The translations under genes and the position numbers were made by a program. A stretch of 64,000 bases of DNA from Coriobacteriia bacterium (GTDB lineage: Bacteria > Actinomycetota > Coriobacteriia > Coriobacteriales > UMGS124): assembly GCA_963930185.1 (NCBI GenBank), contig CAWVLT010000044.1:45403-109402 (forward strand), written 5' to 3'. Positions within the stretch are counted from its first letter, which is position 1, and the number at the start of each line of letters is the position of its first letter. Of the stretch, positions 1 to 64,000 are shown one piece after another. Below the pieces are notes generated by a model. That model was not told the origin of the DNA. It was given only the letters and a program-made list of their open reading frames with translations, and searched no databases.

Positions 1-116
1 ACTATCCAGATCTGCACATCATGATTACCCGCCACGTGACCTTTCCGAGTACAATACCCTGCCAGAAAGCAGACGCCGCGCCGTGGCGTGCCGCGCATGA
101 GGTGCCTTTACGCACG

Positions 117-180
117 GAGTGCATCATTTCGGACATTTCTCGGCCAAAAACGCCGTCATTTTGTCCGAAATGATGCACTC
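117..180. repeat. perfect 19-bp inverted repeat with 26-nt spacer, about 85 nt upstream of the phosphohexomutase start
   Basis: Arms 117-135 (GAGTGCATCATTTCGGACA) and 162-180 (TGTCCGAAATGATGCACTC) are exact reverse complements. No T-tract follows. Confidence 0.85.
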
Positions 181-266
181 TGCAGCCTTGAGGCCCGGCG
201 GCACGCACCTCCGGCGTAGCGTCTGCTGCCTGCCCCGCTCCTATCACCTATCGAAAGGGTGTGCTC

Positions 267-2036
267 ATGGACCAAGCAATTGCCCAGCGTGTTGACGAGT
301 GGCGTTCCGGCTGCGCCGACCCCACGCTTGCCGCCGAGCTGGCCGAACTCGAGGCCAAGGCTACCTTCGGTGACGAGTCGGGCCTTGTCGACGCGTTCTT
401 CCAGGACCTTGCCTTTGGCACCGCCGGCCTGCGCGGCGTGCTGGGCGTGGGCTCCAACCGCATGAATGTCTACACGGTGGCACAGGCCACGCAGGGCCTG
501 GCCGACTACCTCAACGCCCACTACGAACACCCAACCGTTGCCATCGCCCGCGACAGCCGCAATAACGGCGAGCTGTTCGTGAAGGTGGCGGCGGGGGTCC
601 TTGCCGCCAACGGCATCACCTCGATGCTCTACCAGCGCATAGAGCCCGTTCCCGCGCTGAGCTTTGCCGTGCGCTACCTGGGCTGCTCCGCCGGCATCTG
701 CATGACGGCGAGCCACAACCCGGCCGAGTACAACGGCTACAAGGTGTATGGCGCCGACGGCTGCCAGATCGCCTCGCAGGCGGCGGCCGATATCCAGGCT
801 GCCATCAACAACACGCCTGTTTTTGGCGGCGCCAGGCAGATGGGCTTCGAGGAGGCCGAGTCGGCCGGCCTGGCCTGCTGGATCGACGACGAGGTGCTCG
901 ACGCCTTCGTCGACGCCGTGCTCGCACAGTCGATTCCAGGCGCCATCGACCCCGACGGTGACTTCAAGGTGGTGTACACCCCCCTCAACGGCACGGGGAT
1001 CGAGCTGATGCGCCGCGTGCTCGACCGCATTGGCGTACGCAACGTCTCGGTGCCCCCCGAGCAGGCCGAGCCCAACGGCGACTTCCCCACCTGCCCCTAT
1101 CCCAACCCCGAGAATCGCGCCGCCCTGGTCAAGGGCCTGGAGATGTGCGAGCGGGTGCGTCCCGACCTGCTTCTGGCAACCGATCCCGACGCCGACCGCG
1201 TGGGCATTGCCGTGCCGCACGAAGGCGAGTACGTGCTGCTGACCGGCAACGAGGTGGGCACGCTTCTGCTCGACTGGCTGTGCCGCACCAAGGCCGAGGC
1301 GGGCGAGGACCTCATGAGCAAGGTCGCCGTGAGCACCATCGTCTCGAGCACCATGCCCGACGAGCTGGCGCGTCACTACGGTTTCGAGATGCGCCGCGTG
1401 CTCACCGGCTTCAAGTACATCGGCGACCAGATCGACCTCATCGAGAAGACCGGGCGGCCCGAGGACTTCCTCTTTGGCTTCGAGGAGAGCTATGGGTATC
1501 TTGCCGGCACGCACGTGCGCGACAAGGACGGTATCGTGGCGGGCATGCTCATCTGCGAGATGGCCGCCTGGTATGCCGCGCGCGGCAAGGATCTGTACCA
1601 GGCCATGGACGAGCTATACCAGCAGCATGGCTACCATCTCAACGGCGTCATCAACGTCCAGTTCCCCGGCGCAGAGGGCTCAGCTAAGATGAAGCAGATC
1701 ATGGCCGACCTGCGCGCCGAGCATCCCGTGCAGGTCGCTGGCCTGGCGGTTGAGGGGGTGACCGACTACGCCCAGGGCGTGCAGATGCCCGTGGTCTACG
1801 GCGCGTGTGCGGTGTGCGGCAGCTGCGACGGCGGCAACAACGGCGCCGAACCCCAGACCCTGCCGAGCGCCAACGTGATCGAGTTTCGTCTGGCCGGCGG
1901 TAACAAGCTTATGGTGCGCCCCAGCGGCACCGAGCCCAAGATCAAGGCGTACCTGTTCTCCAGCGCCCCGACCCGTGCGGAGGCGGAGGAGTTACGCGAC
2001 AAGCTTGCGCAGGCGGCTAAGGAGCTGCTACAATAA
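267..2036 (+). CDS. alpha-D-phosphohexomutase (phosphoglucomutase/phosphomannomutase family)
   Basis: Phosphoserine loop TASHNPAEYNGYKVY, Mg site ATDPDADR, sugar loop GFEESYG, phosphate loop RPSGTEPKIK. ATG 267 preferred over the in-frame GTG 261 of the ORF track. Confidence 0.9.
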   Translation: MDQAIAQRVDEWRSGCADPTLAAELAELEAKATFGDESGLVDAFFQDLAFGTAGLRGVLGVGSNRMNVYTVAQATQGLADYLNAHYEHPTVAIARDSRNNGELFVKVAAGVLAANGITSMLYQRIEPVPALSFAVRYLGCSAGICMTASHNPAEYNGYKVYGADGCQIASQAAADIQAAINNTPVFGGARQMGFEEAESAGLACWIDDEVLDAFVDAVLAQSIPGAIDPDGDFKVVYTPLNGTGIELMRRVLDRIGVRNVSVPPEQAEPNGDFPTCPYPNPENRAALVKGLEMCERVRPDLLLATDPDADRVGIAVPHEGEYVLLTGNEVGTLLLDWLCRTKAEAGEDLMSKVAVSTIVSSTMPDELARHYGFEMRRVLTGFKYIGDQIDLIEKTGRPEDFLFGFEESYGYLAGTHVRDKDGIVAGMLICEMAAWYAARGKDLYQAMDELYQQHGYHLNGVINVQFPGAEGSAKMKQIMADLRAEHPVQVAGLAVEGVTDYAQGVQMPVVYGACAVCGSCDGGNNGAEPQTLPSANVIEFRLAGGNKLMVRPSGTEPKIKAYLFSSAPTRAEAEELRDKLAQAAKELLQ

Positions 2037-2095
2037 ATAGGTTCTTTCACCGGTTTGCCGTTGCTGATAAGAGTAACGTGCAGAACGCGAGAACT

Positions 2096-2171
2096 GCCCT
2101 CGTAGCTCAGGGGATAGAGCACAGGTTTCCTAAACCTGGTGCCGTAGGTTCGAATCCTACCGGGGGCACCA
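2096..2171 (+). tRNA. tRNA-Arg (anticodon CCT), encoded CCA end
   Basis: The 76-nt sequence folds by hand into a cloverleaf: acceptor GCCCTCG/CGGGGGC (one G-U pair), D stem GCTC/GAGC, anticodon stem CAGGT/ACCTG. Anticodon loop is TTCCTAA, T stem GTAGG/CCTAC, T loop TTCGAAT, 3' end ACCA. Confidence 0.95.
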
Positions 2172-2183
2172 CGCAAAAGTGCA

Positions 2184-2215
2184 GGCCAGGGGTCGAAAAG
2201 CCCCTGGCCTTTTTC
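2184..2215 (+). terminator. intrinsic terminator after tRNA-Arg
   Basis: GGCCAGGGG / CCCCTGGCC 9-bp stem with 8-nt loop, followed by TTTTT. Confidence 0.7.
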
Positions 2216-2249
2216 TTAAAGACTTTAGTCTGGCGCGCGCGTAGCCGCG

Positions 2250-2965
2250 CCGAGAAAACCACCCGCTACGCGGGTGGACGACGACCTGCTTTGAAAGCCC
2301 GCCCTCCCCCTAGAATGGCAGTTGCTCAGGCCGCCATAACCCCAGGGGAGGGTGGCTGCCAGACTATGGCACGGAAGGCGCATGGCCTGTCGCACACGAA
2401 GTGGATGTGCGAATACCACATCGTGTCCACCCCGAAGCGCGGGCAGAAGGTCATCCACAGCCAGGCCGGGAGGGATGTCGGGGAGATGCCGCGCAAGCCG
2501 TGCGAGCGCGAGGGGGTCGAGACAATGGAGGGGCGCCCGATGCCCGACCACGTCCACATGCTGGTGGCGACGCCCCCCAAGACCGGCGTGCCGGGCTTTA
2601 TGGGGTACCTGAAGGGCAAGGGCGCGCTCATGCTGTTCGACAGGCACGCGAACATGAGGTACAAGTTCGGCAACAGGAAGTTCTGGGCGGAGGGCCACTG
2701 CGTCTCCACGGCCGGGCCCGACGAGGCGGCCGTCGCCAAGTGCATACGCGAGCGGGAGGCGGCCGACATAGCCCTCGACAGGCCGGGCGTCAAGGAGTAC
2801 GAGGACCCGTTCGGGAGGTAGCCCGCCGCGGCCGCTTTGTGCGGCCCGCCACGGGTCAAGGGCGGTGCGGCCTGAGCTGGGCGAGGGCCGGCGTCTTTAG
2901 GCGCCGGCCGGCACCCCAAGGGTTACACCCTGAGAGCAAGCCACCCCTTAGAGGGGTGGTTCTGA
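2250..2965 (+). mobile_element. IS200/IS605-family (IS200-like, tnpA-only) element, probably immobile
   Basis: About 0.7 kb unit carrying a Y1-transposase ORF. It is bracketed by similar subterminal hairpins: CCACCCGC-TAC-GCGGGTGG (2259-2277) and CCACCCCT-TAG-AGGGGTGG (2941-2959). A further hairpin lies at 2886-2909. Exact ends not determined. Confidence 0.65.
2366..2821 (+). CDS. tnpA: IS200-type Y1 (HUH) transposase TnpA homolog with catalytic Tyr replaced by Cys
   Basis: LSHTKWMCEYHIV..., HUH motif PDHVHMLV, FMGYLKGKGALMLF, KFGNRKFWAEG, C-terminal DIALD..VKEYEDPF all match the IS200 TnpA pattern. The position of the nucleophilic Tyr (K-Y-I-x-E-Q in IS200-type TnpA) reads AKCIRERE. Start ATG 2366; the ORF-track start 2078 runs through the tRNA. 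Confidence 0.8.
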   Translation: MARKAHGLSHTKWMCEYHIVSTPKRGQKVIHSQAGRDVGEMPRKPCEREGVETMEGRPMPDHVHMLVATPPKTGVPGFMGYLKGKGALMLFDRHANMRYKFGNRKFWAEGHCVSTAGPDEAAVAKCIREREAADIALDRPGVKEYEDPFGR

Positions 2966-2979
2966 TTTGAGATCCATGT

Positions 2980-3885
2980 CTATTCGTTGGATCGTGTGTC
3001 TGGGGAGAATGTAGGTTGCATACACTCAAGAACGTAGTCTGCAAAGCGTCTAATTTCCTCGCCAGCTGCAGAATGAAGCACAAGATATGGATTCAGATCC
3101 ATTTGGAGTGGGATATTACAAACTGGGAGTACGCAAGAATGTTCGTCCACGTAACGGTGGAGAAGTGAGGGGATGGTCATGACGCATCCCTGGTCGTGCT
3201 TAATGAGAAGCTTTATGAGACCGCGGTCTTCGCCGACCATTTTGCGGCGGATGCCGAAACTATCTAGCAGTTTCTGGTACGGCGCAAGTCTCCCCTCTGT
3301 TTCAAGCAGCGTAATGCCATGCAAGTCATTGGAAAAATCAACTATTCCCTTTTGGGCGAGTGGATTATCGCGGTTAACAACGAGTTGCTGCTGGATTTTA
3401 CCGATCAGTATTTTTTCCAAGTAGTCTAATGAAGGGGGACAGGCTGTTATGGCAAGGTCAATTGTTCTTTGTTCAATTGCTTTCAAGAAATCTGGATAGT
3501 CTCTATTGACGACTTCCACGGGTAGGCCTTCTGGCTCTTGTCCATAACAATATATGTGGTCGAGGGTGTCTGGATCGATGGTGCCTCCCGTGATACCCAG
3601 TCGAATTGCAGTTCGACGAGTACGATATTTCGTTGCTTCGATGTCCTTGATGCAGGAGTCGTAAAGGGTGCCAAAGGCTTTGGAAAATCTATATAGGACT
3701 TCGCCTGCAGTTGTTGGGATGACCCCGGATTTGCTTCGAACCAAGAGCTCGGTGCCGAATTCCTTTTCGAGTTCGCGAATGCTTGTTGACAGACTTGGCC
3801 TCGATATAAACAGTTTGGCTGCGGCTTTGCTTATGTTCTGCTCTTCGCAGACGACCCTGAAATAGACCAGCTGGTTTAGATTCAC
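2980..3885 (-). CDS. LysR-family transcriptional regulator
   Basis: N-terminal HTH NLNQLVYFRVVCEEQNISKAAAKLFISRPSLSTSIRELEKEFGTELLVRS and LysR length. GTG 3885 preceded by GGAGGA is preferred over ATG 3903. Divergent from the SdhA-like gene. Confidence 0.85.
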   Translation of the reverse strand: MNLNQLVYFRVVCEEQNISKAAAKLFISRPSLSTSIRELEKEFGTELLVRSKSGVIPTTAGEVLYRFSKAFGTLYDSCIKDIEATKYRTRRTAIRLGITGGTIDPDTLDHIYCYGQEPEGLPVEVVNRDYPDFLKAIEQRTIDLAITACPPSLDYLEKILIGKIQQQLVVNRDNPLAQKGIVDFSNDLHGITLLETEGRLAPYQKLLDSFGIRRKMVGEDRGLIKLLIKHDQGCVMTIPSLLHRYVDEHSCVLPVCNIPLQMDLNPYLVLHSAAGEEIRRFADYVLECMQPTFSPDTRSNE

Positions 3886-3903
3886 GTGTCCTCCTCTGGG
3901 CAT

Positions 3904-3924
3904 CTGTTAGGAATCACCTAACAG
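3904..3924. promoter_or_regulatory. candidate LysR box (T-N11-A inside an 8-bp inverted repeat)
   Basis: CTGTTAGG-AATCA-CCTAACAG in the divergent LysR / SdhA-like intergenic region. A TATAAT hexamer follows at 3930-3935. Confidence 0.5.
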
Positions 3925-4031
3925 TATAGTATAATTTGGATACTTTTCTGAAAATGATCCAATGTTTAATATGATGAATGGAGAGTTGCAACTCCCGACC
4001 TTAACTGGCAACTGGATGGGGGAGGTTGGGA

Positions 4032-5831
4032 ATGAGTAAGTCACTGCCGCGTAGAGAGTTTTTGCAGGGAACGACGATGGGCCTTGTGGGCACATCTCTG
4101 CTGGGAGGCACTGCTCGTGCTGTAGCAGATGAGGCTGCGAGTGCGACTCCTGACCAGGTTGATGCTGCTCCGGACTACGAGATCTATAATACGGAGCTCT
4201 TGATTATCGGAACGGGCAGTGGGGCAACATGGGCCGCACAGCGCGCGCTCGAACGCGGCAAGCAGGTCCTCATGGTGGAAAAGGGCCCATTCCGTCATGC
4301 TGGCGCATCGGGTATGAGCTGGGATGCTTGGATGCTCTGGTGGGATTATGCGGGGATACGCAACGATGGCTGGATGCTGATTGATGAGCAAATTCCCCTT
4401 GCAGCATGGACGTACCTCGGGGGTAATGACTTCAACCCATGGGTTTCCTCGATAAATCATGGTCAAACGCTGCCGTGGCGAGATGAGAATGGCTTTCCCA
4501 AGCCAGAGTCCGATGCTCTTCCTTGGAGTGTCTGCTCGGCATTCTATCGCCGTGAGATGGACGCGCTGCTAGCCATGGGCCATGCCGAAGTCATGGACCA
4601 GACCATGATCACTGATCTGCTTATCAACGACGGACGCTGCCTGGGGGCCGTTGGCATATATCTGCCAACCGGCAAGATGCGTGTCATACGCGCCGACGCA
4701 ACAATAATGGCCGCGGGCGGCGGAACTCAATTTCATGGTTGGCTCACGATCGGGTACCGTGGCATCAATTCAACCGATAACACTGGCGATCTCGATATGG
4801 CGGCATTCCGTAAGGGATTTACCATAGGCGAGGCAGAATTTGCTCAATATGACTTTAATTCGATAGTCTACGAGGATATTGCACATACGTTTGGCTGTGG
4901 AATTGGAGCCGACGCTGGCGAGCTCGAGATTCTCTATGACGCGAACTACGAGCGCATCTTTGCCGATGACGAAGAGGTAAACGGTAACCTTGGCATGAGT
5001 CAGAGAATTGGACGTCTGGTGTTTGAGGAAGGCAAGGGAACGCCGCACGATGGCGTTTATGTCCACTACAACGAGGATTCGTTCAATAGCGTGCGCTATC
5101 CTATTATGCGCAACGTCGCGTTTTTCCAGGAACATGGGTATGACCCGATAGGTAAGTATACTGAAGTGGCTGCCGAAATGTACGAGCATGGTGGCTCGCC
5201 TGTTGTTGATGTTAACATGATGACGGAGTGCGAGGGATTATTCAACGAGCGTGGAGCGGGTGCCTGCGGAGAAAACGGAGGCCCACACTGCATGCACAAT
5301 CGCTTGTATGGGAGCTATACGGGTGAATGTGCTTCGAACTACCTAGACACGGCGGCTCCTGTCTCACTCGAGGATATTGACTGGGCAAGCGTGCTCGCAG
5401 AGTACAACCGCCTGCATGAAATTCGTACGCGTGTTGTTGAGAATGGACTGCGACCCCATGAAATCCGCCGCAAGATACAGGCGGCAGGGTATCGTGGCTT
5501 TACCATTTATCGTTCGACCGAAATGATGGAAGAAGCTATTGCTGAGCTCGAGCGCATTCGCAAGGAGGATATGCCGCGGCAGGTTCTTGCGGATAGTTCC
5601 ACAACGTTCAATGTCGAGTGGAAGACGGCAATCGAGAACTATAACCTTCTTGATTGCGCGGAGGTGAGCATCAAGGCCTCCCTATTGCGTGAGGAGACTC
5701 GCGGGGCTTATCTGAGGCCGGAATTCCCTGAGCGCGACGACGAAAACTGGAATTGCATGCTTGCCTGTCATCTCGAGGGTGACGAGATGGTCTTCGAAAA
5801 ACGCCCGTATCCGCCGTTGGTGACACAGTAG
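4032..5831 (+). CDS. Tat-signal SdhA/FrdA-like FAD flavoprotein subunit
   Basis: Leader MSKSLPRREFLQGTTMGLVGTSLLGGTARAVA; FAD fold LLIIGTGSGATWAAQRALERG; His in KGPFRHAGASGMSW aligning with the covalent-FAD His region. C-terminal EETRGAYLRPEFPERDDENW is typical of the SdhA/FrdA/NadB family. ATG 4032 has a GGGGGAGG RBS. Confidence 0.85.
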   Translation: MSKSLPRREFLQGTTMGLVGTSLLGGTARAVADEAASATPDQVDAAPDYEIYNTELLIIGTGSGATWAAQRALERGKQVLMVEKGPFRHAGASGMSWDAWMLWWDYAGIRNDGWMLIDEQIPLAAWTYLGGNDFNPWVSSINHGQTLPWRDENGFPKPESDALPWSVCSAFYRREMDALLAMGHAEVMDQTMITDLLINDGRCLGAVGIYLPTGKMRVIRADATIMAAGGGTQFHGWLTIGYRGINSTDNTGDLDMAAFRKGFTIGEAEFAQYDFNSIVYEDIAHTFGCGIGADAGELEILYDANYERIFADDEEVNGNLGMSQRIGRLVFEEGKGTPHDGVYVHYNEDSFNSVRYPIMRNVAFFQEHGYDPIGKYTEVAAEMYEHGGSPVVDVNMMTECEGLFNERGAGACGENGGPHCMHNRLYGSYTGECASNYLDTAAPVSLEDIDWASVLAEYNRLHEIRTRVVENGLRPHEIRRKIQAAGYRGFTIYRSTEMMEEAIAELERIRKEDMPRQVLADSSTTFNVEWKTAIENYNLLDCAEVSIKASLLREETRGAYLRPEFPERDDENWNCMLACHLEGDEMVFEKRPYPPLVTQ

Positions 5832-5881
5832 GCTGGCATTTTGGCTACAAGACAGGTGTGTTGTGGGAGACAGGAGTGAAA

Positions 5882-6592
5882 ATGCTTCTAACCGTATATA
5901 AGTTTGATCCCGCTGTTGATGTCGAGCCCTATTATGTGCAAGGCGAAGTTCCTTTCCAGGAACATATGACCGGTCTCCATGCGTTGATGTATTTTGATGA
6001 GAATGTCGAGCACGTAAACTATGATCATAGTTGTCGCGCTCGTGCGTGTGGTCGTTGCGCCATGATGCTCAACGGGGAGCCAACTCTCATGTGCACGCAC
6101 TTTCTTGAAGACAAGGACTATACCATCGAACCGTTGAGGGGTTTTCGAGTCATTCGAGACCTCATTGTTGACAAGAGCCCGCTTGATGCACAGCTTACGG
6201 GAGTTTACAATCGTGTTCGCGTCGAACCATTCGATGCTCAGACTATTGCCGTCGATATGTCGGATTATGACAACGACACCATGATGTTGCTCTATGGCTT
6301 GGAGTATTGCTGCCGCTGCGGAGTGTGCGATGCGGCCTGCCCGGTACTTGCGGAGATGCCCGAAGAATATGCTGGCCCTGCAACAATGCTCGCTTTGGCG
6401 TATCGTCACCTTGATCCTCTTGATTCGGGCGATCGGGTTATGGAGGCAGTAGGCAAGGGGCTCTATCATTGTATTCAGTGTGGAAAATGCGATGAAGTTT
6501 GCGCCAGTAGTGACATCAGGCATCTTGATGCTTGGAAGATCCTACGAGCTGCGGCGGAGGAACGCGGCTTGAGGCCGAGCTATGCGGAGTGA
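5882..6592 (+). CDS. SdhB/FrdB-like iron-sulfur subunit (no signal peptide)
   Basis: 2Fe-2S-type motif CRARACGRCAMMLNGEPTLMC plus two CxxCxxCxxxC motifs (CCRCGVCDAACP, CIQCGKCDEVCA). ATG 5882 has a GGAG RBS, 50 nt after the flavoprotein gene. Confidence 0.85.
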   Translation: MLLTVYKFDPAVDVEPYYVQGEVPFQEHMTGLHALMYFDENVEHVNYDHSCRARACGRCAMMLNGEPTLMCTHFLEDKDYTIEPLRGFRVIRDLIVDKSPLDAQLTGVYNRVRVEPFDAQTIAVDMSDYDNDTMMLLYGLEYCCRCGVCDAACPVLAEMPEEYAGPATMLALAYRHLDPLDSGDRVMEAVGKGLYHCIQCGKCDEVCASSDIRHLDAWKILRAAAEERGLRPSYAE

Positions 6593-6627
6593 CGTTTCGA
6601 CTTAGCCGGAAAACGGGGAGGGGCCGC

Positions 6628-6662
6628 GGAAGGGGTCGCAGGAGTCTGCTCTCGACCCTTCC
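6628..6662 (+). terminator. probable terminator hairpin after the SdhB-like gene
   Basis: GGAAGGGGTCG ... CGACCCTTCC stem (one bulge), followed by a T-rich stretch. Confidence 0.45.
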
Positions 6663-7483
6663 CCCTGGTAATTTTGGTTTGGTGCGTGTAAGCATCGAGA
6701 GGCCGTTGGTTTGTCAGATGGATGTGTCATCTGGTCTTACGGCTTGTTCTCCATCCAGAATGCCAGTTGTCTGGTCTGCCGCATCGGGAGAAGAGCGCCT
6801 TACAAATTGCGTCACGAAAGACACCTGGCCCATCACATACGGTGGGACGTACAGATGCCACATCGCATACGTCCCAAAGTAGGGTCACTAGGCAAAGCGG
6901 AATCGCTGGGTCATCTACAGCCTGATCAGTTGACATGTGGTAGCGCGGCCGCTCGGTTGCGGCCCAGAAGATAGGCAGCGGGAGCGGTGCTTGTCGCGTT
7001 GGTTACCTCGTGGAGAGCGCCCGCTGCCCGGGTGTACAGACTTATATCGGTGTCAACACTGATGTCAAGGTTGAGGGCTTTGTGGCCGACGGCGGCGGTG
7101 TTGTGTGCGGTATCACAGGCCTGCACATCTCCAATATTGAGCCCATCAGCGCTGCCATCAAGCTGATGGTCACGACAATCGGCGGGTATGCCTCCTGCAA
7201 TTGGGTTCGCCATGCAAGGCGCCGCGGCTACCCAGGAGTAGACCGACAGAGAGGCATGGCTCACCGCAAACTTCGTTGACATCACCGAGGACCATCTCGA
7301 TGAAATCGCCAATTTTGAGCGCGTTGCTCTTGAGCGCGAGATGGGGCCTGTTCAAAAGGGGACTACAGCACTATCCTTACTCTGGCCAGAAAGGCCAACC
7401 CGGCCTGCCGTGATATCGTACGTGTCGCGCGGTGCCAGGCGCGTTTGGATATCGACGTTTTGCTTACCAGAAGAAGGGGAGCC

Positions 7484-8551
7484 ATGAAAACCATCGCATC
7501 TCGTCCCATCGCCGCTTTCGTCGCCTCGGTTGCGCTTGCCGGAACCTGTCTGGCCGCACCTGGCCTGGCCCTGGCCGACGAGCCTGCCGCGGCGCCGCTG
7601 CCGTCCGCCTCGGCTTCTGCCGACCAAACCGCAGGTGTCACTTGCACTTGCGCTGGTGTCCAGATCACCGTCCCCGAGGACTTCGACGTCGTCGAGCTCG
7701 GCAGCATGCTGCTTGCTAGTAACGCTGACGGGACCATCGTCGCGACCATAGTCCCCTCGGGCGCCGAGGATGCCGTGCCGGCCGCGCCGGAGGAGTGGGG
7801 TGCGTACTTCCTCCCCATTGTCGAGTCTACCGCCGAGGACATGGGTGGCGAGTATGCGGACGGCGGCGTGTACACGCTGGCCGACGGAACCAAGTCGTAT
7901 GTCTACTCGATTGCCTACGAACAGGACGGCATCCAGGCCATTCTTGTCCAGTGCTTCATCCCCATGGCCGATGGTTCGTTCGTCATGGTTCAGATTGCCT
8001 GCGATTCTAGCGATGCCGCCCTCGTGGAGCTTGCCGATGACATTTCTGAGACCATCGTCCTGGCGAGCGACGATACCGTCCCGTCAAGCGACGACACCTC
8101 GACGGCCGCCTCTGCTGCTGGTGACATCCAGGTGGTGCAGGCTGGCGGCATCGAGTTCGACCTGCCCGCGGGCTATGTTCCCGACGCCAGCTCGACCGAG
8201 GCGGAGCCTGCCTGGACGAGCGCTGATGGGACGGTCTACGTGAGCCTGATGCCCGGCCTGCTTGACGAGTATTCGACCGTGGGCGACGAGGCTTTGGATC
8301 TGCTCGCGACGATGGTTGTCAGCGGGCTCGGCGGCTCTGCCGAGAGCTCGACCGTGCTTTCTGGTGACGTCGACGTCCACGCGTACGTGTTCACCTTCTC
8401 GATGGAGGGCGAGGCGGTCGCCGGCATCCTGGGCATGGTGGTTCTCCCCGACGACACGGTGACGGGTGTGCTGGCCTTGACCCCCATGGAGAACGCTCCC
8501 GAAAATGACGCCGAGGTGACCGCTCTGTTCGAGAGCATCCGCCTGGCGTAG
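7484..8551 (+). CDS. secreted acidic protein of unknown function
   Basis: Sec-type leader MKTIASRPIAAFVASVALAGTCLAAPGLALA followed by DEP. The Asp/Glu/Ala-rich body appears to consist of two similar halves. RBS GAAGGGGA before ATG 7484. Confidence 0.6.
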   Translation: MKTIASRPIAAFVASVALAGTCLAAPGLALADEPAAAPLPSASASADQTAGVTCTCAGVQITVPEDFDVVELGSMLLASNADGTIVATIVPSGAEDAVPAAPEEWGAYFLPIVESTAEDMGGEYADGGVYTLADGTKSYVYSIAYEQDGIQAILVQCFIPMADGSFVMVQIACDSSDAALVELADDISETIVLASDDTVPSSDDTSTAASAAGDIQVVQAGGIEFDLPAGYVPDASSTEAEPAWTSADGTVYVSLMPGLLDEYSTVGDEALDLLATMVVSGLGGSAESSTVLSGDVDVHAYVFTFSMEGEAVAGILGMVVLPDDTVTGVLALTPMENAPENDAEVTALFESIRLA

Positions 8552-8858
8552 CCGATCAAGAGCCCAACTCGCTCGCGGGACGTCCTTGATGGGGGCGTCT
8601 AGGCCGGACACTGCGTTGGACTGACGTGCGATTGGCGACGAGAGCACGGCTGTAAGCTTACGGAGCACGGGGCCGTTCGGGATTATCCGGGCGGTCCCTT
8701 CTCATTGCAGGGTGAGCCTACGCATCCTGATCGGGTGGCACGCGGGACGTTGGGCCCTTTGGCCGGAAGACCCTGGTTGAGCGCCGCGCCTGGCGCTATT
8801 CTTATGCTGGTCTTATAAAAAGAATCGGATGGGGCCGAGGCAACACGGGGGCTGACGC

Positions 8859-9143
8859 ATGAAGGCAACGCGGGCGCTGCGCATGATGGTAAAGAACAGT
8901 GGGCTGACCGCCATCGAGATCTCTCGCAGGATCGGTCGCACGGACAACTACCTGTCTTCTCTGCTGAACAGGGGCAGCGTTCCCTCGGTGGAGACGTTTG
9001 CCAGCATAGCCGAGGCATGCGGCTGCAGGCTCTGCCTTGTCATGCCCGAGCAGACGGTTCAGTTGGACGGCTGGGAGGTCGAGCTTACGACCGATGTCAT
9101 GATTGACGGGGAGAAGCCGGGGCGCCAGATGGGCCGAGGGTAG
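8859..9143 (+). CDS. XRE/Cro-CI-type helix-turn-helix protein
   Basis: SGLTAIEISRRIGRTDNYLSSLLNRGSVPSVETFASIAEACGCRL matches the HTH_3 pattern. Confidence 0.65.
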   Translation: MKATRALRMMVKNSGLTAIEISRRIGRTDNYLSSLLNRGSVPSVETFASIAEACGCRLCLVMPEQTVQLDGWEVELTTDVMIDGEKPGRQMGRG

Positions 9144-9237
9144 CGGCCGACTGCTTCTCCAATGCGCCTACTATGGCGATGGGGCCACCGGCGAGGGGGC
9201 TTGATGACGCCTCTCATATATTGTTGATGTCAGACTC

Positions 9238-9266
9238 TTGACAGGCATTCTAAAGAGGAATATAAA
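9238..9266 (+). promoter_or_regulatory. sigma-70-like promoter upstream of the RNA ligase gene
   Basis: TTGACA (9238-9243), 17-nt spacer, TATAAA (9261-9266). Confidence 0.5.
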
Positions 9267-9384
9267 CTCATCAATACATGAGTCTTAGCAATATCCAACA
9301 AGCGGCATGGCTCTCAGGCTTGGGCTCTGTCTGCCTTGTTGGGCGAGGTGAAGTCTGCGTTGTTCTGGCTGGCGGGCACTCGAC

Positions 9385-10437
9385 ATGAAAGGATGGGCGG
9401 TCGTGGGGAGGAAACTGGCGTCGGTTCAATACGTGCACGATGTGTGGCCAATCGAGGGTGCGGACTCCATTGAAGCCATAGGCGTCCTAGGCTGGACGTG
9501 CGTTGCAAAGAAAGGCGAGTTTGCGGTGGGGGACAGCTGCGTCTATTTCGAGATAGACTCGTTTCTCCCAATTGACGATCATTTCGAGTTCCTCCGCGCA
9601 AGCAGCTATAAGAATAGCGAGCTGTTGGGCGAGGGTTTTCGCCTCAAGACCCAGAAGTTCCGCGGGCAGATCTCCCAAGGGCTGGCGCTGCCCTTGAGTA
9701 TTCTCCCAGAGGGGAATTATGTGCTTGGCCAGGACGTGACCGAGCTTTTGGGCGTTCGCAAGTGGGAGATAGCTGAGTTCGCGAGCAGCAACGGAACGAT
9801 CATCGGGGGCCTTCCGGTGGGCCTGCCAAAGACGGAGGAATCGCGTGTGCAGGCAGAGCCCGGTTTGATCGACGAGTTTGTCGGCGTGCCCTATTACATC
9901 ACAACCAAAATGGATGGCACAAGCGTCAGCATGTTTCTAATTGACGGACGCTTTGGGGTGTGCGGTCATAATTACGAGTACGCCGATGACGGCAGGTGCT
10001 CATTTTGGGATTATGCGCGAAAGCATGACATAGAGAGCAAGATGCGCGATCTTGGCATTGGCGATGTCGTTGTGCAGGGCGAGTTCTGTGCCGCCGGCAT
10101 TCAAAAGAACCCGCTGAAGCTTACCAGGCCCGAATGGTATATATTCACCGTCTATGACCCACTTACTCGCAAGCATTTCTCCCTGGACAGAATGACAAGA
10201 CTTTGCGACAGACTTTGCCTGCAGGTTGTTCCCGTTGAAGAGCGGGGTGACGACCTGCCCTACAAGGACATAACGGCGCTGCTCGAGAGGGCTCGTGGTA
10301 ACTACCCAAGCGGAACGACGAAGGAGGGGATCGTGATCAGGCCGCTTGTTCCTGTGTACTCAAAGACGCTGGGCGGGCCTTTGTCTATGAAAGTGATCAA
10401 TAACGACTATCTGCTCAAGAAGGCAAAGCGCGAATAG
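9385..10437 (+). CDS. ATP-dependent RNA ligase, Rnl5 / DraRnl (DRB0094) family
   Basis: N-terminal OB-like module RKLASVQYVHDVWPIEGADSIEAIGVLGWTCVAKKGEFAVGDSCVYFEIDSFLP. Nucleotidyltransferase motifs: I TKMDGTS, III VVVQGEF, IV KEGIVIRP, V LSMKVINNDYLLK. The start could instead be GTG 9403. Confidence 0.75.
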   Translation: MKGWAVVGRKLASVQYVHDVWPIEGADSIEAIGVLGWTCVAKKGEFAVGDSCVYFEIDSFLPIDDHFEFLRASSYKNSELLGEGFRLKTQKFRGQISQGLALPLSILPEGNYVLGQDVTELLGVRKWEIAEFASSNGTIIGGLPVGLPKTEESRVQAEPGLIDEFVGVPYYITTKMDGTSVSMFLIDGRFGVCGHNYEYADDGRCSFWDYARKHDIESKMRDLGIGDVVVQGEFCAAGIQKNPLKLTRPEWYIFTVYDPLTRKHFSLDRMTRLCDRLCLQVVPVEERGDDLPYKDITALLERARGNYPSGTTKEGIVIRPLVPVYSKTLGGPLSMKVINNDYLLKKAKRE

Positions 10438-10757
10438 GTACGTCCAGGTCGAGAAGGCTGCGCATAAGCTCGGCAAACTCGGCTCGAGTTTATGCGCAGC
10501 TCAATTGGCGTGCGGTTGTCGTACATTAGATGGCCGAGATGCGGCATCAAAGGGCCAGTGGCAGTTGGCCCAGGATTGCCGCGCCTATGTTGATGCGGGC
10601 TTTGACGCCCATCATACTTTGCTTGTGTGGCTGTCCCTGTGTCCTCGGTCCTCTGCTCATATACATAAGGTGCTGAGCTTTGTATTAGCAGCATAGAGCA
10701 AAATGCTAATACATAGCTTAGTAGTAATGTATGGCGGCAGGAAATACTGTGAGTGGC

Positions 10758-11027
10758 ATGAAGACTGACGTGCCACATGACTACTCGCGCTTTCTCAGCC
10801 AGCTGGGACTGAGGATCCAGCAGCTGCGCAAATCAAGAAAGATATCCCAAGAGCAGCTTGGCGAGCTCATAGGCGTGAGCCGCGTCTATGTCGGCTACAT
10901 CGAGCAGTCAAGGGAGATCCCGAACCTTGAGCTGCTCTATAACATCGCAGCGGTGCTTGGTGTCGGACTGGATGAGTTGTTCGTCGGCATCGAGATTGGT
11001 GCTCCAACGAGAAGCAGAAACGCATGA
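10758..11027 (+). CDS. XRE-family HTH regulator (tandem paralog 1)
   Basis: ISQEQLGELIGVSRVYVGYIEQSREIPNLELLYNIAAVLGV. Start 10758 chosen because it aligns with the paralog start at 11133. Confidence 0.75.
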   Translation: MKTDVPHDYSRFLSQLGLRIQQLRKSRKISQEQLGELIGVSRVYVGYIEQSREIPNLELLYNIAAVLGVGLDELFVGIEIGAPTRSRNA

Positions 11028-11081
11028 CCACCGTGGTTTTTGAAGGCCGACATCTGACGTGCCTCGGCAGCGTGATAAATG

Positions 11082-11096
11082 CTAACTGACAGTTAG
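11082..11096. promoter_or_regulatory. 15-bp perfect palindrome, candidate XRE operator
   Basis: CTAACTG-A-CAGTTAG lies 37 nt upstream of ATG 11133. A degenerate copy (CTAATACATAGCTTAG, 10706-10721) occupies the same position upstream of the first paralog. Confidence 0.5.
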
Positions 11097-11132
11097 TAGT
11101 AAGTTCGCCTATGGGAACATAGGGTGTCCGGC

Positions 11133-11369
11133 ATGGAAACTAGGACGCCCGATGACTACATGCGCTTTGTTGAGGACCTTGGCGCAAATATCAGTCGCCT
11201 TCGCAGGGAGAAGGGCTTATCCCAAGAGGAGCTTTGCGAGCTCATTGGCATAAGCAGGGTTCACATGGGCTATATCGAGCAGGCGAGAAGGACGCCGAGC
11301 CTCGAGATTCTCTACGACATCGCTCGAGCGCTTGGCGTAGGCGTGGGAGAGCTCTTTCCTGCACGCTAA
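11133..11369 (+). CDS. XRE-family HTH regulator (tandem paralog 2)
   Basis: LSQEELCELIGISRVHMGYIEQARRTPSLEILYDIARALGV. Colinear similarity with 10758-11027, including the upstream DNA. Confidence 0.75.
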   Translation: METRTPDDYMRFVEDLGANISRLRREKGLSQEELCELIGISRVHMGYIEQARRTPSLEILYDIARALGVGVGELFPAR

Positions 11370-11406
11370 TCGACCTGATTTGTGTTTGCGACCTAGTGAC
11401 GTGCTT

Positions 11407-11655
11407 ATGCGGGGTGCCTGTCAACCTCGGATACTCGCGGTCGAGGTCGAGGAGGTTGCGCGTAAGCTTGGACCGGGCCGCTCGGAGTTCATGCGGGGCG
11501 CTATTGACGATCGGCTTGCCGCAGGTAGGGTAAATCCGGTAACGGTGCATGCTCATTTTGCTGTCAATCTGGACAAATCTCGACACACGGCAAAGCGATG
11601 TCGAGATTTGTCCAGATTAAACGCTATTGGAATTGGCGCAGGCGAGCCACTCTGA
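11407..11655 (+). CDS. possible small ribbon-helix-helix (CopG-like) protein
   Basis: Only the segment RILAVEVEEVARKLGPGRSEFMRGAIDDRL resembles an RHH. The 3' part of the ORF runs through a hairpin repeat. Weak call. Confidence 0.25.
   Translation: MRGACQPRILAVEVEEVARKLGPGRSEFMRGAIDDRLAAGRVNPVTVHAHFAVNLDKSRHTAKRCRDLSRLNAIGIGAGEPL
11566..11627 (+). repeat. hairpin repeat, copy A (20-bp perfect arms)
   Basis: AATCTGGACAAATCTCGACA - 13 nt - TGTCGAGATTTGTCCAGATT - AAACGCTAT. A second copy lies at 24541-24604 in the same orientation. Confidence 0.85.
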
Positions 11656-11785
11656 CGTGAGTGTAAGATCATCGGTTCGCCTGCGCCTTTGGTGTCTGAT
11701 CGCTGCAAGGTCAATTCAAGAGTTCGTTAGCAAGTGGGTGGGATTGATCCCCCAAGCTGGCTTTCTTTATACAGACGATCGACTT

Positions 11786-13519
11786 CTAGTCCGCCGCGAT
11801 TCCGTCGGCGCCCATGTCTCCGGTTTCGTCAGCTGTCTGGATGGTAGTCGCCTCAGGCATAACAGACTCGATAACGATACCTTCGTTTTCGATATAGGTG
11901 GCTGCATTATTGGCCGCTGCACGTCCGCTCCAGAAGGCGAAGGCGCTTGCCCAACCGGAATCAAGATGGTTGTAATCGCAGCCATAGCATCCGCCTGCGT
12001 CGTTGCCGATGACGTAAAGTCCAGGAATAGTCATCATTTCGGCGTTAACGGCCTCTAGCTTTTCGGTGACCTTGACACCACCGGTGGTATTGAGAATGCC
12101 GCAGATCATCTTGCACATATAAAACGGAGGCGTCTGCACCTTATGCATGTTGTTGACATCCTTATGGAACCACCAGTCGACGCCTTCGTCCACAGCGGCG
12201 TTGTACTCTTTAACCGTTGCGACCAGTTTTGCAGCATCAATTCCTGCGGCCTCCGCCAAGCCTTCGATGGTGTCAGCACGAATGATATTGCCTGATTCCA
12301 CGGCAGCATCGAGAGCGGCCGAAAGACCCTCAATAGGATCGTTATGGGAGGGCGTATAGACGGTTGTCTTGATGGTGGGGTTGTTTTCCATCATCTCAAC
12401 CATGTCGGAGTCGAAGAGTGAATAGTACATACCATCAGGCTGGTAGATGATCTTGTAATTCGATTCATTGGAGAACCGATCGGCGAGCTTGTTGACATAG
12501 AGATAGGGTTCACGTGCTGCACGATGTACAGGGCTGTCAATGACCTCTCCCTCTACCTGTTCGATAGTGCAGTCGTAGAAACGGATACCTTCCTCTGCGG
12601 CCCCTGCAGCCCAGGCCATACGGATACCTTCGCCATAATGGCCACCCATGCCGCCAGCAACCTTGTGACCTTGGGTTCCGCAGGCGAGCGCTTCATTGTG
12701 CCCGCAGTATTTCTCGAGCATCTCGGGACTGTTGGCAAATCCGCCAGTTGCAATGATGACAGCTCCGGCGCTTACTTTGACTACATTACCGTCCTTATCT
12801 GTGCATGCAACGCCGATGACGCGTCCGGAGTCATCTTGAATGAGATTGTTTGCATGCGTTTCGAGCAAGAACCGAGCGTTGTCAAATTCCTCGGCTTTGG
12901 CAACGAGCTTGTTGGCGAGGTGAATTCCACCCTTAGCATAGTTGCCATTGGCATCTTGATTCAGGAACATGATGCCTGCCGAGCCGCCGGGACCGCGAAG
13001 GCCCCACATGACACCGCCATCCGCGATGGTGCATCCTACATCATCGACAAGCCAGTCGATTGATGTGGCGCATTCTTCGGTGAACATGCGAACGAGCCTC
13101 GCATTGGCGCGCCAGCGGTTGAAGTCCATGTGATACGTGTAGGCATCAAGCGGGCTCTGAATCTCGTCACTCATCCCTGCTTCCTGCGTTGCCTTGCAGT
13201 CAAGCGTGTAGTGCGCCTCGACTCCGTAAAGGCCACCGCCGAGATAGCCAAAGTTTTCGACACCAATTACGTTAAGGCCATTTTCTGCCGCCTGCACGAT
13301 CGCGCACATACCGGCACCTCCGGTGCCGATTACAACAACGTCACATGCATATTCGGTTGCATTTTCTGTATCAAGGGGAATGATCTCCAAGCTCTCACCA
13401 GCTGTTTCTTCGGCAAAGGCGGGAGAGACGGCGAGCGACGCGCCCTTCAGTGTGCCAGCAGCTATGGCTGTTGATGCTGCCCCTACGACGAAACCTCTTC
13501 TCGAGACAAGCTCACCCAT
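11786..13519 (-). CDS. Tat-signal FAD-dependent reductase (FAD_binding_2; fumarate/urocanate-reductase-like)
   Basis: Leader MGELVSRRGFVVGAASTAIAAGTLKGASLAVSPAFA; DVVVIGTGGAGMCA dinucleotide fold; C-terminal IPGLYVIGNDAGG. RBS AAAGGAG. Confidence 0.85.
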   Translation of the reverse strand: MGELVSRRGFVVGAASTAIAAGTLKGASLAVSPAFAEETAGESLEIIPLDTENATEYACDVVVIGTGGAGMCAIVQAAENGLNVIGVENFGYLGGGLYGVEAHYTLDCKATQEAGMSDEIQSPLDAYTYHMDFNRWRANARLVRMFTEECATSIDWLVDDVGCTIADGGVMWGLRGPGGSAGIMFLNQDANGNYAKGGIHLANKLVAKAEEFDNARFLLETHANNLIQDDSGRVIGVACTDKDGNVVKVSAGAVIIATGGFANSPEMLEKYCGHNEALACGTQGHKVAGGMGGHYGEGIRMAWAAGAAEEGIRFYDCTIEQVEGEVIDSPVHRAAREPYLYVNKLADRFSNESNYKIIYQPDGMYYSLFDSDMVEMMENNPTIKTTVYTPSHNDPIEGLSAALDAAVESGNIIRADTIEGLAEAAGIDAAKLVATVKEYNAAVDEGVDWWFHKDVNNMHKVQTPPFYMCKMICGILNTTGGVKVTEKLEAVNAEMMTIPGLYVIGNDAGGCYGCDYNHLDSGWASAFAFWSGRAAANNAATYIENEGIVIESVMPEATTIQTADETGDMGADGIAAD

Positions 13520-13658
13520 GATGCAACTCCTTTCATGGCTAACTAGCGGCGGGACATCGCCGTATGCAGTCGGAGGCGATATCCCGCCACGACATTCGCT
13601 GGGTCAAGCTAAAAACATGCGCAGGATCGCGTTTGGTCCGGGGCAAAATGCCGTCGGC

Positions 13659-15896
13659 CTATAGCGCGCGTCCTACATCGTTGCCGCCGCGGATAGCAAG
13701 CGCGATGTTGAACGGCTCGTTACAGTCTCCGATGGCATACTTCTCTGCGATGTCGATCTCATCCAAGAGCCCTGCGTTGGGCAGCGGATCGGCAGCATTG
13801 ATAATGCTATCGCAGGCGATCTGCGCATCCACGCCATAGCCAGAACGAATAGTGATGCCACCTTCTTCAATAGAGATGATCTCAGAGCTCGGCCATACCT
13901 TGAGGCCAAGCGAGTAGAGGGAAGTAAGCATGAAGCGCCGGGCATGCTGGGACTGTTGGAGATCAAGATCTTCGTTGGCACTCGGGGTTACCATGATGAC
14001 CTTCTTGCCGTGCACCATGAGCCACAGAGTTGCGTCAAAGGCCTGGGCGTTCGAACCGTATACCACCACCGTGTTTCCGGTGTCATCACCCATGAACGCC
14101 TCGTATGGCAGGATCGGAACGCCTTCTCCTTGGATCTCGAGCACTGCCGGTTGAGATCCAACTGCCAGAACAACGGCATCGGGTGCGGCGCTAGCGATGG
14201 TATCCGCAGTGACCTCGGTGTCGAGAATGACCTCAACTCCGTTGATCTCAAGCTGCCGAGAAAGATAGGCAACCAGGTCATCCAGATTCTCGTGTGGGCC
14301 CTTGACCGCGTTTGCGGTCGGCAGCTTGCCGCCGAGCATGCCTGTCTTTTCGTATAGGGTAACTTTGTGACCGCGTGCGGCGGCGATACGTGCTGCCTCC
14401 ATGCCTGCAGGGCCACCGCCAATGACCATGACATTCTTTGGATCACTGGACAGAGGAGGAAGCTCGTAGGTCGCAGGGCCATTTTCGGTCATGACGCGCT
14501 GGGTCAGGGCGTTGACGCGACAGTAACCCATCTCGCGGTTTGCCTCGTTGCTGCCAATATGACAGTGCAGGCAACGACAGCATGGGGCGATTTCATCAAG
14601 GCGGCCCTCGCGTAGCTTGTTGACATATTCAGTGTCAACGGTAAGCGGACGGGTCATGGTGTAGTAGTCGACTTTGCCCTCTTCGAGTGCGTTCTCGAAG
14701 AAGTCGGGGGCATGGGCGGGATCCATGTACGTGACCGTGCCGATGGGGATACTGACGACCTCCTTGAACTTTTTGGTCACATCGAGCAGCATACCGGCGC
14801 CCTGGTGGGCTCCATCGAGCAGGCCTTGGAAGTGACGGTCGAAGTTGTACTGATAGCCCCAAGGGTTCATCCCCTCGAGACCTTTGAGGATGAAGTAGAG
14901 ATCGCTGCCAAATTGGGTGGGGTGATAGTCCTTGATTCCCAAGCGGATGCACAGGGCATCCATTCCGGCGGCCTCAAAGGCCTGGGCGAATGCCAGTTCT
15001 TCCTCAAAGGTCGTTTGCTGGTTATAGGGAAGGTTGACCTCAATGTCGAGCGCACTGAATGCCTCGCCTATGTTGTTGGTCAGGTTGTCGTTGTCGACGA
15101 TGCCCTCCATCAGCGCTTCGATAATGAAGTCGTCGCCGCAGGCTTCCTTAATTTTCTGAACGGTTTCCACAACTATGCGGGCACGATTCTCGATGCTCTG
15201 CGGGCCGTAATCGTCAGTGCGGTGGTTATAGTAGCGTGACAAGAACTGAGTGCAGAGGGTGTTGCCGGTCATATGGAAGCCGATCCCTTTGAATCCCATC
15301 TCTTTGAACCACTGGCAGTATTCCACGGCCCCCTGCTGGAAAACCTCAATGTCTTCGACGGTCATTTCATCACAGGGCTTCACGGGCAGCGGTACAAATT
15401 GCACACCATAGTAGGTTCCATACTGGGCACTCTCTTCGGCGAGGGCCTTTCCCCATGCCATGACTTCATCGCCGGTTACCCCATTGGGTCGTTCGGCGGT
15501 TGGCGACGGGCTGAGCCAGTCAATATATTCCATCATGATGAACTCAACTCCGCCCTTAGCGAAGTTGAGGTAGTACTGATACATCTCATCAGTCGGGCCA
15601 TTGAGGTAGGTTGCCGATCCAGCTGCCGATTTCATAATGCGGTTGCTCAACTCAAGAGGGCCGAACTTCAGAGACGAGAAGAGGGTGGTGAGCTCCTTGG
15701 TATTGGAGCGCCAGTCGGATTCATCTTGTGGGTTTACATATGCCTGTGGAATAAGCCCTTCGACGAGCGTTGCGGAAACACCATCGGTCGCCACGGGAGC
15801 CTCCTCGGCATATGCTGGCAGTGTTGCAGCAAAAGCAACCCCTGCTCCGGTGGCGCCCGCTACTTTAATTGCGTCTCTGCGGGTAATGCTTTCCAT
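13659..15896 (-). CDS. Tat-signal Old-Yellow-Enzyme / enoate-reductase (2,4-dienoyl-CoA-reductase-like) flavo-iron-sulfur protein
   Basis: Leader MESITRRDAIKVAGATGAGVAFAATLPAYA; OYE barrel start LELSNRIMKSAAGS; Cys cluster CCRCLHCHIGSNEANREMGYC; VIGGGPAGMEAARIAAARGHKVTLYEK FAD fold. RBS GGAGAGGAG. Confidence 0.85.
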   Translation of the reverse strand: MESITRRDAIKVAGATGAGVAFAATLPAYAEEAPVATDGVSATLVEGLIPQAYVNPQDESDWRSNTKELTTLFSSLKFGPLELSNRIMKSAAGSATYLNGPTDEMYQYYLNFAKGGVEFIMMEYIDWLSPSPTAERPNGVTGDEVMAWGKALAEESAQYGTYYGVQFVPLPVKPCDEMTVEDIEVFQQGAVEYCQWFKEMGFKGIGFHMTGNTLCTQFLSRYYNHRTDDYGPQSIENRARIVVETVQKIKEACGDDFIIEALMEGIVDNDNLTNNIGEAFSALDIEVNLPYNQQTTFEEELAFAQAFEAAGMDALCIRLGIKDYHPTQFGSDLYFILKGLEGMNPWGYQYNFDRHFQGLLDGAHQGAGMLLDVTKKFKEVVSIPIGTVTYMDPAHAPDFFENALEEGKVDYYTMTRPLTVDTEYVNKLREGRLDEIAPCCRCLHCHIGSNEANREMGYCRVNALTQRVMTENGPATYELPPLSSDPKNVMVIGGGPAGMEAARIAAARGHKVTLYEKTGMLGGKLPTANAVKGPHENLDDLVAYLSRQLEINGVEVILDTEVTADTIASAAPDAVVLAVGSQPAVLEIQGEGVPILPYEAFMGDDTGNTVVVYGSNAQAFDATLWLMVHGKKVIMVTPSANEDLDLQQSQHARRFMLTSLYSLGLKVWPSSEIISIEEGGITIRSGYGVDAQIACDSIINAADPLPNAGLLDEIDIAEKYAIGDCNEPFNIALAIRGGNDVGRAL

Positions 15897-16069
15897 GGCT
15901 TCTCCTCTCCCAGGCGCCGTCTACTGAATGCGGCGCTTTGAGGTCAGAGTAGCCAAGGTTTTCAAGAATATGCGCCTTGATGGTTGTTCGATATCGCGAA
16001 GGGTATAGGTTGAGAATACGCCTAATCCATTCGCGGATTGGAGGGTTGACAGCCCGGGGCGGCTTATCC

Positions 16070-17452
16070 TCACTGCTTGCTATTGTTCGAGCTCGTGGGA
16101 AGGAGCTTTTCCATTAACTCCTGGCGCGAGTGGACGTTTGCCTTGCGGTAAATATTCTTGATGTGTCCTCTTACCGTGCTGCAGGACAGGAATAGCTTGT
16201 CGGCAATTTGTTGTGGAGTCTCCCGGAGAAGCAGATGGCTTGCTATTTCAGTTTCTCGTGCTGTGAACCCGAAGGAATGCATGGCAACAGCAGAGTCGCC
16301 TTGTCTTGGCATGCCGCTGGGATTTCTATCCATGACAGATTGGATTTCTGCCTTTCTTGTACGCTGCGCGACAAAAGCCAAGATGCCGGAAACGAGCAGC
16401 AGAAAAAGGGATATCACCTCGATTGTCGCAAACGGGGAAGGCCCTATGCTGCTCAGTGATTCGCACACGGTCCCAATAAGAGCGCCCAAGAGTGTTGATG
16501 CTGACAGGGAGCAAAAGATTGCCGATGGAAGGAGGCAGTCAGGGAGGTTGTACTCCTTTGTCGCTTCGGCAGAGGCATGAGCTAATGACAAGAACAAAAC
16601 TTCCTGGATGACCAGTGTGACCGCTTTAATCGGCCCGAGATACCACAGGCCAAGTAGCGGCGCGGGAAGTAGCACTAGGGCGGTGATGAGAAATGCGGGG
16701 ATAACAAGTTGTGTTTTGTAGAGCCGCAAGCGAACAAGGAAGGTTCCAATCACAACTCCTACAAGGGGTGCGATGAGATGAATGAGCGTTTGGATATCGG
16801 GGCTTAGGGCCCCCATCGACATGAACAGGTAGCTTGTCGCAACAGATATCATCGTAATTGCGGTGAATCCGAGAAGCGGCATGCTTGTGGTGCGAATTTC
16901 TTTCATCGGGCATGTACCCGAACCACCTGCGCCATTGACAGATGGATCTGGGATCATGCGATTAGGCATGTCGTTGAGGAGCATGGCAGATATGAACGGG
17001 AATGTAGCGAAGAGGTAAAGGAGAAGTGGCGGGGGAATTGGGAGAGAAAAACAGCAGCTAAAAAGGTCGCCAACGAGGACTGCGATGCAGATGTCGAGCG
17101 GATCAGATGCTGTTCCCATAAAGCTTCTCAGGCTTATGATCTCCAGCATAATGAGTCCTGTTGCTGAGAGAAACGACCCGAAAAACCACCACATGGACTC
17201 AGGCAATGTCATGAGTATAACTAAGCCGAGCGAGGTTGATACGGCTAGGGGACACAGGATGGCGGGGGCTGTCGGATTGACTCGGCGCAGCGCGATGGGA
17301 CCCAAGATGGCAACGATTGTCGAAACTAGTAGGTAGAATGCAAAGGTTGCAGAAAGCCCGGCCCCGTCTCCAGGATAGGTAAAGGCGTTTTGGTTAACAC
17401 AACCTTTTCCAACTGCCCAGAGAAGTGCAAATCCGATGACCGATGACGACAT
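16070..17452 (-). CDS. polytopic membrane protein with C-terminal LuxR/GerE HTH (membrane LuxR-type regulator)
   Basis: Long run of hydrophobic segments followed by FGFTARETEIASHLLLRETPQQIADKLFLSCSTVRGHIKNIYRKANVHSRQEL. ATG 17452 has a GGGGAGGGGGG RBS; the ORF-track extension to 17668 is rejected. Confidence 0.85.
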   Translation of the reverse strand: MSSSVIGFALLWAVGKGCVNQNAFTYPGDGAGLSATFAFYLLVSTIVAILGPIALRRVNPTAPAILCPLAVSTSLGLVILMTLPESMWWFFGSFLSATGLIMLEIISLRSFMGTASDPLDICIAVLVGDLFSCCFSLPIPPPLLLYLFATFPFISAMLLNDMPNRMIPDPSVNGAGGSGTCPMKEIRTTSMPLLGFTAITMISVATSYLFMSMGALSPDIQTLIHLIAPLVGVVIGTFLVRLRLYKTQLVIPAFLITALVLLPAPLLGLWYLGPIKAVTLVIQEVLFLSLAHASAEATKEYNLPDCLLPSAIFCSLSASTLLGALIGTVCESLSSIGPSPFATIEVISLFLLLVSGILAFVAQRTRKAEIQSVMDRNPSGMPRQGDSAVAMHSFGFTARETEIASHLLLRETPQQIADKLFLSCSTVRGHIKNIYRKANVHSRQELMEKLLPTSSNNSKQ

Positions 17453-17730
17453 ATCCCCCCTCCCCTCGAGATCGCTTTCATTATAAGTAATGATTAGAGG
17501 GAGAAGGTTTTGGTGAACGCTTTTGTCCGGGCACTTCACTCGGACGCAGGGGAGGGGAGTGCGATAGAGTGGGGCCTGCGACGGCCCCCGTCGGGGGCTG
17601 GCGACAACCGCCGCCGGCCGCCGCGCGACTCCGCCGCTGCAGTAGAGGACCCCTGCGGGGCCCATCATAAAGCCCCTGGCTATGCCGGGGGATTATTACT
17701 CCGGCTGAGATGGGGCTGATTATGCTCTAC

Positions 17731-19179
17731 CTACGCGGAGATCTCTTCTATTTTGGAGAGCAATTCCTGTCTCGAATGAACCTCAGCCTTGAGATATAGC
17801 CTAACCACATGGCTATGGATTGTCGAGCGCGAAAGTCCCATGCTCTCGGCTATGAACGGCTCGCTTCTGCCTTTCATGAGAAGTAATGCAACTTCGCATT
17901 CGCGGGGCGTGAGACCATAGGCTTGTGTGAGGGCATTTTCTACCCTGGTCTCATCGCTCAGACGCATATCGAGCGATTCTTTCCTGATTCCCCAAAGAAT
18001 GGCAACATTATGATCATTAAAGAAAGTAAGTATAATAATAAGCATAGAAACGATAGTTATTTGGGATAGAGACATATAGAAATTATTGTTATTGATAAAT
18101 AATGCTGTTATTGTTCCAATAGCAGTACCTATCTGCATGAGACCACGACCAACTCCATATGGCCTCTCAAGCGGCAATCTAGTTTCAGAGGCTAGCTCAT
18201 AGATTATCATCCACATCAGGAGTTCAAAGCAGGTATAGCCCGCAGAGGCTGTTGCGTTAAGGAGCATATTTAGCCAATTGCTAGATGAACCATAGGCCAA
18301 AAGAAATGAGATAGCAAAAAAGGACGAACCAAGCATGCTGACAGTCCAGAATCTATTGCTGCACTTTACTGCAACTAAAAAAGAAGCTAATCCGATCAAC
18401 ATTCTACATAATTCATGAATTAGATAGTAATAATTAAAGAATTGCTCGCCACTGGGAGACAGGCCACGCATTAAGCCAAACGCAATGCCAAAGACTGAGA
18501 ATCCAGTCATTACTTTCCAGGGAAGGGTACTTTTGCTATGCCTGTCATCGATGCTGGATCTGGGGGACGTGTTTCTGGAGGTCGAAGACGACTGTTCCTC
18601 ATTAGATTCCCCACATAGAAAGAAAATTGAAATAGGGAGTAAAATCGTACATATAATAGATAAATATTTAGGTATAATATAAATAAATATATAAATAAAA
18701 CTCGATATAATCAGTGCAAGTGAAAAGATAGATAAGACAATTTGGTCACCGAGATCTGGATTAATGGATTTGCAGAGCTGGTAGAGCGCAAAGGCTTCGC
18801 CGAGACCTGCGAGGATGGACACGAAGATGAGCGCTTCGTTCGAGAACAGGCTACATACGGGAATGAGGGCCGTTCCTGCTGTTGCCAGTATCAAAGCTTT
18901 GGAGACAGAAATAAAGGATAGAATGCGCTGCGCATGCCTGTCGATGATCGGGATCAAGATAGTTATTACTGAGCAGGCAACCAGGGCAACAAGGTGGACT
19001 ATCTCGCTGCTGAGCAGCGGATTGCCAGAGTAAGATACGCAGGCTGTACCGAAGAATACCGATGATGCCCAGGCCCAGTATAGGCCAAGGCAGACGATGA
19101 TCCTGAAGTGGTTTCTGAGCTCGGCTAGGATTTTTTGGCCAGCTACTTTTTGATCAACATTAGCTGCATCAGGACCCAA
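17731..19179 (-). CDS. polytopic membrane LuxR-type regulator (AT-rich)
   Basis: Multiple hydrophobic segments followed by YGLTPRECEVALLLMKGRSEPFIAESMGLSRSTIHSHVVRLYLKAEVHSRQEL. TTG 19179 is preceded by AAGGAGG. Confidence 0.85.
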   Translation of the reverse strand: MGPDAANVDQKVAGQKILAELRNHFRIIVCLGLYWAWASSVFFGTACVSYSGNPLLSSEIVHLVALVACSVITILIPIIDRHAQRILSFISVSKALILATAGTALIPVCSLFSNEALIFVSILAGLGEAFALYQLCKSINPDLGDQIVLSIFSLALIISSFIYIFIYIIPKYLSIICTILLPISIFFLCGESNEEQSSSTSRNTSPRSSIDDRHSKSTLPWKVMTGFSVFGIAFGLMRGLSPSGEQFFNYYYLIHELCRMLIGLASFLVAVKCSNRFWTVSMLGSSFFAISFLLAYGSSSNWLNMLLNATASAGYTCFELLMWMIIYELASETRLPLERPYGVGRGLMQIGTAIGTITALFINNNNFYMSLSQITIVSMLIIILTFFNDHNVAILWGIRKESLDMRLSDETRVENALTQAYGLTPRECEVALLLMKGRSEPFIAESMGLSRSTIHSHVVRLYLKAEVHSRQELLSKIEEISA

Positions 19180-19409
19180 CTCTTAGCCTCCTTAAGCTCA
19201 AGTCTGATTGGTAAAGGATAGTATTGCTTGTAGGGATACGCTTCAACTACTTTAGTGGATGCCCTGATAAGAGTGTGACTAATTTAGATCTATGAATTTC
19301 TTCCATACGACGCAAAGATGCTGATTAGTCGCTGTGTCTGCTAGTGCTTTTAGGGATGCAAGACAAGGCGATGTTTAATGACTGGTGGCATACGAGAAGG
19401 GAATGAATC

Positions 19410-20936
19410 ATGGAAAAGACCATCGATCGCCATAGTTTCATTTCATATGCAGTGGCAGCAGGTACGGTTGCGGGGTCTTCTCTGCTGGCTTCGCCCGCCG
19501 TGGCGGAAGAGGTGGCTTCTAATTCTGGTACGGATGGCGACGCTGTCTCTGAGGTGCTCTAGGCGGACGTCGTTGTTGTGGGTGCGGGCATTTCTGGCCT
19601 TGCCGCAACGGTACAGGCTGCGGAGTTGGGATTGAAGGTCATCACTCTTGAGGTCAATGACTTCCTTGGTGGTAACGGCTTGGGCACCGAGGGCATATTC
19701 GCGATCGGCTCAAAGGGACAGCAGGAACAGGGAATAGAACTGACGTTGGCCGATATAGTGGCGAATGAGCAGGACTTCTTTAAGTATAAGGTCGATGCTC
19801 TTTTCTGGAAAGATATGGTCGAGCAGTCTGCTGACACGATAGTTTGGCTTGAGGATAACGGAGTTGAATTCTCTGGCCTGATCGATGACTACCCGCCTCT
19901 CGGTTCTGTCAAAACAATGCACTGGTGGAAGGACGGCCTTGGTTCTTCCTATGTTGATCCAATGGGGACCAAGGCAGAAGAACTTGGCGTACAAATTCTC
20001 ATGCAGACGCGCGGACAAGAGCTGGTTCTTGATAATGGTAAGATTGCTGGCATATTGGCAACCGACGCTTCTGGCAATTCGCTTCAGATTGATGCTCCTG
20101 TTGTTATTTTGGCAACTGGTGGTTTTGCCGATAATAGTGAGAAGCTGCAAGAGGCTGCTGGTGTTGATCCGAGCAAGGTGTTTGTGCGCAGCTTTGGTGG
20201 CCATATGGGTGATGGGCTCGATATGGCTATTCAGGCTGGTGCTCGAGATTACTCGCTTACCTCTTCATACCTGAGAGAGACCACAATCAAGGATGTCGAC
20301 TTCGCAACGCCGTTCTCGATGTATTTCTTCACAACCGGTGCCAACCTCTGGGTCAACGAGAATGGTGAACGGTTCGCTGATGAGAACTGCTTGTCAATTA
20401 CATCTGGCTGCCAATCAAATGCAAACACGAACCAGAAGCAAACGTATGCGTTGTTCTCTCAGGAGATTCTCGATGCAAACCCCGATGCTGCTGCCGCTTG
20501 CGCTGAGCTGCTTAGTTCGGGAACCGAAGAAGTTGCCATGGGAGAAACGGTAGAGGAGCTCGCCGAAAAATTCGGGGTTCCCTCCGATGTGCTTGCGGAA
20601 ACAGTTAGTCGCTACAATGGGTTCTGCGACGCAGGCCTAGACGAGGATTTCGCGAAGGATCCTTCGCAGCTCATACATCTCGAGCCGCCTTTCTACATGG
20701 CCAGAATGAGCTACTGCTACATGTCTTCGATTGGGGGAATAAAGACGAGTAGGCACGCGGAGGTTCTCGATTCGTCGGGCTCTCCCATCCCCGGCTTGTA
20801 TGCAGTCGGTAGCGATGGCTGCCAACTATACGCCGGTACTTATACGATATCGGTATGTAGCTCATACAACGGAAACAATGTCTACTCCGGGCGAAATGCC
20901 GCACGCAATGCGCAGGAGTATATAGCCGATCTGTAG
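19410..20936 (+). pseudogene. FAD_binding_2 reductase interrupted by an in-frame TAG, with a degenerate Tat motif
   Basis: ATG 19410 reads MEKTIDRHSFISYAVAAGTVAGSSLLASPAVAEE...SEVL, then TAG (19560-19562), then ADVVVVGAGISGLAAT in the same frame through to 20936. RH replaces the twin-arginine. Restarting at GTG 19578 would delete beta-1 of the FAD fold. Confidence 0.7.
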
Positions 20937-21048
20937 GTGTTGTCTGTTCGAAGGTGTTTATGAGTAGCGGATTAGACATCAGACCGATACTTAACTCATG
21001 GACATTTGTCTAAAGGTCGATTAAGAGAAGCGTGTCGGTTGTTGCAAC

Positions 21049-21084
21049 AAGGGGCGCGGGGGCCATTTGGCCTCTGCGCCCCTT
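21049..21084. terminator. hairpin between convergent genes
   Basis: AAGGGGCGC - 18 nt - GCGCCCCTT, lying between the 19410-20936 (+) and 21138-22838 (-) genes. Confidence 0.5.
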
Positions 21085-21137
21085 GGTCATATTGCTTTAG
21101 ACACCCCGCTGCAGTTCCTGTTCCTCCGAAAGAGGGG

Positions 21138-22838
21138 TTACTCGTTCTCTGCGATGTACTTGCCGGTAAGATAGGGGAATGTGATGCAGTTGATTCCGTA
21201 GTTGGCGCCCTGCATCATGAACGTGTACTTACCTGCAAACATGTCACCAACACCGGTGCCGACGTTATAGAGACCAGGAATTGCCTCATCGTTTTCGTCG
21301 CATACCTGCATGTGGACATTGGTGCGCAGGCCACCAAGGATGGTGTAGAAGCGAACGGGATAGTGGTCAACAATCTGGCAATAGAACGGCGGGGTCTGAA
21401 TGGGGATCAGGAAATCGGGGTCCTTGTAGAAATCGGTATCACTGCCGTTTGCACAGAGCTCGTTATAGTGATTGACCGTCTCAACGGCAGAGGCAGGAAG
21501 ACCAGAAAGCTCAAGAAGCTCCTCGATCGTTTCGGCCTTGATGTAGTTTCCTGCCTCAACCTCCGCTTCCCAGGTGGCAATAACATCCTCAGGGGAGCGC
21601 TTCGACTCTTCGCGGTACTGATATGCATACGCCGTGTCGTACCAATCGAAGCGATTGGCCCAATCACTGTCCCAGATGGCCCAAGTACGACCATTCTTTT
21701 GCATGGCTTGGGTCATTGGGCCAAGGGAACGGGATGCGTATTCGTTCATGAAGCGTTCGCCGTCTGCATCAAGCAGCAAGCCAAAGAAGTTCTGGTAGCG
21801 GTTGACGGTTGCTCCTCCTGAGAAAGTACCAACCATCGGGCAGTTCGGAAGGGTCTTTTGCCAAGCGGCACCAATCCACAGCGCAGCCTTGTGCATATCG
21901 CCCTTATAAAGGCCTCCGACGGCCATCTGGAGATCATAGTTTTGTTCGGAATCGTAGATATCATCGCTAATCATGCTTGCATACTCAGGTGCATACTTGA
22001 GCATCATTTCGCGATCAGCCGAGAAGTCACCGGCTGCAATTACGATCGCCTTGTTGCCGACGTACTTGTTGTATCCGCCATTTTCTAGATCGCGAGCGAT
22101 GACTGCCGTGACGCGGCCGGATTCTTCGTCGCGCACGAGCTGATAGCCGGCGTTGCGCCAAACGACGGTGCCGCCTTCTTCCTGGAACCTACCAACAAGC
22201 TCGTTAACCAGCGCTTCCTGGTTTTGGCTAGCTTTGTCCGAGCTGATATCAGGCAACCAGCTATGCGAAGCGGGATACGAGAAGTAGATGCTGTCTTCTT
22301 TCAGGTAATTGCTCTGCTCAAGGGCGGTAAAATAGCCACGCTCTTCCATGATGTCGCTGACCCAGTCAAAGGCTTCTTCGCACGTGTTGTACCAGAGGTA
22401 CCATTTCTTCTGGTCAACGGCATTGTAGTTGGCGAGGATCTCTTTCTGGACCTCAAAAACGGGCATGCGCTCAAGTCCGGCATCCTTCATTGCCCGGCTA
22501 TACGCGCAGCAGTTTGAGCCTCCGCGGCTGCACGGAACAGAGGATGCGGAGAAGAGAATAGTGTTCAGGCCGTTGTCGATGCAGGAGTTGGCGCAGATGA
22601 TGCCGGCGGTGCCAGCGCCAACTACGACAACATCAGCCTCATAGGTTTGCGCAATCTCGTCATCAGAAACAGGATCAGGGGCTACCTCAAACCCCCATTT
22701 ACGCTGGGCAATTTCAGGAGTCATGAGATCGTCGGCCGAAGCCTCGTCCGCACCGGCAATTGAGGTGGCCCCGATTGTTGCTGCGCACCCAATTGAAGCG
22801 GCGGCGCCCTTCAGGAAGTTCCTTCTTGTGGTACTCAT
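21138..22838 (-). CDS. Tat-signal FAD-dependent reductase (FAD_binding_2)
   Basis: Leader MSTTRRNFLKGAAASIGCAATIGATSIAGA; DVVVVGAGTAGIICA; C-terminal IPGLYNVGTGVGD. RBS AGGAGGAGGG. Confidence 0.85.
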   Translation of the reverse strand: MSTTRRNFLKGAAASIGCAATIGATSIAGADEASADDLMTPEIAQRKWGFEVAPDPVSDDEIAQTYEADVVVVGAGTAGIICANSCIDNGLNTILFSASSVPCSRGGSNCCAYSRAMKDAGLERMPVFEVQKEILANYNAVDQKKWYLWYNTCEEAFDWVSDIMEERGYFTALEQSNYLKEDSIYFSYPASHSWLPDISSDKASQNQEALVNELVGRFQEEGGTVVWRNAGYQLVRDEESGRVTAVIARDLENGGYNKYVGNKAIVIAAGDFSADREMMLKYAPEYASMISDDIYDSEQNYDLQMAVGGLYKGDMHKAALWIGAAWQKTLPNCPMVGTFSGGATVNRYQNFFGLLLDADGERFMNEYASRSLGPMTQAMQKNGRTWAIWDSDWANRFDWYDTAYAYQYREESKRSPEDVIATWEAEVEAGNYIKAETIEELLELSGLPASAVETVNHYNELCANGSDTDFYKDPDFLIPIQTPPFYCQIVDHYPVRFYTILGGLRTNVHMQVCDENDEAIPGLYNVGTGVGDMFAGKYTFMMQGANYGINCITFPYLTGKYIAENE

Positions 22839-22961
22839 GCTTGCCCTCCTCCTGAAACGGTTGCTAAACGAACCCTGTACGGGTACTCGCTGACAATCTT
22901 TGCTAAAAGGAGGCGGGCTGAAACCACATAAATAAGGGTAAAAGGCCGTGCGTTGAAATTC

Positions 22962-24398
22962 TCACATGGAATGGGTGAGATGCGTTGGATCCTTTGGGCT
23001 TTCAAAGGCGTCAATAAGCTCCTGTTTGCTATGCAGGCCAAGCTTACGATATATGCTCTTGGTATGAGATCGCACCGTGTTTTCTGAGACACCGAGTTGT
23101 CTTGCAATGATGGGAACGCTTCTTCCTTTCAGCAACAGTAATAGGACATCATATTCGCGTTTGGTCAAACCCATTTCTTTCGGGTCGGCAACGGGGAATT
23201 TAGATACCGGGGCAGAAGGGGATAGCGACAGCAGCTGCCCCTGTTTACCTGTTATTTTGCTCTCGCATAGAAGAATGATTATGTATATGAGTAGCAGGGC
23301 GAACGCTAGTATCCTAGACATGTTTACCATGTGGTCGAGAGCCATGGGGCGCACGAGGGCGGCTCCGATGTTGCTCGAAGAATAGATGATGCAGAAGGAT
23401 ATGCAATAAATAACAACAGGGTGAACCTTATAATCATAAGATACTTTATTACAATAATATAATGTGATAATTGAAGAGAAGGAAAAGAAACAATATGCGA
23501 CTGAAGACAGTGCAATATAAAAGCCTGAGGTATATGATGGAAGGATAGCGAATGCGGCAATCAGGCAGGGATAGATTACCCGGTAAGGCATCGCAGGGGA
23601 CATGGTATCAAAGATCCTTATCAGGGGGAGTATTGCTAGCCCCGACAAGAGCCTCCCCAGAGAGAAAAGTTCTCCAAGCAGCTCCGTGGGTGAATCGACA
23701 CGCGAGGAGGCAGAGCTAAAGATGCCCCAGACAACTCCAAATGCGGAGATGCAAACTATCGCAAGAGCAAGTTCCTTAACCGCAGGTCTGATGCTGGCGC
23801 CCTGGCTTACGTCGGCAACAATGCCAAAGTGTTTTTTGAGGCGCCTTTCTGTTTCAAACAACGAATAGGTCGACAGAGACAACAATGCGAGATATGGAAT
23901 CGTGCGGAACATGGCAAGATCTAGCGGTAGCCAGATGAAGAGGAAGTAGAGGAAAGCACCGATGCAGGTGCCTGTTGCGAGGACAAAGAGAGGGTCTTTG
24001 CTTCCGAGGCGAAACATCATCTGCTGCCAAAGAATATATCCCAATATGGTCCCGATCCCCGTAAAAGAGGCCGCACAGCAATCGAGGGTGTAGGCAATTG
24101 AGACCGAGAAGGAAGCGACTGAAGTCACTGTCTGAATAGCGCAGGCAACAGCAAGTATGCTGGTATACAAGACAGTTACTTTAACTATATTGAACTTTAA
24201 CTTTTTATTTTTAATATATAAAATGATAACAAATAGCATAGTTGCCGTGCTAAATATATCACTTACGCTATAATTTTGAAAAAGTACGTTGTTATTAAGC
24301 GGGGATTGCACTGGCCATCCGATAAACGAGACCAGGCCAAGATGGGCACCGAAGCCAACGGCAGAGAAAATGCTTGGAGTTTTCAGCCTGATGCTCAC
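22962..24398 (-). CDS. polytopic membrane LuxR-type regulator
   Basis: Hydrophobic N-terminal ~400 aa followed by MGLTKREYDVLLLLLKGRSVPIIARQLGVSENTVRSHTKSIYRKLGLHSKQEL. GTG 24398 follows AAGGGGG. Confidence 0.85.
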   Translation of the reverse strand: MSIRLKTPSIFSAVGFGAHLGLVSFIGWPVQSPLNNNVLFQNYSVSDIFSTATMLFVIILYIKNKKLKFNIVKVTVLYTSILAVACAIQTVTSVASFSVSIAYTLDCCAASFTGIGTILGYILWQQMMFRLGSKDPLFVLATGTCIGAFLYFLFIWLPLDLAMFRTIPYLALLSLSTYSLFETERRLKKHFGIVADVSQGASIRPAVKELALAIVCISAFGVVWGIFSSASSRVDSPTELLGELFSLGRLLSGLAILPLIRIFDTMSPAMPYRVIYPCLIAAFAILPSYTSGFYIALSSVAYCFFSFSSIITLYYCNKVSYDYKVHPVVIYCISFCIIYSSSNIGAALVRPMALDHMVNMSRILAFALLLIYIIILLCESKITGKQGQLLSLSPSAPVSKFPVADPKEMGLTKREYDVLLLLLKGRSVPIIARQLGVSENTVRSHTKSIYRKLGLHSKQELIDAFESPKDPTHLTHSM

Positions 24399-24540
24399 GG
24401 TGCCCCCTTGCCGAGCGTGAAGATAGGGAGATTATATACGCGATCGTCAGGTCTGGCATACAGTCCGGTGGGGTCCTATGCCAAGCGGATTCGTATCGAG
24501 CGCGTGGAACATGTCCCGGGAAGAAGCCCTCCGTGATAAT

Positions 24541-24604
24541 AATCTAGACAAATCTCGACATGGATGGCGAAACGTGTCAAGATTATGTCTAGATTGAACG
24601 CTAT
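24541..24604 (+). repeat. hairpin repeat, copy B
   Basis: AATCTAGACAAATCTCGACA - 14 nt - TGTCAAGATTATGTCTAGATT - GAACGCTAT. The left arm differs from copy A at one base (G to A), matched by a compensating C to T change in the right arm. Confidence 0.85.
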
Positions 24605-24637
24605 CGCATTCCAGCAGTTGTCCGGATTGGAGGCCCC

Positions 24638-26152
24638 ATGCTACTAGGTGAGCTCGAAAAAGTGCTGCATTCGGGAGAGTCGTCCAATGTCGAATTTAAG
24701 CGCTGCGGTGACCTGCCAGGAAACGATGTGTTCGAGAGTATTTGTTCGTTTGCCAACCGTTATGGCGGAGATATCTACCTAGGCGTATGTGATGACGGGA
24801 CAGTCGTCGGGATTGACGCACTTCGCGAGAACGAGATAAAGCGCAATCTCGTAAACGTGCTCAATAACCCGAAGCTGTTCGACGTTGCCCCCACTGTTGA
24901 GATCGAGAGTATAGGAACTCCGCAGGGAACTGTTATCCGCCTATGGGTTCCGATGAGCCCGCATGTCCTCCGATACAAGGGCGTTGTGTACGACCGAGTT
25001 GCCGACGTTGACGTAAAAATCAGCGGGGTGGCCCAAATATCCGCAATGTACATTCGCAAGCAGTCCTATTACAGCGAGCGTAAGATATTTCGCTATCTCA
25101 GGCTATCCGATCTACGTGGCGATCTAATCGAGCGCGCACGAAAAATGGCTGTGCTCCGAAGCCCCGGGCATCCCTGGAAAGAGATGGATGACGCTCAGCT
25201 ACTACGTAGCGCGCGGCTGTATGACACGGACTACGACACGGGGGTGGAGGGCTACACGCTTGCGGCGGCCTTGCTGTTTGGCCCCGATGATGTGATCGCC
25301 AGCGTGTGTCCGCCATACCTGACGGACATCATCGTTCGTCGCGAGGATCTTGACCGCTATGATGACCGCCTTATCGTGAGGACCAACCTGCTTGATGCCT
25401 ATGACCAGATCATCGACTTCATTTGCCGGCAGCTTCCTGACAGGTTCTATCTTGATGGAACGCGCAGCGTAAGCCCGCGTGACATCATCGTTCGCGAGCT
25501 TGTTGCCAACTCCCTTATGCATCGGGAGTTCAGCAGCGCCATTCCGGCGCGCTTTGTCATCGAGAACGATGGCATCCATGCAAGCAATGCGTCCCGCTCG
25601 ATGTTAGAGGGGGCAATCACCCTCGGTGACTTCAGCCCTATTTCGAAAAATCCCCTCATTGCCGGCGTTTTCCAGCAGATCGGCTTTGCCGAGCAGGTTG
25701 GCAGTGGCATGCACAACCTATACCGGTACTCGCGGATATATTCCGGCAAGGATCCGGTGTTTGTGGAAGGTGACGTGTTCAGGGCCTTCGTTCCGGTGAA
25801 CTACGTGGGTGGCCCGGCCACTGGTCACAAAGATGCGTTTGCCCTCCAAGCGGGGCCGTTGAACGAGAACCGACCGGAGGAGAATCGGGGAGATCGTGCG
25901 CGAGAGGGTAGGGGATTCGCGGACATGCTGCCGGTTCCTAACACGGCTTCTGCCGCCGCCTCGCCGCGCGATGTTCCTGGCGCCATCGAACGGGACATCG
26001 AGCGCAATGGTTTTGCCACTGCCTCCTCGACGGCGTCCATAGCCGGTGTCTCCAACCGAACGGCGAGTCGCTACCTCAATGCCGCCGTAAGTTCCGGTGA
26101 CCTCCGCATGGAGGGAAGCACGCGCAACCGCCGGTACTTCTCGATGAGGTAA
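24638..26152 (+). CDS. AlbA_2 (Schlafen-like divergent AAA) domain protein with C-terminal HATPase_c_4-like region and wHTH; putative regulator
   Basis: N-terminus LHSGESSNVEFKRCGDLPGNDVFESICSFANRYGGDIYLGVCDDGTVVGI is the AlbA_2 signature. The C-terminal end ASIAGVSNRTASRYLNAAVSSGDLRMEGSTRNRRYF is wHTH-like. Confidence 0.7.
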   Translation: MLLGELEKVLHSGESSNVEFKRCGDLPGNDVFESICSFANRYGGDIYLGVCDDGTVVGIDALRENEIKRNLVNVLNNPKLFDVAPTVEIESIGTPQGTVIRLWVPMSPHVLRYKGVVYDRVADVDVKISGVAQISAMYIRKQSYYSERKIFRYLRLSDLRGDLIERARKMAVLRSPGHPWKEMDDAQLLRSARLYDTDYDTGVEGYTLAAALLFGPDDVIASVCPPYLTDIIVRREDLDRYDDRLIVRTNLLDAYDQIIDFICRQLPDRFYLDGTRSVSPRDIIVRELVANSLMHREFSSAIPARFVIENDGIHASNASRSMLEGAITLGDFSPISKNPLIAGVFQQIGFAEQVGSGMHNLYRYSRIYSGKDPVFVEGDVFRAFVPVNYVGGPATGHKDAFALQAGPLNENRPEENRGDRAREGRGFADMLPVPNTASAAASPRDVPGAIERDIERNGFATASSTASIAGVSNRTASRYLNAAVSSGDLRMEGSTRNRRYFSMR

Positions 26153-26297
26153 GTGGGCTTCTTGCACCACGGGCGATCCTGCTTCTTGGTACGCGGCGTG
26201 CCATAATGGTGCTATCAGCGCCGAGGCGGCATGGCCCGCGTGGCCAGTTCGTCATGGTGCCCCCTTGCACGCCGCTCGCCCAGAGAAAGGATGCGCC

Positions 26298-27227
26298 ATG
26301 CTTCACGAAGTCCACTTTCCCTCGTCCAACAACCGTGACCAGGTGACCGGATGGATCTATGTTCCGGCATGCGAGCCCGAAGGTGTGATCCAGCTGGTCC
26401 ACGGCTTTGGCGAGCATTCTCGCCGCTACTTCCACATGATCGTGGCCTTCATGGACGCCGGCTACATCGTCGCCGCCGATGACCATGTGGGCCACGGTGC
26501 GACTGCCATCGCCAACAACACGTGGGGCGACTGGGGCGACGCCGGTCCCCACACCATGATGGAGGACGAGAAGCGCCTCAAGGACCTGGTGTGCGAGAAG
26601 TATCCCAACCTGCCGTACTTCATGTTCGGACACTCCATGGGTTCCATGATCGCGCGCGACTTCTCGGCCGCATACGGCAGCGAGCTCGCCGGCGTCATCT
26701 ACTGCGGCACCACCGGCATCTTCAAGAACACCCATGAGGTTCGCGCCAAGCTTGACGAGGCCATCGCTGCGGGCAAGGCGCACGAGTCCGATCCCGCCTT
26801 CGTCAGCGGGCTCATGGGCTGGATGTTCGCCCGCTGCGAGGAGGGGGCGGCGCTGGGCAACGAGTGGATCTGCCACGACCCCTACGTGCAGCGCGATCAT
26901 GCCGAGGACCCCTTTGACGCGTTCACCCACCCTACGCACAACATCAGCCTGCGCGACTTCATCGATATGATGCTGTGCATCGAGGGCCCCGAGTGGGCCC
27001 AGAGGGTGCCGGCCGACCTCCCCGTGCTGCTCATCGCGGGTGACCAGGATCCCGTGGGCAACTACGGGCAGGGTGTGTACCAAGTTGCCAACTGGCTGTC
27101 CGACACCGGCCACGTCGATGTGACCACGACGCTCTACCCCGGCTATCGCCACGAGATCCATAACTACGACGACATCAAGGACGACGTGGAGCAGACCGTC
27201 ATCGACTGGGTGGACATGCATGCGTAG
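26298..27227 (+). CDS. alpha/beta hydrolase (lysophospholipase / monoacylglycerol-lipase-like)
   Basis: HGFGEHSRRY oxyanion region and nucleophile elbow GHSMGS, with Asp and His further downstream (GDQDP, YRHEI). Confidence 0.85.
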   Translation: MLHEVHFPSSNNRDQVTGWIYVPACEPEGVIQLVHGFGEHSRRYFHMIVAFMDAGYIVAADDHVGHGATAIANNTWGDWGDAGPHTMMEDEKRLKDLVCEKYPNLPYFMFGHSMGSMIARDFSAAYGSELAGVIYCGTTGIFKNTHEVRAKLDEAIAAGKAHESDPAFVSGLMGWMFARCEEGAALGNEWICHDPYVQRDHAEDPFDAFTHPTHNISLRDFIDMMLCIEGPEWAQRVPADLPVLLIAGDQDPVGNYGQGVYQVANWLSDTGHVDVTTTLYPGYRHEIHNYDDIKDDVEQTVIDWVDMHA

Positions 27228-27361
27228 GCACAAGCTGCCCGCATCGTGCAAGCGTGGCTTATGCTAGCGCGTAATGCGTTGCGCGTGCGCTAATGTGTCG
27301 CTTGCCTGATGCGATCCAACTGGGGTGACATGCCTCGGTATTCCAAAGATCGGCATTCCAA

Positions 27362-27397
27362 AGGGCGCGGATCGGACAAGCATCCGATCCGCGCCCT
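27362..27397. terminator. 15-bp perfect-stem hairpin between convergent genes
   Basis: AGGGCGCGGATCGGA - CAAGCA - TCCGATCCGCGCCCT. Confidence 0.65.
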
Positions 27398-27440
27398 GTT
27401 GTTGCTGCAATGATGAGCGAGTGCCCTTTTTGGCTAACGA

Positions 27441-29264
27441 CTACGCCTCGGCAGCGGCGGAGTCGGCTGCGCTGACCTCACCGTCGGCCGCGGGCCATGC
27501 GCCTGCGGCGGCCTTGCCACAGAGGTAGCCAAAGGTCAGTGCGGTGGCGTGCGACACGCCGCCGATGGTGACCGGGTAGTCCTGCAGGATGCGGCCGCCC
27601 ATGTTGTTGCCGGCGGCGTACAGGCCCTCGATGGGCTGGTAGTTGTTGTCGATGACCTGCAGCGTCTCGGGGTCGACCATAAGGCCGCCCAGGCAGACCA
27701 GCATGGCGCCGGCGCCGATCTGGGTGGCGTAGAACGGCGGGGTCTCTATGGGGAACATGCGGCTGGGGGTCTTGCCGAAGTCCTCGTCGACGCCCTTGGC
27801 GCACAGCTCGTTGTAGCGGGCGATGGAGTCGAGCATGTTCTGGCGCGCCTCGTCGGTGAGGTCGAGCTGGGCGACGAGATCCTCGAGCGTGTCTGCGATG
27901 GCGATGCAGTTGCCCTCGACCTCCTCACGGCTGCTGATGGAGGTACGGCCGATCGTCATGCCGTAGCCCTCCAGGTGCGGATTCTCGCTCTCGTCGACGA
28001 TGTGGTTCACGCTACCGTGGGCGCAGCCCATCAGGCCCACCTGGTCGGGATAGTTGTCGTCGAAGATCTGGATGGCGATGTCACCCGGCTGGCGATAGAT
28101 CTGGGTCGACAGCTGCTGGCCGGCGACGTCCTCGTTGCAGAAGCGCTTGCCGTCGGTGTTGGCCAGGAAGAAGGCGTCGCAGCCCAGGGCGCCGCCCAGG
28201 GTGTGGGTCATGGGGGCGTGGGGGCCGTCCTCCATCTTGGCGCCGATCCACATGCCCATCTGCTGACCCTCGCCGATGTTGGTGGGGTTGCCGGCGGCGT
28301 CCATGTTCATCCACATGGCGCTGTAGGTGCGGCCGCCGCAGTAGTACTTCACCATGTCGGCGTTGCTGCCGTAGTCACCGGCCGCCATGATGACGCCCAT
28401 GGCTGCGTTGACCTTGATGTAGTTGCCGTCGACGTCCTGGCAGATGACGCCCTGCACGCGGCCCTCGTTGTTGGGGCGTACGAGCTGACGGGCCCAGGTG
28501 CTGAAGCGGAACTCGACGCCGGCCTCGAGGGCGGCCTGGTAGTTGACCTCCATGATGCCGCCCTGGTCGGGGATGAACGAGAGCGTGGCCTCGGGGTAGG
28601 TGGGCGAGTACTCCTTGGTCACGTCGTAAGCCTCGGGCGCGGGGAAGTGCGTGGGCTGCAGGGTGATGCGCGAGGTGTCGTAGGTCAGCGCGTCCATGGG
28701 GATGAAGTCGTAGTCGCCGTTCGTGGGCGCGAGGAACCAGTCGAACGCCTCGCCACTGTACTGGGCGTACAGGTTCCAGACGCGCTGGTCGGGGCGATAG
28801 CCCATCTCCTTCATGAGGTCGTTGATGGCGGCCTTCACGTCAAAGGTGATGCCGTTCTCCTGCTGGACGGTGCTGTTGTAGATGCCGTACTGGCCCGAGC
28901 GGTACTGGTAGCTCGTGGCCTTCTCGATGCAGATGGTCTTGACGCCCTGCTCGGCGGCGGCGCGGGCGGCGGTCAGGCCGGCGACGCCGCAGCCCACGAC
29001 CACGACGTCGGCGTCGACGGTCTCGGAGATCTGGTCGTCGGAGATGGGGTCGGGCGCGGTCAGCCAGCTCGTGTCGATGGGGGTGTTGCGCATGGCGTCG
29101 CTGCCCTCGGCGGTAAAGCCGCCCGCCGAACCGGGGTCGACGGCCTCGCCGTGCTCGGAGGCCTCCTCGGCTAGGGCGCCGGTTGCCACACCGGCCATGG
29201 CGGCAGCGCCGGCCATGGTGGCAGCACCGGTGACGAAGTTGCGACGCGAGATATCGTGGGACAT
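27441..29264 (-). CDS. Tat-signal FAD-dependent reductase (FAD_binding_2), GC-rich paralog A
   Basis: Leader MSHDISRRNFVTGAATMAGAAAMAGVATGALA; DVVVVGCGVAGLTAARAAAEQG; C-terminal IEGLYAAGNNMGGR. ATG 29264 has a GAAAGGAA RBS. Confidence 0.85.
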   Translation of the reverse strand: MSHDISRRNFVTGAATMAGAAAMAGVATGALAEEASEHGEAVDPGSAGGFTAEGSDAMRNTPIDTSWLTAPDPISDDQISETVDADVVVVGCGVAGLTAARAAAEQGVKTICIEKATSYQYRSGQYGIYNSTVQQENGITFDVKAAINDLMKEMGYRPDQRVWNLYAQYSGEAFDWFLAPTNGDYDFIPMDALTYDTSRITLQPTHFPAPEAYDVTKEYSPTYPEATLSFIPDQGGIMEVNYQAALEAGVEFRFSTWARQLVRPNNEGRVQGVICQDVDGNYIKVNAAMGVIMAAGDYGSNADMVKYYCGGRTYSAMWMNMDAAGNPTNIGEGQQMGMWIGAKMEDGPHAPMTHTLGGALGCDAFFLANTDGKRFCNEDVAGQQLSTQIYRQPGDIAIQIFDDNYPDQVGLMGCAHGSVNHIVDESENPHLEGYGMTIGRTSISSREEVEGNCIAIADTLEDLVAQLDLTDEARQNMLDSIARYNELCAKGVDEDFGKTPSRMFPIETPPFYATQIGAGAMLVCLGGLMVDPETLQVIDNNYQPIEGLYAAGNNMGGRILQDYPVTIGGVSHATALTFGYLCGKAAAGAWPAADGEVSAADSAAAEA

Positions 29265-29600
29265 TGCTGCGTTCCTTTCTCGAACTTTCGGTGCGGCGGA
29301 CTGGGGCTCGCCCACCTTGTCCATGGCACGTGCCGGGCGCGAGCGCAACCCACGCGGTTTCGGGCGTCGGCACGGTGCCACTTGTCGATGACTACGCTAT
29401 CCGACCAGGCCGCGATGCGCTATCGACCGAAATTATCCGAGTGCCCGTCACGGGAAAACGGGGTCGACAATTATGGTCGATGGGGTGCCCTGACGAGCGG
29501 AAAAGCGCTAAGCTATGGTCATGCGTCGTCACGATTTGAACGAAAGCTGCCGCGGCGACGAGCACGAGGGGTTGTGGCTGGCGAGGCAGGGAGGACGGCT

Positions 29601-31166
29601 TTGTCTGGTGCTGATGCGCGCTCATGCGCTTCCGGGCGTCGGTTTGATCCACGCTACCTCGCGCTTGCGCTTTACTGGGTCTTTGTCGGCATGATGTTCA
29701 ACTCGTCTTTGGGGTCGGACGTCGCCCTGCTGCCCGGGGTCAATGTCGCGCTGTACGTGCATCTCCTGTCGATACTCGGTGGTTGTCTTGGGTACGCGGC
29801 CATCATGCTCGCTGCTCGCTTCGGGCATCTGAGCGTGCTTCCACGTCGGGCGACGGTAGGCGCTTGCGTGCTCGTACAGTCTGCCTCGTCTGCGCTGTGC
29901 CACATCTTCGGGTATAGCCTCGCTCTCACGGGTGCGCTCTCCGCTATCGGCGGCGTGGCGGCGGCGTTTCCGCTCGTGGCCTGGGCAGAGCTCTATGCGG
30001 GGCTCGGAAAGCGTGAGCTCGTTGGCTACTCGGCCGCGTCGTTTCTCCTTTCGGCCGTGATTTGCGGGGCGTGTTCTGCGCTCGGTGCTTCCGTTGAGTT
30101 TGCCGCCTTGGTAGCCAGCCCCATCGGGATGTTTCTGATGCTTCCACGCGACAGGGCCGATGCGCGGGCAGCGGCCGAACCCGCGATACGACTCGATGCA
30201 AGCGGGGGCGAGGGCTCCAGCCAACGACAACTTGACCGGCAAGGGCCGCAGGGCCAGCGCGGGCGACTCTGGAAGGCGTTGGTGACGCTGGGGGCGTTCA
30301 TGCTCGTGATCGGGGCCATGCGCGTCGGCTCCGGAGATTTTTTCGCGGCGCTTTCCGGCGCGGATGAAGCGGCTGGGCTGGCCGCTAGCGCGGGTGGGGC
30401 CGCATCCGTCTTGCCCGCTCGCACGGGCAGCCTCGCCCCCGACGTTGCCCAGCTCGGGTTTCAGGTTGTCACCATGGGCGTGCTGGTTTGGTATGCATGG
30501 GGATCGTCACGGCCGAGCATCCGCCTCGGGTGGTTCTACAAGTCGGCGATCCTGCTGGTCGTCATCGTTGTTACGCTGATCCTCGGCCTTGCGGAAAATG
30601 TGGGGCTTACCTGGCTAAACGTCGCGGCGGAATGCTGCGCAAGCGTGGTGGAGGTGTGTGGCTGGGTGCTGCTGATAGACGTCGCGCGCTCCTCGCTGAG
30701 GCGCGTGGCCGAGATCGTGTCATTGGGCCGGCTGGTTGTCCATGTCGCGCTCGGCGGCGGCACGCTTGCCGCCCTGTGGCTGGGACAGGGGGAGCTGCTC
30801 TCGCTACTCGGTGCCTTTGTCGTTGTGCTCGTGGCGGCCGGGCTATTCCTACTCGATGCCGGTTCGTCCCCCGTGCTCTTCGACATCGACGTGGCACCGG
30901 AGAGCTTCGTCGAGAGCAACCCACATGCCCTGCCTCATCAGGTGCACATGAGGGCCGAGGAGTTCGCGCAGGCGTATCGGTTCACGGCACGCGAGCGCGA
31001 GGTCTTTGCGCTGTGGATAACCAGCCATGGGCTCAAGCAGATCCAGGAGGATCTGGGGATGTCGGAATCCACTCTCAAGACGCACATCCGGCACATCTAT
31101 GGCAAGTGCGAGGTGCATAGCCGCAGCGAGCTCGTCGATATGCTCGAGGAGTTCGCCGGCCACTAG
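29601..31166 (+). CDS. polytopic membrane LuxR-type regulator (GC-rich)
   Basis: Hydrophobic body followed by YRFTAREREVFALWITSHGLKQIQEDLGMSESTLKTHIRHIYGKCEVHSRSEL. The start is uncertain: TTG 29601 follows GGGAGG and gives a family-typical length, and ATG 29388 is the alternative. The ORF-track start 29256 overlaps the divergent gene. Confidence 0.8.
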   Translation: MSGADARSCASGRRFDPRYLALALYWVFVGMMFNSSLGSDVALLPGVNVALYVHLLSILGGCLGYAAIMLAARFGHLSVLPRRATVGACVLVQSASSALCHIFGYSLALTGALSAIGGVAAAFPLVAWAELYAGLGKRELVGYSAASFLLSAVICGACSALGASVEFAALVASPIGMFLMLPRDRADARAAAEPAIRLDASGGEGSSQRQLDRQGPQGQRGRLWKALVTLGAFMLVIGAMRVGSGDFFAALSGADEAAGLAASAGGAASVLPARTGSLAPDVAQLGFQVVTMGVLVWYAWGSSRPSIRLGWFYKSAILLVVIVVTLILGLAENVGLTWLNVAAECCASVVEVCGWVLLIDVARSSLRRVAEIVSLGRLVVHVALGGGTLAALWLGQGELLSLLGAFVVVLVAAGLFLLDAGSSPVLFDIDVAPESFVESNPHALPHQVHMRAEEFAQAYRFTAREREVFALWITSHGLKQIQEDLGMSESTLKTHIRHIYGKCEVHSRSELVDMLEEFAGH

Positions 31167-31260
31167 AGAGGGCACGCGGGCTGATTCTCCCGTGTCGAAG
31201 CTGTCGGAGGGCTCCTGGCTGGATCCTGCATGTAGGGAACGCATCGCGGAGAACGAGTCG

Positions 31261-31446
31261 CGCGCGAAAAAACGCTTTCGATGGACAAACTTTTCGGTTG
31301 GGAGGGACTTTTGAAGGGCCACTTATCTACAGACGGGCGAAATTGACGTGATATCTCATCAATCAATGAGACAAATGGCCAAACCGGAGTACCAAAGTCC
31401 CTCCCAACCGTGATACTTGTCCATCGCGGACGATTTTTCGTGCGCG
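31261..31446. repeat. about 186-bp imperfect palindrome (MITE-like, or long structured RNA/terminator)
   Basis: The left arm CGCGCGAAAAAACGCTTTCGATGGACAAACTTTTCGGTTGGGAGGGACTTT (from 31261) pairs with AAAGTCCCTCCCAACCGTGATACTTGTCCATCGCGGACGATTTTTCGTGCGCG (to 31446), around an AT-richer centre of about 80 nt. Confidence 0.7.
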
Positions 31447-31501
31447 AGGCAATCGCGTGCCGGGCAGCGGCCTCCGCCGACCGGCCCCCGTCGGTTGTTT
31501 C

Positions 31502-31530
31502 TTGACATCTGCTCAGCAAACCGTTATACC
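31502..31530 (+). promoter_or_regulatory. sigma-70-like promoter upstream of the Met-rich uORF and metQNI
   Basis: TTGACA (31502-31507), 17-nt spacer, TATACC (31525-31530). Confidence 0.45.
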
Positions 31531-31609
31531 TCACACAAGCGCAGGTGGCTTGAACGCCTGCGACCAAGTCGAGAAGTCGAGATCTTCGAGAGCCGGAGAG
31601 GAGGAAGAC

Positions 31610-31711
31610 GTGGAGACCACGGTTCAGACCATGCGAATGCGCCGAATGTGCACGATGTACATGCCCGGCTGCATGCGTCGTGCCGTCCTTTCTATGCGTG
31701 CACACGCATAG
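31610..31711 (+). CDS. putative Met-rich leader peptide (33 codons) of the metQNI operon
   Basis: GTG 31610 lies 5 nt after AGGAGG (31599-31604). The peptide is METTVQTMRMRRMCTMYMPGCMRRAVLSMRAHA: 7 internal ATG codons and 2 Cys codons. It sits about 315 nt upstream of metQ. Confidence 0.45.
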   Translation: METTVQTMRMRRMCTMYMPGCMRRAVLSMRAHA

Positions 31712-32026
31712 CGCTCCTCCGCGTCTTTCACGTGACCTTCCGGCTGTTTCACACAGCTACCGCACAGAGCTGCCGACCGTTGAAGCTACGTCGGCTGATT
31801 GGTGTCTTCTGACGGAGTCTGTCGGGTAAGCGACCTTGCTTTGGCTCGCTGCGGGATACGGATGATCGGAATAGCCGAAAGCTGCCTTGGGAAAGGCGCG
31901 GGAGCGAAGACGACACGCGGCGCTTGTGCGGCTGTCGCCCGCATTGCCTGGCGCGTCGGGTTTACGCATGGGCGTATCCGGCGTCGCTCGATCCTTCCGG
32001 TTCGTCCCCACAGAAAGGTGCACACC

Positions 32027-32995
32027 ATGTCCGCGTCCCACAATTATTCCCATGGCACTTCCCCCTGCGCTGTCACGACCCGTCGCACTTTCCTCGCCGG
32101 CCTTGGCGTCGCCGCCGCATCTCTCGCACTGACCGGCTGCAACGGCGAGAAGGAGGCGCAGGATGCGTCGTCATCGACCTCCTCCTCCGAAGGCGACGCG
32201 GCGGGCGAGGGTTCGTCGGCGCAGACGGCCGGCGAACCAGCGGCCGAGCCGACCATCGCCGACGACAAGAACATCAGCGTCGCCGCCTCGCCCACCCCGC
32301 ACGCCGTGATCCTCAACGGCCCGGTCCGAGAGCTGCTCGAGGCCCAGGGCTACACGCTTGACGTGCAGGAGTTCAGCGACTACGTGCTGCCCAACACCGC
32401 CACCGAGGAGGGCGAGGTGGACTCCAACTTCTTCCAGCACGGCCCCTATCTCGACAGCTTCAACGAGGAACGCGGCACGCACCTGGTGTCAGTCGTCGCC
32501 ACGCACTTCGAGCCGTTCGGGCTGTATGCGGGCCGCACTGCCAGCCTCGACGACCTGCAGGAGGGCGCTATCGTGGCGGTGCCCAACGACACCACCAACG
32601 AGGCGCGTGCGCTGCTCCTTCTGCAGCAGGAGGGCCTGCTTACCCTCGCCGAGGACGCCGGTATCACGGCAACGGTGCGCGACATCACCGACAACCCCCT
32701 GAACCTGGAGTTCGAGGAGCTCGAGGCGGCAACCATCCCCACGGTGCTCGCCGATGTCGACATCGCCTGCATCAATGGCAACTATGCCCTGAACGCCAAC
32801 CTGACCATGGCCGACGCTCTGGCCGTCGAGGCCGATGACTCACTCGCCGCCGAGACGTATGCCAACGTCTTGGTGGTGCGTGAGGGCAACGAGGGCCTCG
32901 ACAAGATCAAGGCCCTCGCTGAGGCCCTGACGTCGGAGGAATGCCGCGCGTTCATCGAGGAGACGTTCGAGGGCGCCGTCGTTCCGGTGTTCTAG
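32027..32995 (+). CDS. metQ: methionine ABC transporter substrate-binding lipoprotein (MetQ/NlpA family)
   Basis: Leader TTRRTFLAGLGVAAASLALTGC (RR motif plus lipobox). NlpA-family body (SPTPHAVILNG..., FFQHGPYLDSFN, AVPNDTTNEARALLLLQ, ACINGNYA). ATG 32027 has an AGAAAGG RBS. Confidence 0.9.
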   Translation: MSASHNYSHGTSPCAVTTRRTFLAGLGVAAASLALTGCNGEKEAQDASSSTSSSEGDAAGEGSSAQTAGEPAAEPTIADDKNISVAASPTPHAVILNGPVRELLEAQGYTLDVQEFSDYVLPNTATEEGEVDSNFFQHGPYLDSFNEERGTHLVSVVATHFEPFGLYAGRTASLDDLQEGAIVAVPNDTTNEARALLLLQQEGLLTLAEDAGITATVRDITDNPLNLEFEELEAATIPTVLADVDIACINGNYALNANLTMADALAVEADDSLAAETYANVLVVREGNEGLDKIKALAEALTSEECRAFIEETFEGAVVPVF

Positions 32996-33154
32996 CGAAT
33001 TGATGGCACGCCGCACCCCGGTGGGGAGCGGCGTGCTACGTTATGCGGCCCACGATAGCTCGTTGCGGCAAAGGATTAGCTGCGGCGAGGCGCTGGGCGG
33101 CCGCGGCCATGGGCCGAGGCCTGGTGAGACAAGGAAGCATGTGATAGAGGGCGT

Positions 33155-33985
33155 ATGATCCGCATAGAACATCTTGACAAGACGTACGGGGAGCACACCG
33201 ACAACCCGCATCCCGTGCTGCACGACATAAACCTGTCCATCGACCGCGGTGACGTCTTTGGCATCATCGGCGCTTCCGGGGCCGGCAAGTCGACGCTGGT
33301 GCGCTGCATCAACCTGCTCGAGCGCCCGACCGCTGGTCGTATCGTGATCGATGGGGTTGATGTCACCGACTACACGGGCAAGGACCTGCTGCGCCTGCGT
33401 TCGTCCATCGGCATGATCTTCCAGGACTTCAGCCTGTTCCAGCAGCGCAGCGTCCTGGACAACGTGGCGTTTCCGCTTGAGGTGCGCCACGTGAAGAGGG
33501 CCGAGCGCGAGGCCCGGGCCCGCGAGCTGCTCGACCTCGTTGGCCTTACCGACAAGGCAGACCACTATCCCAGCCAGTTGTCGGGCGGCCAGCAGCAGCG
33601 CGTCGCCATCGCCCGCGCCCTGGCGAACAGCCCGCGCATCATGCTGTGCGACGAGGCGACCAGCGCGCTAGACACCCGCACGACGACGAGCATCCTCAAG
33701 CTGCTCCAGGGCATCAACCGCGAGCTGGGCGTCACCATGGTGATGATCACGCACTCCCTTGCCGTGGCGCATCGGGCGTGCAATCGTATCGCGGTCATCG
33801 ACGAGGGGCGGATCGTGGAGGAGGGGCCCACCGCCGAGGTGTTCGGCAACCCGCAGAGCCCCGTGACGCGCGAGCTGCTGTATGACGACGACCTGTCGGT
33901 GATCGCGCCGACGACCGGCGCCAACGCGCGGGCCCGCGGGGCGCGCGCGGCGTGTGCTGACGACCCAGAAGGCGAGGCGAGGTAG
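33155..33985 (+). CDS. metN: methionine ABC transporter ATPase (no C-terminal NIL domain)
   Basis: Walker A GASGAGKST, signature LSGGQQQRVAIARAL, Walker B IMLCDEATSALD, H-loop ITHS. Only about 35 residues of low-complexity tail follow the ABC domain. Confidence 0.9.
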   Translation: MIRIEHLDKTYGEHTDNPHPVLHDINLSIDRGDVFGIIGASGAGKSTLVRCINLLERPTAGRIVIDGVDVTDYTGKDLLRLRSSIGMIFQDFSLFQQRSVLDNVAFPLEVRHVKRAEREARARELLDLVGLTDKADHYPSQLSGGQQQRVAIARALANSPRIMLCDEATSALDTRTTTSILKLLQGINRELGVTMVMITHSLAVAHRACNRIAVIDEGRIVEEGPTAEVFGNPQSPVTRELLYDDDLSVIAPTTGANARARGARAACADDPEGEAR

Positions 33986-33986
33986 C

Positions 33987-34676
33987 ATGGAGCAGGTCGT
34001 GACGTGGCTGCAGGAGTACTTTGCGGAGTATGGGACGCTCATGCTCGAGGGCACGTGGGAGTCTATCGTCATGACGGGAGTCGCCACTCTGTTCGCCTAT
34101 GTGCTGGGAATCCCGCTGGGCGTGCTGCTCGTGCTCACCTCGCCGGGTGGCCTGCATCCCCACAAGGCGCTCAACGCCGTGCTGGGGTGGATCGTGAACA
34201 TGGGGCGCTCGATCCCGTTCATCATCCTGCTGGTGGCCATCATCCCGTTCACGCGCTTCGTGGTGGGCACGTCGCTGGGTGTGCGCGGCGCCGTCGTGCC
34301 GCTGGTGGTCACGGCGGCGCCCTTCGTGGCGCGCATGGTGGAGCAGAGCCTGACCGGCGTGAGCGCGGGGCTCGTCGAGGCCGGTCAGAGCTTTGGCGCC
34401 AACACCTGGCAGATCGTCTACAAGGTCTACCTCAAGGAGAGCCTGCCGTCGCTGATCCGCGGCGCGTCGATCACGTTCATCACGCTGTTCGGCTTTGCCG
34501 CCATGGCGGGGTGCGTGGGCGCCGGCGGCTTGGGCGACATCGCCATCCGCTATGGCTACCAGCGCTGGATGCCCGAGGTCATGGTGGGCGCCATCATCCT
34601 GTGCATCGTGCTGGTGCAGGTCGTCCAGAGCGTCGGCGACGGCGTGGCCCGCGCGGTGGACAAGAAGAGGAGATAG
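33987..34676 (+). CDS. metI: methionine ABC transporter permease
   Basis: Multi-TM BPD_transp_1-type protein. ATG 33987 lies 2 nt after the metN stop. Confidence 0.9.
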   Translation: MEQVVTWLQEYFAEYGTLMLEGTWESIVMTGVATLFAYVLGIPLGVLLVLTSPGGLHPHKALNAVLGWIVNMGRSIPFIILLVAIIPFTRFVVGTSLGVRGAVVPLVVTAAPFVARMVEQSLTGVSAGLVEAGQSFGANTWQIVYKVYLKESLPSLIRGASITFITLFGFAAMAGCVGAGGLGDIAIRYGYQRWMPEVMVGAIILCIVLVQVVQSVGDGVARAVDKKRR

Positions 34677-34728
34677 GGCTGACGCGTCAGGGGGGGAGGA
34701 GATGGTTCAGCCCCCTTGACGCGGCCGT

Positions 34729-34983
34729 CTACATTTTTGCCACCACGGAAGCGAAGTTGATCTTGAAGCCGAGTAGCACGCGCGAGGGGACGTCAACGGC
34801 AAACGGGTAGATCTCCGGCGCCTGGTTGGCCTCGAGGTGGTACACGAGCGTCCGTTCCTTCTCCGGATCGCAGATCCAGTACTCGCGGACGCCTGCCTGT
34901 CGATACAGATTGAGCTTGGTGACGTAGTCCATCCCGGGGTTGCCGGGGGAGGCAACCCCGAAGTGGCTTTGGGGATTGGCATG
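34729..34983 (-). pseudogene. C-terminal remnant of a Uma2-family (DUF820) endonuclease
   Basis: ...FGVASPGNPGMDYVTKLNLYRQAGVREYWICDPEKERTLVYHL matches only the C-terminal third of Uma2 proteins (D..K...Y...GV.EYW..DP). An in-frame TAG lies immediately upstream and no N-terminal part is present. Confidence 0.55.
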
Positions 34984-35066
34984 CTACATCTCCTTTTGCT
35001 GTCAGCGCGTGTTACGGGTGATGGACGGGACGGCCTAGACGAATGTGCCGCCCGGCACGCCGACGC

Positions 35067-36023
35067 CTACTTCTCCTGCGCCTGTTCGAGTAGCTCTCGC
35101 ATCTCCTCCATGGTGAACGTGTACTTCTTGCTGCAGAAGTTGCAGGTAAGTTCGGCGGGCTTGCCCTCGTCGATGAGGCTCTGCAGCTCCTCGGCGCCCA
35201 TGGCGATGAGTACGCGGGCGGTGCGCTCGCGGCTGCAGTTGCAGTGGAACCCCACCGGGCGGCTCTCCATGGGCTGGAAGTCCATGCCGCGCAGCACGGT
35301 CTGCAGAATGTCGGTGGGGGTCATGCCCCGCTCGAGCATGGTGGTCACCGAGCCCAGGCCACTCAGGTTCTCCTCCAGCTGGGAGATGACCTCGTCGGGG
35401 CAGTCGGGCATGAGCTGGACGATGAAGCCGCCGGCTTGCTTGACGCTCAGGTCGGTGTCCACGAGCACGCCCACGCCCACCGACGTGGGAACCTGCTCGC
35501 TCTCGGCGAAGTAGGCGGCGATGTCGTCGCCGATCTCGCCGCTGAAGAGGTCGAGCTGGCTGGTGTAGGGCTCGCCCCAGGGCTGGTCCTGCACCACGGT
35601 GAGCGTGCCCTGGCCCACGGCCTTGCCCACGTCGAGCTTGCCTGCCTCGCTCAGGGGCAGCCACACGTCGGGGTTCGCGGCATAGCCCTTCACGTGGCCC
35701 TGCGCGTCGGCGGTGACGATGAGGCCGCCTACGGGGCCGTCGCAGCGGATGGTGAGCGTGAGCAGCTCGCCCTCGTCTTTGAGCATGGCGCCCATCATGG
35801 CGCCGGCGGTGAGCAGCCGGCCCAGCGCTGCCGTGACGACGGGGCTGGTGCCGTGGCACTCGTGCGCCTCCTGCACCGTGGCGCGGGTGTAGGCGGCAAA
35901 CCCGCGCACCATGCCGTGCGCCGCCGTGCCGCGAACGATGTGGTCGCCGGCCTGCGGGTTGTCGATCAGGCTTCCGTCCTTGCCGTGCTGCGCCTGGGTG
36001 TGCGAGGTGCCTTCGATTTCCAT
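35067..36023 (-). CDS. hslO: redox-regulated chaperone Hsp33
   Basis: Colinear Hsp33 similarity and the C-terminal zinc centre CNCSRER...CNFCSKKYTF. ATG 36023 has a GGAGG RBS. Confidence 0.9.
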   Translation of the reverse strand: MEIEGTSHTQAQHGKDGSLIDNPQAGDHIVRGTAAHGMVRGFAAYTRATVQEAHECHGTSPVVTAALGRLLTAGAMMGAMLKDEGELLTLTIRCDGPVGGLIVTADAQGHVKGYAANPDVWLPLSEAGKLDVGKAVGQGTLTVVQDQPWGEPYTSQLDLFSGEIGDDIAAYFAESEQVPTSVGVGVLVDTDLSVKQAGGFIVQLMPDCPDEVISQLEENLSGLGSVTTMLERGMTPTDILQTVLRGMDFQPMESRPVGFHCNCSRERTARVLIAMGAEELQSLIDEGKPAELTCNFCSKKYTFTMEEMRELLEQAQEK

Positions 36024-36223
36024 GTCCGCCTCCAAGTGCGGCGAAGTGCGGCACGTGGCCGCTCGCCTGCTATTGATGTCCGAATCCTGATGCTGGTAAG
36101 TATAGAGGCGACTACCCGGGATAGGCAGACTTCGTTGCTAACTGCTCGCAATCGACCCAATCAAGGCGCTATCATGATGAGTTGTGTGCCACATGGGCCA
36201 TGGCGGGCGAACGGGGGAGGGTC

Positions 36224-37141
36224 ATGGACACCGAGAAGGTGCGCGAGTTCATCACGTTTAGCCGATGCATGAGCTTTCGGGCTGCGGCGCGCGAGCTGAG
36301 CATGAGCCAACCCACACTGAGTCAGCACGTGCGCGATCTCGAGCGTGAGCTCGGAGCCACCCTCGTGCGTCGCGGCGTAGCGGGCGCGCCCAACGAGCTG
36401 ACGCCGGCCGGCGTGCGGTTCGTGGAGCTTGGCGGGCAGATCCTGGCATGCTATGAGCGCGCCCTGCGCGAATGCGCGGACATCGCGGGCATGCCCGCTC
36501 CGGCTCGCATCCAAGATCTGAACAGCGGCTATGGCATCAGTGGCCAGCTCAAGAGGGCATTCGAGGGACAGGGGTATTCAAGCGTAAGCGTCACGTACGT
36601 GAAGACGGACCTCCCCGTCATCGACGCCCTGGACACGGGGGTCGTGGACTTTGGCCTGCATTCCGAGGCGGCGCCGCGCATGGAGCACTTCGCCAGGCCG
36701 GGCCTTTGCGAGCGGTATGGCTGGCTGTCGCTCGAGCCCGAGCGGCTTGGCGTGCTCATGGGCGCGGCCAACCCGCTGGCAGATCGAGCATGCCTGCGCG
36801 TGGCAGATCTGGGGGAAGTCGAGGTCTTCTGCGCCTCATCTCCTTCGTATGCCAGCTGGTTCAGCGCGATCCCTCGCGCGTTTGCCGCAGAGGGGGTGGC
36901 GCTTCGGCTTTCCCCGAGCCCGGACTATGCGCGCGACGGCGGCGCGCTTCCCTTGGGTGACGACCGACTCTCCGTGGTGACGGAAAAGTATGCGGACTAC
37001 TATGCCCGCCTCGAGGTCGAGGACGTCCGCTTCCTGAGATTCTCCGATGCCGAGCTCTGCATCTACCCGTTTCTCGTGTACCGCAGGGACAACGACGCCC
37101 CCATGGTCCGGCGGGTGCTGGAGTGCATGGGGGCGTCGTAG
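36224..37141 (+). CDS. LysR-family transcriptional regulator
   Basis: HTH VREFITFSRCMSFRAAARELSMSQPTLSQHVRDLERELGATLVRR. RBS GGGGGAGGG. Confidence 0.85.
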   Translation: MDTEKVREFITFSRCMSFRAAARELSMSQPTLSQHVRDLERELGATLVRRGVAGAPNELTPAGVRFVELGGQILACYERALRECADIAGMPAPARIQDLNSGYGISGQLKRAFEGQGYSSVSVTYVKTDLPVIDALDTGVVDFGLHSEAAPRMEHFARPGLCERYGWLSLEPERLGVLMGAANPLADRACLRVADLGEVEVFCASSPSYASWFSAIPRAFAAEGVALRLSPSPDYARDGGALPLGDDRLSVVTEKYADYYARLEVEDVRFLRFSDAELCIYPFLVYRRDNDAPMVRRVLECMGAS

Positions 37142-37256
37142 CAGGGTGTTCGGCTTTCCAGGCTTACCCTTGGCGGTGCTTCTTACGCGCATGTTGCTGG
37201 GTGTTGGCGGTCGTTGCGCGGGGCGGTCAGCACCCAGCGGATCTCCCTCGTCCCTC

Positions 37257-38306
37257 TTACACCCAGGCCGAGGCGATGTCGTCCACGATCTCCTGGGCGG
37301 AGAGCACGCTCGTGATCATGTCGACGGCGCAGCTCATGCCAACGGCGTACTCGTCAAAGTTGCCGTCGCGCATGGAGTTCCACAGGGCGACAGCGATGCC
37401 AGCCTCCTCGAACAGCGTATCAGCGTCCACGCCCTGCTTGTACTCTTCCACGATGCGCTCGGAGAGCGGCGTGCGCGTCACGCGGATGCGCAGCGGGTCG
37501 ATGGGCATGACGATGAGGTCCTGTGCGCGTGCGTTGACGATGACGTCCTTGGCGCCCTCGGAGCAGGGGCTTTCCGTGCAGGCGAGGAAGCGCGTGCCCA
37601 CGAAGGCACCCTCGGCGCCGAGCAGGGCGGCGGCAGAGGCGGTCTGGGCATTCACGATGCCGCCGGCGGCGAGGATCGGGATGTCCAGCTTGCCCTGGAG
37701 GTTGGCCAGGTGCGTGGTGATGGGGATGTCAAGATTCGGGCCGCAGCCGCCGCAGCCATGCCCCACGATGACGACGGCGTCTGCGCCGGCGTCCTGCAGG
37801 GCGAGCGCGTTTTCCACCGTGGGGTTCAGGTCTTTCACGAACACGGTGAGGTCGTGGTTCTTGAGCGTGGTGACGGTCTCCAGCATGTCGTCGATGGAGT
37901 AGCCGTTCTCGTAGGTGGCGGCGCCGTACTGGGCGAGGTAGGCGATGCTCACACCGTGGCTTTTGATCATCTCGCAGGAGTCGTCGTCAAAGTTGTAGTT
38001 GGCGACGGCGAACGGCTTGTCGGTGAGCTCCGCAGTTGCGGCGATCTCCTCTTCCGTGGGCAGGGCGAGCACACCCAGACCGCCGGCGTTGCTCACGGCG
38101 GCGGCGAGTTCCGGTGAGGTCAGCGAGCACATCATGGCCTGCACCACGGGCTTCTCAATGCCGAACAGCTGGCAGATGCGGTTGGCGGACGCACCGTCTG
38201 CCTCCTCGTCTGCCCACGCCTTGCCGGCCATGCCAAGTCCCGCGACGCCTGCCGCGGCCAGCGCGGTGCTCTTTAGAAACGCGCCTCTCGTCAGTGTCTG
38301 CTGCAT
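37257..38306 (-). CDS. NMO / FabK-like FMN oxidoreductase with N-terminal signal peptide
   Basis: Leader MQQTLTRGAFLKSTALAAAGVAGLGMAGKAWA followed by DEE. NMO-family blocks SNAGGLGVLA, IPILAAGGI, ALLGAEGAFVGTRFLACTES. The usual EAGGH block reads GHGCGGCG. ATG 38306 has a GGGAGG RBS. Confidence 0.8.
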   Translation of the reverse strand: MQQTLTRGAFLKSTALAAAGVAGLGMAGKAWADEEADGASANRICQLFGIEKPVVQAMMCSLTSPELAAAVSNAGGLGVLALPTEEEIAATAELTDKPFAVANYNFDDDSCEMIKSHGVSIAYLAQYGAATYENGYSIDDMLETVTTLKNHDLTVFVKDLNPTVENALALQDAGADAVVIVGHGCGGCGPNLDIPITTHLANLQGKLDIPILAAGGIVNAQTASAAALLGAEGAFVGTRFLACTESPCSEGAKDVIVNARAQDLIVMPIDPLRIRVTRTPLSERIVEEYKQGVDADTLFEEAGIAVALWNSMRDGNFDEYAVGMSCAVDMITSVLSAQEIVDDIASAWV

Positions 38307-38576
38307 GGTAATGAGCCTCCCTTTGACGTTGCGCGGACCCTTTTGCCCGCTTTCGAGGCCTATTGTATGTGCGCGTTCTACCTGCAAGGATAGAGGGATT
38401 CGCGATGGTCGATAGCATGTGGCTATTGCTGATTGCGTTTTACTATCGCCTCTGCCAGTACGGGTGATTCGATGGTGAACCGGAGGAGCTGGTCAAAAGA
38501 AGGCCGGGCGCTGTCTGGGTGTCGGAGGGTTTGCCGACGGGCCCATCAGGCGAATCACCGACCGGTGTGACGGGTG

Positions 38577-39074
38577 CTAGCGCGTCTTGGATTTGAGGAG
38601 GGTAACCATGTCCGAGGGCGACAGGCATGCGATACTTGCATGTTTCCTCAGGGCGTCATCGCTCGTCACGAAGTAGTCTGCCCCGCTATGCTCTGCGGCG
38701 GCGAGAACGAGGTCATCCTCAAAGTCATCGTGAAGGGCGCGTAGGTCGCGTGCTCGAAGACATTCCGGCCTTCTGAGAGGGACGATCTCGGCGATATCTA
38801 GCGTCTGCTCGACACATGCCCAAGCGATTTTTGACGCTATCCGAGCATCTACCTGGATAAGTGCGCCTTTTTCTTTGCGGACAGATTGCTTGATGTGGGC
38901 AGATACGAGATAGAACAGATCCTTTAGGGAAACAGCGGCAATATATGGCGTTGTTCCAAGTTTCCAAAGCAGTCCGATGAGTTCGGTACAGGCTCCGCCT
39001 TGCGGTTGTCGCCCGAGATGGTAGTCGACGAGAACGTTGGTATCGAGGAAGACGTTGGGTGCGGTGTTAGGCAT
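38577..39074 (-). CDS. PIN-domain (VapC-like) toxin
   Basis: MPNTAPNVFLDTNVLVDYHLG... and C-terminal YFVTSDD. The start overlaps the upstream antitoxin stop by 8 nt (ATGCCTAA). Confidence 0.8.
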   Translation of the reverse strand: MPNTAPNVFLDTNVLVDYHLGRQPQGGACTELIGLLWKLGTTPYIAAVSLKDLFYLVSAHIKQSVRKEKGALIQVDARIASKIAWACVEQTLDIAEIVPLRRPECLRARDLRALHDDFEDDLVLAAAEHSGADYFVTSDDALRKHASIACLSPSDMVTLLKSKTR

Positions 39075-39423
39075 GGCGTTCCACCTCGTACTCGGATAGC
39101 TTGCATTCGTACATCTCCTCACGCATCTCTTTGTAGCTTGGCAATGTCGAGGGGCTGAGATCTATGCCTTCTTGCCGCGCCAAGGTTGCTGCCATACCCT
39201 CGCCGGCTTCGATTCGTGCGAGCTTGGCGCGAAGCGTCTCATCGGACTCTTGGGCTTCTGCGTCTGGGTTACGTATGAAGTCGGGTAAGCTTTGCTTTGC
39301 GACGAGATGACGCCACAGGGAACGAATTGCGCGGGATGGCGAAATCCCATAGCGAGAAAGCACGGCATCACCATCTGCCTTGAGCTGGGAATCGATGCGA
39401 AGATTCATCTGCGTTGCAGGCAT
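39067..39423 (-). CDS. RelB/DinJ-type antitoxin
   Basis: MPATQMNLRIDSQLKADGDAVLSRYGISPSRAIRSLWRHLV resembles the DinJ N-terminal RHH. Confidence 0.75.
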   Translation of the reverse strand: MPATQMNLRIDSQLKADGDAVLSRYGISPSRAIRSLWRHLVAKQSLPDFIRNPDAEAQESDETLRAKLARIEAGEGMAATLARQEGIDLSPSTLPSYKEMREEMYECKLSEYEVERHA

Positions 39424-39598
39424 TGGCTCTCACCCTTTCAGGCCTGAATACATGATTGCTACTAGACGTATAGAAAGTGTAGCACGGCGTTGTGCGTGGT
39501 AAAGGGCCGATGCGGAAGCCTATAAGCTGGATTCACTCCCCTTCTTTTGTCTGCGCATCCGGAGAGCCTCTCATTTGCCTTGCCCCTTCGTCCCTGTC

Positions 39599-41062
39599 TC
39601 ATCTCCCGATGTGCTGAGTCTCATCTCCCGTGATGCCCACCAGGTCCTCGAGCAACTCGTCGCGCGAATGGACGCCGGTCTTGGCATAGAGGTGCTTGAG
39701 GTGCGTGCGCACGGTGCTCGGCGAGACGCCCAGACGCCGGGCGGCCATGTCGACGGTCCAGCCGTGCGCGATGAGGGTGAGCGTCTGCGCCTCCCGGGAG
39801 GTGAGCCTCGAAGCATCGGCGATCTCTTTGCAGCGCAGGGCGATGGGCGAGTTCTCCACGTCCACTATCGGGGAGGACGCCTCGCTGCTTTCGGCTTCGC
39901 CCGCCTCTTTCGTGCGTGCGTCGCGTTCGATCGGGGCGGCCACGTGCTGGAAGAGCACGAGGAACAGTAGGAGGAAGTAGGTGGCGATGAAGCAGACGAT
40001 AACGTTGGACATGCCAATTGATGACCTTGTCACCCACATGCCAATGCCAGTACTCAACACCGTCGATAGCAAAACGACGATCTGGATCCCCCAGAATCTA
40101 TGAGGCCTCTCGCCGGGGCTGCCGGCATGTCGGGCAAAGACGCAGAGCAGAGAGCAGATTGCAACTAGTTGGAACGTGAGAGAAATTGCTGACGAGATCA
40201 CGATTGTCAGTCGGTTTGGGATGGAGAGCAGCAGGAGCCCCGTCGATGCGACGATGGACGAGATGGAAGCAAGGAGCAGGATGGAAATCCTGCCTCTGAT
40301 CGACGGCAGAAGAAGGATTATGAGAGCGGCGATAATAAAGATCGCCACTGTCAGAGTGTCTTGAAAATTGCCGAGCACTGTCGTGGCGACTAGCCCTTCG
40401 TTCCGATCGTTGAAAACTGCTATGGGTAGGGTTCCGCTTGAAAATCCGATTGCTGCGGTGCACAGGTATAGCAAGGCCAGGGGGTGTCCGGCGAGCTCGG
40501 GCGGAAGGTTCCTTGATGGAAGCGCCGTGACACGCTGTAGGCACGCCTTGCATGAAAAGAACCATGCGATTGCGAGTATCCCGCAGATGACGCACGCCGA
40601 GCCGGGTAGCGTATAGGAGATCAGACAGTTGAGCATTGCCGCTATGACCGAGCCCCCGAGGGCCGCCGGCACAAAGTTGCTTGGCGACGATAGGCGGCAG
40701 TAGTCAAACATGTGGTATGCGTTGATGGAATTACCGGCAGCGAAGAGGAGTCCGGCTGGGATGACGCGCACATACGTGAAGATGCCGTTTGCGCTCGCCG
40801 GCCCCAGTATTGTCAGTGACCAAACGACGCCGAGCAGAAAGACGGCACAGGTTATCAATGGGGAAACATGGTCAAACAGGGGGAAGCGGCGCGTGGCCGC
40901 CCAGAGGACGATACAAAGTAGAATCTGCGTGCCAACGAGGGAGAGCAGAACGAGCGTGCTCGATGCTCGGGCGATCAGGAAGGTTTCGCTTACCAGAACC
41001 AAGGTCAGGCTGAGGGCCCAGTAGGTGACTTCGACCCATCGTTTAGCCCAGTAATCAGCCAC
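39599..41062 (-). CDS. polytopic membrane LuxR-type regulator
   Basis: Hydrophobic body followed by LTSREAQTLTLIAHGWTVDMAARRLGVSPSTVRTHLKHLYAKTGVHSRDEL. GTG 41062 follows a run of G (AGGGGGGGG). The longer ORF-track start was rejected. Confidence 0.8.
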   Translation of the reverse strand: MADYWAKRWVEVTYWALSLTLVLVSETFLIARASSTLVLLSLVGTQILLCIVLWAATRRFPLFDHVSPLITCAVFLLGVVWSLTILGPASANGIFTYVRVIPAGLLFAAGNSINAYHMFDYCRLSSPSNFVPAALGGSVIAAMLNCLISYTLPGSACVICGILAIAWFFSCKACLQRVTALPSRNLPPELAGHPLALLYLCTAAIGFSSGTLPIAVFNDRNEGLVATTVLGNFQDTLTVAIFIIAALIILLLPSIRGRISILLLASISSIVASTGLLLLSIPNRLTIVISSAISLTFQLVAICSLLCVFARHAGSPGERPHRFWGIQIVVLLSTVLSTGIGMWVTRSSIGMSNVIVCFIATYFLLLFLVLFQHVAAPIERDARTKEAGEAESSEASSPIVDVENSPIALRCKEIADASRLTSREAQTLTLIAHGWTVDMAARRLGVSPSTVRTHLKHLYAKTGVHSRDELLEDLVGITGDETQHIGR

Positions 41063-41243
41063 GTTTTGCCCCCCCCTGAGTATCGAGCGTATATGCGCGT
41101 TACATTTTAGCAGGCCAAACGGGGGTGTTCGCCTTTTTGCGCATAAAGGCTGACCCGCTATTCTATGAGCGGGCCAGCCTTTGGTGTCACGAAAAGACGT
41201 TTGATCGGGTGCGCTCAGTGTCCCGGGCAATCATTGGGATGCC

Positions 41244-43007
41244 CTATGCGCCAAGCACCTCGGCTGCGGCGTTCTCGCCGGCGAGCTTGCCGAAGGTGAT
41301 GGCGGTTCCCAGGGAGATGCCAGCCACAGTGACGGGATACTCAACCAGGAAGCGGCCGCCCATCGTGTTGCCTGCGACGAACAGGCCGGGCACGATCTGG
41401 TCATCGGGGGTCAGCGCATGCATGTCAAGGTCGCACTTGATACCACCGCAGCAAACGAGAATCGAGGTCTGGTCGAACTTGGTGGCGTAATACGGAGGCG
41501 TGTCCAGGCGGAACATGCGCCTGGGGTCTTTGCCAAAGTCTTCGTCCTCCCCCTTGTCGCATAGTTCGTTGTAGCGCTCGATTTGAGCGACAACGGTGTC
41601 GACCGGGAGTTCCATCTTCTCGGCGAGCTCCTCAATGGTGTCAGCCTGGCAGGTGATGCCGGTCTTGAAGAGGGCGGGGTCGCCGTTGAGGAACACCTCG
41701 TCGGTCACATAGCCAAGGAAGACGGAGTTCATGATCCACGGCTTCTCGGCTGCCTCTTCGGCGCTCATCCAGTGGTTTACGTAGCCGTGACCGGTGGGCT
41801 GGGCTTCCAGCTCATCGCGCCACTTGTCGTCGAGGATCTGCCAGGAGAACCCGCCGGGCTGGCGAGACAGCTGGTCCTGGATATTCTGACCGGGAATGTC
41901 CTCGTTCATGAAGCGCTCGCCTTGGCTGTTAAGCTGCAGGAAGGAGTCGACACCCAGGGGACCACCCATGTGGTGAGTCATGGGAGCGTACGGGCCGAGC
42001 TCCATGCCGGCGCCCGCCCAGATTGCCATGCGATGCCCGTCGCCAGTGTTGGACTTGTTGCCCTGCGAGTCAACGCGCATGTAAGAGCTGGCGAACTGGG
42101 TGGCGTGAGGAACAAGGTCCTTCATCATTTCCGGATTGCTCGAGAAATCTCCGCAGGAAAGGATGACAGCCTTAGCGTTGAACTTGGTGTAGTTGCCGTC
42201 GACATCATGGGCATAGGCACCGATGACAGCGCCAGACTCATCGGTAATGAGCTGTTCGGCGTACATGCCGTAAATGAAGGTGGCACCAGCAGCCTGGGCC
42301 TTGTCGACGCAGTTCTGCATGACCCATTGCGAGCTCGGCAGCGTCATAAGCGTACCGTGGAAGTAGGGATAGTACTCCTCTTTCCAATCATAGCCTTCGA
42401 GGGCGGGGAACATCTTGGGACGGACGTAGAGCTCCTTGGTGGGTTCGGCTATCGAGCTTTCGAGCAGCTGGTAATCAACACCCTCGATACACCAGTCGAA
42501 CGCCTCGCCGGAGTGCTCGTACCAGTAGTTGAGCAGCCTTGGGTTCGGACGGTAGCACATGTCCTTCATGAGCTGCATGACTACGGTGTTCTTTGACTCC
42601 CACTCAATACCAAGCTCTTCCTGAAGCTTGGAGCCGATCACGCCAAAATCCTGTGATGCAGGCACAAAGCCCAAGTCGGCGCCCTTGTCGATGGCGATGA
42701 CCTTGGCGCCCGCCTCGGCAGCTGCGCGGGCGGCAGGGTTGCCGGCGGTGCCGGCGCCGATGACGAGTACGTCACAGTCCTGCTCGTCGACGATCTTATC
42801 GGCGGAAGGGATCTCGGGTGGCACCATGTAGCTGGGGGTGGCGGTCATGACGTCATAGGTCTGTGCTGCGGCCTCGCCCTCGGTTGCAGCCTCGCCCTCG
42901 GTCGCCTCTTCGGCGATTGCTGCGGCGGCCGGTGCCGCGACGCCCAGGGCGGCCGCGCCCAGGGCGGCCGACTTCACGAACCCACGCCTGTCGAGCATCT
43001 CACTCAT
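41244..43007 (-). CDS. Tat-signal FAD-dependent reductase (FAD_binding_2), GC-rich paralog B
   Basis: Leader MSEMLDRRGFVKSAALGAAALGVAAPAAAAIA; DVLVIGAGTAGNPAARAAAEAG; VPGLFVAGNTMGGR. Long colinear similarity to 27441-29264. RBS AAAGGAGG. Confidence 0.85.
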   Translation of the reverse strand: MSEMLDRRGFVKSAALGAAALGVAAPAAAAIAEEATEGEAATEGEAAAQTYDVMTATPSYMVPPEIPSADKIVDEQDCDVLVIGAGTAGNPAARAAAEAGAKVIAIDKGADLGFVPASQDFGVIGSKLQEELGIEWESKNTVVMQLMKDMCYRPNPRLLNYWYEHSGEAFDWCIEGVDYQLLESSIAEPTKELYVRPKMFPALEGYDWKEEYYPYFHGTLMTLPSSQWVMQNCVDKAQAAGATFIYGMYAEQLITDESGAVIGAYAHDVDGNYTKFNAKAVILSCGDFSSNPEMMKDLVPHATQFASSYMRVDSQGNKSNTGDGHRMAIWAGAGMELGPYAPMTHHMGGPLGVDSFLQLNSQGERFMNEDIPGQNIQDQLSRQPGGFSWQILDDKWRDELEAQPTGHGYVNHWMSAEEAAEKPWIMNSVFLGYVTDEVFLNGDPALFKTGITCQADTIEELAEKMELPVDTVVAQIERYNELCDKGEDEDFGKDPRRMFRLDTPPYYATKFDQTSILVCCGGIKCDLDMHALTPDDQIVPGLFVAGNTMGGRFLVEYPVTVAGISLGTAITFGKLAGENAAAEVLGA

Positions 43008-43353
43008 GGCAATCCTCCTTTGTGTGCGTATGGGTGCGCACGTTGGGTGCATGCATGGCCGTGTGCCTGCACGCTGGTTATCAAGGTAGTGCTGCCTCGC
43101 TTTGCTGGCTTCTCGCAAGTTGGGGTGGTTGACGGAAAACGGCTACCCCAGATTGGGGCAGTCGTGCAAAATCGCAGGTCAAAGACATCAAGTTGCCTGC
43201 CGCGCCTGTGATTTGATCTGTGTCTGCGTGCGTATAAGACGAGGTAGGATACAGCACGCTGGTTTTCTTGTCGGCATTGCTCACACCCGCAATTCGCTGC
43301 TCGCGCGCGGGGAGAAGCCAAGAAGGCACGTTCGCTCATAGGAGGAGGTTCCC

Positions 43354-44952
43354 ATGGACAACGATAGCTTGGCAAACAGGCAGATGACACGCAGGGGCTT
43401 TGCCGGAGCGGCGCTCGGTGGTCTGGTGGCGCTGGGTGCGTCGGTGGCGAGCTCGCGCGCTGCGCTCGCTGACGAGGCGGGGTCGAGCGCTTCTATGGAT
43501 GCCCTGTCCTCTGGTGCAGACGCTCTGGCTGGCTCGGACGCGTCTGGTGAGGGCGGCGCTGCGGGTCAGGGGGCGTCCGGCTCGGGCGTCGTCGGCGGTA
43601 CCGACGCCGTGACCGCGCTCAACGAGGTGGCCTATCCCCAGCCGGTTGCCTCTGGAGATTACTACGATTACATCCAGGCGCTCGACGTTGATTCGTGGGG
43701 TGAGGAGCTCTTCTCGGCGATTGCCGCGTTCGCTGACAACCTTACGTGTTATGGCATCGGCCAGGGGATCGGTTCCCAGGACGACGCCGCCGGAGCGACC
43801 GGCCTCGCCAGCCCCGTGAACCAGTGCCTCTCGCCGGTGAGCGCCTATCTCGCGCTCGCCCTGCTCGCACAGGGGGCACGTGGCGAGACGCAGGCGCAGC
43901 TCTTCGACGTGCTTGGCGTGGGCGCATCCGACGCGGATGGTGCAGCCAGCGCGAGCTCCGCCACTGACGCCGCCGAAGGGCCGGCCCTGTCCGCCGCGAA
44001 CTTCGCAGGGACGTGCTCGCGGCTCATCCAGCTGCTTTGGGCTCAGAACACTCCCGAGGACGACTCGTGCCCGGGCATCCTGCAGGTCGCGAACTCCGTG
44101 TGGGCACGCGTCGACGTACCGATCGAGCAGACTTTCCTGGACGTGGCGACCAGGGACTTCACGGCCGAGTGCTATCGGGTCGACGAGGTGGGCCCCGCGG
44201 CCGGCTCGGCCATGGGCGAGTGGATTGGCGAGCACACGGGCGGCAACCTCTCGCCTCAGATCCAGCTCGACGCGCAGTGGATCATGAGCATCATCAACAC
44301 GGTGTGGTTCAAAGCCGGCTGGAGCGACGCGTTTGACGAGGCGAACACCGCGCCCGACGTTTTCCATGCGGCGTCTGGCGATGTGGAGTGCGACTTCATG
44401 TCGCGCATCCGCACGTGCTCGGTGGTGCGGGGTACGGGGTACCAACTTGCGTCGCTTCCCCTAGCCACGGGCGCGAGCCTTCTGCTGATGCTTCCCGACG
44501 AGGGCATCGACCCCCGCGCGTTCCTTGGGCGCGCCGGCGGTATCTCGCGGCTCTGGGGGCAGATCGGCACATCATCGGAGCTTGTGGAGGCCACGTTCTA
44601 CGTGCCCAAGGTCTCGTTTTCCCGCACAACTCAGCTGGCCGACGTGCTGAAGCAGATGGGCGTCACTCTGGCGTTTGGAGAGGCCGGGACCGATGGCACC
44701 GGTGCAGACCTCTCGGGCATCTCCGAGGCAGCCGGCCACGTGAGCGCGGTCGAGCAGGGCACGCGCTTCTCGATGAACGAACATGGCGTGGAGGCGAGCG
44801 CGTATACCATGGTGGCCATAGCCATGGCGGCCCTGCCGCAGGATCTCGAGCAGGTTGAGCTGCGCTTCGATCACCCGTTTGCCTTCCGCCTGGTCGACCG
44901 CAACGGCATCGTGCTGTTCGACGGCGTGGTGGACGACCCGACGGCCGAGTAG
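43354..44952 (+). CDS. serpin-family protease inhibitor with Tat-type leader
   Basis: Leader NRQMTRRGFAGAALGGLVALGASVASSRAALA, then a Ser/Gly/Ala-rich linker and a serpin body. Hinge/RCL region NEHGVEASAYTMVAIAMAALPQ and C-terminal FDHPFAFRLVDRNGIVLFDGVVDDP. RBS AGGAGGAGG. Confidence 0.85.
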   Translation: MDNDSLANRQMTRRGFAGAALGGLVALGASVASSRAALADEAGSSASMDALSSGADALAGSDASGEGGAAGQGASGSGVVGGTDAVTALNEVAYPQPVASGDYYDYIQALDVDSWGEELFSAIAAFADNLTCYGIGQGIGSQDDAAGATGLASPVNQCLSPVSAYLALALLAQGARGETQAQLFDVLGVGASDADGAASASSATDAAEGPALSAANFAGTCSRLIQLLWAQNTPEDDSCPGILQVANSVWARVDVPIEQTFLDVATRDFTAECYRVDEVGPAAGSAMGEWIGEHTGGNLSPQIQLDAQWIMSIINTVWFKAGWSDAFDEANTAPDVFHAASGDVECDFMSRIRTCSVVRGTGYQLASLPLATGASLLLMLPDEGIDPRAFLGRAGGISRLWGQIGTSSELVEATFYVPKVSFSRTTQLADVLKQMGVTLAFGEAGTDGTGADLSGISEAAGHVSAVEQGTRFSMNEHGVEASAYTMVAIAMAALPQDLEQVELRFDHPFAFRLVDRNGIVLFDGVVDDPTAE

Positions 44953-45113
44953 GCGAGGCGGGCCGCCCGCGTGCCCATGTGGCCGCGGGTGGCCCGCTTT
45001 GAAAGGCGCGTAGATGATATGACATGGACGTTCGCCTTCGGTGGGATAGGCGCTATGGGCTGTTGCTGGCGACATTTCCGACGAGGCAAAATACGCTATT
45101 AGGGAACGGGGTC

Positions 45114-46385
45114 ATGGGGCGAATGGGCAGGACCGGGACGAGCGTGTCATTGACAGGGTCGATAGCTGATCGGCGTCGTGGTACGGCCATGGTTCTCTGC
45201 GTGGCTTTGGTTTTTGTGCTCTGCCTGCCAGTTTTAGGGTGCGGCGGAGCGGGCGGTGCATCGCAGGCGTCGGCGCAGGCGGGGGAGCAGACACAGGGTG
45301 CCTCGCCCGCCTGGTATGCCTCGATACCGCAGGACGTGCCCGTCGTCGACTTTCGCTCTGACCCCGAGAGCCCCGGCTCCACCGAGAACTTCCGAGCGGC
45401 ACAGGAGCAGCTCGAGGAGCTGGTTCGCGCCTTCACGCCCAGGGTCTACGTCATCGGCCTCGATTTCTCCTGGGACTATCTGGATACCTCGCTGTTCTGG
45501 GTGAAGTCGTGGTCTGATGACATCACCTATGACTACGATCCCGACGATGCCTACAACTCGACCTACCATGGCATGGTTGAGTTCGAGTACAATTGCGCGT
45601 CCGAGGACGTGCCCGGCATGCAGGCCCAGATAGACGCCGTCGCCGGCGAGATTCTCTCGCTGATCCCCGAAGGGGCCGACGACTGGACCCGGGCGCTCTA
45701 CATCCACGACGAGCTGGTGCGTCGCGTGACCTATGACCCCCAGGTCAAGGCCGATGAGGCGGCACCGGGCAGTTTGCACTGTCGCGATATCTACGGCGCC
45801 CTGGTTGAGGGCAACGCCGTGTGCGTGGGGTACGCCTACGCGTTTGACTACCTCTGCCGGCAGGCGGGCGTCCTTGTCGACCTGATGCTTACTGATGACA
45901 TGGTGCACATCTACACGGCGTTTGCCGTCGAGCAGCAGGATGCCTGGTCGTGGTGCTACGTCGACCCCACGTGGTCTGACTTCGACGAGGCGGACGTGTA
46001 TGGCAACGCCTACGTTGACCACAGCTACTTTGGCATATCGGAGGAGGAGATCGAGAGCTACGGCTCCCATGACATTGCCATGAGCGGCCATGGCGGCTTC
46101 GACCCCTCCCTCAACTGGTACGTTCGCACGAACAACTACCTGTACGATGCCAGCTACGAGTCGATTCTCGCGGCGTTTGGCCGGCAGTACGCAAACGGCG
46201 GCAACTACCTCGAGATCCGCCTGGACACCGACGAGCTTCACCAGCAGGCCCGCGACTTCCTGTTTGGCAACGACTACGCAGGCCTCAACTCGATCCTGAC
46301 CGACCTGGGGTACTTTGGGCAGTATATCTATCGGTACAACGACACGGCGAACACCATCGGCGTGGGGATCAACGCGCCGGTGTAG
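45114..46385 (+). CDS. transglutaminase-like (Cys-His-Asp) lipoprotein / putative cysteine peptidase
   Basis: Lipobox LPVLGC. Transglutaminase core GNAVCVGYAYAFDYLCRQAGV (Cys), MVHIYTAF (His), CYVDPTW (Asp). Confidence 0.75.
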   Translation: MGRMGRTGTSVSLTGSIADRRRGTAMVLCVALVFVLCLPVLGCGGAGGASQASAQAGEQTQGASPAWYASIPQDVPVVDFRSDPESPGSTENFRAAQEQLEELVRAFTPRVYVIGLDFSWDYLDTSLFWVKSWSDDITYDYDPDDAYNSTYHGMVEFEYNCASEDVPGMQAQIDAVAGEILSLIPEGADDWTRALYIHDELVRRVTYDPQVKADEAAPGSLHCRDIYGALVEGNAVCVGYAYAFDYLCRQAGVLVDLMLTDDMVHIYTAFAVEQQDAWSWCYVDPTWSDFDEADVYGNAYVDHSYFGISEEEIESYGSHDIAMSGHGGFDPSLNWYVRTNNYLYDASYESILAAFGRQYANGGNYLEIRLDTDELHQQARDFLFGNDYAGLNSILTDLGYFGQYIYRYNDTANTIGVGINAPV

Positions 46386-46500
46386 CGGTGATGTCGGCCA
46401 TGATTTGGTGTGTGTCGATGGGGCGTTAGGACGACATCAGCGGATATGCTTTTGAGGGGGAGTGGCTGGCTTGCTTCGAGGAGGAGAGGCGAGAGGGAAG

Positions 46501-47283
46501 ATGCCTCACATGTCGACGAATCTCAAGAAGGCCTTCGCCTCCGATTTTGACGGCACGCTGCACTTCGCGCGGCGCACGCCGTCGATTGACCCCGCCGCCG
46601 TTACGGCGATCCGGCAGTTCCAGGACTCGGGAGGCCTGTTTGGCCTGTGCACCGGAAGGCCCTACCGGGCGCTGCTTCCTCTCATCGACGGTCTCATCCA
46701 CCCGGACTTCTACATCACCAGCAGCGGCGCGTGCGTGCTCGACGCCGCGGGGGCGATCCTGACGGAGCAGTGCATCTCCTTTGAGGTGGCTGCCCAGGTC
46801 TTTGAGTTTGGCGAGTCAGCGGGGCTGCCGCACATGCTCCACGTGGACGGTACCTACTACATGCTCGCCAGCGATCCCGAGCTGGGGATTCCCGTCTCGC
46901 TTGTCCGCGACTTTTCCGAGCTGGCCCGCCTGCCCATTCACGACATCAGCTTCATGACGCGTAACGAGGTCGAAGCCGAGCACATGACCGCCGAGATCAA
47001 CGGGCGGTTTGGCCACGGCGTGGCGGCGTTTCGCAACAAGAGAGCCATCGACGTGGTTCCCGCGGGCTGTAGCAAGGGGGTCGGCTGCGGCGTGATCCGG
47101 CGGCACTTTGGCGCGGACACGCTGTTTGGCATGGGGGATTCCGCCAACGACCTGCCTCTGGTTGAGGCGGCTGACTACTCGTACACGTTTGCAGGGGCGC
47201 CCGAGGCGCTGCGCGCGGCGGCGAACAGGATCGTGTCCACGATTTGCGATGCGCTTGAGGACGCGACGGAGAGGGATGCGTGA
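46501..47283 (+). CDS. HAD-IIB (Cof-type) phosphatase
   Basis: Motif I FASDFDGTL and motif IV GMGDSANDLPLVEAAD. The alternative start is ATG 46510. Confidence 0.85.
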   Translation: MPHMSTNLKKAFASDFDGTLHFARRTPSIDPAAVTAIRQFQDSGGLFGLCTGRPYRALLPLIDGLIHPDFYITSSGACVLDAAGAILTEQCISFEVAAQVFEFGESAGLPHMLHVDGTYYMLASDPELGIPVSLVRDFSELARLPIHDISFMTRNEVEAEHMTAEINGRFGHGVAAFRNKRAIDVVPAGCSKGVGCGVIRRHFGADTLFGMGDSANDLPLVEAADYSYTFAGAPEALRAAANRIVSTICDALEDATERDA

Positions 47284-47284
47284 G

Positions 47285-47833
47285 ATGGCCCAGCATGTTG
47301 TCGTGGTCGACCATTCCCCGGCATGGGAGACGATGTTCGAGGCGGAGGCTCGGGCCATTCGCGACATCCTGGGGGAGAACTGCGTGGCGGTGCACCACAT
47401 CGGCAGCACCTCGGTGCCAGGCCTTGCAGCAAAGCCCATCATCGACATCATGCCGGTGGTGAGGGACATCGCCCTGGTTGATGCCAAGCGGGCGGAGTTC
47501 GAGCGCCTCGGGTACGAGTATCTCGGCGAGTTCGGCATTCCCGGCAGGCGCTACCTGCGCAAGGGAGGGGACGAGCGCACGCATCAGATGCATGTGTTCG
47601 CGCAGTCGAGCACCCGTGACATCGAACGTCACCTTGCGGTGCGCGATTACCTGCGCGGCCATCCGCAGATCGCCCGCCAATACGGTGAGCTCAAGAAGGT
47701 GCTAGCGCAGGCGCATCCATACGACATCGAGGCCTACTGCGACGGCAAGGATGCCTTCGTGAAGGCCATGGAGGCGGATGCGCTTGCGTGGGCAGCGGGG
47801 CGCCGGGCGGGCCGGCTCCACGATCTTCCGTAG
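47285..47833 (+). CDS. GrpB-family protein (nucleotidyltransferase-like)
   Basis: HIGSTSVPGLAAKPIIDIMPVV, LGYEYLGEFGIPGRRYLRKG, HMHVF and DYLRGHP are the GrpB hallmarks. The start lies 2 nt after the HAD stop. Confidence 0.85.
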   Translation: MAQHVVVVDHSPAWETMFEAEARAIRDILGENCVAVHHIGSTSVPGLAAKPIIDIMPVVRDIALVDAKRAEFERLGYEYLGEFGIPGRRYLRKGGDERTHQMHVFAQSSTRDIERHLAVRDYLRGHPQIARQYGELKKVLAQAHPYDIEAYCDGKDAFVKAMEADALAWAAGRRAGRLHDLP

Positions 47834-47857
47834 CGCGAGGTCGCGCAGGCCGGCGGC

Positions 47858-48079
47858 CTACGCCTTCAGGCAGGGCGGGGTCTTCTCCTCGGGCATGTTG
47901 CCAAAGAGGAACTCGTCTTCATCCTCTGGGGTCATACGGCAGATGTCACGGTTGATCTCGACGCCCTCGACCGTGTCGAGATGCTCCATGAAGCGGCACT
48001 TGTCGCAGCCATCATCATAGGCAAACGGCCAGTAGTGCTTGCCGATCTTTACGCCGTCCTTGTCCATTTTGACCGTCAT
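47858..48079 (-). CDS. small Cys-containing hypothetical protein (73 aa)
   Basis: ATG 48079 is preceded by GGAGAGGGA. No recognisable family. Confidence 0.35.
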   Translation of the reverse strand: MTVKMDKDGVKIGKHYWPFAYDDGCDKCRFMEHLDTVEGVEINRDICRMTPEDEDEFLFGNMPEEKTPPCLKA

Positions 48080-48512
48080 GGCCTGTCCCTCTCCGGTAAG
48101 CGAGCGCTCTATTTGGGGTGTATCGTAACATGGGGGAGACACATTCATGTGCGGGAAGGCCTTTGCATGTTGTCTTATGTATTGGCGAAACTTTCATATG
48201 TATTAGCGCAAGGGAGAAAACGAATGTCATATTCATGTGAGACCGCCCGTAAAGTACTGGCGATTGGAGGGCGGATAACGAGGGAATAGTGTTGAGCTTG
48301 CTATTGCGGGGGACGATGTGACTGAGGATGCTTACTATTTGATTGTCTCGCCATCGATACATTGGCGTGTGGGTTGAAATGTGGATTCTCACTATGAACG
48401 GCTGAAGGCAGCGCATTCCATCTGGATATGCATGGATCCCCCAAAGAAGTACCGTGGCACCATGTTGTGATGGCCGGCAAGCGGAGGGGTCGTATGTGAT
48501 GAGAAAGGGCAT

Positions 48513-48896
48513 GTGTTCGGCAGGTCGCTTATGCACATCGCGATGGTGTGCGTCGATCTGCCGGGTGCGCCTGGATTGCCCGGCTTTCTCGGGACGCTCT
48601 TTGCTCCCGATCTTTCGCCCGATGACAAAATCGATTTGCTTGCTAGTGCGTACAATGTAAGGAACCAGGATAACCGTGAATCCCTAGCGGAAAGGACGGA
48701 GGCCATGGGTGCATTCGGCGAGGTTCTCGAGCGTCGCAGCGAGGCAAAGGGTAAGCTGGAGGGGCTCTGCCTCTCTGCGCGCCGCCTGATGGACAACCTG
48801 GGTTACACGCTCGACCAAGCTCTGGACTTTCTCGGGGTTACGGGCGAGGAACGCAAGGGCTGCGAGGAGCTTGTCCGTCAGGCGGAAAAGGGGTAG
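48513..48896 (+). pseudogene. C-terminal fragment of an Rpn-family (YhgA-like, PD-(D/E)xK) recombination-promoting nuclease / putative transposase
   Basis: LFAPDLSPDDKIDLL...AMGAFGEVLERRSEAKGKLEGL...LGYTLDQALDFLGVTGEE resembles the conserved tail of Rpn proteins. Upstream (about 48330-48512) only broken-frame traces are visible. Recalled similarity, not searched. Confidence 0.4.
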
Positions 48897-48977
48897 GGGT
48901 GCCTGGGGTGGATTGGCCGACGCTGTTGCGGTGGACGCTCTCCTGACAGGCCTTCTGCATCCCCCTTTCTTCCAAGA

Positions 48978-50063
48978 CTACAAGAACGACTCAGCAACAT
49001 AGAGCATCTGAGCTCCCTCGTCCCATAACATGACAAGCTCGCTGCCGTCGGCCTGCGTATCTCGGTGGTAAGCGCACCCACCATAGTCGGGGCGGACTTG
49101 GGCAGGCACTCCGATCTCGTCCAGCCACGTCTCGACGTCTTTGGCCACATCCGATGCCTTGCCTTGCTCGCCGGTCTTTTCGGCCGCCTTGTCCGCATGC
49201 ACCCAGAGGAGCATCGTGCGTATGGGGTCTGCATCGGCGTAGGAGTATACGTGGTAGCGTATGCCGTCCCCGTGGAAGCTCGCCCCCGAGTCCTGCTCGT
49301 GCTCCTCGGTGAGGAGCGCCTCTGCCGGCAGAGCGACTCCCCAATTTGCTTGGAGGACACGCGAGTAGGCGGGTGCCTGGGCCTGCTCGAGAGAGGCACT
49401 CCAGCGCTCGAGCGTATCGGAGACGGGCGCATACGAGATGGCTAGACAGGCGATGGCGCCCATACACGCCAGCCCGGTCCAGGTGGCATACCGAGGCTGG
49501 TGACGCAGAGCGAGCCGTACGACGCTGCCGATCCCGATGCCGGCGAGGGAGACCGCCGTCCCGATCAAGATCGCCCCAATATCGGGGACGTTGAGCTTGT
49601 CGAACGTCAGCATGTTGGCGAGGCTGAACGTGCTATATCCGGCCAGCATGTAGGTGGCGCCGAGGACGGGCGCGACGGCCCACTTCCACCTGCCCCAGTA
49701 GTCTCGCTTGCCGATGACGAGCGAGACCACGAACGTCGTGACGGGCAGGAGCAGCCCGAGGAACATGATGCTGTAGCCCATGGCGTCCGAGGCTGCCCCG
49801 AACGCCCAGAAGGCGACGAGCGCGATGGCCCAGACGAGCGAGTAGGCAACGATCAGGATGGACCTGACCAAGCGATCGCGGCTTCTCACGGCGTCCGTGC
49901 TCTCTGCAAGGCATGCGAGGTACGGGGAAAGGTCCGGGGAGGAGCTCGAGGCGGTCAACTCGGTCTTGGTTGTGTTGGCCTGCCCGTGTCCCGTCGTTCC
50001 CTCGTGCGCCTGTTCGTCGCGGCAAGGTTCGCCCGTGTCTCTGATCTTGGTGCCGATGTCCAT
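48978..50063 (-). CDS. membrane protein of unknown function (several TM segments plus a soluble C-terminal domain)
   Basis: Long ORF with hydrophobic segments (LVRSILIVAYSLVWAIALVAFWAF, MFLGLLLPVTTFVVSLVI and others). No family recognised. Confidence 0.55.
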   Translation of the reverse strand: MDIGTKIRDTGEPCRDEQAHEGTTGHGQANTTKTELTASSSSPDLSPYLACLAESTDAVRSRDRLVRSILIVAYSLVWAIALVAFWAFGAASDAMGYSIMFLGLLLPVTTFVVSLVIGKRDYWGRWKWAVAPVLGATYMLAGYSTFSLANMLTFDKLNVPDIGAILIGTAVSLAGIGIGSVVRLALRHQPRYATWTGLACMGAIACLAISYAPVSDTLERWSASLEQAQAPAYSRVLQANWGVALPAEALLTEEHEQDSGASFHGDGIRYHVYSYADADPIRTMLLWVHADKAAEKTGEQGKASDVAKDVETWLDEIGVPAQVRPDYGGCAYHRDTQADGSELVMLWDEGAQMLYVAESFL

Positions 50064-50245
50064 GGCCTTGCCCCCTTGGCTGCCTTGCAGGGCTGGAATG
50101 GCTCAATCATAGCCGGTTGCGGCCCGGCTGTCTGTCAAATGGGTTGTACCCCTCGGGCACCCTGCCCAACATGGGTTGCAGGTAAATACCGACACTGACA
50201 AGAACGGCTGTCCCCTACGTTTTGTAGGGCCCCTTTTCCTGAGAG

Positions 50246-50274
50246 CGTGGGGTCTTGCAAAACCCCACGTTTTT
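50246..50274 (+). terminator. orphan intrinsic terminator-like hairpin in the leader of the reductase gene
   Basis: CGTGGGGT - CTTGCAAA - ACCCCACG followed by TTTTT. There is no plus-strand gene upstream, and it lies about 150 nt before ATG 50427. Confidence 0.5.
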
Positions 50275-50426
50275 GATCTGAAACCTTATGCCAACGATGC
50301 GTATCGTCAAAGACGTCGTGCCGCACGTGCCGAGCACGGTGCTGCGAGGTTTGCCGGTAATCAGGTACCTCGTGGTGGAGATCGATGGACTCTAACGTTA
50401 CGAACCGTCAGTAGAAGGGAAGCGCC

Positions 50427-52088
50427 ATGAGCCACAACGCATACTCCAATCCCATAACCGACCTCCAGTCCCGTCGCTCGTTCATCAAGAACGCTGGGTT
50501 TGCGGGCGCAGCGTCTGTCGGAGCGCTTGCCACTGTTGGATCCGCCCTGGCGGACGAGCCTGCCGCCGGCTCGTCTTCTTCTGGTGGCGCTTCCAGCGAT
50601 ATTGCGTGGGACGAGGAGTTTGACTTCGTTATCATCGGCGCTGGCATCGCCGGTGCTTCCGCTGCGGTGACCGTGGCGACCGAGGGCGACGGCGCCACCT
50701 GCCTGCTTGCCGAGAAGATGGAGACCCCCATGGGCAACACCCCCTACAGCGACGGCAGCGTGCTGTTTGGATACGATGCCGACGCGTTCTACGCGTACAT
50801 GAAGGAGATGGCGGGCGAGCACGCCACTACGCCCGATGACGTGCTGCGCGTTTACTCCGATGCGGCCTGCCAACTCAAGGAATGGATCTTCGACGATCTC
50901 GGCGCCGACTGGGAGACTTCTGGTACCTCCGAGCCCACCACGGCTGAGGACTTCGCCGACAATGCTTCTACCGAGTATCCAGAGTACGAGCACAGCTACT
51001 CGGTGGGCAAGATCCGCATCGGCAAGGGCGAGGGTGCTCCCGAGGATGGCCCCAAGCATATAATCCAGTTCCTCAACGGCCTTATCGAGCAGCACGCTGA
51101 CGTCATTGACTTCCGTTGCGACTTCCCCATGACCGAGCTCATCCGCAACTGGGAGACCGGTCGCGTGGAGGGCGCGGTCATCGGCGGTAAGAACATCAAG
51201 GCCAACAAGGGCGTCATCATGTGCTGCGGCGGATTTGAGACAGATCCTGTCATGATGGAGAACTACCTAGGCGCGGGCTCGGCCATCCCGGGCGCCGGCG
51301 TTGGCAACACCGGAGATGGTCACAGGGCGTGCATGAAGATCGGTGCCGACTTCTGGCACATGGAGCATGTGGCTGGCTTCTGGATGGTTGGCCGCGATCT
51401 GGAGAACACCAAGTCCGCCAACCTGCCTACCGGCAAGTCGGGCAAGAAGTACGGCATCACCGTGGGCGTCAGCGGCAGGCGCTACTACATGGACGTTGAC
51501 TCGTTCCGCGAGGCACTGAACACCGAATATCTTGGCGATATCCGTCTGAGCGTGGGTTCGCGTCACGGCCATGCCAATCTCGGCGGAGACTGGCCGCATG
51601 CCCAGCAGCCGCGCAAGGCGTGGTTTATCTTTGACCAAGCAGGGTTGGAGGCTGGGGCCATCTCGCCCGACTATTCCACCGACCCTGTTGCCGATGGTCT
51701 GGCCTACAGCGCCGATACCATCGAGGCGCTGGCCGAGATGATCGACGTCCCGACTGACGAGCTTGTCTCCACCGTGGAGGTGTGGAACGGCTTCTGCGCC
51801 GATGGCCACGACGCGGCGTTCTTCCGTCCGGCTGACACACTTACGCCCATCTCCACCCCGCCGTTCTACGCGCAGCTGTGCGCGCCGGCGTTCCTCAACA
51901 CCGACGGCGGTCCCGTGCGCAACGCAAAGGGCGAGATCCTCGACCCCGACGGCAACCCCATTCCCGGCCTGTACTCCGCAGGCGAATTTGGCTCCATCTG
52001 GTGCGGCGGCTACAATGGTGGCGGCAACCTGACCGAGGGCCTGGTCTTTGGTCGTATCGCCGTCCAGAGCGCCCTGGCCCAGGCATAA
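50427..52088 (+). CDS. Tat-signal FAD-dependent reductase (FAD_binding_2)
   Basis: Leader ...DLQSRRSFIKNAGFAGAASVGALATVGSALA; FDFVIIGAGIAGASAA; C-terminal IPGLYSAGEFGS. Confidence 0.85.
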   Translation: MSHNAYSNPITDLQSRRSFIKNAGFAGAASVGALATVGSALADEPAAGSSSSGGASSDIAWDEEFDFVIIGAGIAGASAAVTVATEGDGATCLLAEKMETPMGNTPYSDGSVLFGYDADAFYAYMKEMAGEHATTPDDVLRVYSDAACQLKEWIFDDLGADWETSGTSEPTTAEDFADNASTEYPEYEHSYSVGKIRIGKGEGAPEDGPKHIIQFLNGLIEQHADVIDFRCDFPMTELIRNWETGRVEGAVIGGKNIKANKGVIMCCGGFETDPVMMENYLGAGSAIPGAGVGNTGDGHRACMKIGADFWHMEHVAGFWMVGRDLENTKSANLPTGKSGKKYGITVGVSGRRYYMDVDSFREALNTEYLGDIRLSVGSRHGHANLGGDWPHAQQPRKAWFIFDQAGLEAGAISPDYSTDPVADGLAYSADTIEALAEMIDVPTDELVSTVEVWNGFCADGHDAAFFRPADTLTPISTPPFYAQLCAPAFLNTDGGPVRNAKGEILDPDGNPIPGLYSAGEFGSIWCGGYNGGGNLTEGLVFGRIAVQSALAQA

Positions 52089-52206
52089 GAGACGCCTACC
52101 TGCGCGGTTGAGGCCGCGCGGCGACGATGCCGACGTGGGCACAGGTGGTGCATGCGAGCACATGGCACAGTGACCTAGCCGCAGTCGTTTACGGTAGCTA
52201 TCGGGA

Positions 52207-52245
52207 CGCCTCGCGCCGGCTTTCGGGCTGGTGCGAGGCGCTTTT
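52207..52245 (+). terminator. intrinsic terminator after the reductase gene
   Basis: CGCCTCGC ... GCGAGGCG stem followed by CTTTTG. Confidence 0.6.
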
Positions 52246-52281
52246 GTGAATGGGTGATGTGCGACGCCGCCGCTCGATCGG

Positions 52282-53871
52282 CTAGCGAGGAGGCTCCCTC
52301 ATCAGGTCGATGAGTTCCTGCTTGGAGTGAATGTCCATCTTGGCGTAGAGAGCCCGCATGTATCCGCGCACGGTGTTTTGCGAGAGCGAGAACTCGCGGG
52401 CGATGTACGCTGCCGTGCGCCCCTCGGCGAGCAGCAGGGCAACCTCGGCCTCGCGGGCCGTGAGACCAAAGGCGTCTCGTAGGTGATGTAGGCGGGCGTC
52501 CTGGTGGGATGCCGTCTCTCGCGGGAAAATGCCGTCGGGCGATGTCGGGTCTTTCTCATCGTTGACGTCGGCGCTTGACGAGGCGCCGGGCCCAGATGCG
52601 TCGGGCGTGCTGGTTCCTGACCGCATCGGGCAGCCCTGCGCCGCCTGCCGTGGCATCGTGGGGAGCACGTTGATGCCGGCGAACAGGGGCCTGAGCCTAG
52701 GTATGTCGCTCGATAGCACAAGCGCCGTGCTGCCGATGAGCATGAAGAGCAGAAGCGCGATGAGCACGGTGCTGCCCGTGGTCTCTCCCTGGGCGAACCG
52801 CAGTACGAGCAGTCTGCCAAACGAGCGAAATGACAAGTGCAAAAACCACACGGCCGCCAAGGCGAAGAAGACCGACCCTTTGCGGTGCCGGCCGAAATCG
52901 ATCACCGACACCCACATGAACGCGACGCGATAGAGGTTGACGACGGCGATGATGGTGGCGCCGATCAGAGTTGCGGCTTCGTTGAATGTGGCAAGTAGAA
53001 GGATGCTGAGCGCAAGCGCGACGAGTATGGCCCACCAGATCGTTGACATGCGGTATCGCTTGCCTCGGGCTAGCACGAGCCATATGGTGAGGACCGACAG
53101 CGCGATGAGCGTGACGAACTGGGTTGCCTGCAGCCCGGCTCCGATGTGGATGGACGTGCCGAACGGAAACCCGCGCGACACTCCGATGACGAAGCTCGAT
53201 AGCGCCACGCCCACGAGCAGGCGCACGAGCGAAGAGCGGGGCTCGTCGCGATAGGCATCATCCTCTGGCTCGGGGATTGCCTGGGAGGGGACGGGTACGC
53301 CTGTCCGGGATTCGAGGATCTTCGCGGAGCGGAGGAGCATCATGAACGCGACGACGGGCAGGAACATGCTTGCGAGCAGGGCGATGTTGCTGGGAACGAG
53401 CCCCATGGGGACGCCGAGGATTGCCGAGAGCGCAAGCGAGACAAAGCCATAGAAGAACGCCTCGCGCGCGGCCATGCGCATGTAGACGTGCATCCACATG
53501 CCGCCAACCCATGCTAGCCCCGTGCCCGAGCAGATGGCCGCCGCAAGCATGAGGCCCAGGTCGGGGTAGCTTTCCTGTAGGAAGAAGAGAAACGTCCCCA
53601 GCGTCATGACGCCGACCGAGACCCACCCGAGCGCCCTTTGGAACTTGAGGGTGAACAGGCCTGCCAGAACGATCCCCACGAGAACGATGATGTAGGCGCT
53701 GCGCGACAGGTCGATCATGACGGTGGACATGCCTGCGTCCACCCACACGTAGCGCGCATAGGATACGCACTGCAGCCACAGCAGCAATATGCCGGTGCCC
53801 AGAAAGGACATGGCAAAGCGGCCAGGACATATTTTCTCGAGCGTCTTTCGCGCGCACTGCATGGGCATCAT
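52282..53871 (-). CDS. polytopic membrane LuxR-type regulator
   Basis: Hydrophobic body followed by FGLTAREAEVALLLAEGRTAAYIAREFSLSQNTVRGYMRALYAKMDIHSKQEL. The start is ambiguous (ATG 53871, 53868, 53862 or TTG 53886). Confidence 0.8.
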   Translation of the reverse strand: MMPMQCARKTLEKICPGRFAMSFLGTGILLLWLQCVSYARYVWVDAGMSTVMIDLSRSAYIIVLVGIVLAGLFTLKFQRALGWVSVGVMTLGTFLFFLQESYPDLGLMLAAAICSGTGLAWVGGMWMHVYMRMAAREAFFYGFVSLALSAILGVPMGLVPSNIALLASMFLPVVAFMMLLRSAKILESRTGVPVPSQAIPEPEDDAYRDEPRSSLVRLLVGVALSSFVIGVSRGFPFGTSIHIGAGLQATQFVTLIALSVLTIWLVLARGKRYRMSTIWWAILVALALSILLLATFNEAATLIGATIIAVVNLYRVAFMWVSVIDFGRHRKGSVFFALAAVWFLHLSFRSFGRLLVLRFAQGETTGSTVLIALLLFMLIGSTALVLSSDIPRLRPLFAGINVLPTMPRQAAQGCPMRSGTSTPDASGPGASSSADVNDEKDPTSPDGIFPRETASHQDARLHHLRDAFGLTAREAEVALLLAEGRTAAYIAREFSLSQNTVRGYMRALYAKMDIHSKQELIDLMREPPR

Positions 53872-54242
53872 CGTCTCTGCTCGCAACCGCCTCGATGCTT
53901 AACAGTAACCATCATATACCTGATTGGTTGGGCTGCAAAAGCGATGGTACACCTAGGTTGTTGAGGCTGGCGCGGTTTGCCCGGGCTTTGCCTCTGGGGT
54001 TTGGCGCATACGCATTTGGCGGGGTCAGGCGATTCGGGGGTGCTGGCCTTCTTGCAAATTCAATGGGCCGGGCGGGGCGGTATCTTCGTTTGCTTATAAC
54101 AGCAAGCGGGGAGTATCTGGCAAACAGCCCTATGAGCTGTAGGTAGCTAATGGGGCGCTCGGAAGACCAAATTGATCTTGCCGAGCGCCTCATGGTAGCG
54201 TCCCTTAATTAGCAAAAGCACCACTGATGATGCATAGATCAC

Positions 54243-55841
54243 CTATGCGTTGGCGGCTATATCCTCAGCGGCGGTTTGGCCTGCAACCCAGCTAGTTGCC
54301 ATGCACATGGCATTGCAGGATCCTCCAACGTTGTAGTACGGTGCGGCAAAGACGCTGCCGTTATCAGAGGAGCCGATGTAAAGGCCGGGGATTGGCTTGA
54401 GCTCGGCGTTTACAGCACGGCACGAGTTGTCGGTTCGTACTCCGCCCATAGTGTTGAGGCCACCGACCTGGTACTGAATGGCATAGTAGGGGCCCTCGTC
54501 AAGGGCGATAAGAAATTCCTTCGGCAGATTGAGGTCGCTGTCATAGCCGTCGGCACAGAAGCCGTTGTATCGCTCGATGGTGGAGGCAAGGTTCGGCAGT
54601 CCGGCGATTTCTGCGAGCTCCTCTGGAGTCTCGGCCTTCCATGCCCAGCCCTGCTCGATTGCCGCGTCGATGTCCTCTTGCATCCTTGGGCAGGGGTTGT
54701 CGAGTGTAAGGGGACCGGGAATCCAATATTCAGGACGGCCAACGCGGTCGAAAGCGGAGTGCTCGAGAAGGGTGTTGACCATCTTCTGGTCGGCAATTGC
54801 GTAGTAATAGCCGAGACGCATCTCGGCTGCCCCGGCTATGGTAAGAGGTGACTTGGCCATGTCGTATTCGTTAATGAACCTGTCGCCGTTTTGGTCGACG
54901 TGTAGAGTCCCGTAGACATCGAAGGCGAGGGCCTGCGAACGTTTGTCACTCTGCATATAGTTCTCGAAGACTCCCTCGCACTTTTCATTAAACCCGGCGT
55001 TGTTGGCAAGGGTGCTCATGCAGAAATTGGTTTCCATGATGCCGCCTGCCGCAAGTGTCATCTTGATGCCCGCGCCGTCATTCACGGCATAACTGTAACG
55101 GCCAAGCTTGATTTGGTCACCAAATGCGCTTCGCATCATCTCGTCGTTGTCCATGAAGCCGCCGCAGGCAAGAATTACGGCCTTGGCACGGTACTCGACT
55201 TGACCGTCGGGGCCGTCAGCGTAGAGGCCGACGACTCGGCCGTTCTCAACTATGAGTTCCTTTGCTTCGGTGTTGTAGTCAAACTGCACGCCCTTATCGA
55301 TGAGGGCAGATTCAACGAGACCCAGCTTGTTTTCTGTGCTGTAGGTGTGAACAGAAAGAAAGCCAATTCCGTACAGGTCTGAGGATGCAACTGAAATCTC
55401 ACAACCAAGGTCAGCCCATGTGTTTATCACGTCGGTGGAGGCTGCGAGGCACTTGCGTACGAGCACGGAGTTGACCGTTCCCTTTGCGAAGTCCATCATT
55501 GCGGCGTAGACGGTGTCGAGAGGGCAATCAATTCCCAATTCCTTCTGGACGTTGGTGTCCGCTGCTGTTGTTCCGCGCATCCAGTTGGTGTTTGAATTAA
55601 GACAGCTAGCCGACTTCTCGACGACTACGACATTTAACCCAGCTTCGGCGGCTGTATATGCGCCCCAAAGGCCAGATCCCGCACCTACGACAATAACGTC
55701 CGCCTCGGTTGTTTTGATGGGTTCCCAGATCGTTTCCTCTTCTGCTGCTTGGGCTTGGTTGAAGGCTGCCAGTCCCATGGCTGTCAGGCCCGTTATTGCA
55801 AGACCACTTGCGATCATGCTGCGCCTCGTAATCGAACTCAT
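54243..55841 (-). CDS. Tat-signal FAD-dependent reductase (FAD_binding_2)
   Basis: Leader MSSITRRSMIASGLAITGLTAMGLAAFNQAQA; DVIVVGAGSGLWGAYTAAEAG; IPGLYIGSSDNGS. RBS AAAGGAG. Confidence 0.85.
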   Translation of the reverse strand: MSSITRRSMIASGLAITGLTAMGLAAFNQAQAAEEETIWEPIKTTEADVIVVGAGSGLWGAYTAAEAGLNVVVVEKSASCLNSNTNWMRGTTAADTNVQKELGIDCPLDTVYAAMMDFAKGTVNSVLVRKCLAASTDVINTWADLGCEISVASSDLYGIGFLSVHTYSTENKLGLVESALIDKGVQFDYNTEAKELIVENGRVVGLYADGPDGQVEYRAKAVILACGGFMDNDEMMRSAFGDQIKLGRYSYAVNDGAGIKMTLAAGGIMETNFCMSTLANNAGFNEKCEGVFENYMQSDKRSQALAFDVYGTLHVDQNGDRFINEYDMAKSPLTIAGAAEMRLGYYYAIADQKMVNTLLEHSAFDRVGRPEYWIPGPLTLDNPCPRMQEDIDAAIEQGWAWKAETPEELAEIAGLPNLASTIERYNGFCADGYDSDLNLPKEFLIALDEGPYYAIQYQVGGLNTMGGVRTDNSCRAVNAELKPIPGLYIGSSDNGSVFAAPYYNVGGSCNAMCMATSWVAGQTAAEDIAANA

Positions 55842-55968
55842 CGTTAGCTCCTTTCCTTGGTAAGGCCAGTGTCAATCGTGATGCATGTCCCAAGGCTATG
55901 GGGAACCGTCCGATTTGCGATAGCCCTACAGAGGGGAAGGAAGTCGATACGCATATCCCCAATATAGG

Positions 55969-57459
55969 TTAACCAACATCTGAGCTGGATTTATTCCCAG
56001 GGGTTTCACTATCAGATGGTTCGTATACATGCTCGACCAAGCTGATTAGCTCTTGTTGGGAATGTACGCCAAGCGCAACATAGAGTGATTTCTTGTATGT
56101 TCGTATGGTATTTTCTGCCAGAGACAGCTCCTTGGCGATGTAGGGAACATCCCTTCCCGTAGCGAGCAAGCAGAGGATCTCAGATTGTCGAGGCGAAAGT
56201 TTACGTCGTTCTGCCAATAAGAAGCAGCCCATTTGGATTGTGTCGGCCGATGCCATTTCGCGTTCCCGCTTTGTTTGGAGCTCCTGACGAATAATGATGA
56301 AAAGGGGTATGGTGAGGAGGTAAACAAGCAGGAGGGCCACAGAGATCGCCCTTACCCCCTCGGGGATTGAACTAAGGAAATCATTGCTGAGCAGCGGAAT
56401 AAATAACGGTCTTGTGAGATAGGCGATCCCCGCGAAAATGCCGTAGAGGATCTGGGGGTTAATCTGGTATTTTCTGCTTTGTTCAACAGTAAGGACAATC
56501 ATCATGATAGACATTACTGCTCCGCATGTTTCCCCCATGAGCACAAATACCCAGCTGCTTGCAGTTTCGTGAATAAACGAGGCGAATACGAATATCGTTG
56601 CGAGAACTGGCCATGAGAAAACGTATAGCCGGGGGATCGTGATATCTCGATCAAGGCCAAACCAAATGAATGCAACGATTGCGGTGCCTGCTATTCTGGC
56701 GACTTGCGACAAGACGATGCGAAACGATTCGGTGAGTATGTTCGCGTCCCAGTTTAGATCGATTGTCGAATCGACAAAGAAGAACACGATCACGCATAGA
56801 AAAGGCACTACAAGGCCTTTGCCTGCAGCCATGCAGCTAGAGTATGCAGACTCTCTTCCACCCGTGGTGCTTGGGCTCCTCTTCAGGTTAACGTGCGTCA
56901 AGACTATTACAAGCGGTACTAGGAGAAAGGCAATGAGAGGCAATAGACTGCGAGACGGCAGGAATGCGAGACAACAGATGGTCATACCGGCAAGAACGTT
57001 GGCGATAAGCAGGAGCTTTTTCATGTCATGTATTGACTGCTTTGCGATAACTTCCATCCAAAGGATGAACAGCATGCCTTCGCCGAGTCCTATGCATGCG
57101 ACCGCGAAGTAGTAGGCAATTTCGGCATGAATCCCATATTTGGAGACAAGAGACATGATGAGTCCAGCAATAAGTGACACAAAACAAAGAGACGCCTGAT
57201 TGGGTAGATTTCTCGTGCACACAAAGGATAGAAATCCCGCGCCAATCATCGTGATAGAGCAGGTAAATTGCTCGATCATCCTACAGGACGATCTCAGATC
57301 GTCTCCGAGTTCTAGGCAGTTTAATGCGAAGGGGCCCCATGTGAGCAAGGATCCTATTGCCATAAAGAGGGCGGCACCAATGACATATAGGATGTCATTG
57401 ACCAGCTTCTGTTTTGGATCAACACCGGCTTGATTGGCTTTTACGGTATTATCATTCAT
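55969..57459 (-). CDS. polytopic membrane LuxR-type regulator
   Basis: Hydrophobic body followed by RKLSPRQSEILCLLATGRDVPYIAKELSLAENTIRTYKKSLYVALGVHSQQEL. Confidence 0.85.
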   Translation of the reverse strand: MNDNTVKANQAGVDPKQKLVNDILYVIGAALFMAIGSLLTWGPFALNCLELGDDLRSSCRMIEQFTCSITMIGAGFLSFVCTRNLPNQASLCFVSLIAGLIMSLVSKYGIHAEIAYYFAVACIGLGEGMLFILWMEVIAKQSIHDMKKLLLIANVLAGMTICCLAFLPSRSLLPLIAFLLVPLVIVLTHVNLKRSPSTTGGRESAYSSCMAAGKGLVVPFLCVIVFFFVDSTIDLNWDANILTESFRIVLSQVARIAGTAIVAFIWFGLDRDITIPRLYVFSWPVLATIFVFASFIHETASSWVFVLMGETCGAVMSIMMIVLTVEQSRKYQINPQILYGIFAGIAYLTRPLFIPLLSNDFLSSIPEGVRAISVALLLVYLLTIPLFIIIRQELQTKREREMASADTIQMGCFLLAERRKLSPRQSEILCLLATGRDVPYIAKELSLAENTIRTYKKSLYVALGVHSQQELISLVEHVYEPSDSETPGNKSSSDVG

Positions 57460-57922
57460 AGGAGATCCCCGTCTAAATGCTTAGCCTGCCTAGAACTGTA
57501 GACTCTATTAATGATATATCGATTAGGTAGCTTGGGCTTCAAGAGATAGCGTGATATCCGCGGGTAGTTGGTTATTGGAAAGAAGAGGATAGTGGTTGAT
57601 GCGCTAGCACGCCATGCGGGCATCGATTGCGCGGACGAGCTTGTCATGGTCTGACGTGCTGACGCGCTTGCAGGGACGTAGGTCCATGTCTTTGTGAGGG
57701 CTCGCCTGACTGAACATGATGCATGTCAGTACGGCATGCGAGCGAGTTGCATTTTCTATCATTGTCCCTGCATTTAATTTCCTGTGCCGGGCAAAAGACT
57801 TTTGGTATTTACCACATCATAACGACATTATGGATACAGCCCTGATGGCATTTATAGTTACGAGTAAGGAAATGGGTTCCTACCGGGGATCCAAGGCATA
57901 CCGAATGGGGAGGGAGAGGGAT

Positions 57923-59782
57923 ATGGCGAATGCCACAAGTGTTCCGAGGCGTACGTTTATCCAGGGGGCAGGCATGACTGGAACCGCTGTTGCTCTTGGG
58001 ATGGCCATGGCCGGTGCGTCGGCTGGCCTTGCGGATGAACTCGGCGAACAGCCCGTTGGTCAGCCTGACGAGTATGATATCCAAGTACATGAGGCCGATG
58101 TCGTGATTGTGGGTGGCGGCATCGCCGGAACCACGGCAGCGCGCCGCATTATGGCACAGGGGCTAAGCGTCGCGATTGTTGACAAGGGACCGTGGGCCCA
58201 CTCGGGCACGTCAGGTATCAACTGGGGCCACAATGCTGAGAGCAACGAGTGGGCGGAGGGTGATGGCTCCAACACCTTTGGTGCTTGGATTTACATGCTT
58301 GAAGGCATGCTCAACCAGCCCAATGGCCTTGCTATGTGCCAGGCGGTTCATGCCGGTCGTCCGTGTGCAACTTTTGAGCAAATGGGCTGCATCCTCGAGC
58401 GTGGCAAGGACGGCCATACGGCGGCGGGCAATGCGCCGGCCGATCTTGTTGTGGATAATGGCACGTTCAACCGCTACTTCTGCTTGGATCTCGAGCGCAG
58501 GGGTGCCGATATCTATGATCGCACGATGGTTCTCGATCTGCTCCAGGATGCTGAGGGGCGTGCAGCTGGTGTGGTTGCGGTGAGCCTGGTCGATGGTAGC
58601 GCACATGTGTTCAGGGGTAAGGCGATTGTCTTCGCTACGGGCAGCTACTGCTGGGTTACCGGATACAACGGCATGAAGCCGCATACCATCGCCGGCCCCG
58701 AGAACACTGGTGATGGCCTTGCCATTCTCATGCGCAAGGGACTTGCGATGCGTGACATGGAAGAGCTGCCCATCGACTTTGTGCAGTGGAACCCTCTCGG
58801 CATCCGTCAGGGTATGGGTGCGCAGGGTGCTTCGACAATCAACTGGAAGTTCATGTACGACAAAGATCTCAATCCGCTGGTGCCCGAGGGTGTCGAGAGT
58901 GTGTCGAACGGACAGCTTGCCCGCTACTACTACCGTGCTCAGCTCGAAGGCCGAGGAACAGAGAACGGTGGCGTGTACGTAGCTACCCATGACCCGGACT
59001 CCGATGACCGCTACTACCGTCGTTGCAAGGAGAACGAGCGGATTTACTTGGGTTACGAGCTACCCGATTATACTGAGGTCGTTGCTGAGCAGTGGGAGGT
59101 CGCCGGCCATCCGTTTGACTACTCGCCTACGGCGGAGACTGCCATCCCCAGCCTGTTCTACGCTGCGTCTGGCCAGGGTGTTTGGGCGGGCTGCGGATTT
59201 TTCGGTGCGTTTGGCTCTGGGTTTATGGCGGGCGAGGGGGCTGCTGCCCGTGCTCTCGAGACTGAGGATGCCCCCGCAATCGACTGGGCTGCCGCGAATG
59301 CTGCCCTTGCTGAGGCGTATGCCCTGCTCGAGTCTGAGCCGGACGATCCACTTCGTTCCACCGTGGTGTTCCGCGACATCCAGAATGCTTACTGGTCCGG
59401 GCTAAGCCCTCTGCGCAACGCCGATGGCATCAAGGGGTCGATTGCCGAGCTTGACCGCATCGAAAAAGAAGAGCTTCCCAGGATGTACGTCCCCCAGAAG
59501 TCGCGCCAGTATAACACCGACTGGCATCGTGCGCTCGAGGCTCGCAACATGCTTATGTGTGCCCGCGCCACCGGTGAGGCTGCCCTGCTGCGCGAGGAGT
59601 GCCGAGGTGCACACGTGCGTGAGGACTTCCCCATTGAGGATAACGAGAACTTCCTCAAGAGCACCAAAGTTTCGTATTCCAACGGGGAGTGGAGCGCAAG
59701 TCTCGAAGAGCTGGACGGCACGATCATGTCTGTCGAGGACATGAAGCCGATCATGCCCAAGCTCGATCTGTTTGAGCAGTAA
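57923..59782 (+). CDS. Tat-signal SdhA/FrdA-like FAD flavoprotein subunit (second copy)
   Basis: Leader MANATSVPRRTFIQGAGMTGTAVALGMAMAGASAGLA; DVVIVGGGIAGTTAARR; DKGPWAHSGTSGINW; C-terminal EECRGAHVREDFPIEDNENF. ATG 57923 has a GGGGAGGGAGAGGG RBS. Confidence 0.85.
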   Translation: MANATSVPRRTFIQGAGMTGTAVALGMAMAGASAGLADELGEQPVGQPDEYDIQVHEADVVIVGGGIAGTTAARRIMAQGLSVAIVDKGPWAHSGTSGINWGHNAESNEWAEGDGSNTFGAWIYMLEGMLNQPNGLAMCQAVHAGRPCATFEQMGCILERGKDGHTAAGNAPADLVVDNGTFNRYFCLDLERRGADIYDRTMVLDLLQDAEGRAAGVVAVSLVDGSAHVFRGKAIVFATGSYCWVTGYNGMKPHTIAGPENTGDGLAILMRKGLAMRDMEELPIDFVQWNPLGIRQGMGAQGASTINWKFMYDKDLNPLVPEGVESVSNGQLARYYYRAQLEGRGTENGGVYVATHDPDSDDRYYRRCKENERIYLGYELPDYTEVVAEQWEVAGHPFDYSPTAETAIPSLFYAASGQGVWAGCGFFGAFGSGFMAGEGAAARALETEDAPAIDWAAANAALAEAYALLESEPDDPLRSTVVFRDIQNAYWSGLSPLRNADGIKGSIAELDRIEKEELPRMYVPQKSRQYNTDWHRALEARNMLMCARATGEAALLREECRGAHVREDFPIEDNENFLKSTKVSYSNGEWSASLEELDGTIMSVEDMKPIMPKLDLFEQ

Positions 59783-59830
59783 GGGCGCGGTAGAAGGTTT
59801 GACCGATCGAGCAGGAAGCGAGGGATTTCA

Positions 59831-60565
59831 ATGGCGACTATCACCGCCAAAATATTTAGGTATGATCCAAGCGTGGACGAGGAACCGCACTACTCCACAC
59901 ATGAGGTCGAGTGGATTGACGATGGCACGGGCATCATGACCGCGTTGCAGGTTCTTCACGCCATCAACTATGACGAAGAAGCTTTTGGCTATGATCACAA
60001 CTGCTCGTCGGGTTTGTGCGGGCGCTGCAGCATGCTGATCGACGGCAAGCCTGGTCTTGCCTGCTGGACTCCGCTTGAGCCTGGCGAGCACACGTTCGAG
60101 CCGTTGCCGGGCTTCCCGGTCATTAAAGACCTCGTAGTTGATCGCAGCAAGGCACGCCAGCAGTTCGTGAACGTTGATACGACCATCCACACCGTCGATC
60201 CCATTGTTACGCTGCCCGATATTGACTACGAGCTGTATTGGGAGACGCTTGAGCGCCTGAACATGTGTCGCGAGTGCATGCAGTGCTATGCTGTGTGCCC
60301 CGTGCTCAAGGATGGAAATAACACGCGATTCGTTGGCCCGGGTGCCATGGGGCAGATTGCCCAGCGCTACTTCGACACCGAGGATCAGAGCGATCGACTC
60401 GGACAGGCTGTCTTTTCCGGCTTGTGGGATTGCACGCTATGCGGCGAGTGCACGGCCGTATGCCCGTCCGGCATCAAGCATGTCGAACTATTCCAGAAGA
60501 TGCAAGAAGATGCGCGCGAGCGCGGGCTTGTGCCTTCCGAAGACGTGGAGAAAGATTTCGCATAG
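59831..60565 (+). CDS. SdhB/FrdB-like iron-sulfur subunit (second copy)
   Basis: CSSGLCGRCSMLIDGKPGLAC, CRECMQCYAVCP, CTLCGECTAVCP. Colinear with 5882-6592. Confidence 0.85.
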   Translation: MATITAKIFRYDPSVDEEPHYSTHEVEWIDDGTGIMTALQVLHAINYDEEAFGYDHNCSSGLCGRCSMLIDGKPGLACWTPLEPGEHTFEPLPGFPVIKDLVVDRSKARQQFVNVDTTIHTVDPIVTLPDIDYELYWETLERLNMCRECMQCYAVCPVLKDGNNTRFVGPGAMGQIAQRYFDTEDQSDRLGQAVFSGLWDCTLCGECTAVCPSGIKHVELFQKMQEDARERGLVPSEDVEKDFA

Positions 60566-60765
60566 TATCTGTCGCGAATTCAGACCTATTTCGCGATGTT
60601 GCTAAATGGTCGGGGCTTATAAATGCGGGAGAGGCGTGCTTGCGTCTCTTCCGCATATGTTTAACACGGGTGACAGGGTGTCTCGCCGTTCTTCATATTG
60701 CGATTGACGTGATCGTGCTTACAGCAATAGCATGTACCCCAAAGGGATTTGGGGAGGGGATTGTC

Positions 60766-61686
60766 GTGCGTGTCGAGGTGTTGCGTGAGTTCATAGAATT
60801 TGCCAAGTATCAAAATATCAGCGCGGCTGCAAAGAAGCTCTTTATTACACAACCGGCATTGAGCAACCACATTGCAAGTATCGAAAAAGAACTGGGACTA
60901 GAGCTCGTCCGTCATGGAAAGACGATGGAGCTCACGGCTGCTGGACGGGCGTTTTTCGAGGGCTGCTGCGAGGTCGTGGGGGCATACGACTCTATGATTG
61001 AAAGGGTTCGCGTGCTTGCAGACCAAGGTAATCCCGGAACGCTCGTTATTAAAGCAGACACGAGCGGAACAAGCGGCTCTTGTCGGCTCTTGGATCTAAT
61101 AAGCCAGTTCAAACGGCTGCATCCTTCGATAACGGTGACCTTTAACAACTCTAGTAAGAACAGTGTCGCGGCTGACCTTGCGTCAGGTGAACTCGATTGT
61201 GCTCAGGTCTACAACTACATTGATGGGCGTGCTGGAGCAGAGCTAATAGGGGGAGAGTGTGACCAGCTTGATTCGATCGTTATCGACCAGGCCCCCATTA
61301 CCGTTGTGGCAAATAAGGATCATCCCTTGATGTCAAAGAAGAGCATTTCTTTTGGAGACATCCTCCGCTTTCCATATGCCATGCCGGCGGGGGCCGCTTT
61401 CATAGAGTGCGAGGCTTCTATTAGGCAACTGTATCACAAGCATGGGACGGAGTTAAAAAATATCCACTACAAGGTCGTTGATTCGATAGCCGACCTCGTT
61501 GCAATGGAAACGCATGGGGATGAGCTGCTCATAATGGGGGCGTCACCTGCTCTTCCGAGTGCGATGGCATGTCGTTCGTTTGATCCCCAGGAGTATCAGG
61601 ACTTCTGCCTGATTTACCGTAAGGACAGTGACAACACCGTGCTGAAGGAGTTCATCGAGTTTGTTCGGTCGGACGGGCGCCCCTGA
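60766..61686 (+). CDS. LysR-family transcriptional regulator
   Basis: GTG 60766 after GGGGAGGGGA. HTH VLREFIEFAKYQNISAAAKKLFITQPALSNHIASIEKELGLELVRH. The ORF-track start 60424 overlaps the Fe-S gene. Confidence 0.85.
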   Translation: MRVEVLREFIEFAKYQNISAAAKKLFITQPALSNHIASIEKELGLELVRHGKTMELTAAGRAFFEGCCEVVGAYDSMIERVRVLADQGNPGTLVIKADTSGTSGSCRLLDLISQFKRLHPSITVTFNNSSKNSVAADLASGELDCAQVYNYIDGRAGAELIGGECDQLDSIVIDQAPITVVANKDHPLMSKKSISFGDILRFPYAMPAGAAFIECEASIRQLYHKHGTELKNIHYKVVDSIADLVAMETHGDELLIMGASPALPSAMACRSFDPQEYQDFCLIYRKDSDNTVLKEFIEFVRSDGRP

Positions 61687-61804
61687 GCGGCCGAAGGGCT
61701 GGTGAGCTTCAGCACTTGTGGCTACAAAATTCCAACAGGCTCTATTTGTGTCTATGTAGGGTATGGCGAGGTACTGCAAGCGTGCGTGGGCCTTCTCTGA
61801 TGCG

Positions 61805-63355
61805 TCAGCGGTGGCGGTTGGGTCTTTTCGGATTCAGCGGAGCATCTGTTCTTGGAGAACTTCCGTCCTTCTTCTCGATAAGCTGGATCAGCTCGCTTTT
61901 GCTATGAATGCCAAGCTTAGTGTAGATGCTCTTTGTGTGTGAGCGGACAGTGTTCAATGAAACTGTGAGTCTTTCGCCGATCTGCGGCAGAGTATATCCT
62001 CGACAGAGCAGCTTAACTACTTCGGTTTCGCGTCCAGACAATCCGAATGAGGCCGCCAACCAAGCAAAGTCGTCCGTATCGTGCTTTTCGGATTGAGTCA
62101 CGAATTCGTCTTTGTGAGCTGTACTTTTCTGCGGTCTTTGTAATACAAGAAAGAACGTATAGCCGATTAGAAGTATTGCCATGCAGAACGAGAGTGCTGC
62201 AGCAAACGTTCTGCTGGCACCGTGGCTCATGACAGGGAATAGTAGGTGGAGTATACCTGACGGTATATTTGTCTGCATGAAGAGGACGGCTCCAATTCCA
62301 AATGTCATTGTTTTCGGTAGGGATTCGCGATAGGCGAGTCCGGAAACAAAAGTCCAGGCGAATATCATGAGGCAGTCCTGTGTGGCGTTCATAAAGCTGA
62401 CGGAAGTGGGCAGATCGATGAAGCAGAATGACGAGTAGCCCAGCAGGCCGCAGAAAATCAGGCACGAATAGAGGCCCCAAAGCTGGTCGGGGTTATCGTG
62501 ACTAAGGGGAATCGCCCATAAAAAGTTAACCACGAACACGAGAAGAAACACGGGCAATCTCAGCGCGTTGGACGTGAAGAGCCGAGAGGCCTCCTGTGAA
62601 GGGGCAACGACCACTTCTGTTGCTGCGCACGCGATGCTGCATAACAGAAGTAAACAAAGAACACCCCATGGAGGACTTGTTAGGTGTTTGGCCGTTATGC
62701 GTTTCCAGTTGCCATCGTAGATCGTGCACTCTGTTGGAAGTAGCAGTAGTCCGCCGCAAATTATCGGCGAAGCTACGGCTATGCCTCCCATTACAACAGG
62801 AGACGCTCCTTCAAGAACGGTGATTAGTATCCCGTATAGCGCAAATGCTCCTGTTATGGAAAGGGAGGATAGGCTTGGGCTGATGGATGAGGTCCGTGTT
62901 CCCCATCCAAGCAACAGCATTGCTGCCCCAAATCCATGAACTACCCGTCCTAATACGAAGAGCGGGTCAGCGGGGTCATCAATGCCCATGATGCTGATGC
63001 AACCGGCAAGCATGGAAACCATGGCAACGATAACGGCGTACCGCATGATTTTGGACGACAGGGGTTTTAGGGCGACGAGGATAATCACGAGGATTATGGT
63101 GGCAAGCTGGGCTAGACGTGAGCATGTGAATGCATCTGCGGCGCTACTTGCAAATGAGTTACCAAAGATGCTCCAGGCGCTTAGCCTGAACGCGAGAATA
63201 CCGAGAGAGGTTATGCAGCAGAGAAGCAGGCGATTGCTTTTCTGCGAACTGATGCCTGTGCTTGCGGGTAAATGCCTGTGCACAATTCCCACTCCCCCAT
63301 GACTGGCAAGCGCCTGCAGACAGAACTGTTCGGATTTTAGCACCACATCATCCAT
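61805..63355 (-). CDS. polytopic membrane LuxR-type regulator
   Basis: Hydrophobic body followed by FGLSGRETEVVKLLCRGYTLPQIGERLTVSLNTVRSHTKSIYTKLGIHSKSEL. The start codon is not well supported by an RBS. Confidence 0.8.
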   Translation of the reverse strand: MDDVVLKSEQFCLQALASHGGVGIVHRHLPASTGISSQKSNRLLLCCITSLGILAFRLSAWSIFGNSFASSAADAFTCSRLAQLATIILVIILVALKPLSSKIMRYAVIVAMVSMLAGCISIMGIDDPADPLFVLGRVVHGFGAAMLLLGWGTRTSSISPSLSSLSITGAFALYGILITVLEGASPVVMGGIAVASPIICGGLLLLPTECTIYDGNWKRITAKHLTSPPWGVLCLLLLCSIACAATEVVVAPSQEASRLFTSNALRLPVFLLVFVVNFLWAIPLSHDNPDQLWGLYSCLIFCGLLGYSSFCFIDLPTSVSFMNATQDCLMIFAWTFVSGLAYRESLPKTMTFGIGAVLFMQTNIPSGILHLLFPVMSHGASRTFAAALSFCMAILLIGYTFFLVLQRPQKSTAHKDEFVTQSEKHDTDDFAWLAASFGLSGRETEVVKLLCRGYTLPQIGERLTVSLNTVRSHTKSIYTKLGIHSKSELIQLIEKKDGSSPRTDAPLNPKRPNRHR

Positions 63356-63501
63356 GTGGTTTTGTTTCTGGTCGGCGTTGGCATGCAGAGCACATCATCA
63401 ATGTGATGCAGGGCGAAATGGGTGATCTTAGTGTTAATCCCATAAGCGAGCAAAGCCAGAAGAGGGCTTTGAACTCGAGGCTATGGGAAGGGAGATGCGA
63501 T

Positions 63502-64000
63502 ATGTCAGCAACCAATGGGAACGTAACGCGCCGAGCTTTTGTTGTGGGGAGCGCCTGTGCTGCAGCAGCCAGCACGATCGTTTCAGCCGCCGGCGGGATT
63601 GTCAATGCAGAGGAAGCGCCGTCTGAGCCTCAGGGGGCATCGGGGGATCAGGGGCTAATTCCTTCTGCGACGCTAAACCCACAGGACTATGATTATCGTC
63701 AGAACTCCGGAGACCTTTCCGCTGTTTTTTCTGAATGGAAGCTGGGCCCCCTGACGCTTTCGCATCGCATCGTTAAGTCTGCGGCGGGGTCAGACACCTG
63801 GAACAACGGCCTGGGCGAAGAGATGATCGAGTATTACATGAACTTCGCAAGAGGCGGCGTCGAGATGATTTGGGTGGAGAACTTTGCCAACCTTTTAACT
63901 AAGTATCCCGTTCCTTCAAAGACCGATCTGGACGAGTACGATACCAAGCAGCTCGTCGATCCGATTCATGAGGCGGGGGCGTATATTGGTTATCAGTTTG
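63502..64000 (+). CDS. Tat-signal OYE / enoate-reductase-type flavoprotein (5' part, runs off the window)
   Basis: Not in the ORF track because it is open-ended. ATG 63502 follows GGGAAGGGAG. Hand translation gives MSATNGNVTRRAFVVGSACAAAASTIVSAAGGIVNAEE...LTLSHRIVKSAAGSDTW...NFARGGVEMIWVE, colinear with the N-terminus of 13659-15896. Confidence 0.8.
   Translation, partial: MSATNGNVTRRAFVVGSACAAAASTIVSAAGGIVNAEEAPSEPQGASGDQGLIPSATLNPQDYDYRQNSGDLSAVFSEWKLGPLTLSHRIVKSAAGSDTWNNGLGEEMIEYYMNFARGGVEMIWVENFANLLTKYPVPSKTDLDEYDTKQLVDPIHEAGAYIGYQF

Follow-up and report, generated by a model that had tools for sequence, protein, structure and literature searches.

The stretch of DNA analyzed here (the window; 64,000 nucleotides), from a gut actinobacterium that is Eggerthellaceae-like and uncultured, contains eleven small modules, each of which combines a flavoenzyme of an exported type with a regulator, in most cases a membrane protein of 12 helices that carries a DNA-binding tail (Table 1); about ten had been estimated in the initial annotation. 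Pfam searches and six-frame reading identified three LysR and eight polytopic LuxR/GerE regulators along with 12 flavoenzyme genes, namely seven of the FAD_binding_2 type, two SdhA-like genes, each followed by an SdhB-like gene with Fer2_3 and Fer4 domains, two of the OYE/FAD type and a single gene of the NMO/FabK type. This bears out the previous inventory, including the Fe-S partners and one dead FAD_binding_2 gene. The gene classes stand as described, but to count them as four folds is generous because FAD_binding_2 is the fold of the SdhA-like genes as well.

Table 1. Regulator, flavoenzyme and Fe-S genes of the array, with window coordinates.
Feature	Position	Strand	Module	Domains and leader	Context
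LysR-1	2980..3903	-	1	HTH_1 + LysR_substrate; GC3 0.49	Divergent from SdhA1; 301-aa product annotated in other assemblies
SdhA1	4032..5831	+	1	FAD_binding_2 + Succ_DH_flav_C; leader MSKSLPRREFLQG...AVA-DE	
FeS1, SdhB-like	5882..6592	+		Fer2_3 + Fer4_8, three Cys clusters; no signal peptide	236-aa product annotated
FB2_a	11786..13519	-	2	FAD_binding_2; leader SRRGF...AFA-EE	Downstream of OYE_a
OYE_a	13659..15896	-	2	Oxidored_FMN + Pyr_redox_2, OYE(FMN)/[4Fe-4S]/FAD; Tat-type leader	
TM-LuxR, 460 aa	16070..17452	-	2	GerE, polytopic	Upstream of and co-directional with OYE_a; 460-aa product annotated in assemblies
TM-LuxR	17731..19179	-	3	GerE, 10 hydrophobic segments; GC3 0.46	Divergent from FB2_b
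FB2_b, pseudogene	19410..20936	+	3	FAD_binding_2; leader DRHSF	In-frame TAG at 19560
FB2_c	21138..22838	-	4	FAD_binding_2; leader TRRNFLKG...AGA-DE, 20.4 bits on TAT_signal	
TM-LuxR	22962..24398	-	4	GerE (E=9e-17), 10 hydrophobic segments	Upstream of FB2_c
FB2_d	27441..29264	-	5	FAD_binding_2; leader SRRNFV...ALA-EE	
TM-LuxR	29388..31166	+	5	GerE, 10 hydrophobic segments	Divergent from FB2_d; ORF from 29256, start codon uncertain
LysR-2	36182..37141	+	6	HTH_1	Convergent with NMO gene
NMO/FabK-like FMN enzyme	37257..38306	-	6	NMO (E=8e-42); leader MQQTLTRGAFLKS...AWA-DE	
TM-LuxR	39599..41230	-	7	GerE, 13 hydrophobic segments	13 bp downstream of FB2_e; start codon uncertain
FB2_e	41244..43007	-	7	FAD_binding_2; leader DRRGFVKS...AIA-EE	
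FB2_f	50427..52088	+	8	FAD_binding_2; leader SRRSFIKN...ALA-DE	
TM-LuxR	52282..53871	-	8	GerE, 12 hydrophobic segments	Convergent with FB2_f; 529-aa product annotated
FB2_g	54243..55841	-	9	FAD_binding_2; leader TRRSMI...AQA-AEE	
TM-LuxR	55969..57459	-	9	GerE	Upstream of FB2_g
SdhA2	57923..59782	+	10	FAD_binding_2 + Succ_DH_flav_C; leader VPRRTFIQG...GLA-DE, 21.5 bits on TAT_signal	
FeS2, SdhB-like	59831..60565	+		Fer2_3 + Fer4_8	37% identity to FeS1
LysR-3	60766..61686	+	10	HTH_1 + LysR_substrate	Downstream of FeS2
TM-LuxR	61805..63355	-	11	GerE, 12 hydrophobic segments	Divergent from OYE_b
OYE_b, 5' part	63502..64000	+	11	Oxidored_FMN + Pyr_redox_2; six-frame reading MSATNGNVTRRAFVVG...VNA-EE	Cut by window end; remainder visible in locus L014

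Organization of the Array

A LuxR or LysR gene adjoins 11 of the 12 flavoenzyme units, as compared to a mean of 5.4 in 200,000 shuffled gene orders (P=0.0004). The NMO gene, previously thought to be the only enzyme gene without a regulator beside it, is flanked by LysR-2, and it is FB2_a that has none, its neighbors being an XRE gene and OYE_a, the sole one on the flavoenzyme side. Relative orientation varies as noted earlier, including the convergent arrangement in module 8. A purine-rich SD precedes every start codon of the leader-encoding genes.

In agreement with the initial annotation, the window was found to lack genes for c-type cytochromes and anchors as well as tat genes; CxxCH matched only in antisense ORFs and within the Fe-S motif of the OYE type, and no TatA-like motif was detected. 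Further modules lie immediately beyond both ends, so that the array is not bounded by the window, and two PF00890 genes just outside it carry an FMN_bind domain. Paralogs share only 23–39% identity, and the LuxRs can be aligned in the HTH only, which agrees with what has been reported for E. lenta. None of the window's flavoenzymes reached the cut-off of a curated NCBIfam equivalog model, and a substrate is therefore not assignable to any of them. About 40% of the 61 kb consists of unrelated genes (Met ABC transporter, Hsp33, serpin, RNA ligase, toxin-antitoxin).

Membrane-Bound and Soluble Regulators

The eight LuxR-type ORFs encode 10–13 Kyte-Doolittle hydrophobic segments followed by a C-terminal GerE HTH, while soluble LysR proteins occupy the place of the regulator in 3 of the 11 modules (1, 6, and 10). 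AF2 models of the proteins encoded at 52282 and 55969 contain 12 helices, which in the latter are transmembrane helices in a 6+6 layout (pLDDT 72); here, Lys and Arg residues number 11 on the side of the HTH, as compared to 0 on the opposite side. In a Foldseek search with this model the top 50 hits were all MFS transporters, at low TM-scores, which is weak evidence of a possible MFS-like fold of the sensor domain.

We compared these proteins to the 10–12-TM LuxRs of Coriobacteriia (DadR, HcdR, CadR, Cac3/CgrR; Dong 2022, PMC9734109), which likewise end in a GerE HTH after some 12 TM helices, have TM domains that can hardly be aligned among paralogs, and are encoded beside redox enzymes with signal peptides, co-directionally or divergently. 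No member in the window is closely related to a characterized one, however, and the window LuxRs also occur beside OYE-type enzymes and, in one case, a dead gene; an MFS-like sensor fold is absent from the text of that study. In Eggerthella lenta, the 12-TM proteins DadR, HcdR, and CadR activate the adjoining enzyme gene upon its substrate, and 50 TM-LuxRs are located near flavin enzymes (Dong 2022, PMC9734109).

Leaders and Export Route

A TATFIND-like rule (RR within the first 35 aa and at least 13 uncharged residues) was passed by 11 of the 12 readable flavoenzyme leaders, as compared to only 1 of 32 other proteins (Fisher p=2e-8). In the passing leaders, an S/T-R-R-x-F consensus is combined with an Ala/Gly-rich h-region of weak hydrophobicity and with AxA-(D/E)E sites. 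Twin-arginine leaders, initially attributed to all of the enzymes, are thus present in most of them, the exceptions being pseudogene FB2_b (RH) and the NMO enzyme (RG), which is the sole intact flavoenzyme that fails the rule. The NMO motif, TRGAFLK, contains one Arg; the nearest relatives have RR and a relative with 86% identity has RS, and the leader is predicted to be Tat-derived with the second Arg absent.

The Tat assignment rests on this motif rule, from which we infer export of the flavoenzymes by Tat. Three leaders score 20–22 bits on Pfam TAT_signal and every leader is below its 22.7-bit cut-off, which, together with the retention of a leader in the NMO enzyme and its 86% relative although the second Arg is lost, would suit uncleaved membrane anchors or Sec signals, with the enzymes tethered or exported unfolded. 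We find this scarcely credible, since FAD, FMN, and Fe-S enzymes need folding and cofactor loading before export, the 11 leaders agree in motif, h-region and cleavage site, and RR is found in 114 of 119 OYE_a homologs and 53 of 64 SdhA2 homologs. The Fe-S partners, which have no signal of their own, also fit hitch-hiking through Tat as in MfrAB, where a leaderless Fe-S subunit travels with its leader-bearing partner.

Flavoenzyme Families

The best NCBIfam matches of FB2_a and FB2_f were to VprA (208 bits; cut-off 600) and a KstD-like model (137 bits; cut-off 789), respectively. In FB2_b, the TAG is located just ahead of the GxGxxG motif; the truncated 452-aa product is annotated identically in three other assemblies, and an intact homolog with 39% identity adjoins a LuxR gene in locus L013. 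The TM-LuxR beside FB2_b is probably an orphan now, its partner being a pseudogene. FB2_d has 39% identity to FB2_e.

Like the secreted PF00890 flavin reductases of E. lenta, Sutterella, and Holdemania (UrdA, IrdA, CrdA-D, CirA-D; bioRxiv 10.1101/2022.12.26.521950) and Cgr2, the FAD_binding_2 enzymes of the window combine a PF00890 catalytic domain with an N-terminal Tat-type leader, have active sites that are specific to clades, and are encoded next to a transmembrane regulator, with paralogs less than 40% identical, and they are Cys-rich as is Cgr2 (PMC5953540). Unlike these reductases, no in-window enzyme contains an FMN_bind or haem electron-input domain and no in-window module includes a cgr1-like cytochrome gene.

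The SdhA-like cassettes resemble MfrABE of Campylobacter and Wolinella, a periplasm-facing methylmenaquinol:fumarate reductase, in the Tat-type leader on the flavoprotein and the leaderless SdhB-like Fe-S subunit, which implies co-export. In contrast to MfrABE, no MfrE/SdhE or other anchor gene is present in the window, LysR regulators accompany the cassettes, and the enzymes score 62–94 bits on the MFR equivalog (cut-off 1100); SdhA1 was below every NCBIfam equivalog cut-off. The SdhA2 family, with sources that are all Coriobacteriia-like, does not conserve the HPTG His and the catalytic, proton-shuttle Arg, nor are the positions of Fcc3 His504/Arg545 conserved in FB2_g, so that even a chemistry of the "enoate reductase" kind has to be assumed.

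OYE_a has the OYE TIM barrel, four Cys for [4Fe-4S] and C-terminal FAD domain of FadH, 2-naphthoyl-CoA reductase, BaiCD, and BilR, its nearest solved structures being NCR (6qkg) and FadH (1ps9), with histamine and trimethylamine dehydrogenases also among the nearest. It differs from these enzymes in its Tat-type leader, to which many homologs in other phyla add a lipobox, and in the invariant GSNAQAFD that replaces the second dinucleotide-binding, NAD(P)H motif in a family where the Cys motif is invariant; its scores are far under the BilR and BaiCD cut-offs. The family is distributed over several phyla; the genes of its homologs in other phyla stand alone, unaccompanied by a respiratory partner, and in Dehalobacter tatA/E genes follow directly 3' of the gene. 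A limited literature search touching the family retrieved no characterized member. The NMO enzyme scored 123 bits on the FabK equivalog, as compared to a cut-off of 453.

Co-inheritance and Composition

The LuxR gene at 55969 and FB2_g recur as an adjacent, co-directional pair in three other contexts (L004, L011/L012, and L013) with different surrounding genes. FB2_g orthologs (55–67% identity) are always preceded by an orthologous LuxR, and identities fall together, from 40–42 to 35% for the LuxR and from 66–67 to 55% for the reductase. The SdhA-FeS cassette also recurs, with LysR or a two-component system, and the order SdhA-FeS-LysR is present in L009. Not all pairs are stably co-inherited, since the TM-LuxR gene that adjoins the OYE_a ortholog in L015 is not orthologous to the one at 16070.

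About half of the modules are located in two segments (2980–24400 and 54243–64000+) where GC3 is 0.43–0.70, as compared to 0.8–0.94 in the backbone, to which FB2_d (0.94) conforms. The first of these islands begins at an IS200 copy. Regulator and enzyme of each module share their composition, and the low-GC3 modules were probably acquired horizontally as regulator-enzyme units.

The clustering could also be a by-product of transfer into a recombination hot spot, in which case adjacency would be mostly fortuitous and the regulators need not control their neighbors. The two low-GC3 islands, of which the first is bordered by IS200, the pseudogene beside an intact LuxR and the non-orthologous LuxR in L015 would fit this, as would the mobile-element-type genes among the modules (RNA ligase with XRE genes, PIN toxin-antitoxin, Schlafen). 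Yet adjacency far exceeds that in shuffled gene orders, composition is common to both partners, one pair has been kept together in three unrelated contexts, and control in E. lenta is local, all of which makes this explanation very improbable.

Proposed Function of the Modules

We consider it likely that the window is a locally dense part of the "reductase arsenal" of an Eggerthellaceae-like lineage, with eleven independent, probably substrate-inducible modules. In eight of them, the 12-helix domain of a one-component membrane regulator (N-in/C-in, possibly MFS-like) would sense a small molecule at or within the membrane, upon which the cytoplasmic GerE HTH would switch on the neighboring enzyme gene; in the other three, LysR would take over this role. 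Regulator function and substrate induction are here transferred by analogy from the E. lenta literature. The enzyme would take up its cofactors (FAD; FMN, [4Fe-4S] and FAD; or FAD with a partner containing three Fe-S clusters) as it folds in the cytoplasm, leave by Tat, with leaderless subunits co-exported, and reduce a specific organic acceptor outside the membrane with electrons supplied by a donor that is bound to the membrane and has its gene elsewhere in the genome. The direction of catalysis, respiratory coupling, donor and all substrates are inferred. The analysis covered about 84 kb of the genome, and the electrons may come from a component shared by all modules, as initially suggested; this would be consistent with a core-genome Cgr1 paralog (Koppel 2018, PMC5953540) and with small PF14537 cytochrome genes that are found near modules in related contigs. 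The pairing of a ligand-sensing regulator with a cognate exported reductase, as originally proposed, is partly supported by E. lenta genetics, adjacency and the conserved pair, but has to be widened to soluble regulators.

Alternatively, the enzymes might serve in detoxification or scavenging, or feed electrons into the membrane as dehydrogenases like KstD or trimethylamine and histamine dehydrogenases, rather than act as terminal reductases. The proximity of FB2_f to 3-ketosteroid dehydrogenase models, the solved relatives of OYE_a, the absent fumarate-site residues and the stand-alone OYE genes of other phyla point in this direction. Exported enzymes would, however, be cut off from NAD(P)+ and ETF-type acceptors, Cgr2 is a reductase (PMC5953540), and the characterized E. 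lenta flavin reductases, which belong to this lineage-specific expansion, reduce the very acceptors that induce them and sustain ATP synthesis with formate (Little 2023, bioRxiv 10.1101/2022.12.26.521950), which renders a non-respiratory role unlikely.

Because the reductase reading matches the published work on E. lenta, the module concept is already known, and the window genes are new members of that design. Less described are, besides the possible MFS-like fold of the sensor, the multi-phylum Tat-OYE/[4Fe-4S]/FAD family without the NAD(P)H motif and the anchorless, LysR-paired SdhAB-like cassettes without fumarate-site residues.

Organization of the array

Pfam scans of all long ORFs, together with a six-frame reading of the N-termini, define eleven regulator-flavoenzyme modules (M1-M11, Table). 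This list bears out the count in the initial annotation of eight membrane-bound LuxR proteins (TM-LuxR, polytopic membrane proteins with a C-terminal GerE HTH) and 12 flavoenzymes, which are seven FAD_binding_2 enzymes (FB2_a-g), two SdhA-like proteins with SdhB-like Fe-S partners, two OYE(FMN)/[4Fe-4S]/FAD enzymes (OYE_a, OYE_b) and one NMO/FabK-like FMN enzyme (NMO). The array is real and was accurately described. The FAD-binding domain PF00890 was identified with E-values of 1e-26 to 1e-45 in the seven FB2 genes, and both SdhA-like genes also score above the gathering threshold of this Pfam model.

Table. Positions of the modules, of other genes in the window and of genes on compared contigs. 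Positions refer to the window unless a locus (L) is named.
Module or locus	Feature	Position (strand)	Arrangement or remark
M1	LysR	2980-3903(-)	divergent from SdhA-like
M1	SdhA-like	4032-5831(+)	
M1	SdhB-like Fe-S	5882-6592(+)	
M2	TM-LuxR	16070-17452(-)	TM-LuxR, then OYE_a, then FB2_a
M2	OYE_a	13659-15896(-)	
M2	FB2_a	11786-13519(-)	
M3	TM-LuxR	17731-19179(-)	divergent from FB2_b
M3	FB2_b	19410-20936(+)	pseudogene
M4	TM-LuxR	22962-24398(-)	TM-LuxR, then FB2_c
M4	FB2_c	21138-22838(-)	
M5	FB2_d	27441-29264(-)	divergent from TM-LuxR
M5	TM-LuxR	29388-31166(+)	
M6	LysR	36182-37141(+)	convergent with NMO
M6	NMO-type	37257-38306(-)	
M7	FB2_e	41244-43007(-)	FB2_e, then TM-LuxR
M7	TM-LuxR	39599-41230(-)	
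M8	FB2_f	50427-52088(+)	convergent with TM-LuxR
M8	TM-LuxR	52282-53871(-)	
M9	TM-LuxR (LuxR55969)	55969-57459(-)	TM-LuxR, then FB2_g
M9	FB2_g	54243-55841(-)	
M10	SdhA-like	57923-59782(+)	SdhA-like, then Fe-S, then LysR
M10	Fe-S	59831-60565(+)	
M10	LysR	60766-61686(+)	
M11	TM-LuxR	61805-63355(-)	divergent from OYE_b
M11	OYE_b	63502 to window end	
	IS200/Y1 transposase	2078-2821	
	355-aa secreted acidic protein	7484-8551	after the first SdhAB cassette
	RNA ligase/XRE group	8859-11369	RNA ligase at 9385-10437
	Schlafen AlbA_2/HATPase_c_4	24638-26152	between modules
	PIN toxin, antitoxin-like ORF	38577-39423	between modules, ORFs overlapping
	Serpin	43354-44952	
	Transglutaminase-like	45024-46385	after the serpin gene
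	361-aa membrane protein	48978-50063	divergent from FB2_f
L010	CX4CH lipoproteins	3520-3927, 8199-8600	one after each LysR/SdhA/FeS cassette
L010	PF14537 cytochrome	11381-11740	
L013	PF14537 cytochrome	9094-9552	
L016	LuxR, 707-aa FAD_binding_2/FMN_bind enzyme	2177-5892	same species; upstream of the phosphoglucomutase gene
L014	OYE_b, 546-aa FAD_binding_2/FMN_bind enzyme, further FAD_binding_2 gene, LuxR	1609-9854	same species; downstream of the window

We examined the adjacency of enzymes and regulators by shuffling the gene order 200,000 times. In the window, a LuxR or LysR gene lies directly beside 11 of the 12 flavoenzyme units, as compared to a mean of 5.4 in the shuffled orders (P = 0.0004), and all eight TM-LuxR genes adjoin a flavoenzyme gene, one of these a pseudogene. 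It had been suggested that every reductase other than NMO has such a neighbor; this is correct with the exception of FB2_a, which is flanked by OYE_a and an XRE gene, while NMO, contrary to the suggestion, does adjoin a LysR gene. The pseudogene FB2_b is interrupted by a TAG codon at position 19560, just ahead of the FAD GxGxxG motif, and the truncation is identical in three independent assemblies. No 8-mer was present in more than three of the 180-bp regions upstream of the 12 enzyme genes, and the idea of a shared operator was therefore dropped.

The modules are separated by unrelated genes for phosphoglucomutase, an IS200 element, an RNA ligase with XRE genes, a Schlafen/AlbA_2 protein, a hydrolase, a methionine ABC transporter, Hsp33, a PIN toxin-antitoxin pair, a serpin, a transglutaminase-like protein, and HAD and GrpB proteins. 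Two further proteins gave no family match, one of 361 aa in which 4-5 TM segments are followed by a soluble C-terminal domain, and the 355-aa secreted acidic protein; either may be a module accessory.

Comparison with published systems

The interpretation of each module as a regulator with its cognate exported reductase is essentially the model published for Eggerthella lenta. A family of LuxR proteins with 10-12 TM segments has been defined, of which E. lenta encodes 83, with 50 located near flavin enzymes, and deletion and complementation have demonstrated that DadR, HcdR and CadR each switch on the neighboring enzyme gene in response to the substrate of that enzyme (Dong et al., 2022, PMC9734109). 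The eight TM-LuxR proteins in the window share with this family the GerE HTH, the polytopic N-terminal domain (10-13 hydrophobic segments) and the flavin-enzyme neighbor. Eggerthellaceae encode PF00890 and PF00384 reductases with signal peptides in numbers that range from tens to hundreds; 64 reductase genes in E. lenta directly adjoin TM regulators, and acceptors induce their own reductases and support ATP synthesis with formate (Little et al., bioRxiv 10.1101/2022.12.26.521950). The FB2 and SdhA-like genes resemble these secreted flavin reductases (Little, 2023), including Cgr2, in their PF00890 domain and predicted Tat leader. The established Eggerthellaceae model, in which modules of exported flavoenzymes are induced by substrate, is thus probably the best explanation of the array; substrates, catalytic direction, Tat dependence and donor are inferences. 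The window represents a new set of members, some with variant architectures, of an already published module type.

Such modules allow gut Eggerthellaceae to use dietary, host and drug molecules as electron acceptors. In principle, every such regulator-enzyme pair offers a ready biosensor for an uncharacterized metabolite and a lead to a new biotransformation, and the window contributes eleven uncharacterized pairs from an uncultured relative, in modules seen to move and persist as units. The Tat-OYE enzymes, the anchorless SdhAB-like proteins with LysR and the leader-bearing NMO fall outside PF00890 and PF00384, on which the survey by Little et al. was based. More tentatively, and with somewhat more doubt than confidence, we propose jointly that the exported arsenal of the Eggerthellaceae extends beyond PF00890 and molybdopterin enzymes to Tat-exported OYE/[4Fe-4S]/FAD enzymes, to anchorless, Tat-exported SdhAB-like enzymes under LysR with active sites diverged from fumarate chemistry and to leader-bearing NMO/FabK-like enzymes, all in regulator-enzyme modules, and that the TM-LuxR sensor is a repurposed MFS "transceptor". 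Substrates were also sought through NCBIfam equivalogs (VprA, KstD, BilR, BaiCD, FabK, MFR), and all scores were far below the cut-offs.

Predicted export of the flavoenzymes

The leaders were classified with a TATFIND-like rule that requires an RR pair in the N-terminal 35 residues and, after it, a stretch of 13 or more uncharged residues. The rule was passed by 11 of the 12 readable flavoenzyme leaders, among them those of the six intact FB2 enzymes and the two SdhA-like proteins, as compared to only one of the 32 other proteins (Fisher p = 2e-8). The proposal that all flavoenzymes carry twin-arginine leaders has to be modified for NMO, which reads RG, and for the pseudogene FB2_b, which reads RH. 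Every leader ends with AxA followed by acidic residues, and a purine-rich Shine-Dalgarno sequence precedes every leader-encoding start codon. With the Pfam TAT_signal model, three isolated leaders scored 20-22 bits against a cut-off of 22.7 and the rest were weak. Since this model only comes near its threshold, it is by the motif rule and cofactor logic that the leaders are assigned as putative Tat signals and the enzymes predicted to be Tat-dependent. Apart from the flavoenzymes, only one protein in the window passes the RR rule, the serpin, which has a full Tat-type leader (MTRRGFAGAALGG...AALADE).

Membrane-bound LuxR regulators

All eight TM-LuxR proteins score above the gathering threshold for a C-terminal GerE HTH (PF00196) and have 10-13 Kyte-Doolittle hydrophobic segments N-terminal to it. 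AlphaFold models of two of them, the first with pLDDT 72 and pTM 0.61 and the second with pLDDT 63 and pTM 0.52, contain 12 helices in a 6+6 layout, and the HTH-side loops of the better model contain 11 Lys and Arg residues, as compared to none in the opposite loops. These data agree with the description of the regulators as polytopic membrane proteins fused to an HTH.

In Foldseek searches, the top 50 PDB matches to the better model were all MFS transporters (E from 2e-4, at a TM-score of merely 0.23-0.33), and the matches to the poorer model (E from 0.01) were mostly MFS transporters, joined by a small number of LuxR-type HTH domains and a single unrelated complex. At the sequence level, Pfam searches of the sensor domains with E-values up to 10 gave no meaningful MFS match. 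We offer as a hypothesis only, from these fold-level hints, that the 12-TM sensor could be an MFS-derived fold.

OYE-type, SdhAB-like and NMO-type enzymes

The OYE_a family spans Firmicutes, Chloroflexi, Acidobacteriota and Actinomycetota at 56-62% identity, and 114 of its 119 members have an RR leader, often with a lipobox. OYE_a has the same OYE, [4Fe-4S] Cys and FAD domains as FadH, NCR, BaiCD and BilR but differs from them in that it has a Tat leader, lacks the NAD(P)H GxGxxG motif and scores only 190-260 bits against curated cut-offs of 750-825. The Cys and GGGPAG (FAD) motifs are invariant in 61 family members, and an invariant GSNAQAFD replaces the second dinucleotide motif, a replacement that would fit with an enzyme to which NAD(P)H is never available. 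In three genomes of other phyla, no electron-transfer partner is conserved beside the OYE homologs and the gene stands alone; the homolog in Dehalobacter is followed by two tatA/E genes. No paper on an OYE/[4Fe-4S]/FAD enzyme with a Tat leader was found in the literature searched.

The SdhA-like cassettes contain Succ_DH_flav_C, Fer2_3/Fer4_8 and three Cys groups, and thus share a flavoprotein and a three-cluster Fe-S subunit with QFR, SQR and MFR. Unlike those enzymes, neither cassette in the window is followed by a gene for a membrane anchor or an SdhE-type protein, nor are the cassettes in the compared loci L008-L010, and the catalytic HPTG His and the proton-shuttle Arg are not conserved. 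Among 64 members of the family of SdhA2, one of the two SdhA-like proteins, these positions vary (T/Y/H/N and L/M/I/Q, respectively), while a His near the covalent-FAD position of SdhA and the RGAHxR motif at the C-terminus are both conserved. The family is small, the sources seen are all Coriobacteriia-like, and RR is present in 53 of the 64 members. The SdhA-like scores of 62-158 bits miss every curated NCBIfam cut-off for SDH, FRD and MFR (567-1100). Both cassettes are paired with LysR, which occurs in just one E. lenta LuxR cluster in the study of Dong et al. (2022, PMC9734109).

The NMO gene matches PF03060 (E=8e-42), scores 123 bits against a cut-off of 453 for the FabK equivalog and encodes a Tat-derived leader. 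Its clade of leader-bearing FabK-like enzymes is small, with 19 representatives at E<1e-30, the closer of which (E< ~1e-50) have leaders. The NMO leader reads TRGAFLK, and an 86% relative has RS in place of RG; the nearest relatives in a library of 1.8 billion proteins carry RR, as do more distant members of the clade. Judged from the leaders, RG and RS in this pair may reflect either that export is tolerated with one Arg or that export is decaying.

Candidate electron donors

The initial annotation had noted that the window contains no cytochrome, membrane anchor or tat gene, and our scans confirm this. No CxxCH motif was found in any plausible ORF and no match to PF14537, the Cgr1-like cytochrome family, in all-frame scans and in gap ORFs of at least 45 aa, and an all-frame scan gave no TatA motif; a membrane anchor was likewise absent. 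It has been proposed that Cgr1, a membrane cytochrome with a near-identical paralog in the core genome, passes electrons to the Tat-secreted Cgr2 (Koppel et al., 2018, PMC5953540). In contrast to the Cgr1-Cgr2 operon, the modules in the window have no gene for a NapC/NrfH-like multihaem cytochrome. They also differ from the flavinylated extracellular reductases UrdA and FrdA (Light, 2019), in that no enzyme in the window matches the electron-entry domain FMN_bind (PF04205), which is present in PF00890 genes just outside both window ends.

Small PF14537 genes are located near modules in L010, a related Actinobacteria MAG, and at L013, another compared locus. L010 contains two LysR/SdhA/FeS cassettes, each followed by a lipoprotein of 133-135 aa in which the motif CALSGCH (CX4CH) occurs; the pair share 72% identity and have no homolog in the window. 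These lipoproteins and the PF14537 genes of L010 and L013 are candidate electron carriers. With the PF14537 genes near modules elsewhere and the FMN_bind paralogs that flank the window, it is plausible that the modules share an electron donor encoded elsewhere. No newer work on the electron route was found in the literature searched.

Evolution and inheritance of the modules

Exact matches to the window proteins are limited to 7-11 public contigs, all of which are syntenic metagenome assemblies. Where single proteins have named relatives, these are from Raoultibacter, Adlercreutzia and Gordonibacter, which all belong to the Eggerthellaceae, and it is by these protein relatives only that the sequence would be placed in this family. 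The array extends past both window ends in contigs of the same species (L016, L014).

The paralogs within the window are merely 23-39% identical and the LuxR proteins can be aligned in the HTH alone, so that an origin of the array by recent tandem duplication is rejected. The GC3 values are 0.73-0.94 for the backbone genes and M5, M6 and M8, and 0.43-0.70 for positions 2980-24400 (M1-M4), right after IS200, and 54243-64000 (M9-M11). The drop from about 0.87 in the backbone occurs exactly at the IS200/Y1 transposase. Regulator and enzyme have similar GC3 values within each module, and the atypical values common to both suggest that whole modules were acquired horizontally.

A search of genome contigs with FB2_g identified a 67% ortholog in the MAG "Actinomycetes bacterium", directly preceded by a full-length 40% ortholog of LuxR55969, the TM-LuxR upstream of FB2_g. 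Other homologs of LuxR55969, with 42% and 35% identity, are followed by FB2_g orthologs with 66% and 55% identity, respectively, in otherwise different neighborhoods. The identities of regulator and enzyme drop together, with the regulator diverging faster, so that for this one pair the reductase and its neighboring regulator are co-inherited, in keeping with the proposed pairing. Three further contexts contain the SdhA-FeS cassette: in one, a LysR gene lies downstream of it, so that the order matches M10; in another, it is accompanied by divergent LysRs, as in M1; and in Raoultibacter its neighbors are a GAF-kinase/GerE response-regulator pair. A 76% ortholog of OYE_a adjoins a TM-LuxR that is not orthologous to the one in the window, and partners are therefore swapped as well.

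In the low-GC3 island that starts after IS200, three small XRE-type HTH genes also surround a gene for an RNA ligase with a PHA02142 OB-fold domain, and this group may be the remnant of a mobile element.

Follow-up and report, generated by a model that had tools for sequence, protein, structure and literature searches.

The 8-methylmenaquinol:fumarate reductase MfrABE of Campylobacter jejuni and Wolinella succinogenes is an outward-facing enzyme with a functional fumarate site, in which the SdhA-like subunit carries a twin-arginine leader, the leaderless SdhB-like subunit is co-exported and a CCG-domain subunit, MfrE, is present. Mfr is described as restricted to a few Epsilonproteobacteria, is reported to accept mesaconate and crotonate and, together with other Tat enzymes, provides a precedent for the hitch-hiker export of Fe-S partners (PMC4148689). 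The thiol:fumarate reductase TfrAB of methanogens is a cytoplasmic enzyme of two subunits with no integral membrane anchor; its substrate is fumarate, and the C-terminal CCG/Hdr-like half of TfrB brings in electrons from CoM-SH and CoB-SH. Complex II (SdhABCD, FrdABCD and type E SdhABEF) combines a four-domain flavoprotein and an Fe-S subunit with membrane subunits and faces the cytoplasm. The exported single-subunit flavin reductases of Eggerthellaceae and Shewanella (UrdA, Cgr2, cinnamate and itaconate reductases; PF00890, Little et al.) are Tat- or signal-peptide flavoproteins encoded beside dedicated regulators, with tens of such genes per genome. They belong to the flavocytochrome c/UrdA branch, are without the Succ_DH_flav_C domain and obtain their electrons via FMN-binding or haem domains or partners.

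The window analyzed here is a stretch of 64,000 nucleotides from an uncultured gut-type Coriobacteriia bacterium, a monoderm. Positions 2980 to 6592 hold a LysR-type regulator gene on the minus strand, a divergent flavoprotein gene (A) on the plus strand and then the gene of an Fe-S subunit (B), also on the plus strand. A first-pass annotation had described an SdhA/SdhB-like pair with a divergent LysR gene, and Pfam and NCBIfam searches confirmed it, with every element at the coordinates given there. The interpretation given there is partly supported, and its core reading holds. On balance, we favor the reading that AB is an extracytoplasmic reductase, induced by its substrate, whose acceptor is not a dicarboxylate and whose electron donor is encoded outside the locus. 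AB would then be a regulator-controlled exported enzyme resembling the soluble half of succinate dehydrogenase and coming from a small, unstudied family.

Flavoprotein A (4032 to 5831, ATG start, 599 aa) matched Pfam Succ_DH_flav_C (4e-23) and, in part, FAD_binding_2 (2e-12). No curated NCBIfam family accepted it, since its scores were far under every cut-off; the best match was TfrA, with 129 bits against a cut-off of 718. The C-terminal block of A, EETRGAYLRPEFPERDDENW, corresponds to the ETRGxH/Y..R..FPxRDDxNW block of complex II. The AF2 model (pLDDT 81, pTM 0.85) had E. coli FrdA as its top Foldseek match (TM 0.77, 20% identity), and A has the SdhA/FrdA fold, which PDB searches also support. 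The candidate residue for covalent FAD attachment is ambiguous; the family His lies one position before SdhA H45, beside a one-residue gap.

The positions of FrdA H232, R287, H355, and R390 are occupied in A by V or D, N, M or a gap, and H or a gap, respectively. Phmmer, a profile search, MAFFT and hhalign were used for this mapping against E. coli FrdA, and three independent alignments agreed. The equivalents of H232, H355, and R390 are replaced family-wide and that of R287 in the clade of the window, whereas the most distant family members retain the R287 equivalent as a "DR" motif. By these alignments, the site in A lacks both His and both Arg residues used to bind and protonate C4-dicarboxylates and is predicted not to be a fumarate/succinate site. 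The residue alignment proposed in the first-pass annotation thus found the site not conserved, indicating that its description of the substrate as unknown was right.

These replacements make it improbable that AB is an outward-facing reductase of fumarate or of a close analogue (mesaconate, crotonate), i.e., an Mfr-type enzyme whose MfrE was lost or relocated. Such an enzyme would share with AB the superfamily fold, the Tat leader on A with B as passenger and the four-Cys third cluster of the Mfr/Tfr/type E group; the acceptance of mesaconate and crotonate by Mfr (PMC4148689) and the "DR" Arg of the most distant members also fit. The Mfr models, however, scored only 61.8 bits against a cut-off of 1100 (MFR_Fp_SdhA) and 61.2 against 600 (MFR_FeS_SdhB), about 5-10% of the cut-offs and below both the TfrA/TfrB and the generic Sdh scores, and a CCG subunit was absent from all of about 70 loci. 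The choice of MfrABE as the described outward-facing relative agrees with the restricted distribution described for Mfr (PMC4148689). AB is no singular oddity, as the window contains a second pair.

Subunit B (5882 to 6592, plus strand, ATG start, 236 aa; Pfam Fer2_3 3e-25, Fer4_8 9e-11) carries one C-x4-C-x2-C-x11-C and two C-x2-C-x2-C-x3-C motifs, giving 12 Cys ligands for a 2Fe-2S cluster, a 4Fe-4S cluster, and a third cluster with four Cys. Only the generic subfamily model TIGR00384 dhsB was exceeded (135 bits against a cut-off of 88), and both A and B were far under the Sdh, Frd, Mfr, and Tfr equivalog cut-offs of NCBIfam. TfrA and TfrB were the top-scoring curated models for the two subunits, B reaching 150 bits against the TfrB cut-off of 385. 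The 11 canonical cluster-ligand positions of complex II, and a 12th Cys, are 100% conserved in 59 B family members. The 12th, C200, is the fourth Cys of the third cluster and aligns with V207 of E. coli FrdB and I209 of SdhB. Its presence in all 59 suggests that the third cluster is 4Fe-4S instead of 3Fe-4S. Four-Cys third clusters are known also in archaeal and in type E succinate dehydrogenases, so the cluster does not fix the catalytic direction. Neither residue of the SdhB quinone site, W164 or H207, is retained. Unlike TfrB, whose profile spans 488 positions, B ends after the SdhB core; it has no signal peptide, N-terminal extension, or CCG extension, and an N-terminal extension was never found among the 59 aligned members.

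A twin-arginine leader is predicted for residues 1 to 32 of A (4032 to 4127, plus strand). It contains LPRREFLQG, a short h-region, and an ARA/AVA signal-peptidase I site before DE (MSKSLPRREFLQG...ARAVA|DE). That the RR leader is on A only was confirmed, and 157 of 161 A relatives have the RR motif as well. With 14.4 bits, the leader was just under the cut-off of the generic Tat-signal model TIGR01409 (16.7), so support for export comes mainly from family conservation: alignment A1 shows no variation at R7, R8, and F10, and RR-x-F persists across about 160 sequences with identities as low as 33%. At least 89 of the relatives combine RR with a lipobox, in most at the right spacing; about 60% of relatives carry a lipobox and are predicted Tat lipoproteins. 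The A protein of the window is not among them, as it lacks the lipobox Cys, so that nothing visible would tether the dimer to a monoderm cell after cleavage. The missing tether, the subthreshold leader score and the best NCBIfam scores with TfrA and TfrB would fit a nonfunctional leader and a cytoplasmic AB dimer comparable to TfrAB or the adenylylsulfate reductase AprAB. We regard this as very unlikely, given the family-wide RR-x-F, mostly with a well-spaced lipobox, and the tatA gene adjacent in several loci. In addition, B is without the CCG/Hdr-like half of TfrB and is SdhB-like rather than an AprB-type ferredoxin.

In almost all of the roughly 70 loci, B lies directly 3' of A. Recurring neighbors are TetR-like regulators (21 loci), LysR (10), transmembrane LuxR (8), and sigma-54 activators (8). 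The tatA gene adjoins AB in a few loci, including those of Desulfitobacterium and Geobacter, and multihaem cytochromes c are neighbors in a few; the 64-kb window has no cytochrome c gene. As the first-pass annotation had stated, no SdhC/D or CCG subunit follows, and no CxxCCG motif occurs anywhere in the window. A scan of 57 loci found no recurrent membrane ORF downstream of B, and a membrane subunit, whose constant presence would have refuted the first-pass annotation, was never adjacent in the orthologous loci of five bacterial groups (Coriobacteriia, Firmicutes, Chloroflexota, Deltaproteobacteria, and Spirochaetia). The lack of an anchor gene is thus a family trait and not a local loss. For the many relatives that are predicted lipoproteins and would be lipid-anchored, "anchor-less" refers to a protein anchor only. 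Locus comparison places AB in a small, conserved, uncharacterized clade whose entire structural operon consists of these two genes, and no paper describing this family was found in the literature.

The second pair, A2/B2, is encoded near the other end of the window. A2 (57905 to 59782, plus strand; start at 57905 or 57923) is an SdhA-like flavoprotein with a Tat leader (VPRRTFIQG...GLADE) and a Succ_DH_flav_C match (3e-25). It is 28% identical to A (BLASTP, 9e-48), scored under every NCBIfam cut-off and has a family of its own of about 64 clusters. B2 (59831 to 60565, plus strand) is SdhB-like, shares 37% identity with B and repeats its 12-Cys pattern. A transmembrane LuxR-type regulator gene (55969 to 57459, minus strand) is divergent from A2/B2; its product has a C-terminal GerE domain (4e-12) and a multi-span hydrophobic N-terminal part. 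Downstream of B2 is a second LysR-type regulator gene (60763 to 61686, plus strand, start approximate; HTH_1 2e-15 and LysR_substrate 1e-14 in ORF 60424-61686). At least eight further flavoproteins with Tat leaders are encoded in the window, each alongside a regulator, and no anchor gene is located beside these or beside A2/B2. This indicates that the missing electron path is general to the reductase arsenal of the organism. This context matches the substrate-induced respiratory reductase arsenals of Eggerthellaceae (bioRxiv 10.1101/2022.12.26.521950).

AB shares with the UrdA-type reductases the ecological and genomic setting and probably also the physiological role of a substrate-induced terminal reductase, although it belongs to the SdhA branch proper and its electron entry module is a distinct SdhB-like subunit with three clusters. 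The soluble AB heterodimer, a homologue of the hydrophilic part of complex II (SdhAB/FrdAB), would be assembled with its cofactors in the cytoplasm, exported folded via Tat by means of the A leader with B as passenger, and active at the outer face of the cytoplasmic membrane. The third cluster of B, exposed at the surface, would take up the electrons, which would travel via the 4Fe-4S and 2Fe-2S clusters to the FAD in A, where an organic acceptor other than fumarate would be reduced. The donor is not encoded in the locus; most likely it would be a menaquinol-oxidizing membrane protein or a small redox carrier whose gene lies elsewhere and which also serves the genome's many other exported reductases. 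Relatives appear to solve this supply problem with a lipid anchor on A (about 60%) or with multihaem cytochromes c encoded nearby (a few loci). Electrons could also flow the other way, with AB oxidizing an organic substrate outside the cell and B passing the electrons to menaquinone or an acceptor protein, as SdhAB modules are reversible in principle and type E succinate dehydrogenases share the four-Cys cluster. Several Desulfobacterales loci, with AB among short-chain dehydrogenases and an aldehyde:ferredoxin-oxidoreductase-like gene, look catabolic. An exported dehydrogenase is nevertheless rather unlikely, because the host arsenal of exported reductases with sensors or regulators is the pattern of respiratory electron-acceptor use, and the family occurs almost only in strict anaerobes respiring organic or inorganic acceptors.

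In the favored reading of AB as an induced reductase, the divergent LysR regulator would control AB through a palindrome at 3904 to 3924 in response to a small molecule; divergent gene orientation and the conserved palindrome were observed. The LysR gene (2980 to 3885, minus strand; HTH_1 2e-19, LysR_substrate 6e-8) encodes 301 aa from GTG 3885, and its ORF reaches up to ATG 3903, which would give 307 aa. GTG 3885 is more likely the true start because an AGGAGG site precedes it and the orthologous contig L007 has no ATG at 3903; the gene calls on L007 and L080 are also of 301 aa. The candidate operator is a perfect 8+8 inverted repeat, CTGTTAGG-N5-CCTAACAG, with T-N11-A inside, and is followed by TATAAT at 3931-3936. 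On L007 the arms are identical and only the spacer has changed, in L009 compensatory changes give CTGTCAGG-N4-CCTGACAG, and the Lachnospiraceae locus L004 has CTGTTA-N8-TAACAG. The palindrome suggested as a LysR box in the first-pass annotation is thus kept, with compensatory changes, across three lineages.

Upstream of the locus are a tRNA-Arg gene (anticodon CCT; 2096 to 2171, plus strand; ARAGORN, Rfam RF00005 67 bits), a perfect 10-bp hairpin 3' of it (2183-2210, inverted repeat I3), and an IS200-like element (about 2218 to 2968, plus strand). The ends of the element were taken from alignment to a Collinsella IS200, in agreement with the right end of about 2965 given previously. Its tnpA (2366-2821; Pfam Y1_Tnp 2e-23, NCBIfam IS200 98.8 bits) has lost conserved residues, including both Tyr of EGYYVST, relative to the Collinsella, Streptococcus, and L007 copies. 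Directly 3' of B is a terminator-like GC-rich hairpin with a U-rich tail (6612 to 6680, plus strand; -38 kcal/mol). The evidence for a terminator is weak, as the hairpin folds no better than shuffled sequence (z = -0.4) and was not called by a consensus terminator scan. No gene remnant was found in the 850 nt beyond it.

The LysR-A-B module has a G+C of 0.48-0.54 and a GC3 of 0.49-0.58, compared with a GC3 of 0.79-0.92 in host core genes. The low-G+C insert proposed earlier is not delimited by 2980-6592, as the atypical low-GC3 tract covers about 3-26 kb and atypical composition recurs at 54-64 kb. No att repeat of the tRNA end and no integrase were found for the tract. The foreign GC3 counts against the favored reading, as expression in the host is not guaranteed. 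It is, together with the adjoining tRNA gene and decaying IS200 and the 2% divergence of the LysR-A segment between near-identical strains, what a recently acquired, nonfunctional passenger of horizontal transfer might leave. This is very unlikely, since every ORF is intact, no family-invariant residue and none of the 12 Cys has been lost, the palindrome arms are the same between strains despite the spacer change, and the identical B protein is present on nine contigs from several samples.

The 599-aa flavoprotein A (4032-5831, plus strand) and the 236-aa Fe-S protein B (5882-6592, plus strand) had been annotated as an SdhA/SdhB-like pair, and this identity was upheld by Pfam and NCBIfam profiles, hhalign and Foldseek. 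A matched Pfam Succ_DH_flav_C at 4e-23 and, over part of the model, FAD_binding_2 at 2e-12, and the hhalign probability against classical SdhA/FrdA was 100%. An AlphaFold2 model of A built from 35 relatives (pLDDT 81, pTM 0.85) superposed on E. coli FrdA with a TM score of 0.77 at 20% identity (Foldseek). B passed the generic SdhB/FrdB subfamily model TIGR00384 dhsB (135 bits versus a cut-off of 88) and cleared no equivalog model in the curated profile search; it consists of the SdhB core only and lacks both a signal peptide and a CCG extension. The domains of A, its superposition on FrdA and the subfamily score of B without an equivalog together argue that A/B truly belongs to the SdhAB/FrdAB superfamily, in which it branches deeply. 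With the hydrophilic module of complex II, A shares the SdhA fold with FAD_binding_2 and Succ_DH_flav_C, and B shares the ligands for the 2Fe-2S, 4Fe-4S and third clusters.

The placement of the pair relative to MfrA, TfrA and AprA is by curated-HMM scores and not by a tree. The best curated model for A was that of TfrA, at 129 bits versus a cut-off of 718, and the other Sdh, Frd, Mfr, NadB and AprA models scored lower still. With the TfrAB models NF004900 and NF004898, A and B scored 129 versus 718 and 150 versus 385, respectively. TfrB has a C-terminal CCG/Hdr-like half, whereas B covers only positions 4-221 of the 488-position profile, and TfrAB is cytoplasmic, whereas A carries a Tat leader. 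The MfrABE equivalogs NF042982 and NF042952 gave 61.8 versus 1100 for A and 61.2 versus 600 for B. MfrABE has the same arrangement of a Tat leader on the flavoprotein and none on the Fe-S subunit, but its CCG-domain subunit MfrE is encoded alongside, and loci encoding the A+B unit (AB) have no such subunit. Likewise, a functional complex II has an SdhC/D, FrdC/D or SdhE/F anchor, whereas none adjoins AB in the window or in about 70 loci.

The first-pass annotation had reported that no membrane subunit follows B. This was borne out, and the related loci did not present the opposing case of an anchor lost only here. B was found directly 3' of A in essentially every locus where the contig extends far enough. 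In about 65 loci, all ORFs up to 4.5 kb away from AB were clustered all against all, and this yielded no anchor candidate, only regulators, other reductases and tatA. These neighbours were a TetR-like regulator (21 loci), a LysR regulator (10 loci), other Tat flavoproteins (10 loci), a transmembrane LuxR-type regulator (8 loci), a sigma-54 activator (8 loci) and tatA (3 loci), with MarR and two-component regulators in single loci. A hydrophobic-segment scan of 57 loci detected no recurrent membrane ORF within 1.5 kb downstream of B; TatA-like ORFs lay within this distance in about five of them. The CxxCCG motif was absent from all six frames of the 64-kb window. The neighbour clustering, the downstream scan and the absence of CxxCCG indicate that the two-gene unit is a conserved structural operon. 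A hidden or decayed third subunit was also sought next to B: ORFs of at least 30 aa in 6550-7480 yielded nothing credible, and tblastn of the neighbour proteins of related loci against 6500-7500 gave no match. A GC-rich hairpin with a U-rich tail is present 3' of B, but it folds no better than shuffled sequence and was not accepted as an intrinsic terminator. In the 850 nt past the hairpin, neither a credible ORF nor a trace of any gene adjoining AB elsewhere was found.

Among 5.8 billion proteins, about 105 clusters of full-length relatives were found, at 33-99% identity. An exhaustive search of 1.84 billion representatives returned only 91 relatives at E <= 1e-30, about 45 of which form the clade proper of the window protein, indicating that the family is rare. 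A scan of one genome per species gave 69 loci. Most belong to Eggerthellaceae and other Coriobacteriales (Raoultibacter, Paraeggerthella, Gordonibacter, Adlercreutzia, Slackia exigua), and the remainder to Lachnospiraceae, Desulfitobacterium, Peptococcaceae, Anaerolineae, Desulfobacterales, Desulfomonilia, Geobacter and one spirochaete. The best genome match of A has 84% identity, and the closest relatives outside Coriobacteriia are from Lachnospiraceae (67% for A, 77% for B). The host is an uncultured member of Coriobacteriia, and the best named relatives of its phospho-sugar mutase, a housekeeping protein, are from a Coriobacteriales MAG and Atopobiaceae at 65-70% identity. Gene content varied in some loci: in a Pseudomonadota MAG (L050, 6295-11801), two tandem A genes with a short-chain dehydrogenase between them are followed by a single B, and in several Desulfobacterales loci AB lies among short-chain dehydrogenases and an aldehyde:ferredoxin-oxidoreductase-like gene.

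The leader of A (LPRREFLQG...ARAVA) has the layout of Tat substrates, with a motif of the S/T-R-R-x-F-L-K type, an h-region of moderate hydrophobicity and an AxA site. R-R-x-F was invariant in the 35-sequence alignment of A relatives, and RR was present in 157 of 161 non-redundant relatives. On the generic Tat model TIGR01409 the leader was borderline (14.4 bits versus a cut-off of 16.7), and Pfam TAT_signal was matched in several homologues. A lipobox Cys was found at the end of the h-region in at least 89 relatives (about 100 by eye) and in 40 of 54 members of the clade of A2, a second SdhA-like protein of the window. These counts indicate that most family members are predicted Tat-dependent lipoproteins. 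The leaders of the window protein and of its closest relatives from Coriobacteriia end in AxA followed by acidic residues instead of a lipobox, as do those of at least eight other Tat-leader proteins of the window. None of 59 B sequences has a leader. The proposal of a Tat leader on A only, with B as its passenger, thus agrees with the conserved RR-x-F and the leaderless B, and Tat export of the dimer is a well-supported prediction. Hitch-hiker co-export is the accepted route for Mfr (PMC4148689). By the same standard Tat arrangement B would be co-exported with A, for which there is good support.

The C4-dicarboxylate site, which the first-pass annotation had proposed to check by alignment, proved not to be conserved. 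Catalytic residues were mapped from E. coli sdhA/frdA by phmmer against PDB, by the family profile against PDB, by MAFFT and by profile-profile hhalign against ten classical SdhA/FrdA sequences (probability 100%). All four methods concur that H232, R287, H355 and R390, the dicarboxylate residues of succinate:quinone and quinol:fumarate oxidoreductases, are replaced or deleted in A. FrdA H232 (SdhA H242) is Asp or Val/Tyr in the window protein and the family, in a loop five residues longer. The proton donor R287 (SdhA R286) is Asn in the clade of the window protein, and its equivalent is kept as 'DR' in 21 of 35 members that are more distant. H355 (SdhA H354) is missing, with an invariant Met before YEHGG, and R390 (SdhA R399) is His or a gap. 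E245 (SdhA E255) is not retained, being Gly by MAFFT and Phe by hhalign, and T244 (SdhA T254) is Ile by MAFFT and Thr by hhalign. The His of an FRH motif, a candidate residue for covalent 8-alpha-N3-histidyl FAD (SdhA H45, FrdA H44), is present in 27 of 35 members but aligns one position early, beside a one-residue gap. Judged from these alignments, canonical fumarate binding or reduction by A is very unlikely.

The Fe-S wire is conserved. All eleven canonical Cys ligands were invariant in the 59 B sequences, and so was a twelfth Cys (C200 in the window protein), which aligns with V207 of E. coli FrdB and I209 of SdhB. This is the site where V207C converts the 3Fe-4S cluster of FrdB to 4Fe-4S; TfrB, MfrB and archaeal type E SdhB have a native Cys there. 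W164 and H207 of SdhB, which together with the anchor form the quinone site, are not retained in B. From the extra Cys and the loss of W164 and H207, the distal cluster of B is predicted to be a solvent-exposed 4Fe-4S cluster that serves as a docking site for a protein.

Three leads bear on the electron donor. In most relatives, the lipid on A would tether the dimer to the surface of the membrane, in a few organisms multihaem cytochromes c beside AB may feed it, and in the window organism the donor may be a shared one. Cytochromes c near AB were found only in Geobacter, where five- and four-haem cytochromes c come after a signal-peptide protein, in two Deltaproteobacteria MAGs, which encode a trihaem protein of 100 aa, and in a single Coriobacteriaceae MAG, which encodes a five-haem lipoprotein. 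The small cytochromes with three to five CxxCH motifs lie at 10796-13187 in L006, 9564-11293 in L030, about 3300-4810 in L032 and 2188-2733 in L013. The Proteobacteria among these loci also encode a signal-peptide protein of about 450 aa, a possible outer-membrane channel. In those organisms, the cytochromes are candidate donors and the channel a possible route of substrate entry. The 64-kb window contains no c-type cytochrome, and nothing local was found as a donor for its AB or its other exported reductases, which suggests that these reductases may share a donor encoded elsewhere.

FAD_binding_2 proteins number at least nine in the window, and most of them have Tat leaders; nine LuxR-type (GerE) transmembrane regulators with long hydrophobic N-terminal parts are interspersed among their genes. 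In 11786-63355, FAD_binding_2 proteins are located at 11786-13519, 19578-20936, 21138-22838, 27441-29381, 41244-43118, 50427-52088 and 54243-55841, and most of these have RR leaders that end in AxA-D/E-E. Many signal-peptide PF00890 reductases per genome, each beside its own dedicated regulator, is the pattern described for Eggerthellaceae (bioRxiv 10.1101/2022.12.26.521950), and the window shows the same arrangement. It includes a second pair, in which the Tat-leader SdhA-like protein A2 (57905-59782) is 28% identical to A and the SdhB-like protein B2 (59831-60565), with the same 12-Cys pattern, is 37% identical to B. The pair is flanked by a LuxR-type transmembrane regulator (55969-57459) and a LysR-type regulator (about 60763-61686), and no anchor gene lies beside it. 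The A2 family comprises about 64 clusters of its own, mostly predicted Tat lipoproteins; its relatives in Raoultibacter phocaeensis and Adlercreutzia agrestimuris have the order A then B, with regulators alongside. Two further proteins of the window have twin-arginine leaders. One is a 745-aa Old-Yellow-Enzyme-type protein (13659-15896, minus strand; MESITRRDAIKVAG...AYAEE) with Oxidored_FMN and Pyr_redox_2 domains, like 2,4-dienoyl-CoA or enoate reductases; enzymes with these two domains are usually cytoplasmic. The other is a serpin (43354-44952, plus strand; Pfam Serpin 1e-51) with the N-terminal RR-type leader TRRGFAGAALGG...ALADE, which would be a predicted exported serine-protease inhibitor in a Coriobacteriia genome.

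The original observation is thus confirmed, and its core interpretation of an exported, anchor-less SdhAB-like pair holds. As predicted from sequence, AB belongs to a rare, phylogenetically wide clade of exported SdhAB-type dimers with a remodelled active site and no protein anchor. There are precedents for the fold, the Fe-S wire, Tat hitch-hiking and the ecological role. The literature found describes no two-subunit unit that combines a four-Cys distal cluster with a non-dicarboxylate site and has either a lipid anchor or none at all, and the full-text search returned no description of the AB family. Desulfitobacterium genome and proteome papers merely count 'fumarate reductase paralogues'. 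Tentatively, and with some doubt, the AB and A2/B2 clades may be regarded as a new architectural class of the complex II superfamily, an extracytoplasmic SdhAB without a protein anchor. If so, either an N-terminal lipid on the flavoprotein or docking to a shared donor would keep the dimer at the membrane. The electron source for its distal 4Fe-4S cluster would be menaquinol at the membrane surface, or else a promiscuous quinol dehydrogenase or cytochrome, and the acceptor reduced in respiration at the remodelled site would be a metabolite from diet or host other than a dicarboxylate. Gut Coriobacteriia and other anaerobes use large sets of exported reductases to turn dietary, host and drug molecules into respiratory acceptors. 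AB offers a clean test case, with a structurally well-understood SdhB-like three-cluster wire that lacks its usual feeding partner and relatives that give three natural variants for comparison (lipid anchor, neighbouring multihaem cytochrome, nothing). Knowing its donor would help to explain how the soluble exported reductases of monoderms are wired to the quinone pool, and knowing its substrate would extend the chemistry of the SdhA/FrdA fold by a new reaction.

The annotated layout of the LysR-A-B unit (2980-6592) agreed with the ORF listing, the tRNA search and the profile searches. Upstream of A and B lie tRNA-Arg(CCT) (2096-2171), an IS200-like element (about 2218-2968), a LysR-type regulator gene (2980-3903, minus strand) and a perfect 8+8 palindrome (3904-3924). 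The regulator has an N-terminal HTH_1 domain and a LysR_substrate domain and is divergently oriented, and the intergenic region that it shares with A contains a T-N11-A dyad, as is usual for the LysR type. Its start is better placed at GTG 3885 than at ATG 3903, since AGGAGG precedes the GTG, gene callers predict a product of 301 aa in two further contigs, and the allele of L007, a metagenome contig of a near-identical strain, has no ATG at the 3903 position. The palindrome, CTGTTAGG-N5-CCTAACAG, precedes the LysR start by 19-39 nt and A by about 110 nt, with TATAAT directly after it at 3931-3936. In L007 its arms are identical and the spacer is different. The 84%-identical orthologue of another Coriobacteriales MAG has CTGTCAGG-N4-CCTGACAG, in which paired changes preserve the dyad, and the counterpart in a Lachnospiraceae locus is CTGTTA-N8-TAACAG. 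The palindrome is a candidate LysR operator with good comparative support, and this conserved site would provide a direct handle for induction screening.

The unit had also been described as a low-G+C insert. The low composition was confirmed, with GC3 values of 0.49 for LysR, 0.58 for A and 0.52 for B versus 0.79-0.92 for host core genes, indicating that the module is compositionally foreign. The limits of 2980-6592 did not hold; the atypical tract spans about 3-26 kb, broken by one host-like gene at 7.4-8.5 kb, and composition is atypical again at 54-64 kb. A genomic island at tRNA-Arg was not upheld: the 3' end of the tRNA is not repeated, the flanking ORFs include no integrase, and only compositional atypicality stands of this reading. 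The right end of the IS200 element, annotated at about 2965, was placed correctly, as homology to Collinsella IS200 stops at 2968. Its tnpA (2366-2821) has an HMM match and an HVH motif, and differs from other IS200 transposases by PKRGQK in place of PKYRRK and EGHCVST in place of EGYYVST. The Y1 transposases of IS200/IS605 elements have an HUH motif and also a catalytic Tyr, presumably that of EGYYVST, whereas the window copy lacks the Tyr of this motif.

Divergence from L007 was uneven. Between the tRNA spacer and the end of A, LysR included (2096-5831), it amounted to 2-6%, and it fell to 1% in B and 0.1-0.5% over the next 7 kb (6593-13519), which suggests that the IS200-LysR-A segment is a recombination tract or has a history of its own. 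In tnpA, 29 of the 456 nt differ (6.4%). All 43 substitutions in 2096-2979 are transitions, and at 36 of them L007 has A/T where the window has G/C. The GC3 of 0.79 within the low-GC3 tract belongs to a secreted protein of 355-368 aa rich in Asp, Ala and Ser (7445-8551, plus strand), for which no family match was found in Pfam or NCBIfam. Further along the low-GC3 tract, three small XRE/HTH genes (8859-9143, 10731-11027 and 11124-11369) surround the gene of an RNA ligase that has a PHA02142-type OB domain (9385-10437), and this group (8859-11369) may be a phage- or defence-related remnant.

Follow-up and report, generated by a model that had tools for sequence, protein, structure and literature searches.

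Tandem membrane LuxR sensors in an Eggerthellaceae reductase island probably belong to two neighbouring sensor and exported-reductase cassettes

In E. lenta, 50 of the 83 TM-LuxR regulators are encoded near flavin enzymes, a context that was counted and not genetically tested, and no cross-regulation was seen between HcdR and CadR (Dong 2022, PMC9734109); 64 reductases of this species directly adjoin such regulators (Little; bioRxiv 10.1101/2022.12.26.521950). The two sensors described here, LuxR1 and LuxR2, resemble DadR, HcdR and CadR in having a 12-helix N-terminal membrane domain followed by a C-terminal GerE/LuxR HTH, and also in lying next to reductases, in sharing the HTH but not the divergent membrane domains, and in being members of families with many copies per genome. 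DadR, HcdR and CadR were characterised on molybdenum catechol dehydroxylases, whereas LuxR1 and LuxR2 sit beside flavin enzymes and, unlike the former, have no characterised orthologue. The system is a member of the known 12-TM LuxR/exported flavin reductase kind (Dong 2022; Little 2023).

The analysed window is the whole stretch of DNA at its full length of 64,000 nt (64 kb), from which all coordinates are taken. The region appears to be part of a low-GC "reductase island" of an uncultured Eggerthellaceae genome, assembled from what look like self-contained cassettes, in each of which one 12-TM LuxR-type (GerE HTH) sensor adjoins a flavin reductase exported by the twin-arginine route. At least eight 12-TM LuxR-type sensors and five further clean sensor-reductase pairs lie inside the window, and one sensor per reductase being the rule there counts for self-contained cassettes. 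ORFs and domain searches confirmed the minus-strand order of the first-pass annotation, i.e., LuxR1, LuxR2, an OYE-type enzyme and a FAD_binding_2 enzyme. Our preferred reading, to which we assign a probability of about 0.7, is that the two sensors are parts of two separate sensor and exported reductase cassettes of already-known kinds, placed side by side. Cassette A would run from LuxR2 through the OYE gene to the FAD_binding_2 gene, and cassette B would consist of LuxR1 and a divergent FAD_binding_2 reductase; an 8.5-kb segment would carry cassette B together with a third cassette and the G+C-rich spacer that lies between the sensors. This segment is absent from a sister strain, which suggests that the tandem sensors are an accident of island architecture and not a two-sensor device. 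The features are as follows.

11564-11687, minus strand: two very strong stem-loops between convergent genes, past the FAD_binding_2 stop codon
11786-13519, minus strand: FADb2_577, predicted exported FAD_binding_2 flavoprotein reductase, 577 aa
13548-13588, minus strand: intercistronic stem-loop GGCGGGATATCGCC-N13-GGCGATGTCCCGCC without a U-tract; 28 nt lie between its end and the FAD_binding_2 start codon
13659-15896, minus strand: predicted exported OYE/2,4-dienoyl-CoA-reductase-type Fe-S flavoenzyme, 745 aa
15897-16069, minus strand: LuxR2-OYE intergenic region, putative LuxR2-dependent promoter, in which GCGCCG-N11-CGGCGC immediately precedes the Shine-Dalgarno sequence
16070-17452, minus strand: LuxR2, 12-TM (6+6) sensor with C-terminal GerE HTH, 460 aa
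17453-17541, minus strand: LuxR2 upstream region, conserved in the related strain L094, with TATAAT and a Shine-Dalgarno sequence (GAGGGGAGGGGGG)
17542-17730, minus strand: G+C-rich hairpin spacer, 189 nt at the end of the strain-variable segment
17542-26044, no strand: strain-variable segment of ~8.5 kb, absent from L094
17731-19179, minus strand: LuxR1, intact 12-TM (MFS-like fold) and GerE sensor, 482 aa
19180-19409, no strand: divergent promoter region of LuxR1 and the dead reductase, conserved motif CTAAAGTAGTTGAA at 19242-19255
19410-20936, plus strand: pseudogene of an exported FAD_binding_2 reductase, start ATG at 19410

LuxR1 carries a C-terminal GerE HTH (PF00196, E 8.5e-12, residues 423-474), and its AF2 model (pLDDT 80.7, pTM 0.80) places 12 helices, 6+6, before this domain and matched MFS transporters in Foldseek at probability 1.0. 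For LuxR2, with a GerE HTH at E 4e-11, the twelve helices come from DSSP on a low-confidence AF2 model with which the hydropathy peaks agree, and the predicted 12-TM assignment is weaker than for LuxR1. The longest LuxR2 ORF reaches 17668; the ATG at 17452 has a strong Shine-Dalgarno sequence, fits the N-terminal alignment to the homologues P0135 and P0136, and gives the same 460 aa as the metagenome gene calls. The distal sensor is AT-rich, as described earlier: the GC content of LuxR1 (0.438, GC3 0.464) is the lowest beside that of LuxR2 (0.517, GC3 0.562) and the two enzyme genes (0.54-0.56). GerE-type HTH proteins generally act as dimers, and the two sensors are intact neighbours encoded on one strand, which speaks for the earlier proposal that a heteromer or two ligand inputs govern one two-enzyme operon for the two-step reduction of one substrate class. 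However, LuxR1 and LuxR2 have only the ~60-aa HTH in common, at 41% identity, and their membrane domains show no similarity.

The relatives of LuxR1 point to another partner. All the LuxR1 homologues that were looked up, at 30-44% identity (33-40% over the full length), adjoin orthologues of the 19410 reductase, in a divergent arrangement in L088/L089, L090 and L092 and a convergent one in L091. This cassette pairing suggests that LuxR1, 230 nt from the divergent gene, is the cognate regulator of the reductase at 19410-20936. A tie between the distal LuxR and that reductase, which the first-pass annotation had itself set against its proposal, was thus found in four other lineages at the level of comparative genomics. 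The motif CTRAAAYAGTTGAA occurs in the equivalent intergenic regions of L088, L090 (twice) and L092 and is matched once in the 64-kb window, at 19242-19255, which makes it a tentative candidate for the LuxR1-family operator at four loci. It was not found in the LuxR2, OYE and FAD upstream regions, with at least five mismatches in each, which argues against a paired action of the sensors on the operon.

The divergent reductase is dead, as the first-pass annotation had held. An in-frame TAG at 19560-19562 stands where the orthologues have D/E, and the twin-arginine motif has changed from RR to RH (DRH, compared with DRR in the orthologues). Three independent metagenome assemblies with >99.9% identity to the window have the TAG too, and intact orthologues with 49-67% identity exist in L088, L090, L091 and L092. 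The nonsense codon and the lost export motif leave LuxR1 as an orphan sensor. It is intact and keeps 54 of 54 family-invariant residues, so it may still do something, and having lost its own target it could be free for re-use, a point in favour of the paired sensors. Cross-regulation by LuxR1 is compatible with its sequence, but the specific case that it brings a second ligand signal into the LuxR2-OYE-FAD_binding_2 unit or to the 21138-22838 reductase, via promoter cross-binding or an HTH-mediated heterodimer, is in our view very unlikely. If true, it would be the first case of cross-talk among the 12-TM LuxR sensors.

The G+C-rich hairpin spacer reported between the sensors was also found. 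It has 69% G+C, folds more stably than 200 of 200 shuffles (z -3.2), and contains a terminator-like hairpin (17673-17691) 40 nt past the LuxR1 stop codon; no copies were detected elsewhere in the window or in the relatives' loci compared, and no match in Rfam. The 89 nt upstream of LuxR2 that are kept by L094 (GC 0.48) include a perfect TATAAT at 17480-17485, 27 nt 5' of the LuxR2 start. LuxR1 is thus separated from LuxR2 by a terminator-like hairpin and a -10 box, contrary to what paired sensors would lead one to expect. The strain-variable segment comprises the spacer, LuxR1, the dead reductase, the FAD_binding_2 gene 21138-22838, LuxR3 (22962-24398) and most of the Schlafen/AlbA_2 gene 24638-26152. 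L094 aligns to window positions 17541-6069 at 98.2% and 31311-26045 at 94.8%, with a breakpoint at 17541/17542 inside the G+C-rich spacer region, and has just 207 nt in place of the segment. These include a 75%-identical AlbA_2 remnant, which indicates a complex history, and the event was either an insertion here or a deletion in L094. L094 keeps LuxR2-OYE-FADb2_577 at 98.2% DNA identity without LuxR1, not one of the 79 reference-genome OYE loci is preceded by a pair of co-directional LuxR genes, and the tested E. lenta TM-LuxRs show no cross-regulation (PMC9734109). Joint control of one operon by the two sensors, as a heteromer or through two ligands, is therefore not borne out, and we consider it highly improbable.

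Synteny in relatives, a check of the kind that the first-pass annotation suggested, connects LuxR2 with both enzymes, and LuxR1 with the 19410 orthologues instead. An OYE orthologue follows each of the LuxR2 homologues P0135 (94%) and P0136 (42%), and a LuxR2-family sensor adjoins an OYE orthologue (79%) in L093. In L095, such a sensor flanks the sole close orthologue (69%) of FADb2_577; this regulator is partial (contig end) and 24% identical to LuxR2, and of ~30 TM-LuxRs tested its membrane domain matched only LuxR2, P0135 and P0136 (phmmer E 1e-13 to 1e-18). The association of LuxR2-family sensors with both enzyme types favours the "one substrate class" part of the earlier proposal. LuxR2 sits 173 nt upstream of the OYE gene, and no strong terminator-like hairpin was found directly past its stop codon in 15897-16069. 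LuxR2 is the putative cognate regulator of the OYE/FAD_binding_2 unit. The closest OYE orthologues (73-82%; L004, L084 and L086) occur with another TM-LuxR family and lack a downstream FAD_binding_2 gene, so the case for LuxR2 control of the OYE gene comes from L093, L094 and position. We hypothesize, by analogy with DadR, HcdR and CadR, that the LuxR2 membrane domain binds a small aromatic or unsaturated metabolite and that LuxR2, once it has bound its ligand, could switch on the promoter in front of the OYE gene.

The OYE enzyme has Oxidored_FMN (PF00724, E 3.9e-24) and Pyr_redox_2 (E 1.6e-14) domains, laid out as an FMN barrel, a 4Fe-4S cluster, a FAD domain and a degenerate NAD(P)H site. 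Its closest solved structures are 2-naphthoyl-CoA reductase 6qkg (1.7e-49) and DCR 1ps9. Cys439, Cys442, Cys445 and Cys459 as well as the FAD motif GGGPAG (493-498) are invariant, but the NAD(P)H motif GxGxxG is missing: IIGCGGIGFD of DCR is aligned with VYGSNAQAFD, in which G614, N616, A617, Q618 and A619 do not vary among 18 homologues. The enzyme stays below the NCBIfam cutoffs for BaiCD (260 vs 793 bits), the long form of bilirubin reductase (230 vs 750) and mycofactocin OYE_2 (190 vs 825). Homologues with 55-61% identity are spread across Chloroflexota, Bacillota and Coriobacteriia, and every aligned one has a signal peptide and a replaced NAD(P)H motif. The twin-arginine signal of the OYE enzyme (TRRDAIK...AYA/EE) has an RR that is nearly invariant across homologues; FADb2_577 carries one as well, as read from its sequence (SRRGFVV / SRRGFVVGAASTAIAAG...AFA/EE), in line with the earlier view that both enzymes are of the exported type. 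They would be exported with cofactors already bound, and the substrate would be reduced outside the cytoplasm. The degenerate nucleotide site suggests that the electrons do not come from NAD(P)H but presumably from a membrane electron-transport chain. No exported OYE/Fe-S/FAD class was found in the reductase survey of the respiratory-reductase work. The enzyme could represent a class of extracytoplasmic ene-reductases that spans phyla, works without NAD(P)H and has so far not been described, which we find more likely than the re-use of LuxR1. Should they prove to be respiratory ene-reductases, such enzymes would widen the catalogue of electron acceptors of anaerobes, and the family is the more general lead from this locus.

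FADb2_577 matches PF00890 (E 1.4e-37) and Fcc3 1qjd (E 1e-25 over residues 54-543). In the phmmer alignment, four catalytic positions of Fcc3 are replaced (H365 by T318, R402 by K356, H504 by L476, R544/545 by H518), and only Arg381 is kept (R333); a fumarate- or urocanate-type identity was therefore rejected. The protein reaches no curated family cutoff, the best being NCBIfam vinyl phenol reductase (208 vs 600 bits). It is rare and lineage-specific: 1.84 billion clusters contain a single close representative, P0138 (69%).

The first-pass annotation placed both enzyme genes in one operon with a short gap, which indeed measures 139 nt. The LuxR2-OYE-FADb2_577 block is intact in L094 and co-transcription of the two genes is plausible, with the qualification that a 16-bp stem-loop, unique in the window, lies between them (13548-13588). 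It resembles the hairpins downstream at 11564-11687, which likely mark the end of the transcription unit (fold of 11560-11800 on the minus strand: MFE -96.4 kcal/mol, z -6.3, a stability that none of 200 shuffles reached), and so may terminate transcription; its possible roles include those of a partial terminator, an mRNA-stability element and an operator. FADb2_577 would be expressed by read-through past the hairpin or from its own LuxR2-controlled promoter. In a stronger version, the hairpin is a true terminator and FADb2_577 a separate transcription unit with its own, possibly LuxR2-dependent promoter, inherited from an ancestral divergent LuxR2/FADb2 cassette into which the OYE gene was inserted. 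Such a history would fit L095, where the FADb2_577 orthologue lies directly and divergently beside the LuxR2-family sensor with no OYE gene, the OYE orthologues of L004, L084 and L086 that stand alone with another sensor family, the G+C-rich hairpin without a U-tail in the style of the putative terminators past 11786, and a TTGACC hexamer upstream of the hairpin. The FADb2_577 start lies just 28 nt beyond the hairpin, however, so a promoter would need to transcribe through it. A pattern scan of the OYE-FAD gap revealed no sigma-70-like promoter, and L093 has the same layout, with an OYE gene, an analogous G+C-rich hairpin, a Shine-Dalgarno sequence and, after a gap of 70 nt in all, an exported FAD-binding gene. 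We regard such a separate unit as unlikely.

For the reading of dense Eggerthellaceae reductase islands, sensor adjacency does not equal cooperation, and cassette membership is assignable by which reductase the sensor homologues adjoin in other genomes. LuxR1 is a clean natural case of a sensor that became an orphan when its enzyme recently died, on a strain-variable segment, and it could be useful for predicting how the metabolism of dietary or drug compounds in the gut differs between strains.

The equol cluster of Slackia and Adlercreutzia unites an OYE-type daidzein reductase and a FAD_binding_2-type tetrahydrodaidzein reductase in one pathway; its enzymes are cytoplasmic, and it also includes an SDR and a racemase. 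Our locus has the same combination of OYE Fe-S and FAD_binding_2 enzymes in Eggerthellaceae. Unlike in the equol cluster, the closest relatives of the OYE enzyme and FADb2_577 occur without the other as neighbour, and an obligatory form of the two-step pathway proposed earlier is thus not supported. Known members of the DCR/enoate-reductase class are cytoplasmic and NAD(P)H- or ferredoxin-dependent. The OYE enzyme shares with the DCR/enoate/2-naphthoyl-CoA reductase class (1ps9, 6qkg; BaiCD, BilR) the FMN barrel, the CxxCxxC...C 4Fe-4S motif and the FAD Rossmann fold, and differs in its twin-arginine signal and in reading GSNAQA at the site of the NAD(P)H GxGxxG. FADb2_577 differs from the fumarate-type reductases, as all four catalytic His/Arg are gone and neither an FMN_bind nor a cytochrome domain is present. 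Nevertheless, FADb2_577, the dead reductase and the 21138-22838 enzyme all resemble the reductases of Little et al. (urocanate, cinnamate, itaconate, resveratrol; Cgr2) in their FAD_binding_2 fold with a signal peptide, in adjoining a transmembrane regulator and in being strain-variable.

The four minus-strand genes and their surroundings are best explained, with a probability of roughly 70%, as two independent sensor-reductase cassettes that would be neighbours on a variable island, one of them decaying. The first-pass annotation had read them as a pair of LuxR-type sensors, which could form a heteromer or integrate two ligands, upstream of a two-enzyme exported reductase operon. Its gene calls hold, and all four genes are found where it had placed them:

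17731-19179, minus strand: LuxR1, distal sensor, 482 aa, GerE HTH at residues 423-474
16070-17452, minus strand: LuxR2, proximal sensor, 460 aa; the longest ORF extends to 17668
13659-15896, minus strand: OYE, flavoenzyme with Oxidored_FMN and Pyr_redox_2 domains, 745 aa
11786-13519, minus strand: FADb2_577, FAD_binding_2 reductase, 577 aa
19410-20936, plus strand: dead reductase, FAD_binding_2 pseudogene divergent from LuxR1, start 19410, in-frame TAG at 19560-19562 (D or E in the orthologues)
17542-26044: 8.5-kb variable segment with the LuxR1-LuxR2 spacer, LuxR1, the dead reductase, a third reductase, the sensor LuxR3 and most of a Schlafen/AlbA_2 gene

The start of LuxR2 was set at ATG 17452 and not at that of the longest ORF, because this ATG is preceded by the ribosome-binding site GAGGGGAGGGGGG and the N-terminus GFALLWAVGKGC is kept among homologues. 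Both OYE and FADb2_577 carry N-terminal twin-arginine signal peptides. Further observations of the annotation were borne out: the distal sensor is AT-rich (GC 0.438 and GC3 0.464 for LuxR1 vs 0.517 and 0.562 for LuxR2), the spacer at 17542-17730 is G+C-rich (69%) with a fold more stable than 200 of 200 shuffles, and the divergent reductase is dead, its export motif reading DRH where the orthologues have DRR in addition to the in-frame stop. In L001 (ENA ERZ21549426), an assembly of the window locus, the genes for LuxR2, LuxR3 (22962-24398) and the third reductase (21138-22838) are frameshifted, with 11 gap openings in 22 kb, and these frameshifts are probably long-read indel errors, not real pseudogenes.

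The locus of a related strain, L094, is 98.2% identical to the window from 17541 down to 6069, a stretch that spans the LuxR2 promoter region, LuxR2, OYE, FADb2_577 and downstream genes, and 94.8% identical from 31311 to 26045, while the 8.5 kb of 17542-26044 correspond to only 207 nt (L094 5275-5481). The segment is a presence/absence polymorphism between two strains otherwise 95-98% identical. Because the 207 nt include an internal remnant of the Schlafen/AlbA_2 gene (75% identical), its history is more complex than one clean insertion or deletion. At the breakpoint, 17541/17542, the G+C content within the LuxR1-LuxR2 spacer switches from 48% to 69%, and the hairpin-rich spacer is therefore the edge of the variable segment. 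The spacer contains a terminator-like hairpin 40 nt past the LuxR1 stop codon, and a perfect TATAAT lies 27 nt 5' of the LuxR2 start codon, within 89 nt common to the window and L094. Since the LuxR2 unit is nearly unchanged in L094, it exists without LuxR1. An origin of the spacer as a repeat or mobile element was rejected, as no second copy was detected in the window or among about 95 retrieved loci and no Rfam family matched.

LuxR1 is the cognate sensor of the 19410 reductase, on account of the neighbours of its homologues and the distribution of the motif CTRAAAYAGTTGAA. Among 5.8 billion clusters it has 13 relatives, 11 of which match over the full length, and in four different inspected contexts a homologue adjoins an intact RR-bearing orthologue of the dead reductase (49-67% identity), divergently in L088/L089, L090 and L092 and convergently in L091. 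The motif is common to the sensor/reductase intergenic regions of the LuxR1 family (L088, L090, L092) and has a single occurrence in the 64-kb window, at 19242-19255; the stretches 5' of LuxR2, OYE and FADb2_577 each depart from it at no fewer than five positions. This motif is a candidate for an operator or a -35 element, and the LuxR1 HTH is predicted to have its target in 19180-19409 at CTAAAGTAGTTGAA and not in 15897-16069 or 13520-13658. With LuxR1 assigned to the 19410 reductase and the LuxR2 unit present in L094 without it, the idea of paired sensors as one device is not sustained. Tandem co-directional sensors upstream of OYE are also found at none of the 79 reference loci.

LuxR2 has only two real relatives, P0135 (94%) in strain L094 and P0136 (42%) in locus L093, where the next genes after the sensor are, in order, an OYE orthologue (79%) and an exported FAD-binding ORF. 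The downstream fragment in L093 is not supported as an FADb2_577 orthologue, since the 79 residues that it offers for comparison are more similar to other FAD_binding_2 proteins. FADb2_577 has a single close relative, P0138 (69%) in locus L095, whose divergent neighbour has a membrane domain with matches to the LuxR2 family and to none of the about 30 other membrane-spanning LuxR sensors with a GerE HTH (TM-LuxRs) compared. LuxR2-type sensors therefore accompany both enzyme types, one of the points on which the earlier interpretation is partly supported. This suggests from gene neighbourhoods that such sensors may respond to related ligands, and the linkage is the one argument for a single substrate class. 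A k-mer comparison of the upstream regions of the window, L093 and L095 gave chance-level matches only for a shared LuxR2 operator, and neither GCGATATCG nor a 14-mer hairpin arm was enriched. Directly 5' of the ribosome-binding site of OYE, a G+C-rich inverted repeat is present both in the window (~15912-15935, GCGCCG-N11-CGGCGC) and in L093 (~1700-1730, GGCGC-N5-GCGCC).

The proposed two-enzyme operon is plausible. The LuxR2-OYE-FADb2_577 block is intact in L094. The 139-nt gap between the enzyme genes contains a 16-bp G+C-rich stem-loop that lacks a U-tract and ends 28 nt 5' of the start codon. A comparable hairpin lies in the 70-nt gap of L093, and two stronger ones lie 3' of FADb2_577, at its junction with a convergent gene. 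Such a layout would be compatible with read-through and attenuation as well as with transcription as separate units. The two stem-loops at 11564-11687, between FADb2_577 and a convergent Xre-type gene, are exceptionally stable, and the stem of one is perfect over more than 20 bp.

The claim that the enzymes are two-step partners fares less well. The OYE orthologues of L004, L084 and L086 (73-82%) have no FAD_binding_2 gene downstream and stand beside another sensor family, whose members were rejected as LuxR1 or LuxR2 orthologues because they form a family of their own. L095 carries the reductase with no OYE gene in the recovered DNA, its contig ending about 1.4 kb upstream, and in L083 OYE and a non-orthologous FAD_binding_2 gene have a LuxR gene between them. 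Of the 79 reference loci, 20 have a LuxR gene and four a FAD_binding_2 gene no more than 1.5 kb from OYE. As judged from these neighbourhoods, OYE and FADb2_577 are evolutionarily non-obligate partners. In L021 (Desulfitobacterium), L026 (Anaerolinea), L036 (Oscillospiraceae) and L034 (4/79), the OYE-family gene is the immediate neighbour of a non-orthologous exported FAD_binding_2 gene; this adjacency in distant phyla may stem from a general tendency of reductase genes to cluster or from a looser functional connection.

OYE belongs to a strikingly well conserved family with 55-61% identity across Chloroflexota, Bacillota, Coriobacteriia and a spirochaete MAG (L004-L082), the closest reference-genome relative (80%) being in an uncultured Eggerthellaceae MAG. 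All 18 aligned members have an RR signal peptide or a lipobox; all four Fe-S cysteines are retained, but an invariant GSNAQA stands in place of the NAD(P)H motif GxGxxG. The closest solved relatives are 2-naphthoyl-CoA and 2,4-dienoyl-CoA reductases, no curated equivalog cutoff was reached, and we found no curated family or paper describing this exported OYE/Fe-S/FAD family. Resveratrol reductase (RER) was rejected as a relative, being an FAD-only enzyme placed outside the OYE family by its authors. No electron-transfer partner is universal among the 79 loci; an exported ferredoxin-like protein is encoded near OYE at five and is absent from the window. FADb2_577 has the flavocytochrome c3 fold with none of the four catalytic His/Arg residues, its best curated match is vinyl phenol reductase, far under the cutoff, and a JGI metagenome scan returned no relatives.

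The window is an island of reductases: in addition to OYE it has seven FAD_binding_2 reductase genes, with at least eight large GerE regulators, arranged mainly as one sensor per reductase, and the same locus occurs in three metagenome assemblies at >99.9% identity. Genes at ~2980-26152 have GC3 of 0.46-0.68 vs 0.82-0.92 for core-like genes (phosphoglucomutase, NlpA, serpin and the 27441-29381 reductase), which places the whole finding inside compositionally foreign DNA. This island also carries three Xre-type HTH genes, a phage-type RNA ligase (9385-10437) and the Schlafen/AlbA_2 gene, which look like mobile or defence-island content. The N-terminally extended serpin gene (43354-44952; PF00079, E 1e-51) adjoins another LuxR/reductase pair, and a 54-nt inverted repeat (31258-31311/31394-31447, 80% complementary, 82 nt apart) lies just 3' of a LuxR gene ending at 31166. 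AT-richness was rejected as a family trait of LuxR1, whose homologues have GC slightly or not at all below that of their partner reductases. Since the TM-LuxR genes of the window are lower in GC and GC3 than the partner reductase in six of seven pairs, the LuxR1 difference is in part a general effect of membrane proteins or low expression and in part specific to this copy.

LuxR1, LuxR2 and LuxR3 have only the ~60-residue HTH in common (41-50% identity), and comparison of their membrane domains revealed no similarity, which agrees with the published description of the TM-LuxR family; a recent duplication of the sensors was rejected on this ground. The LuxR1 model (pLDDT 80.7) has 6+6 helices plus the HTH, and its membrane domain matches MFS transporters, including VMAT, sialin, OxlT and DgoT, with a Foldseek probability of 1.0 and TM-scores of 0.56-0.70 (normalised by target). 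From this model, the 12-TM sensor domain is confidently predicted to have an MFS-transporter-like 6+6 fold, which the paper defining the family does not mention; the LuxR2 model has the same helix count at low confidence.

What gives the locus its remaining value is the orphan sensor, together with the strain-level indel and the exported OYE family. TM-LuxR sensors adjoining reductases are a described family, in which DadR, HcdR and CadR each activate one adjacent enzyme gene upon its substrate, and cross-regulation between HcdR and CadR was absent in the mutants tested (PMC9734109). Exported flavin reductases beside such regulators are described as respiratory-like and substrate-induced (bioRxiv 10.1101/2022.12.26.521950). 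The locus is a new example of these described sensor/exported flavin reductase pairs and not a two-sensor device.
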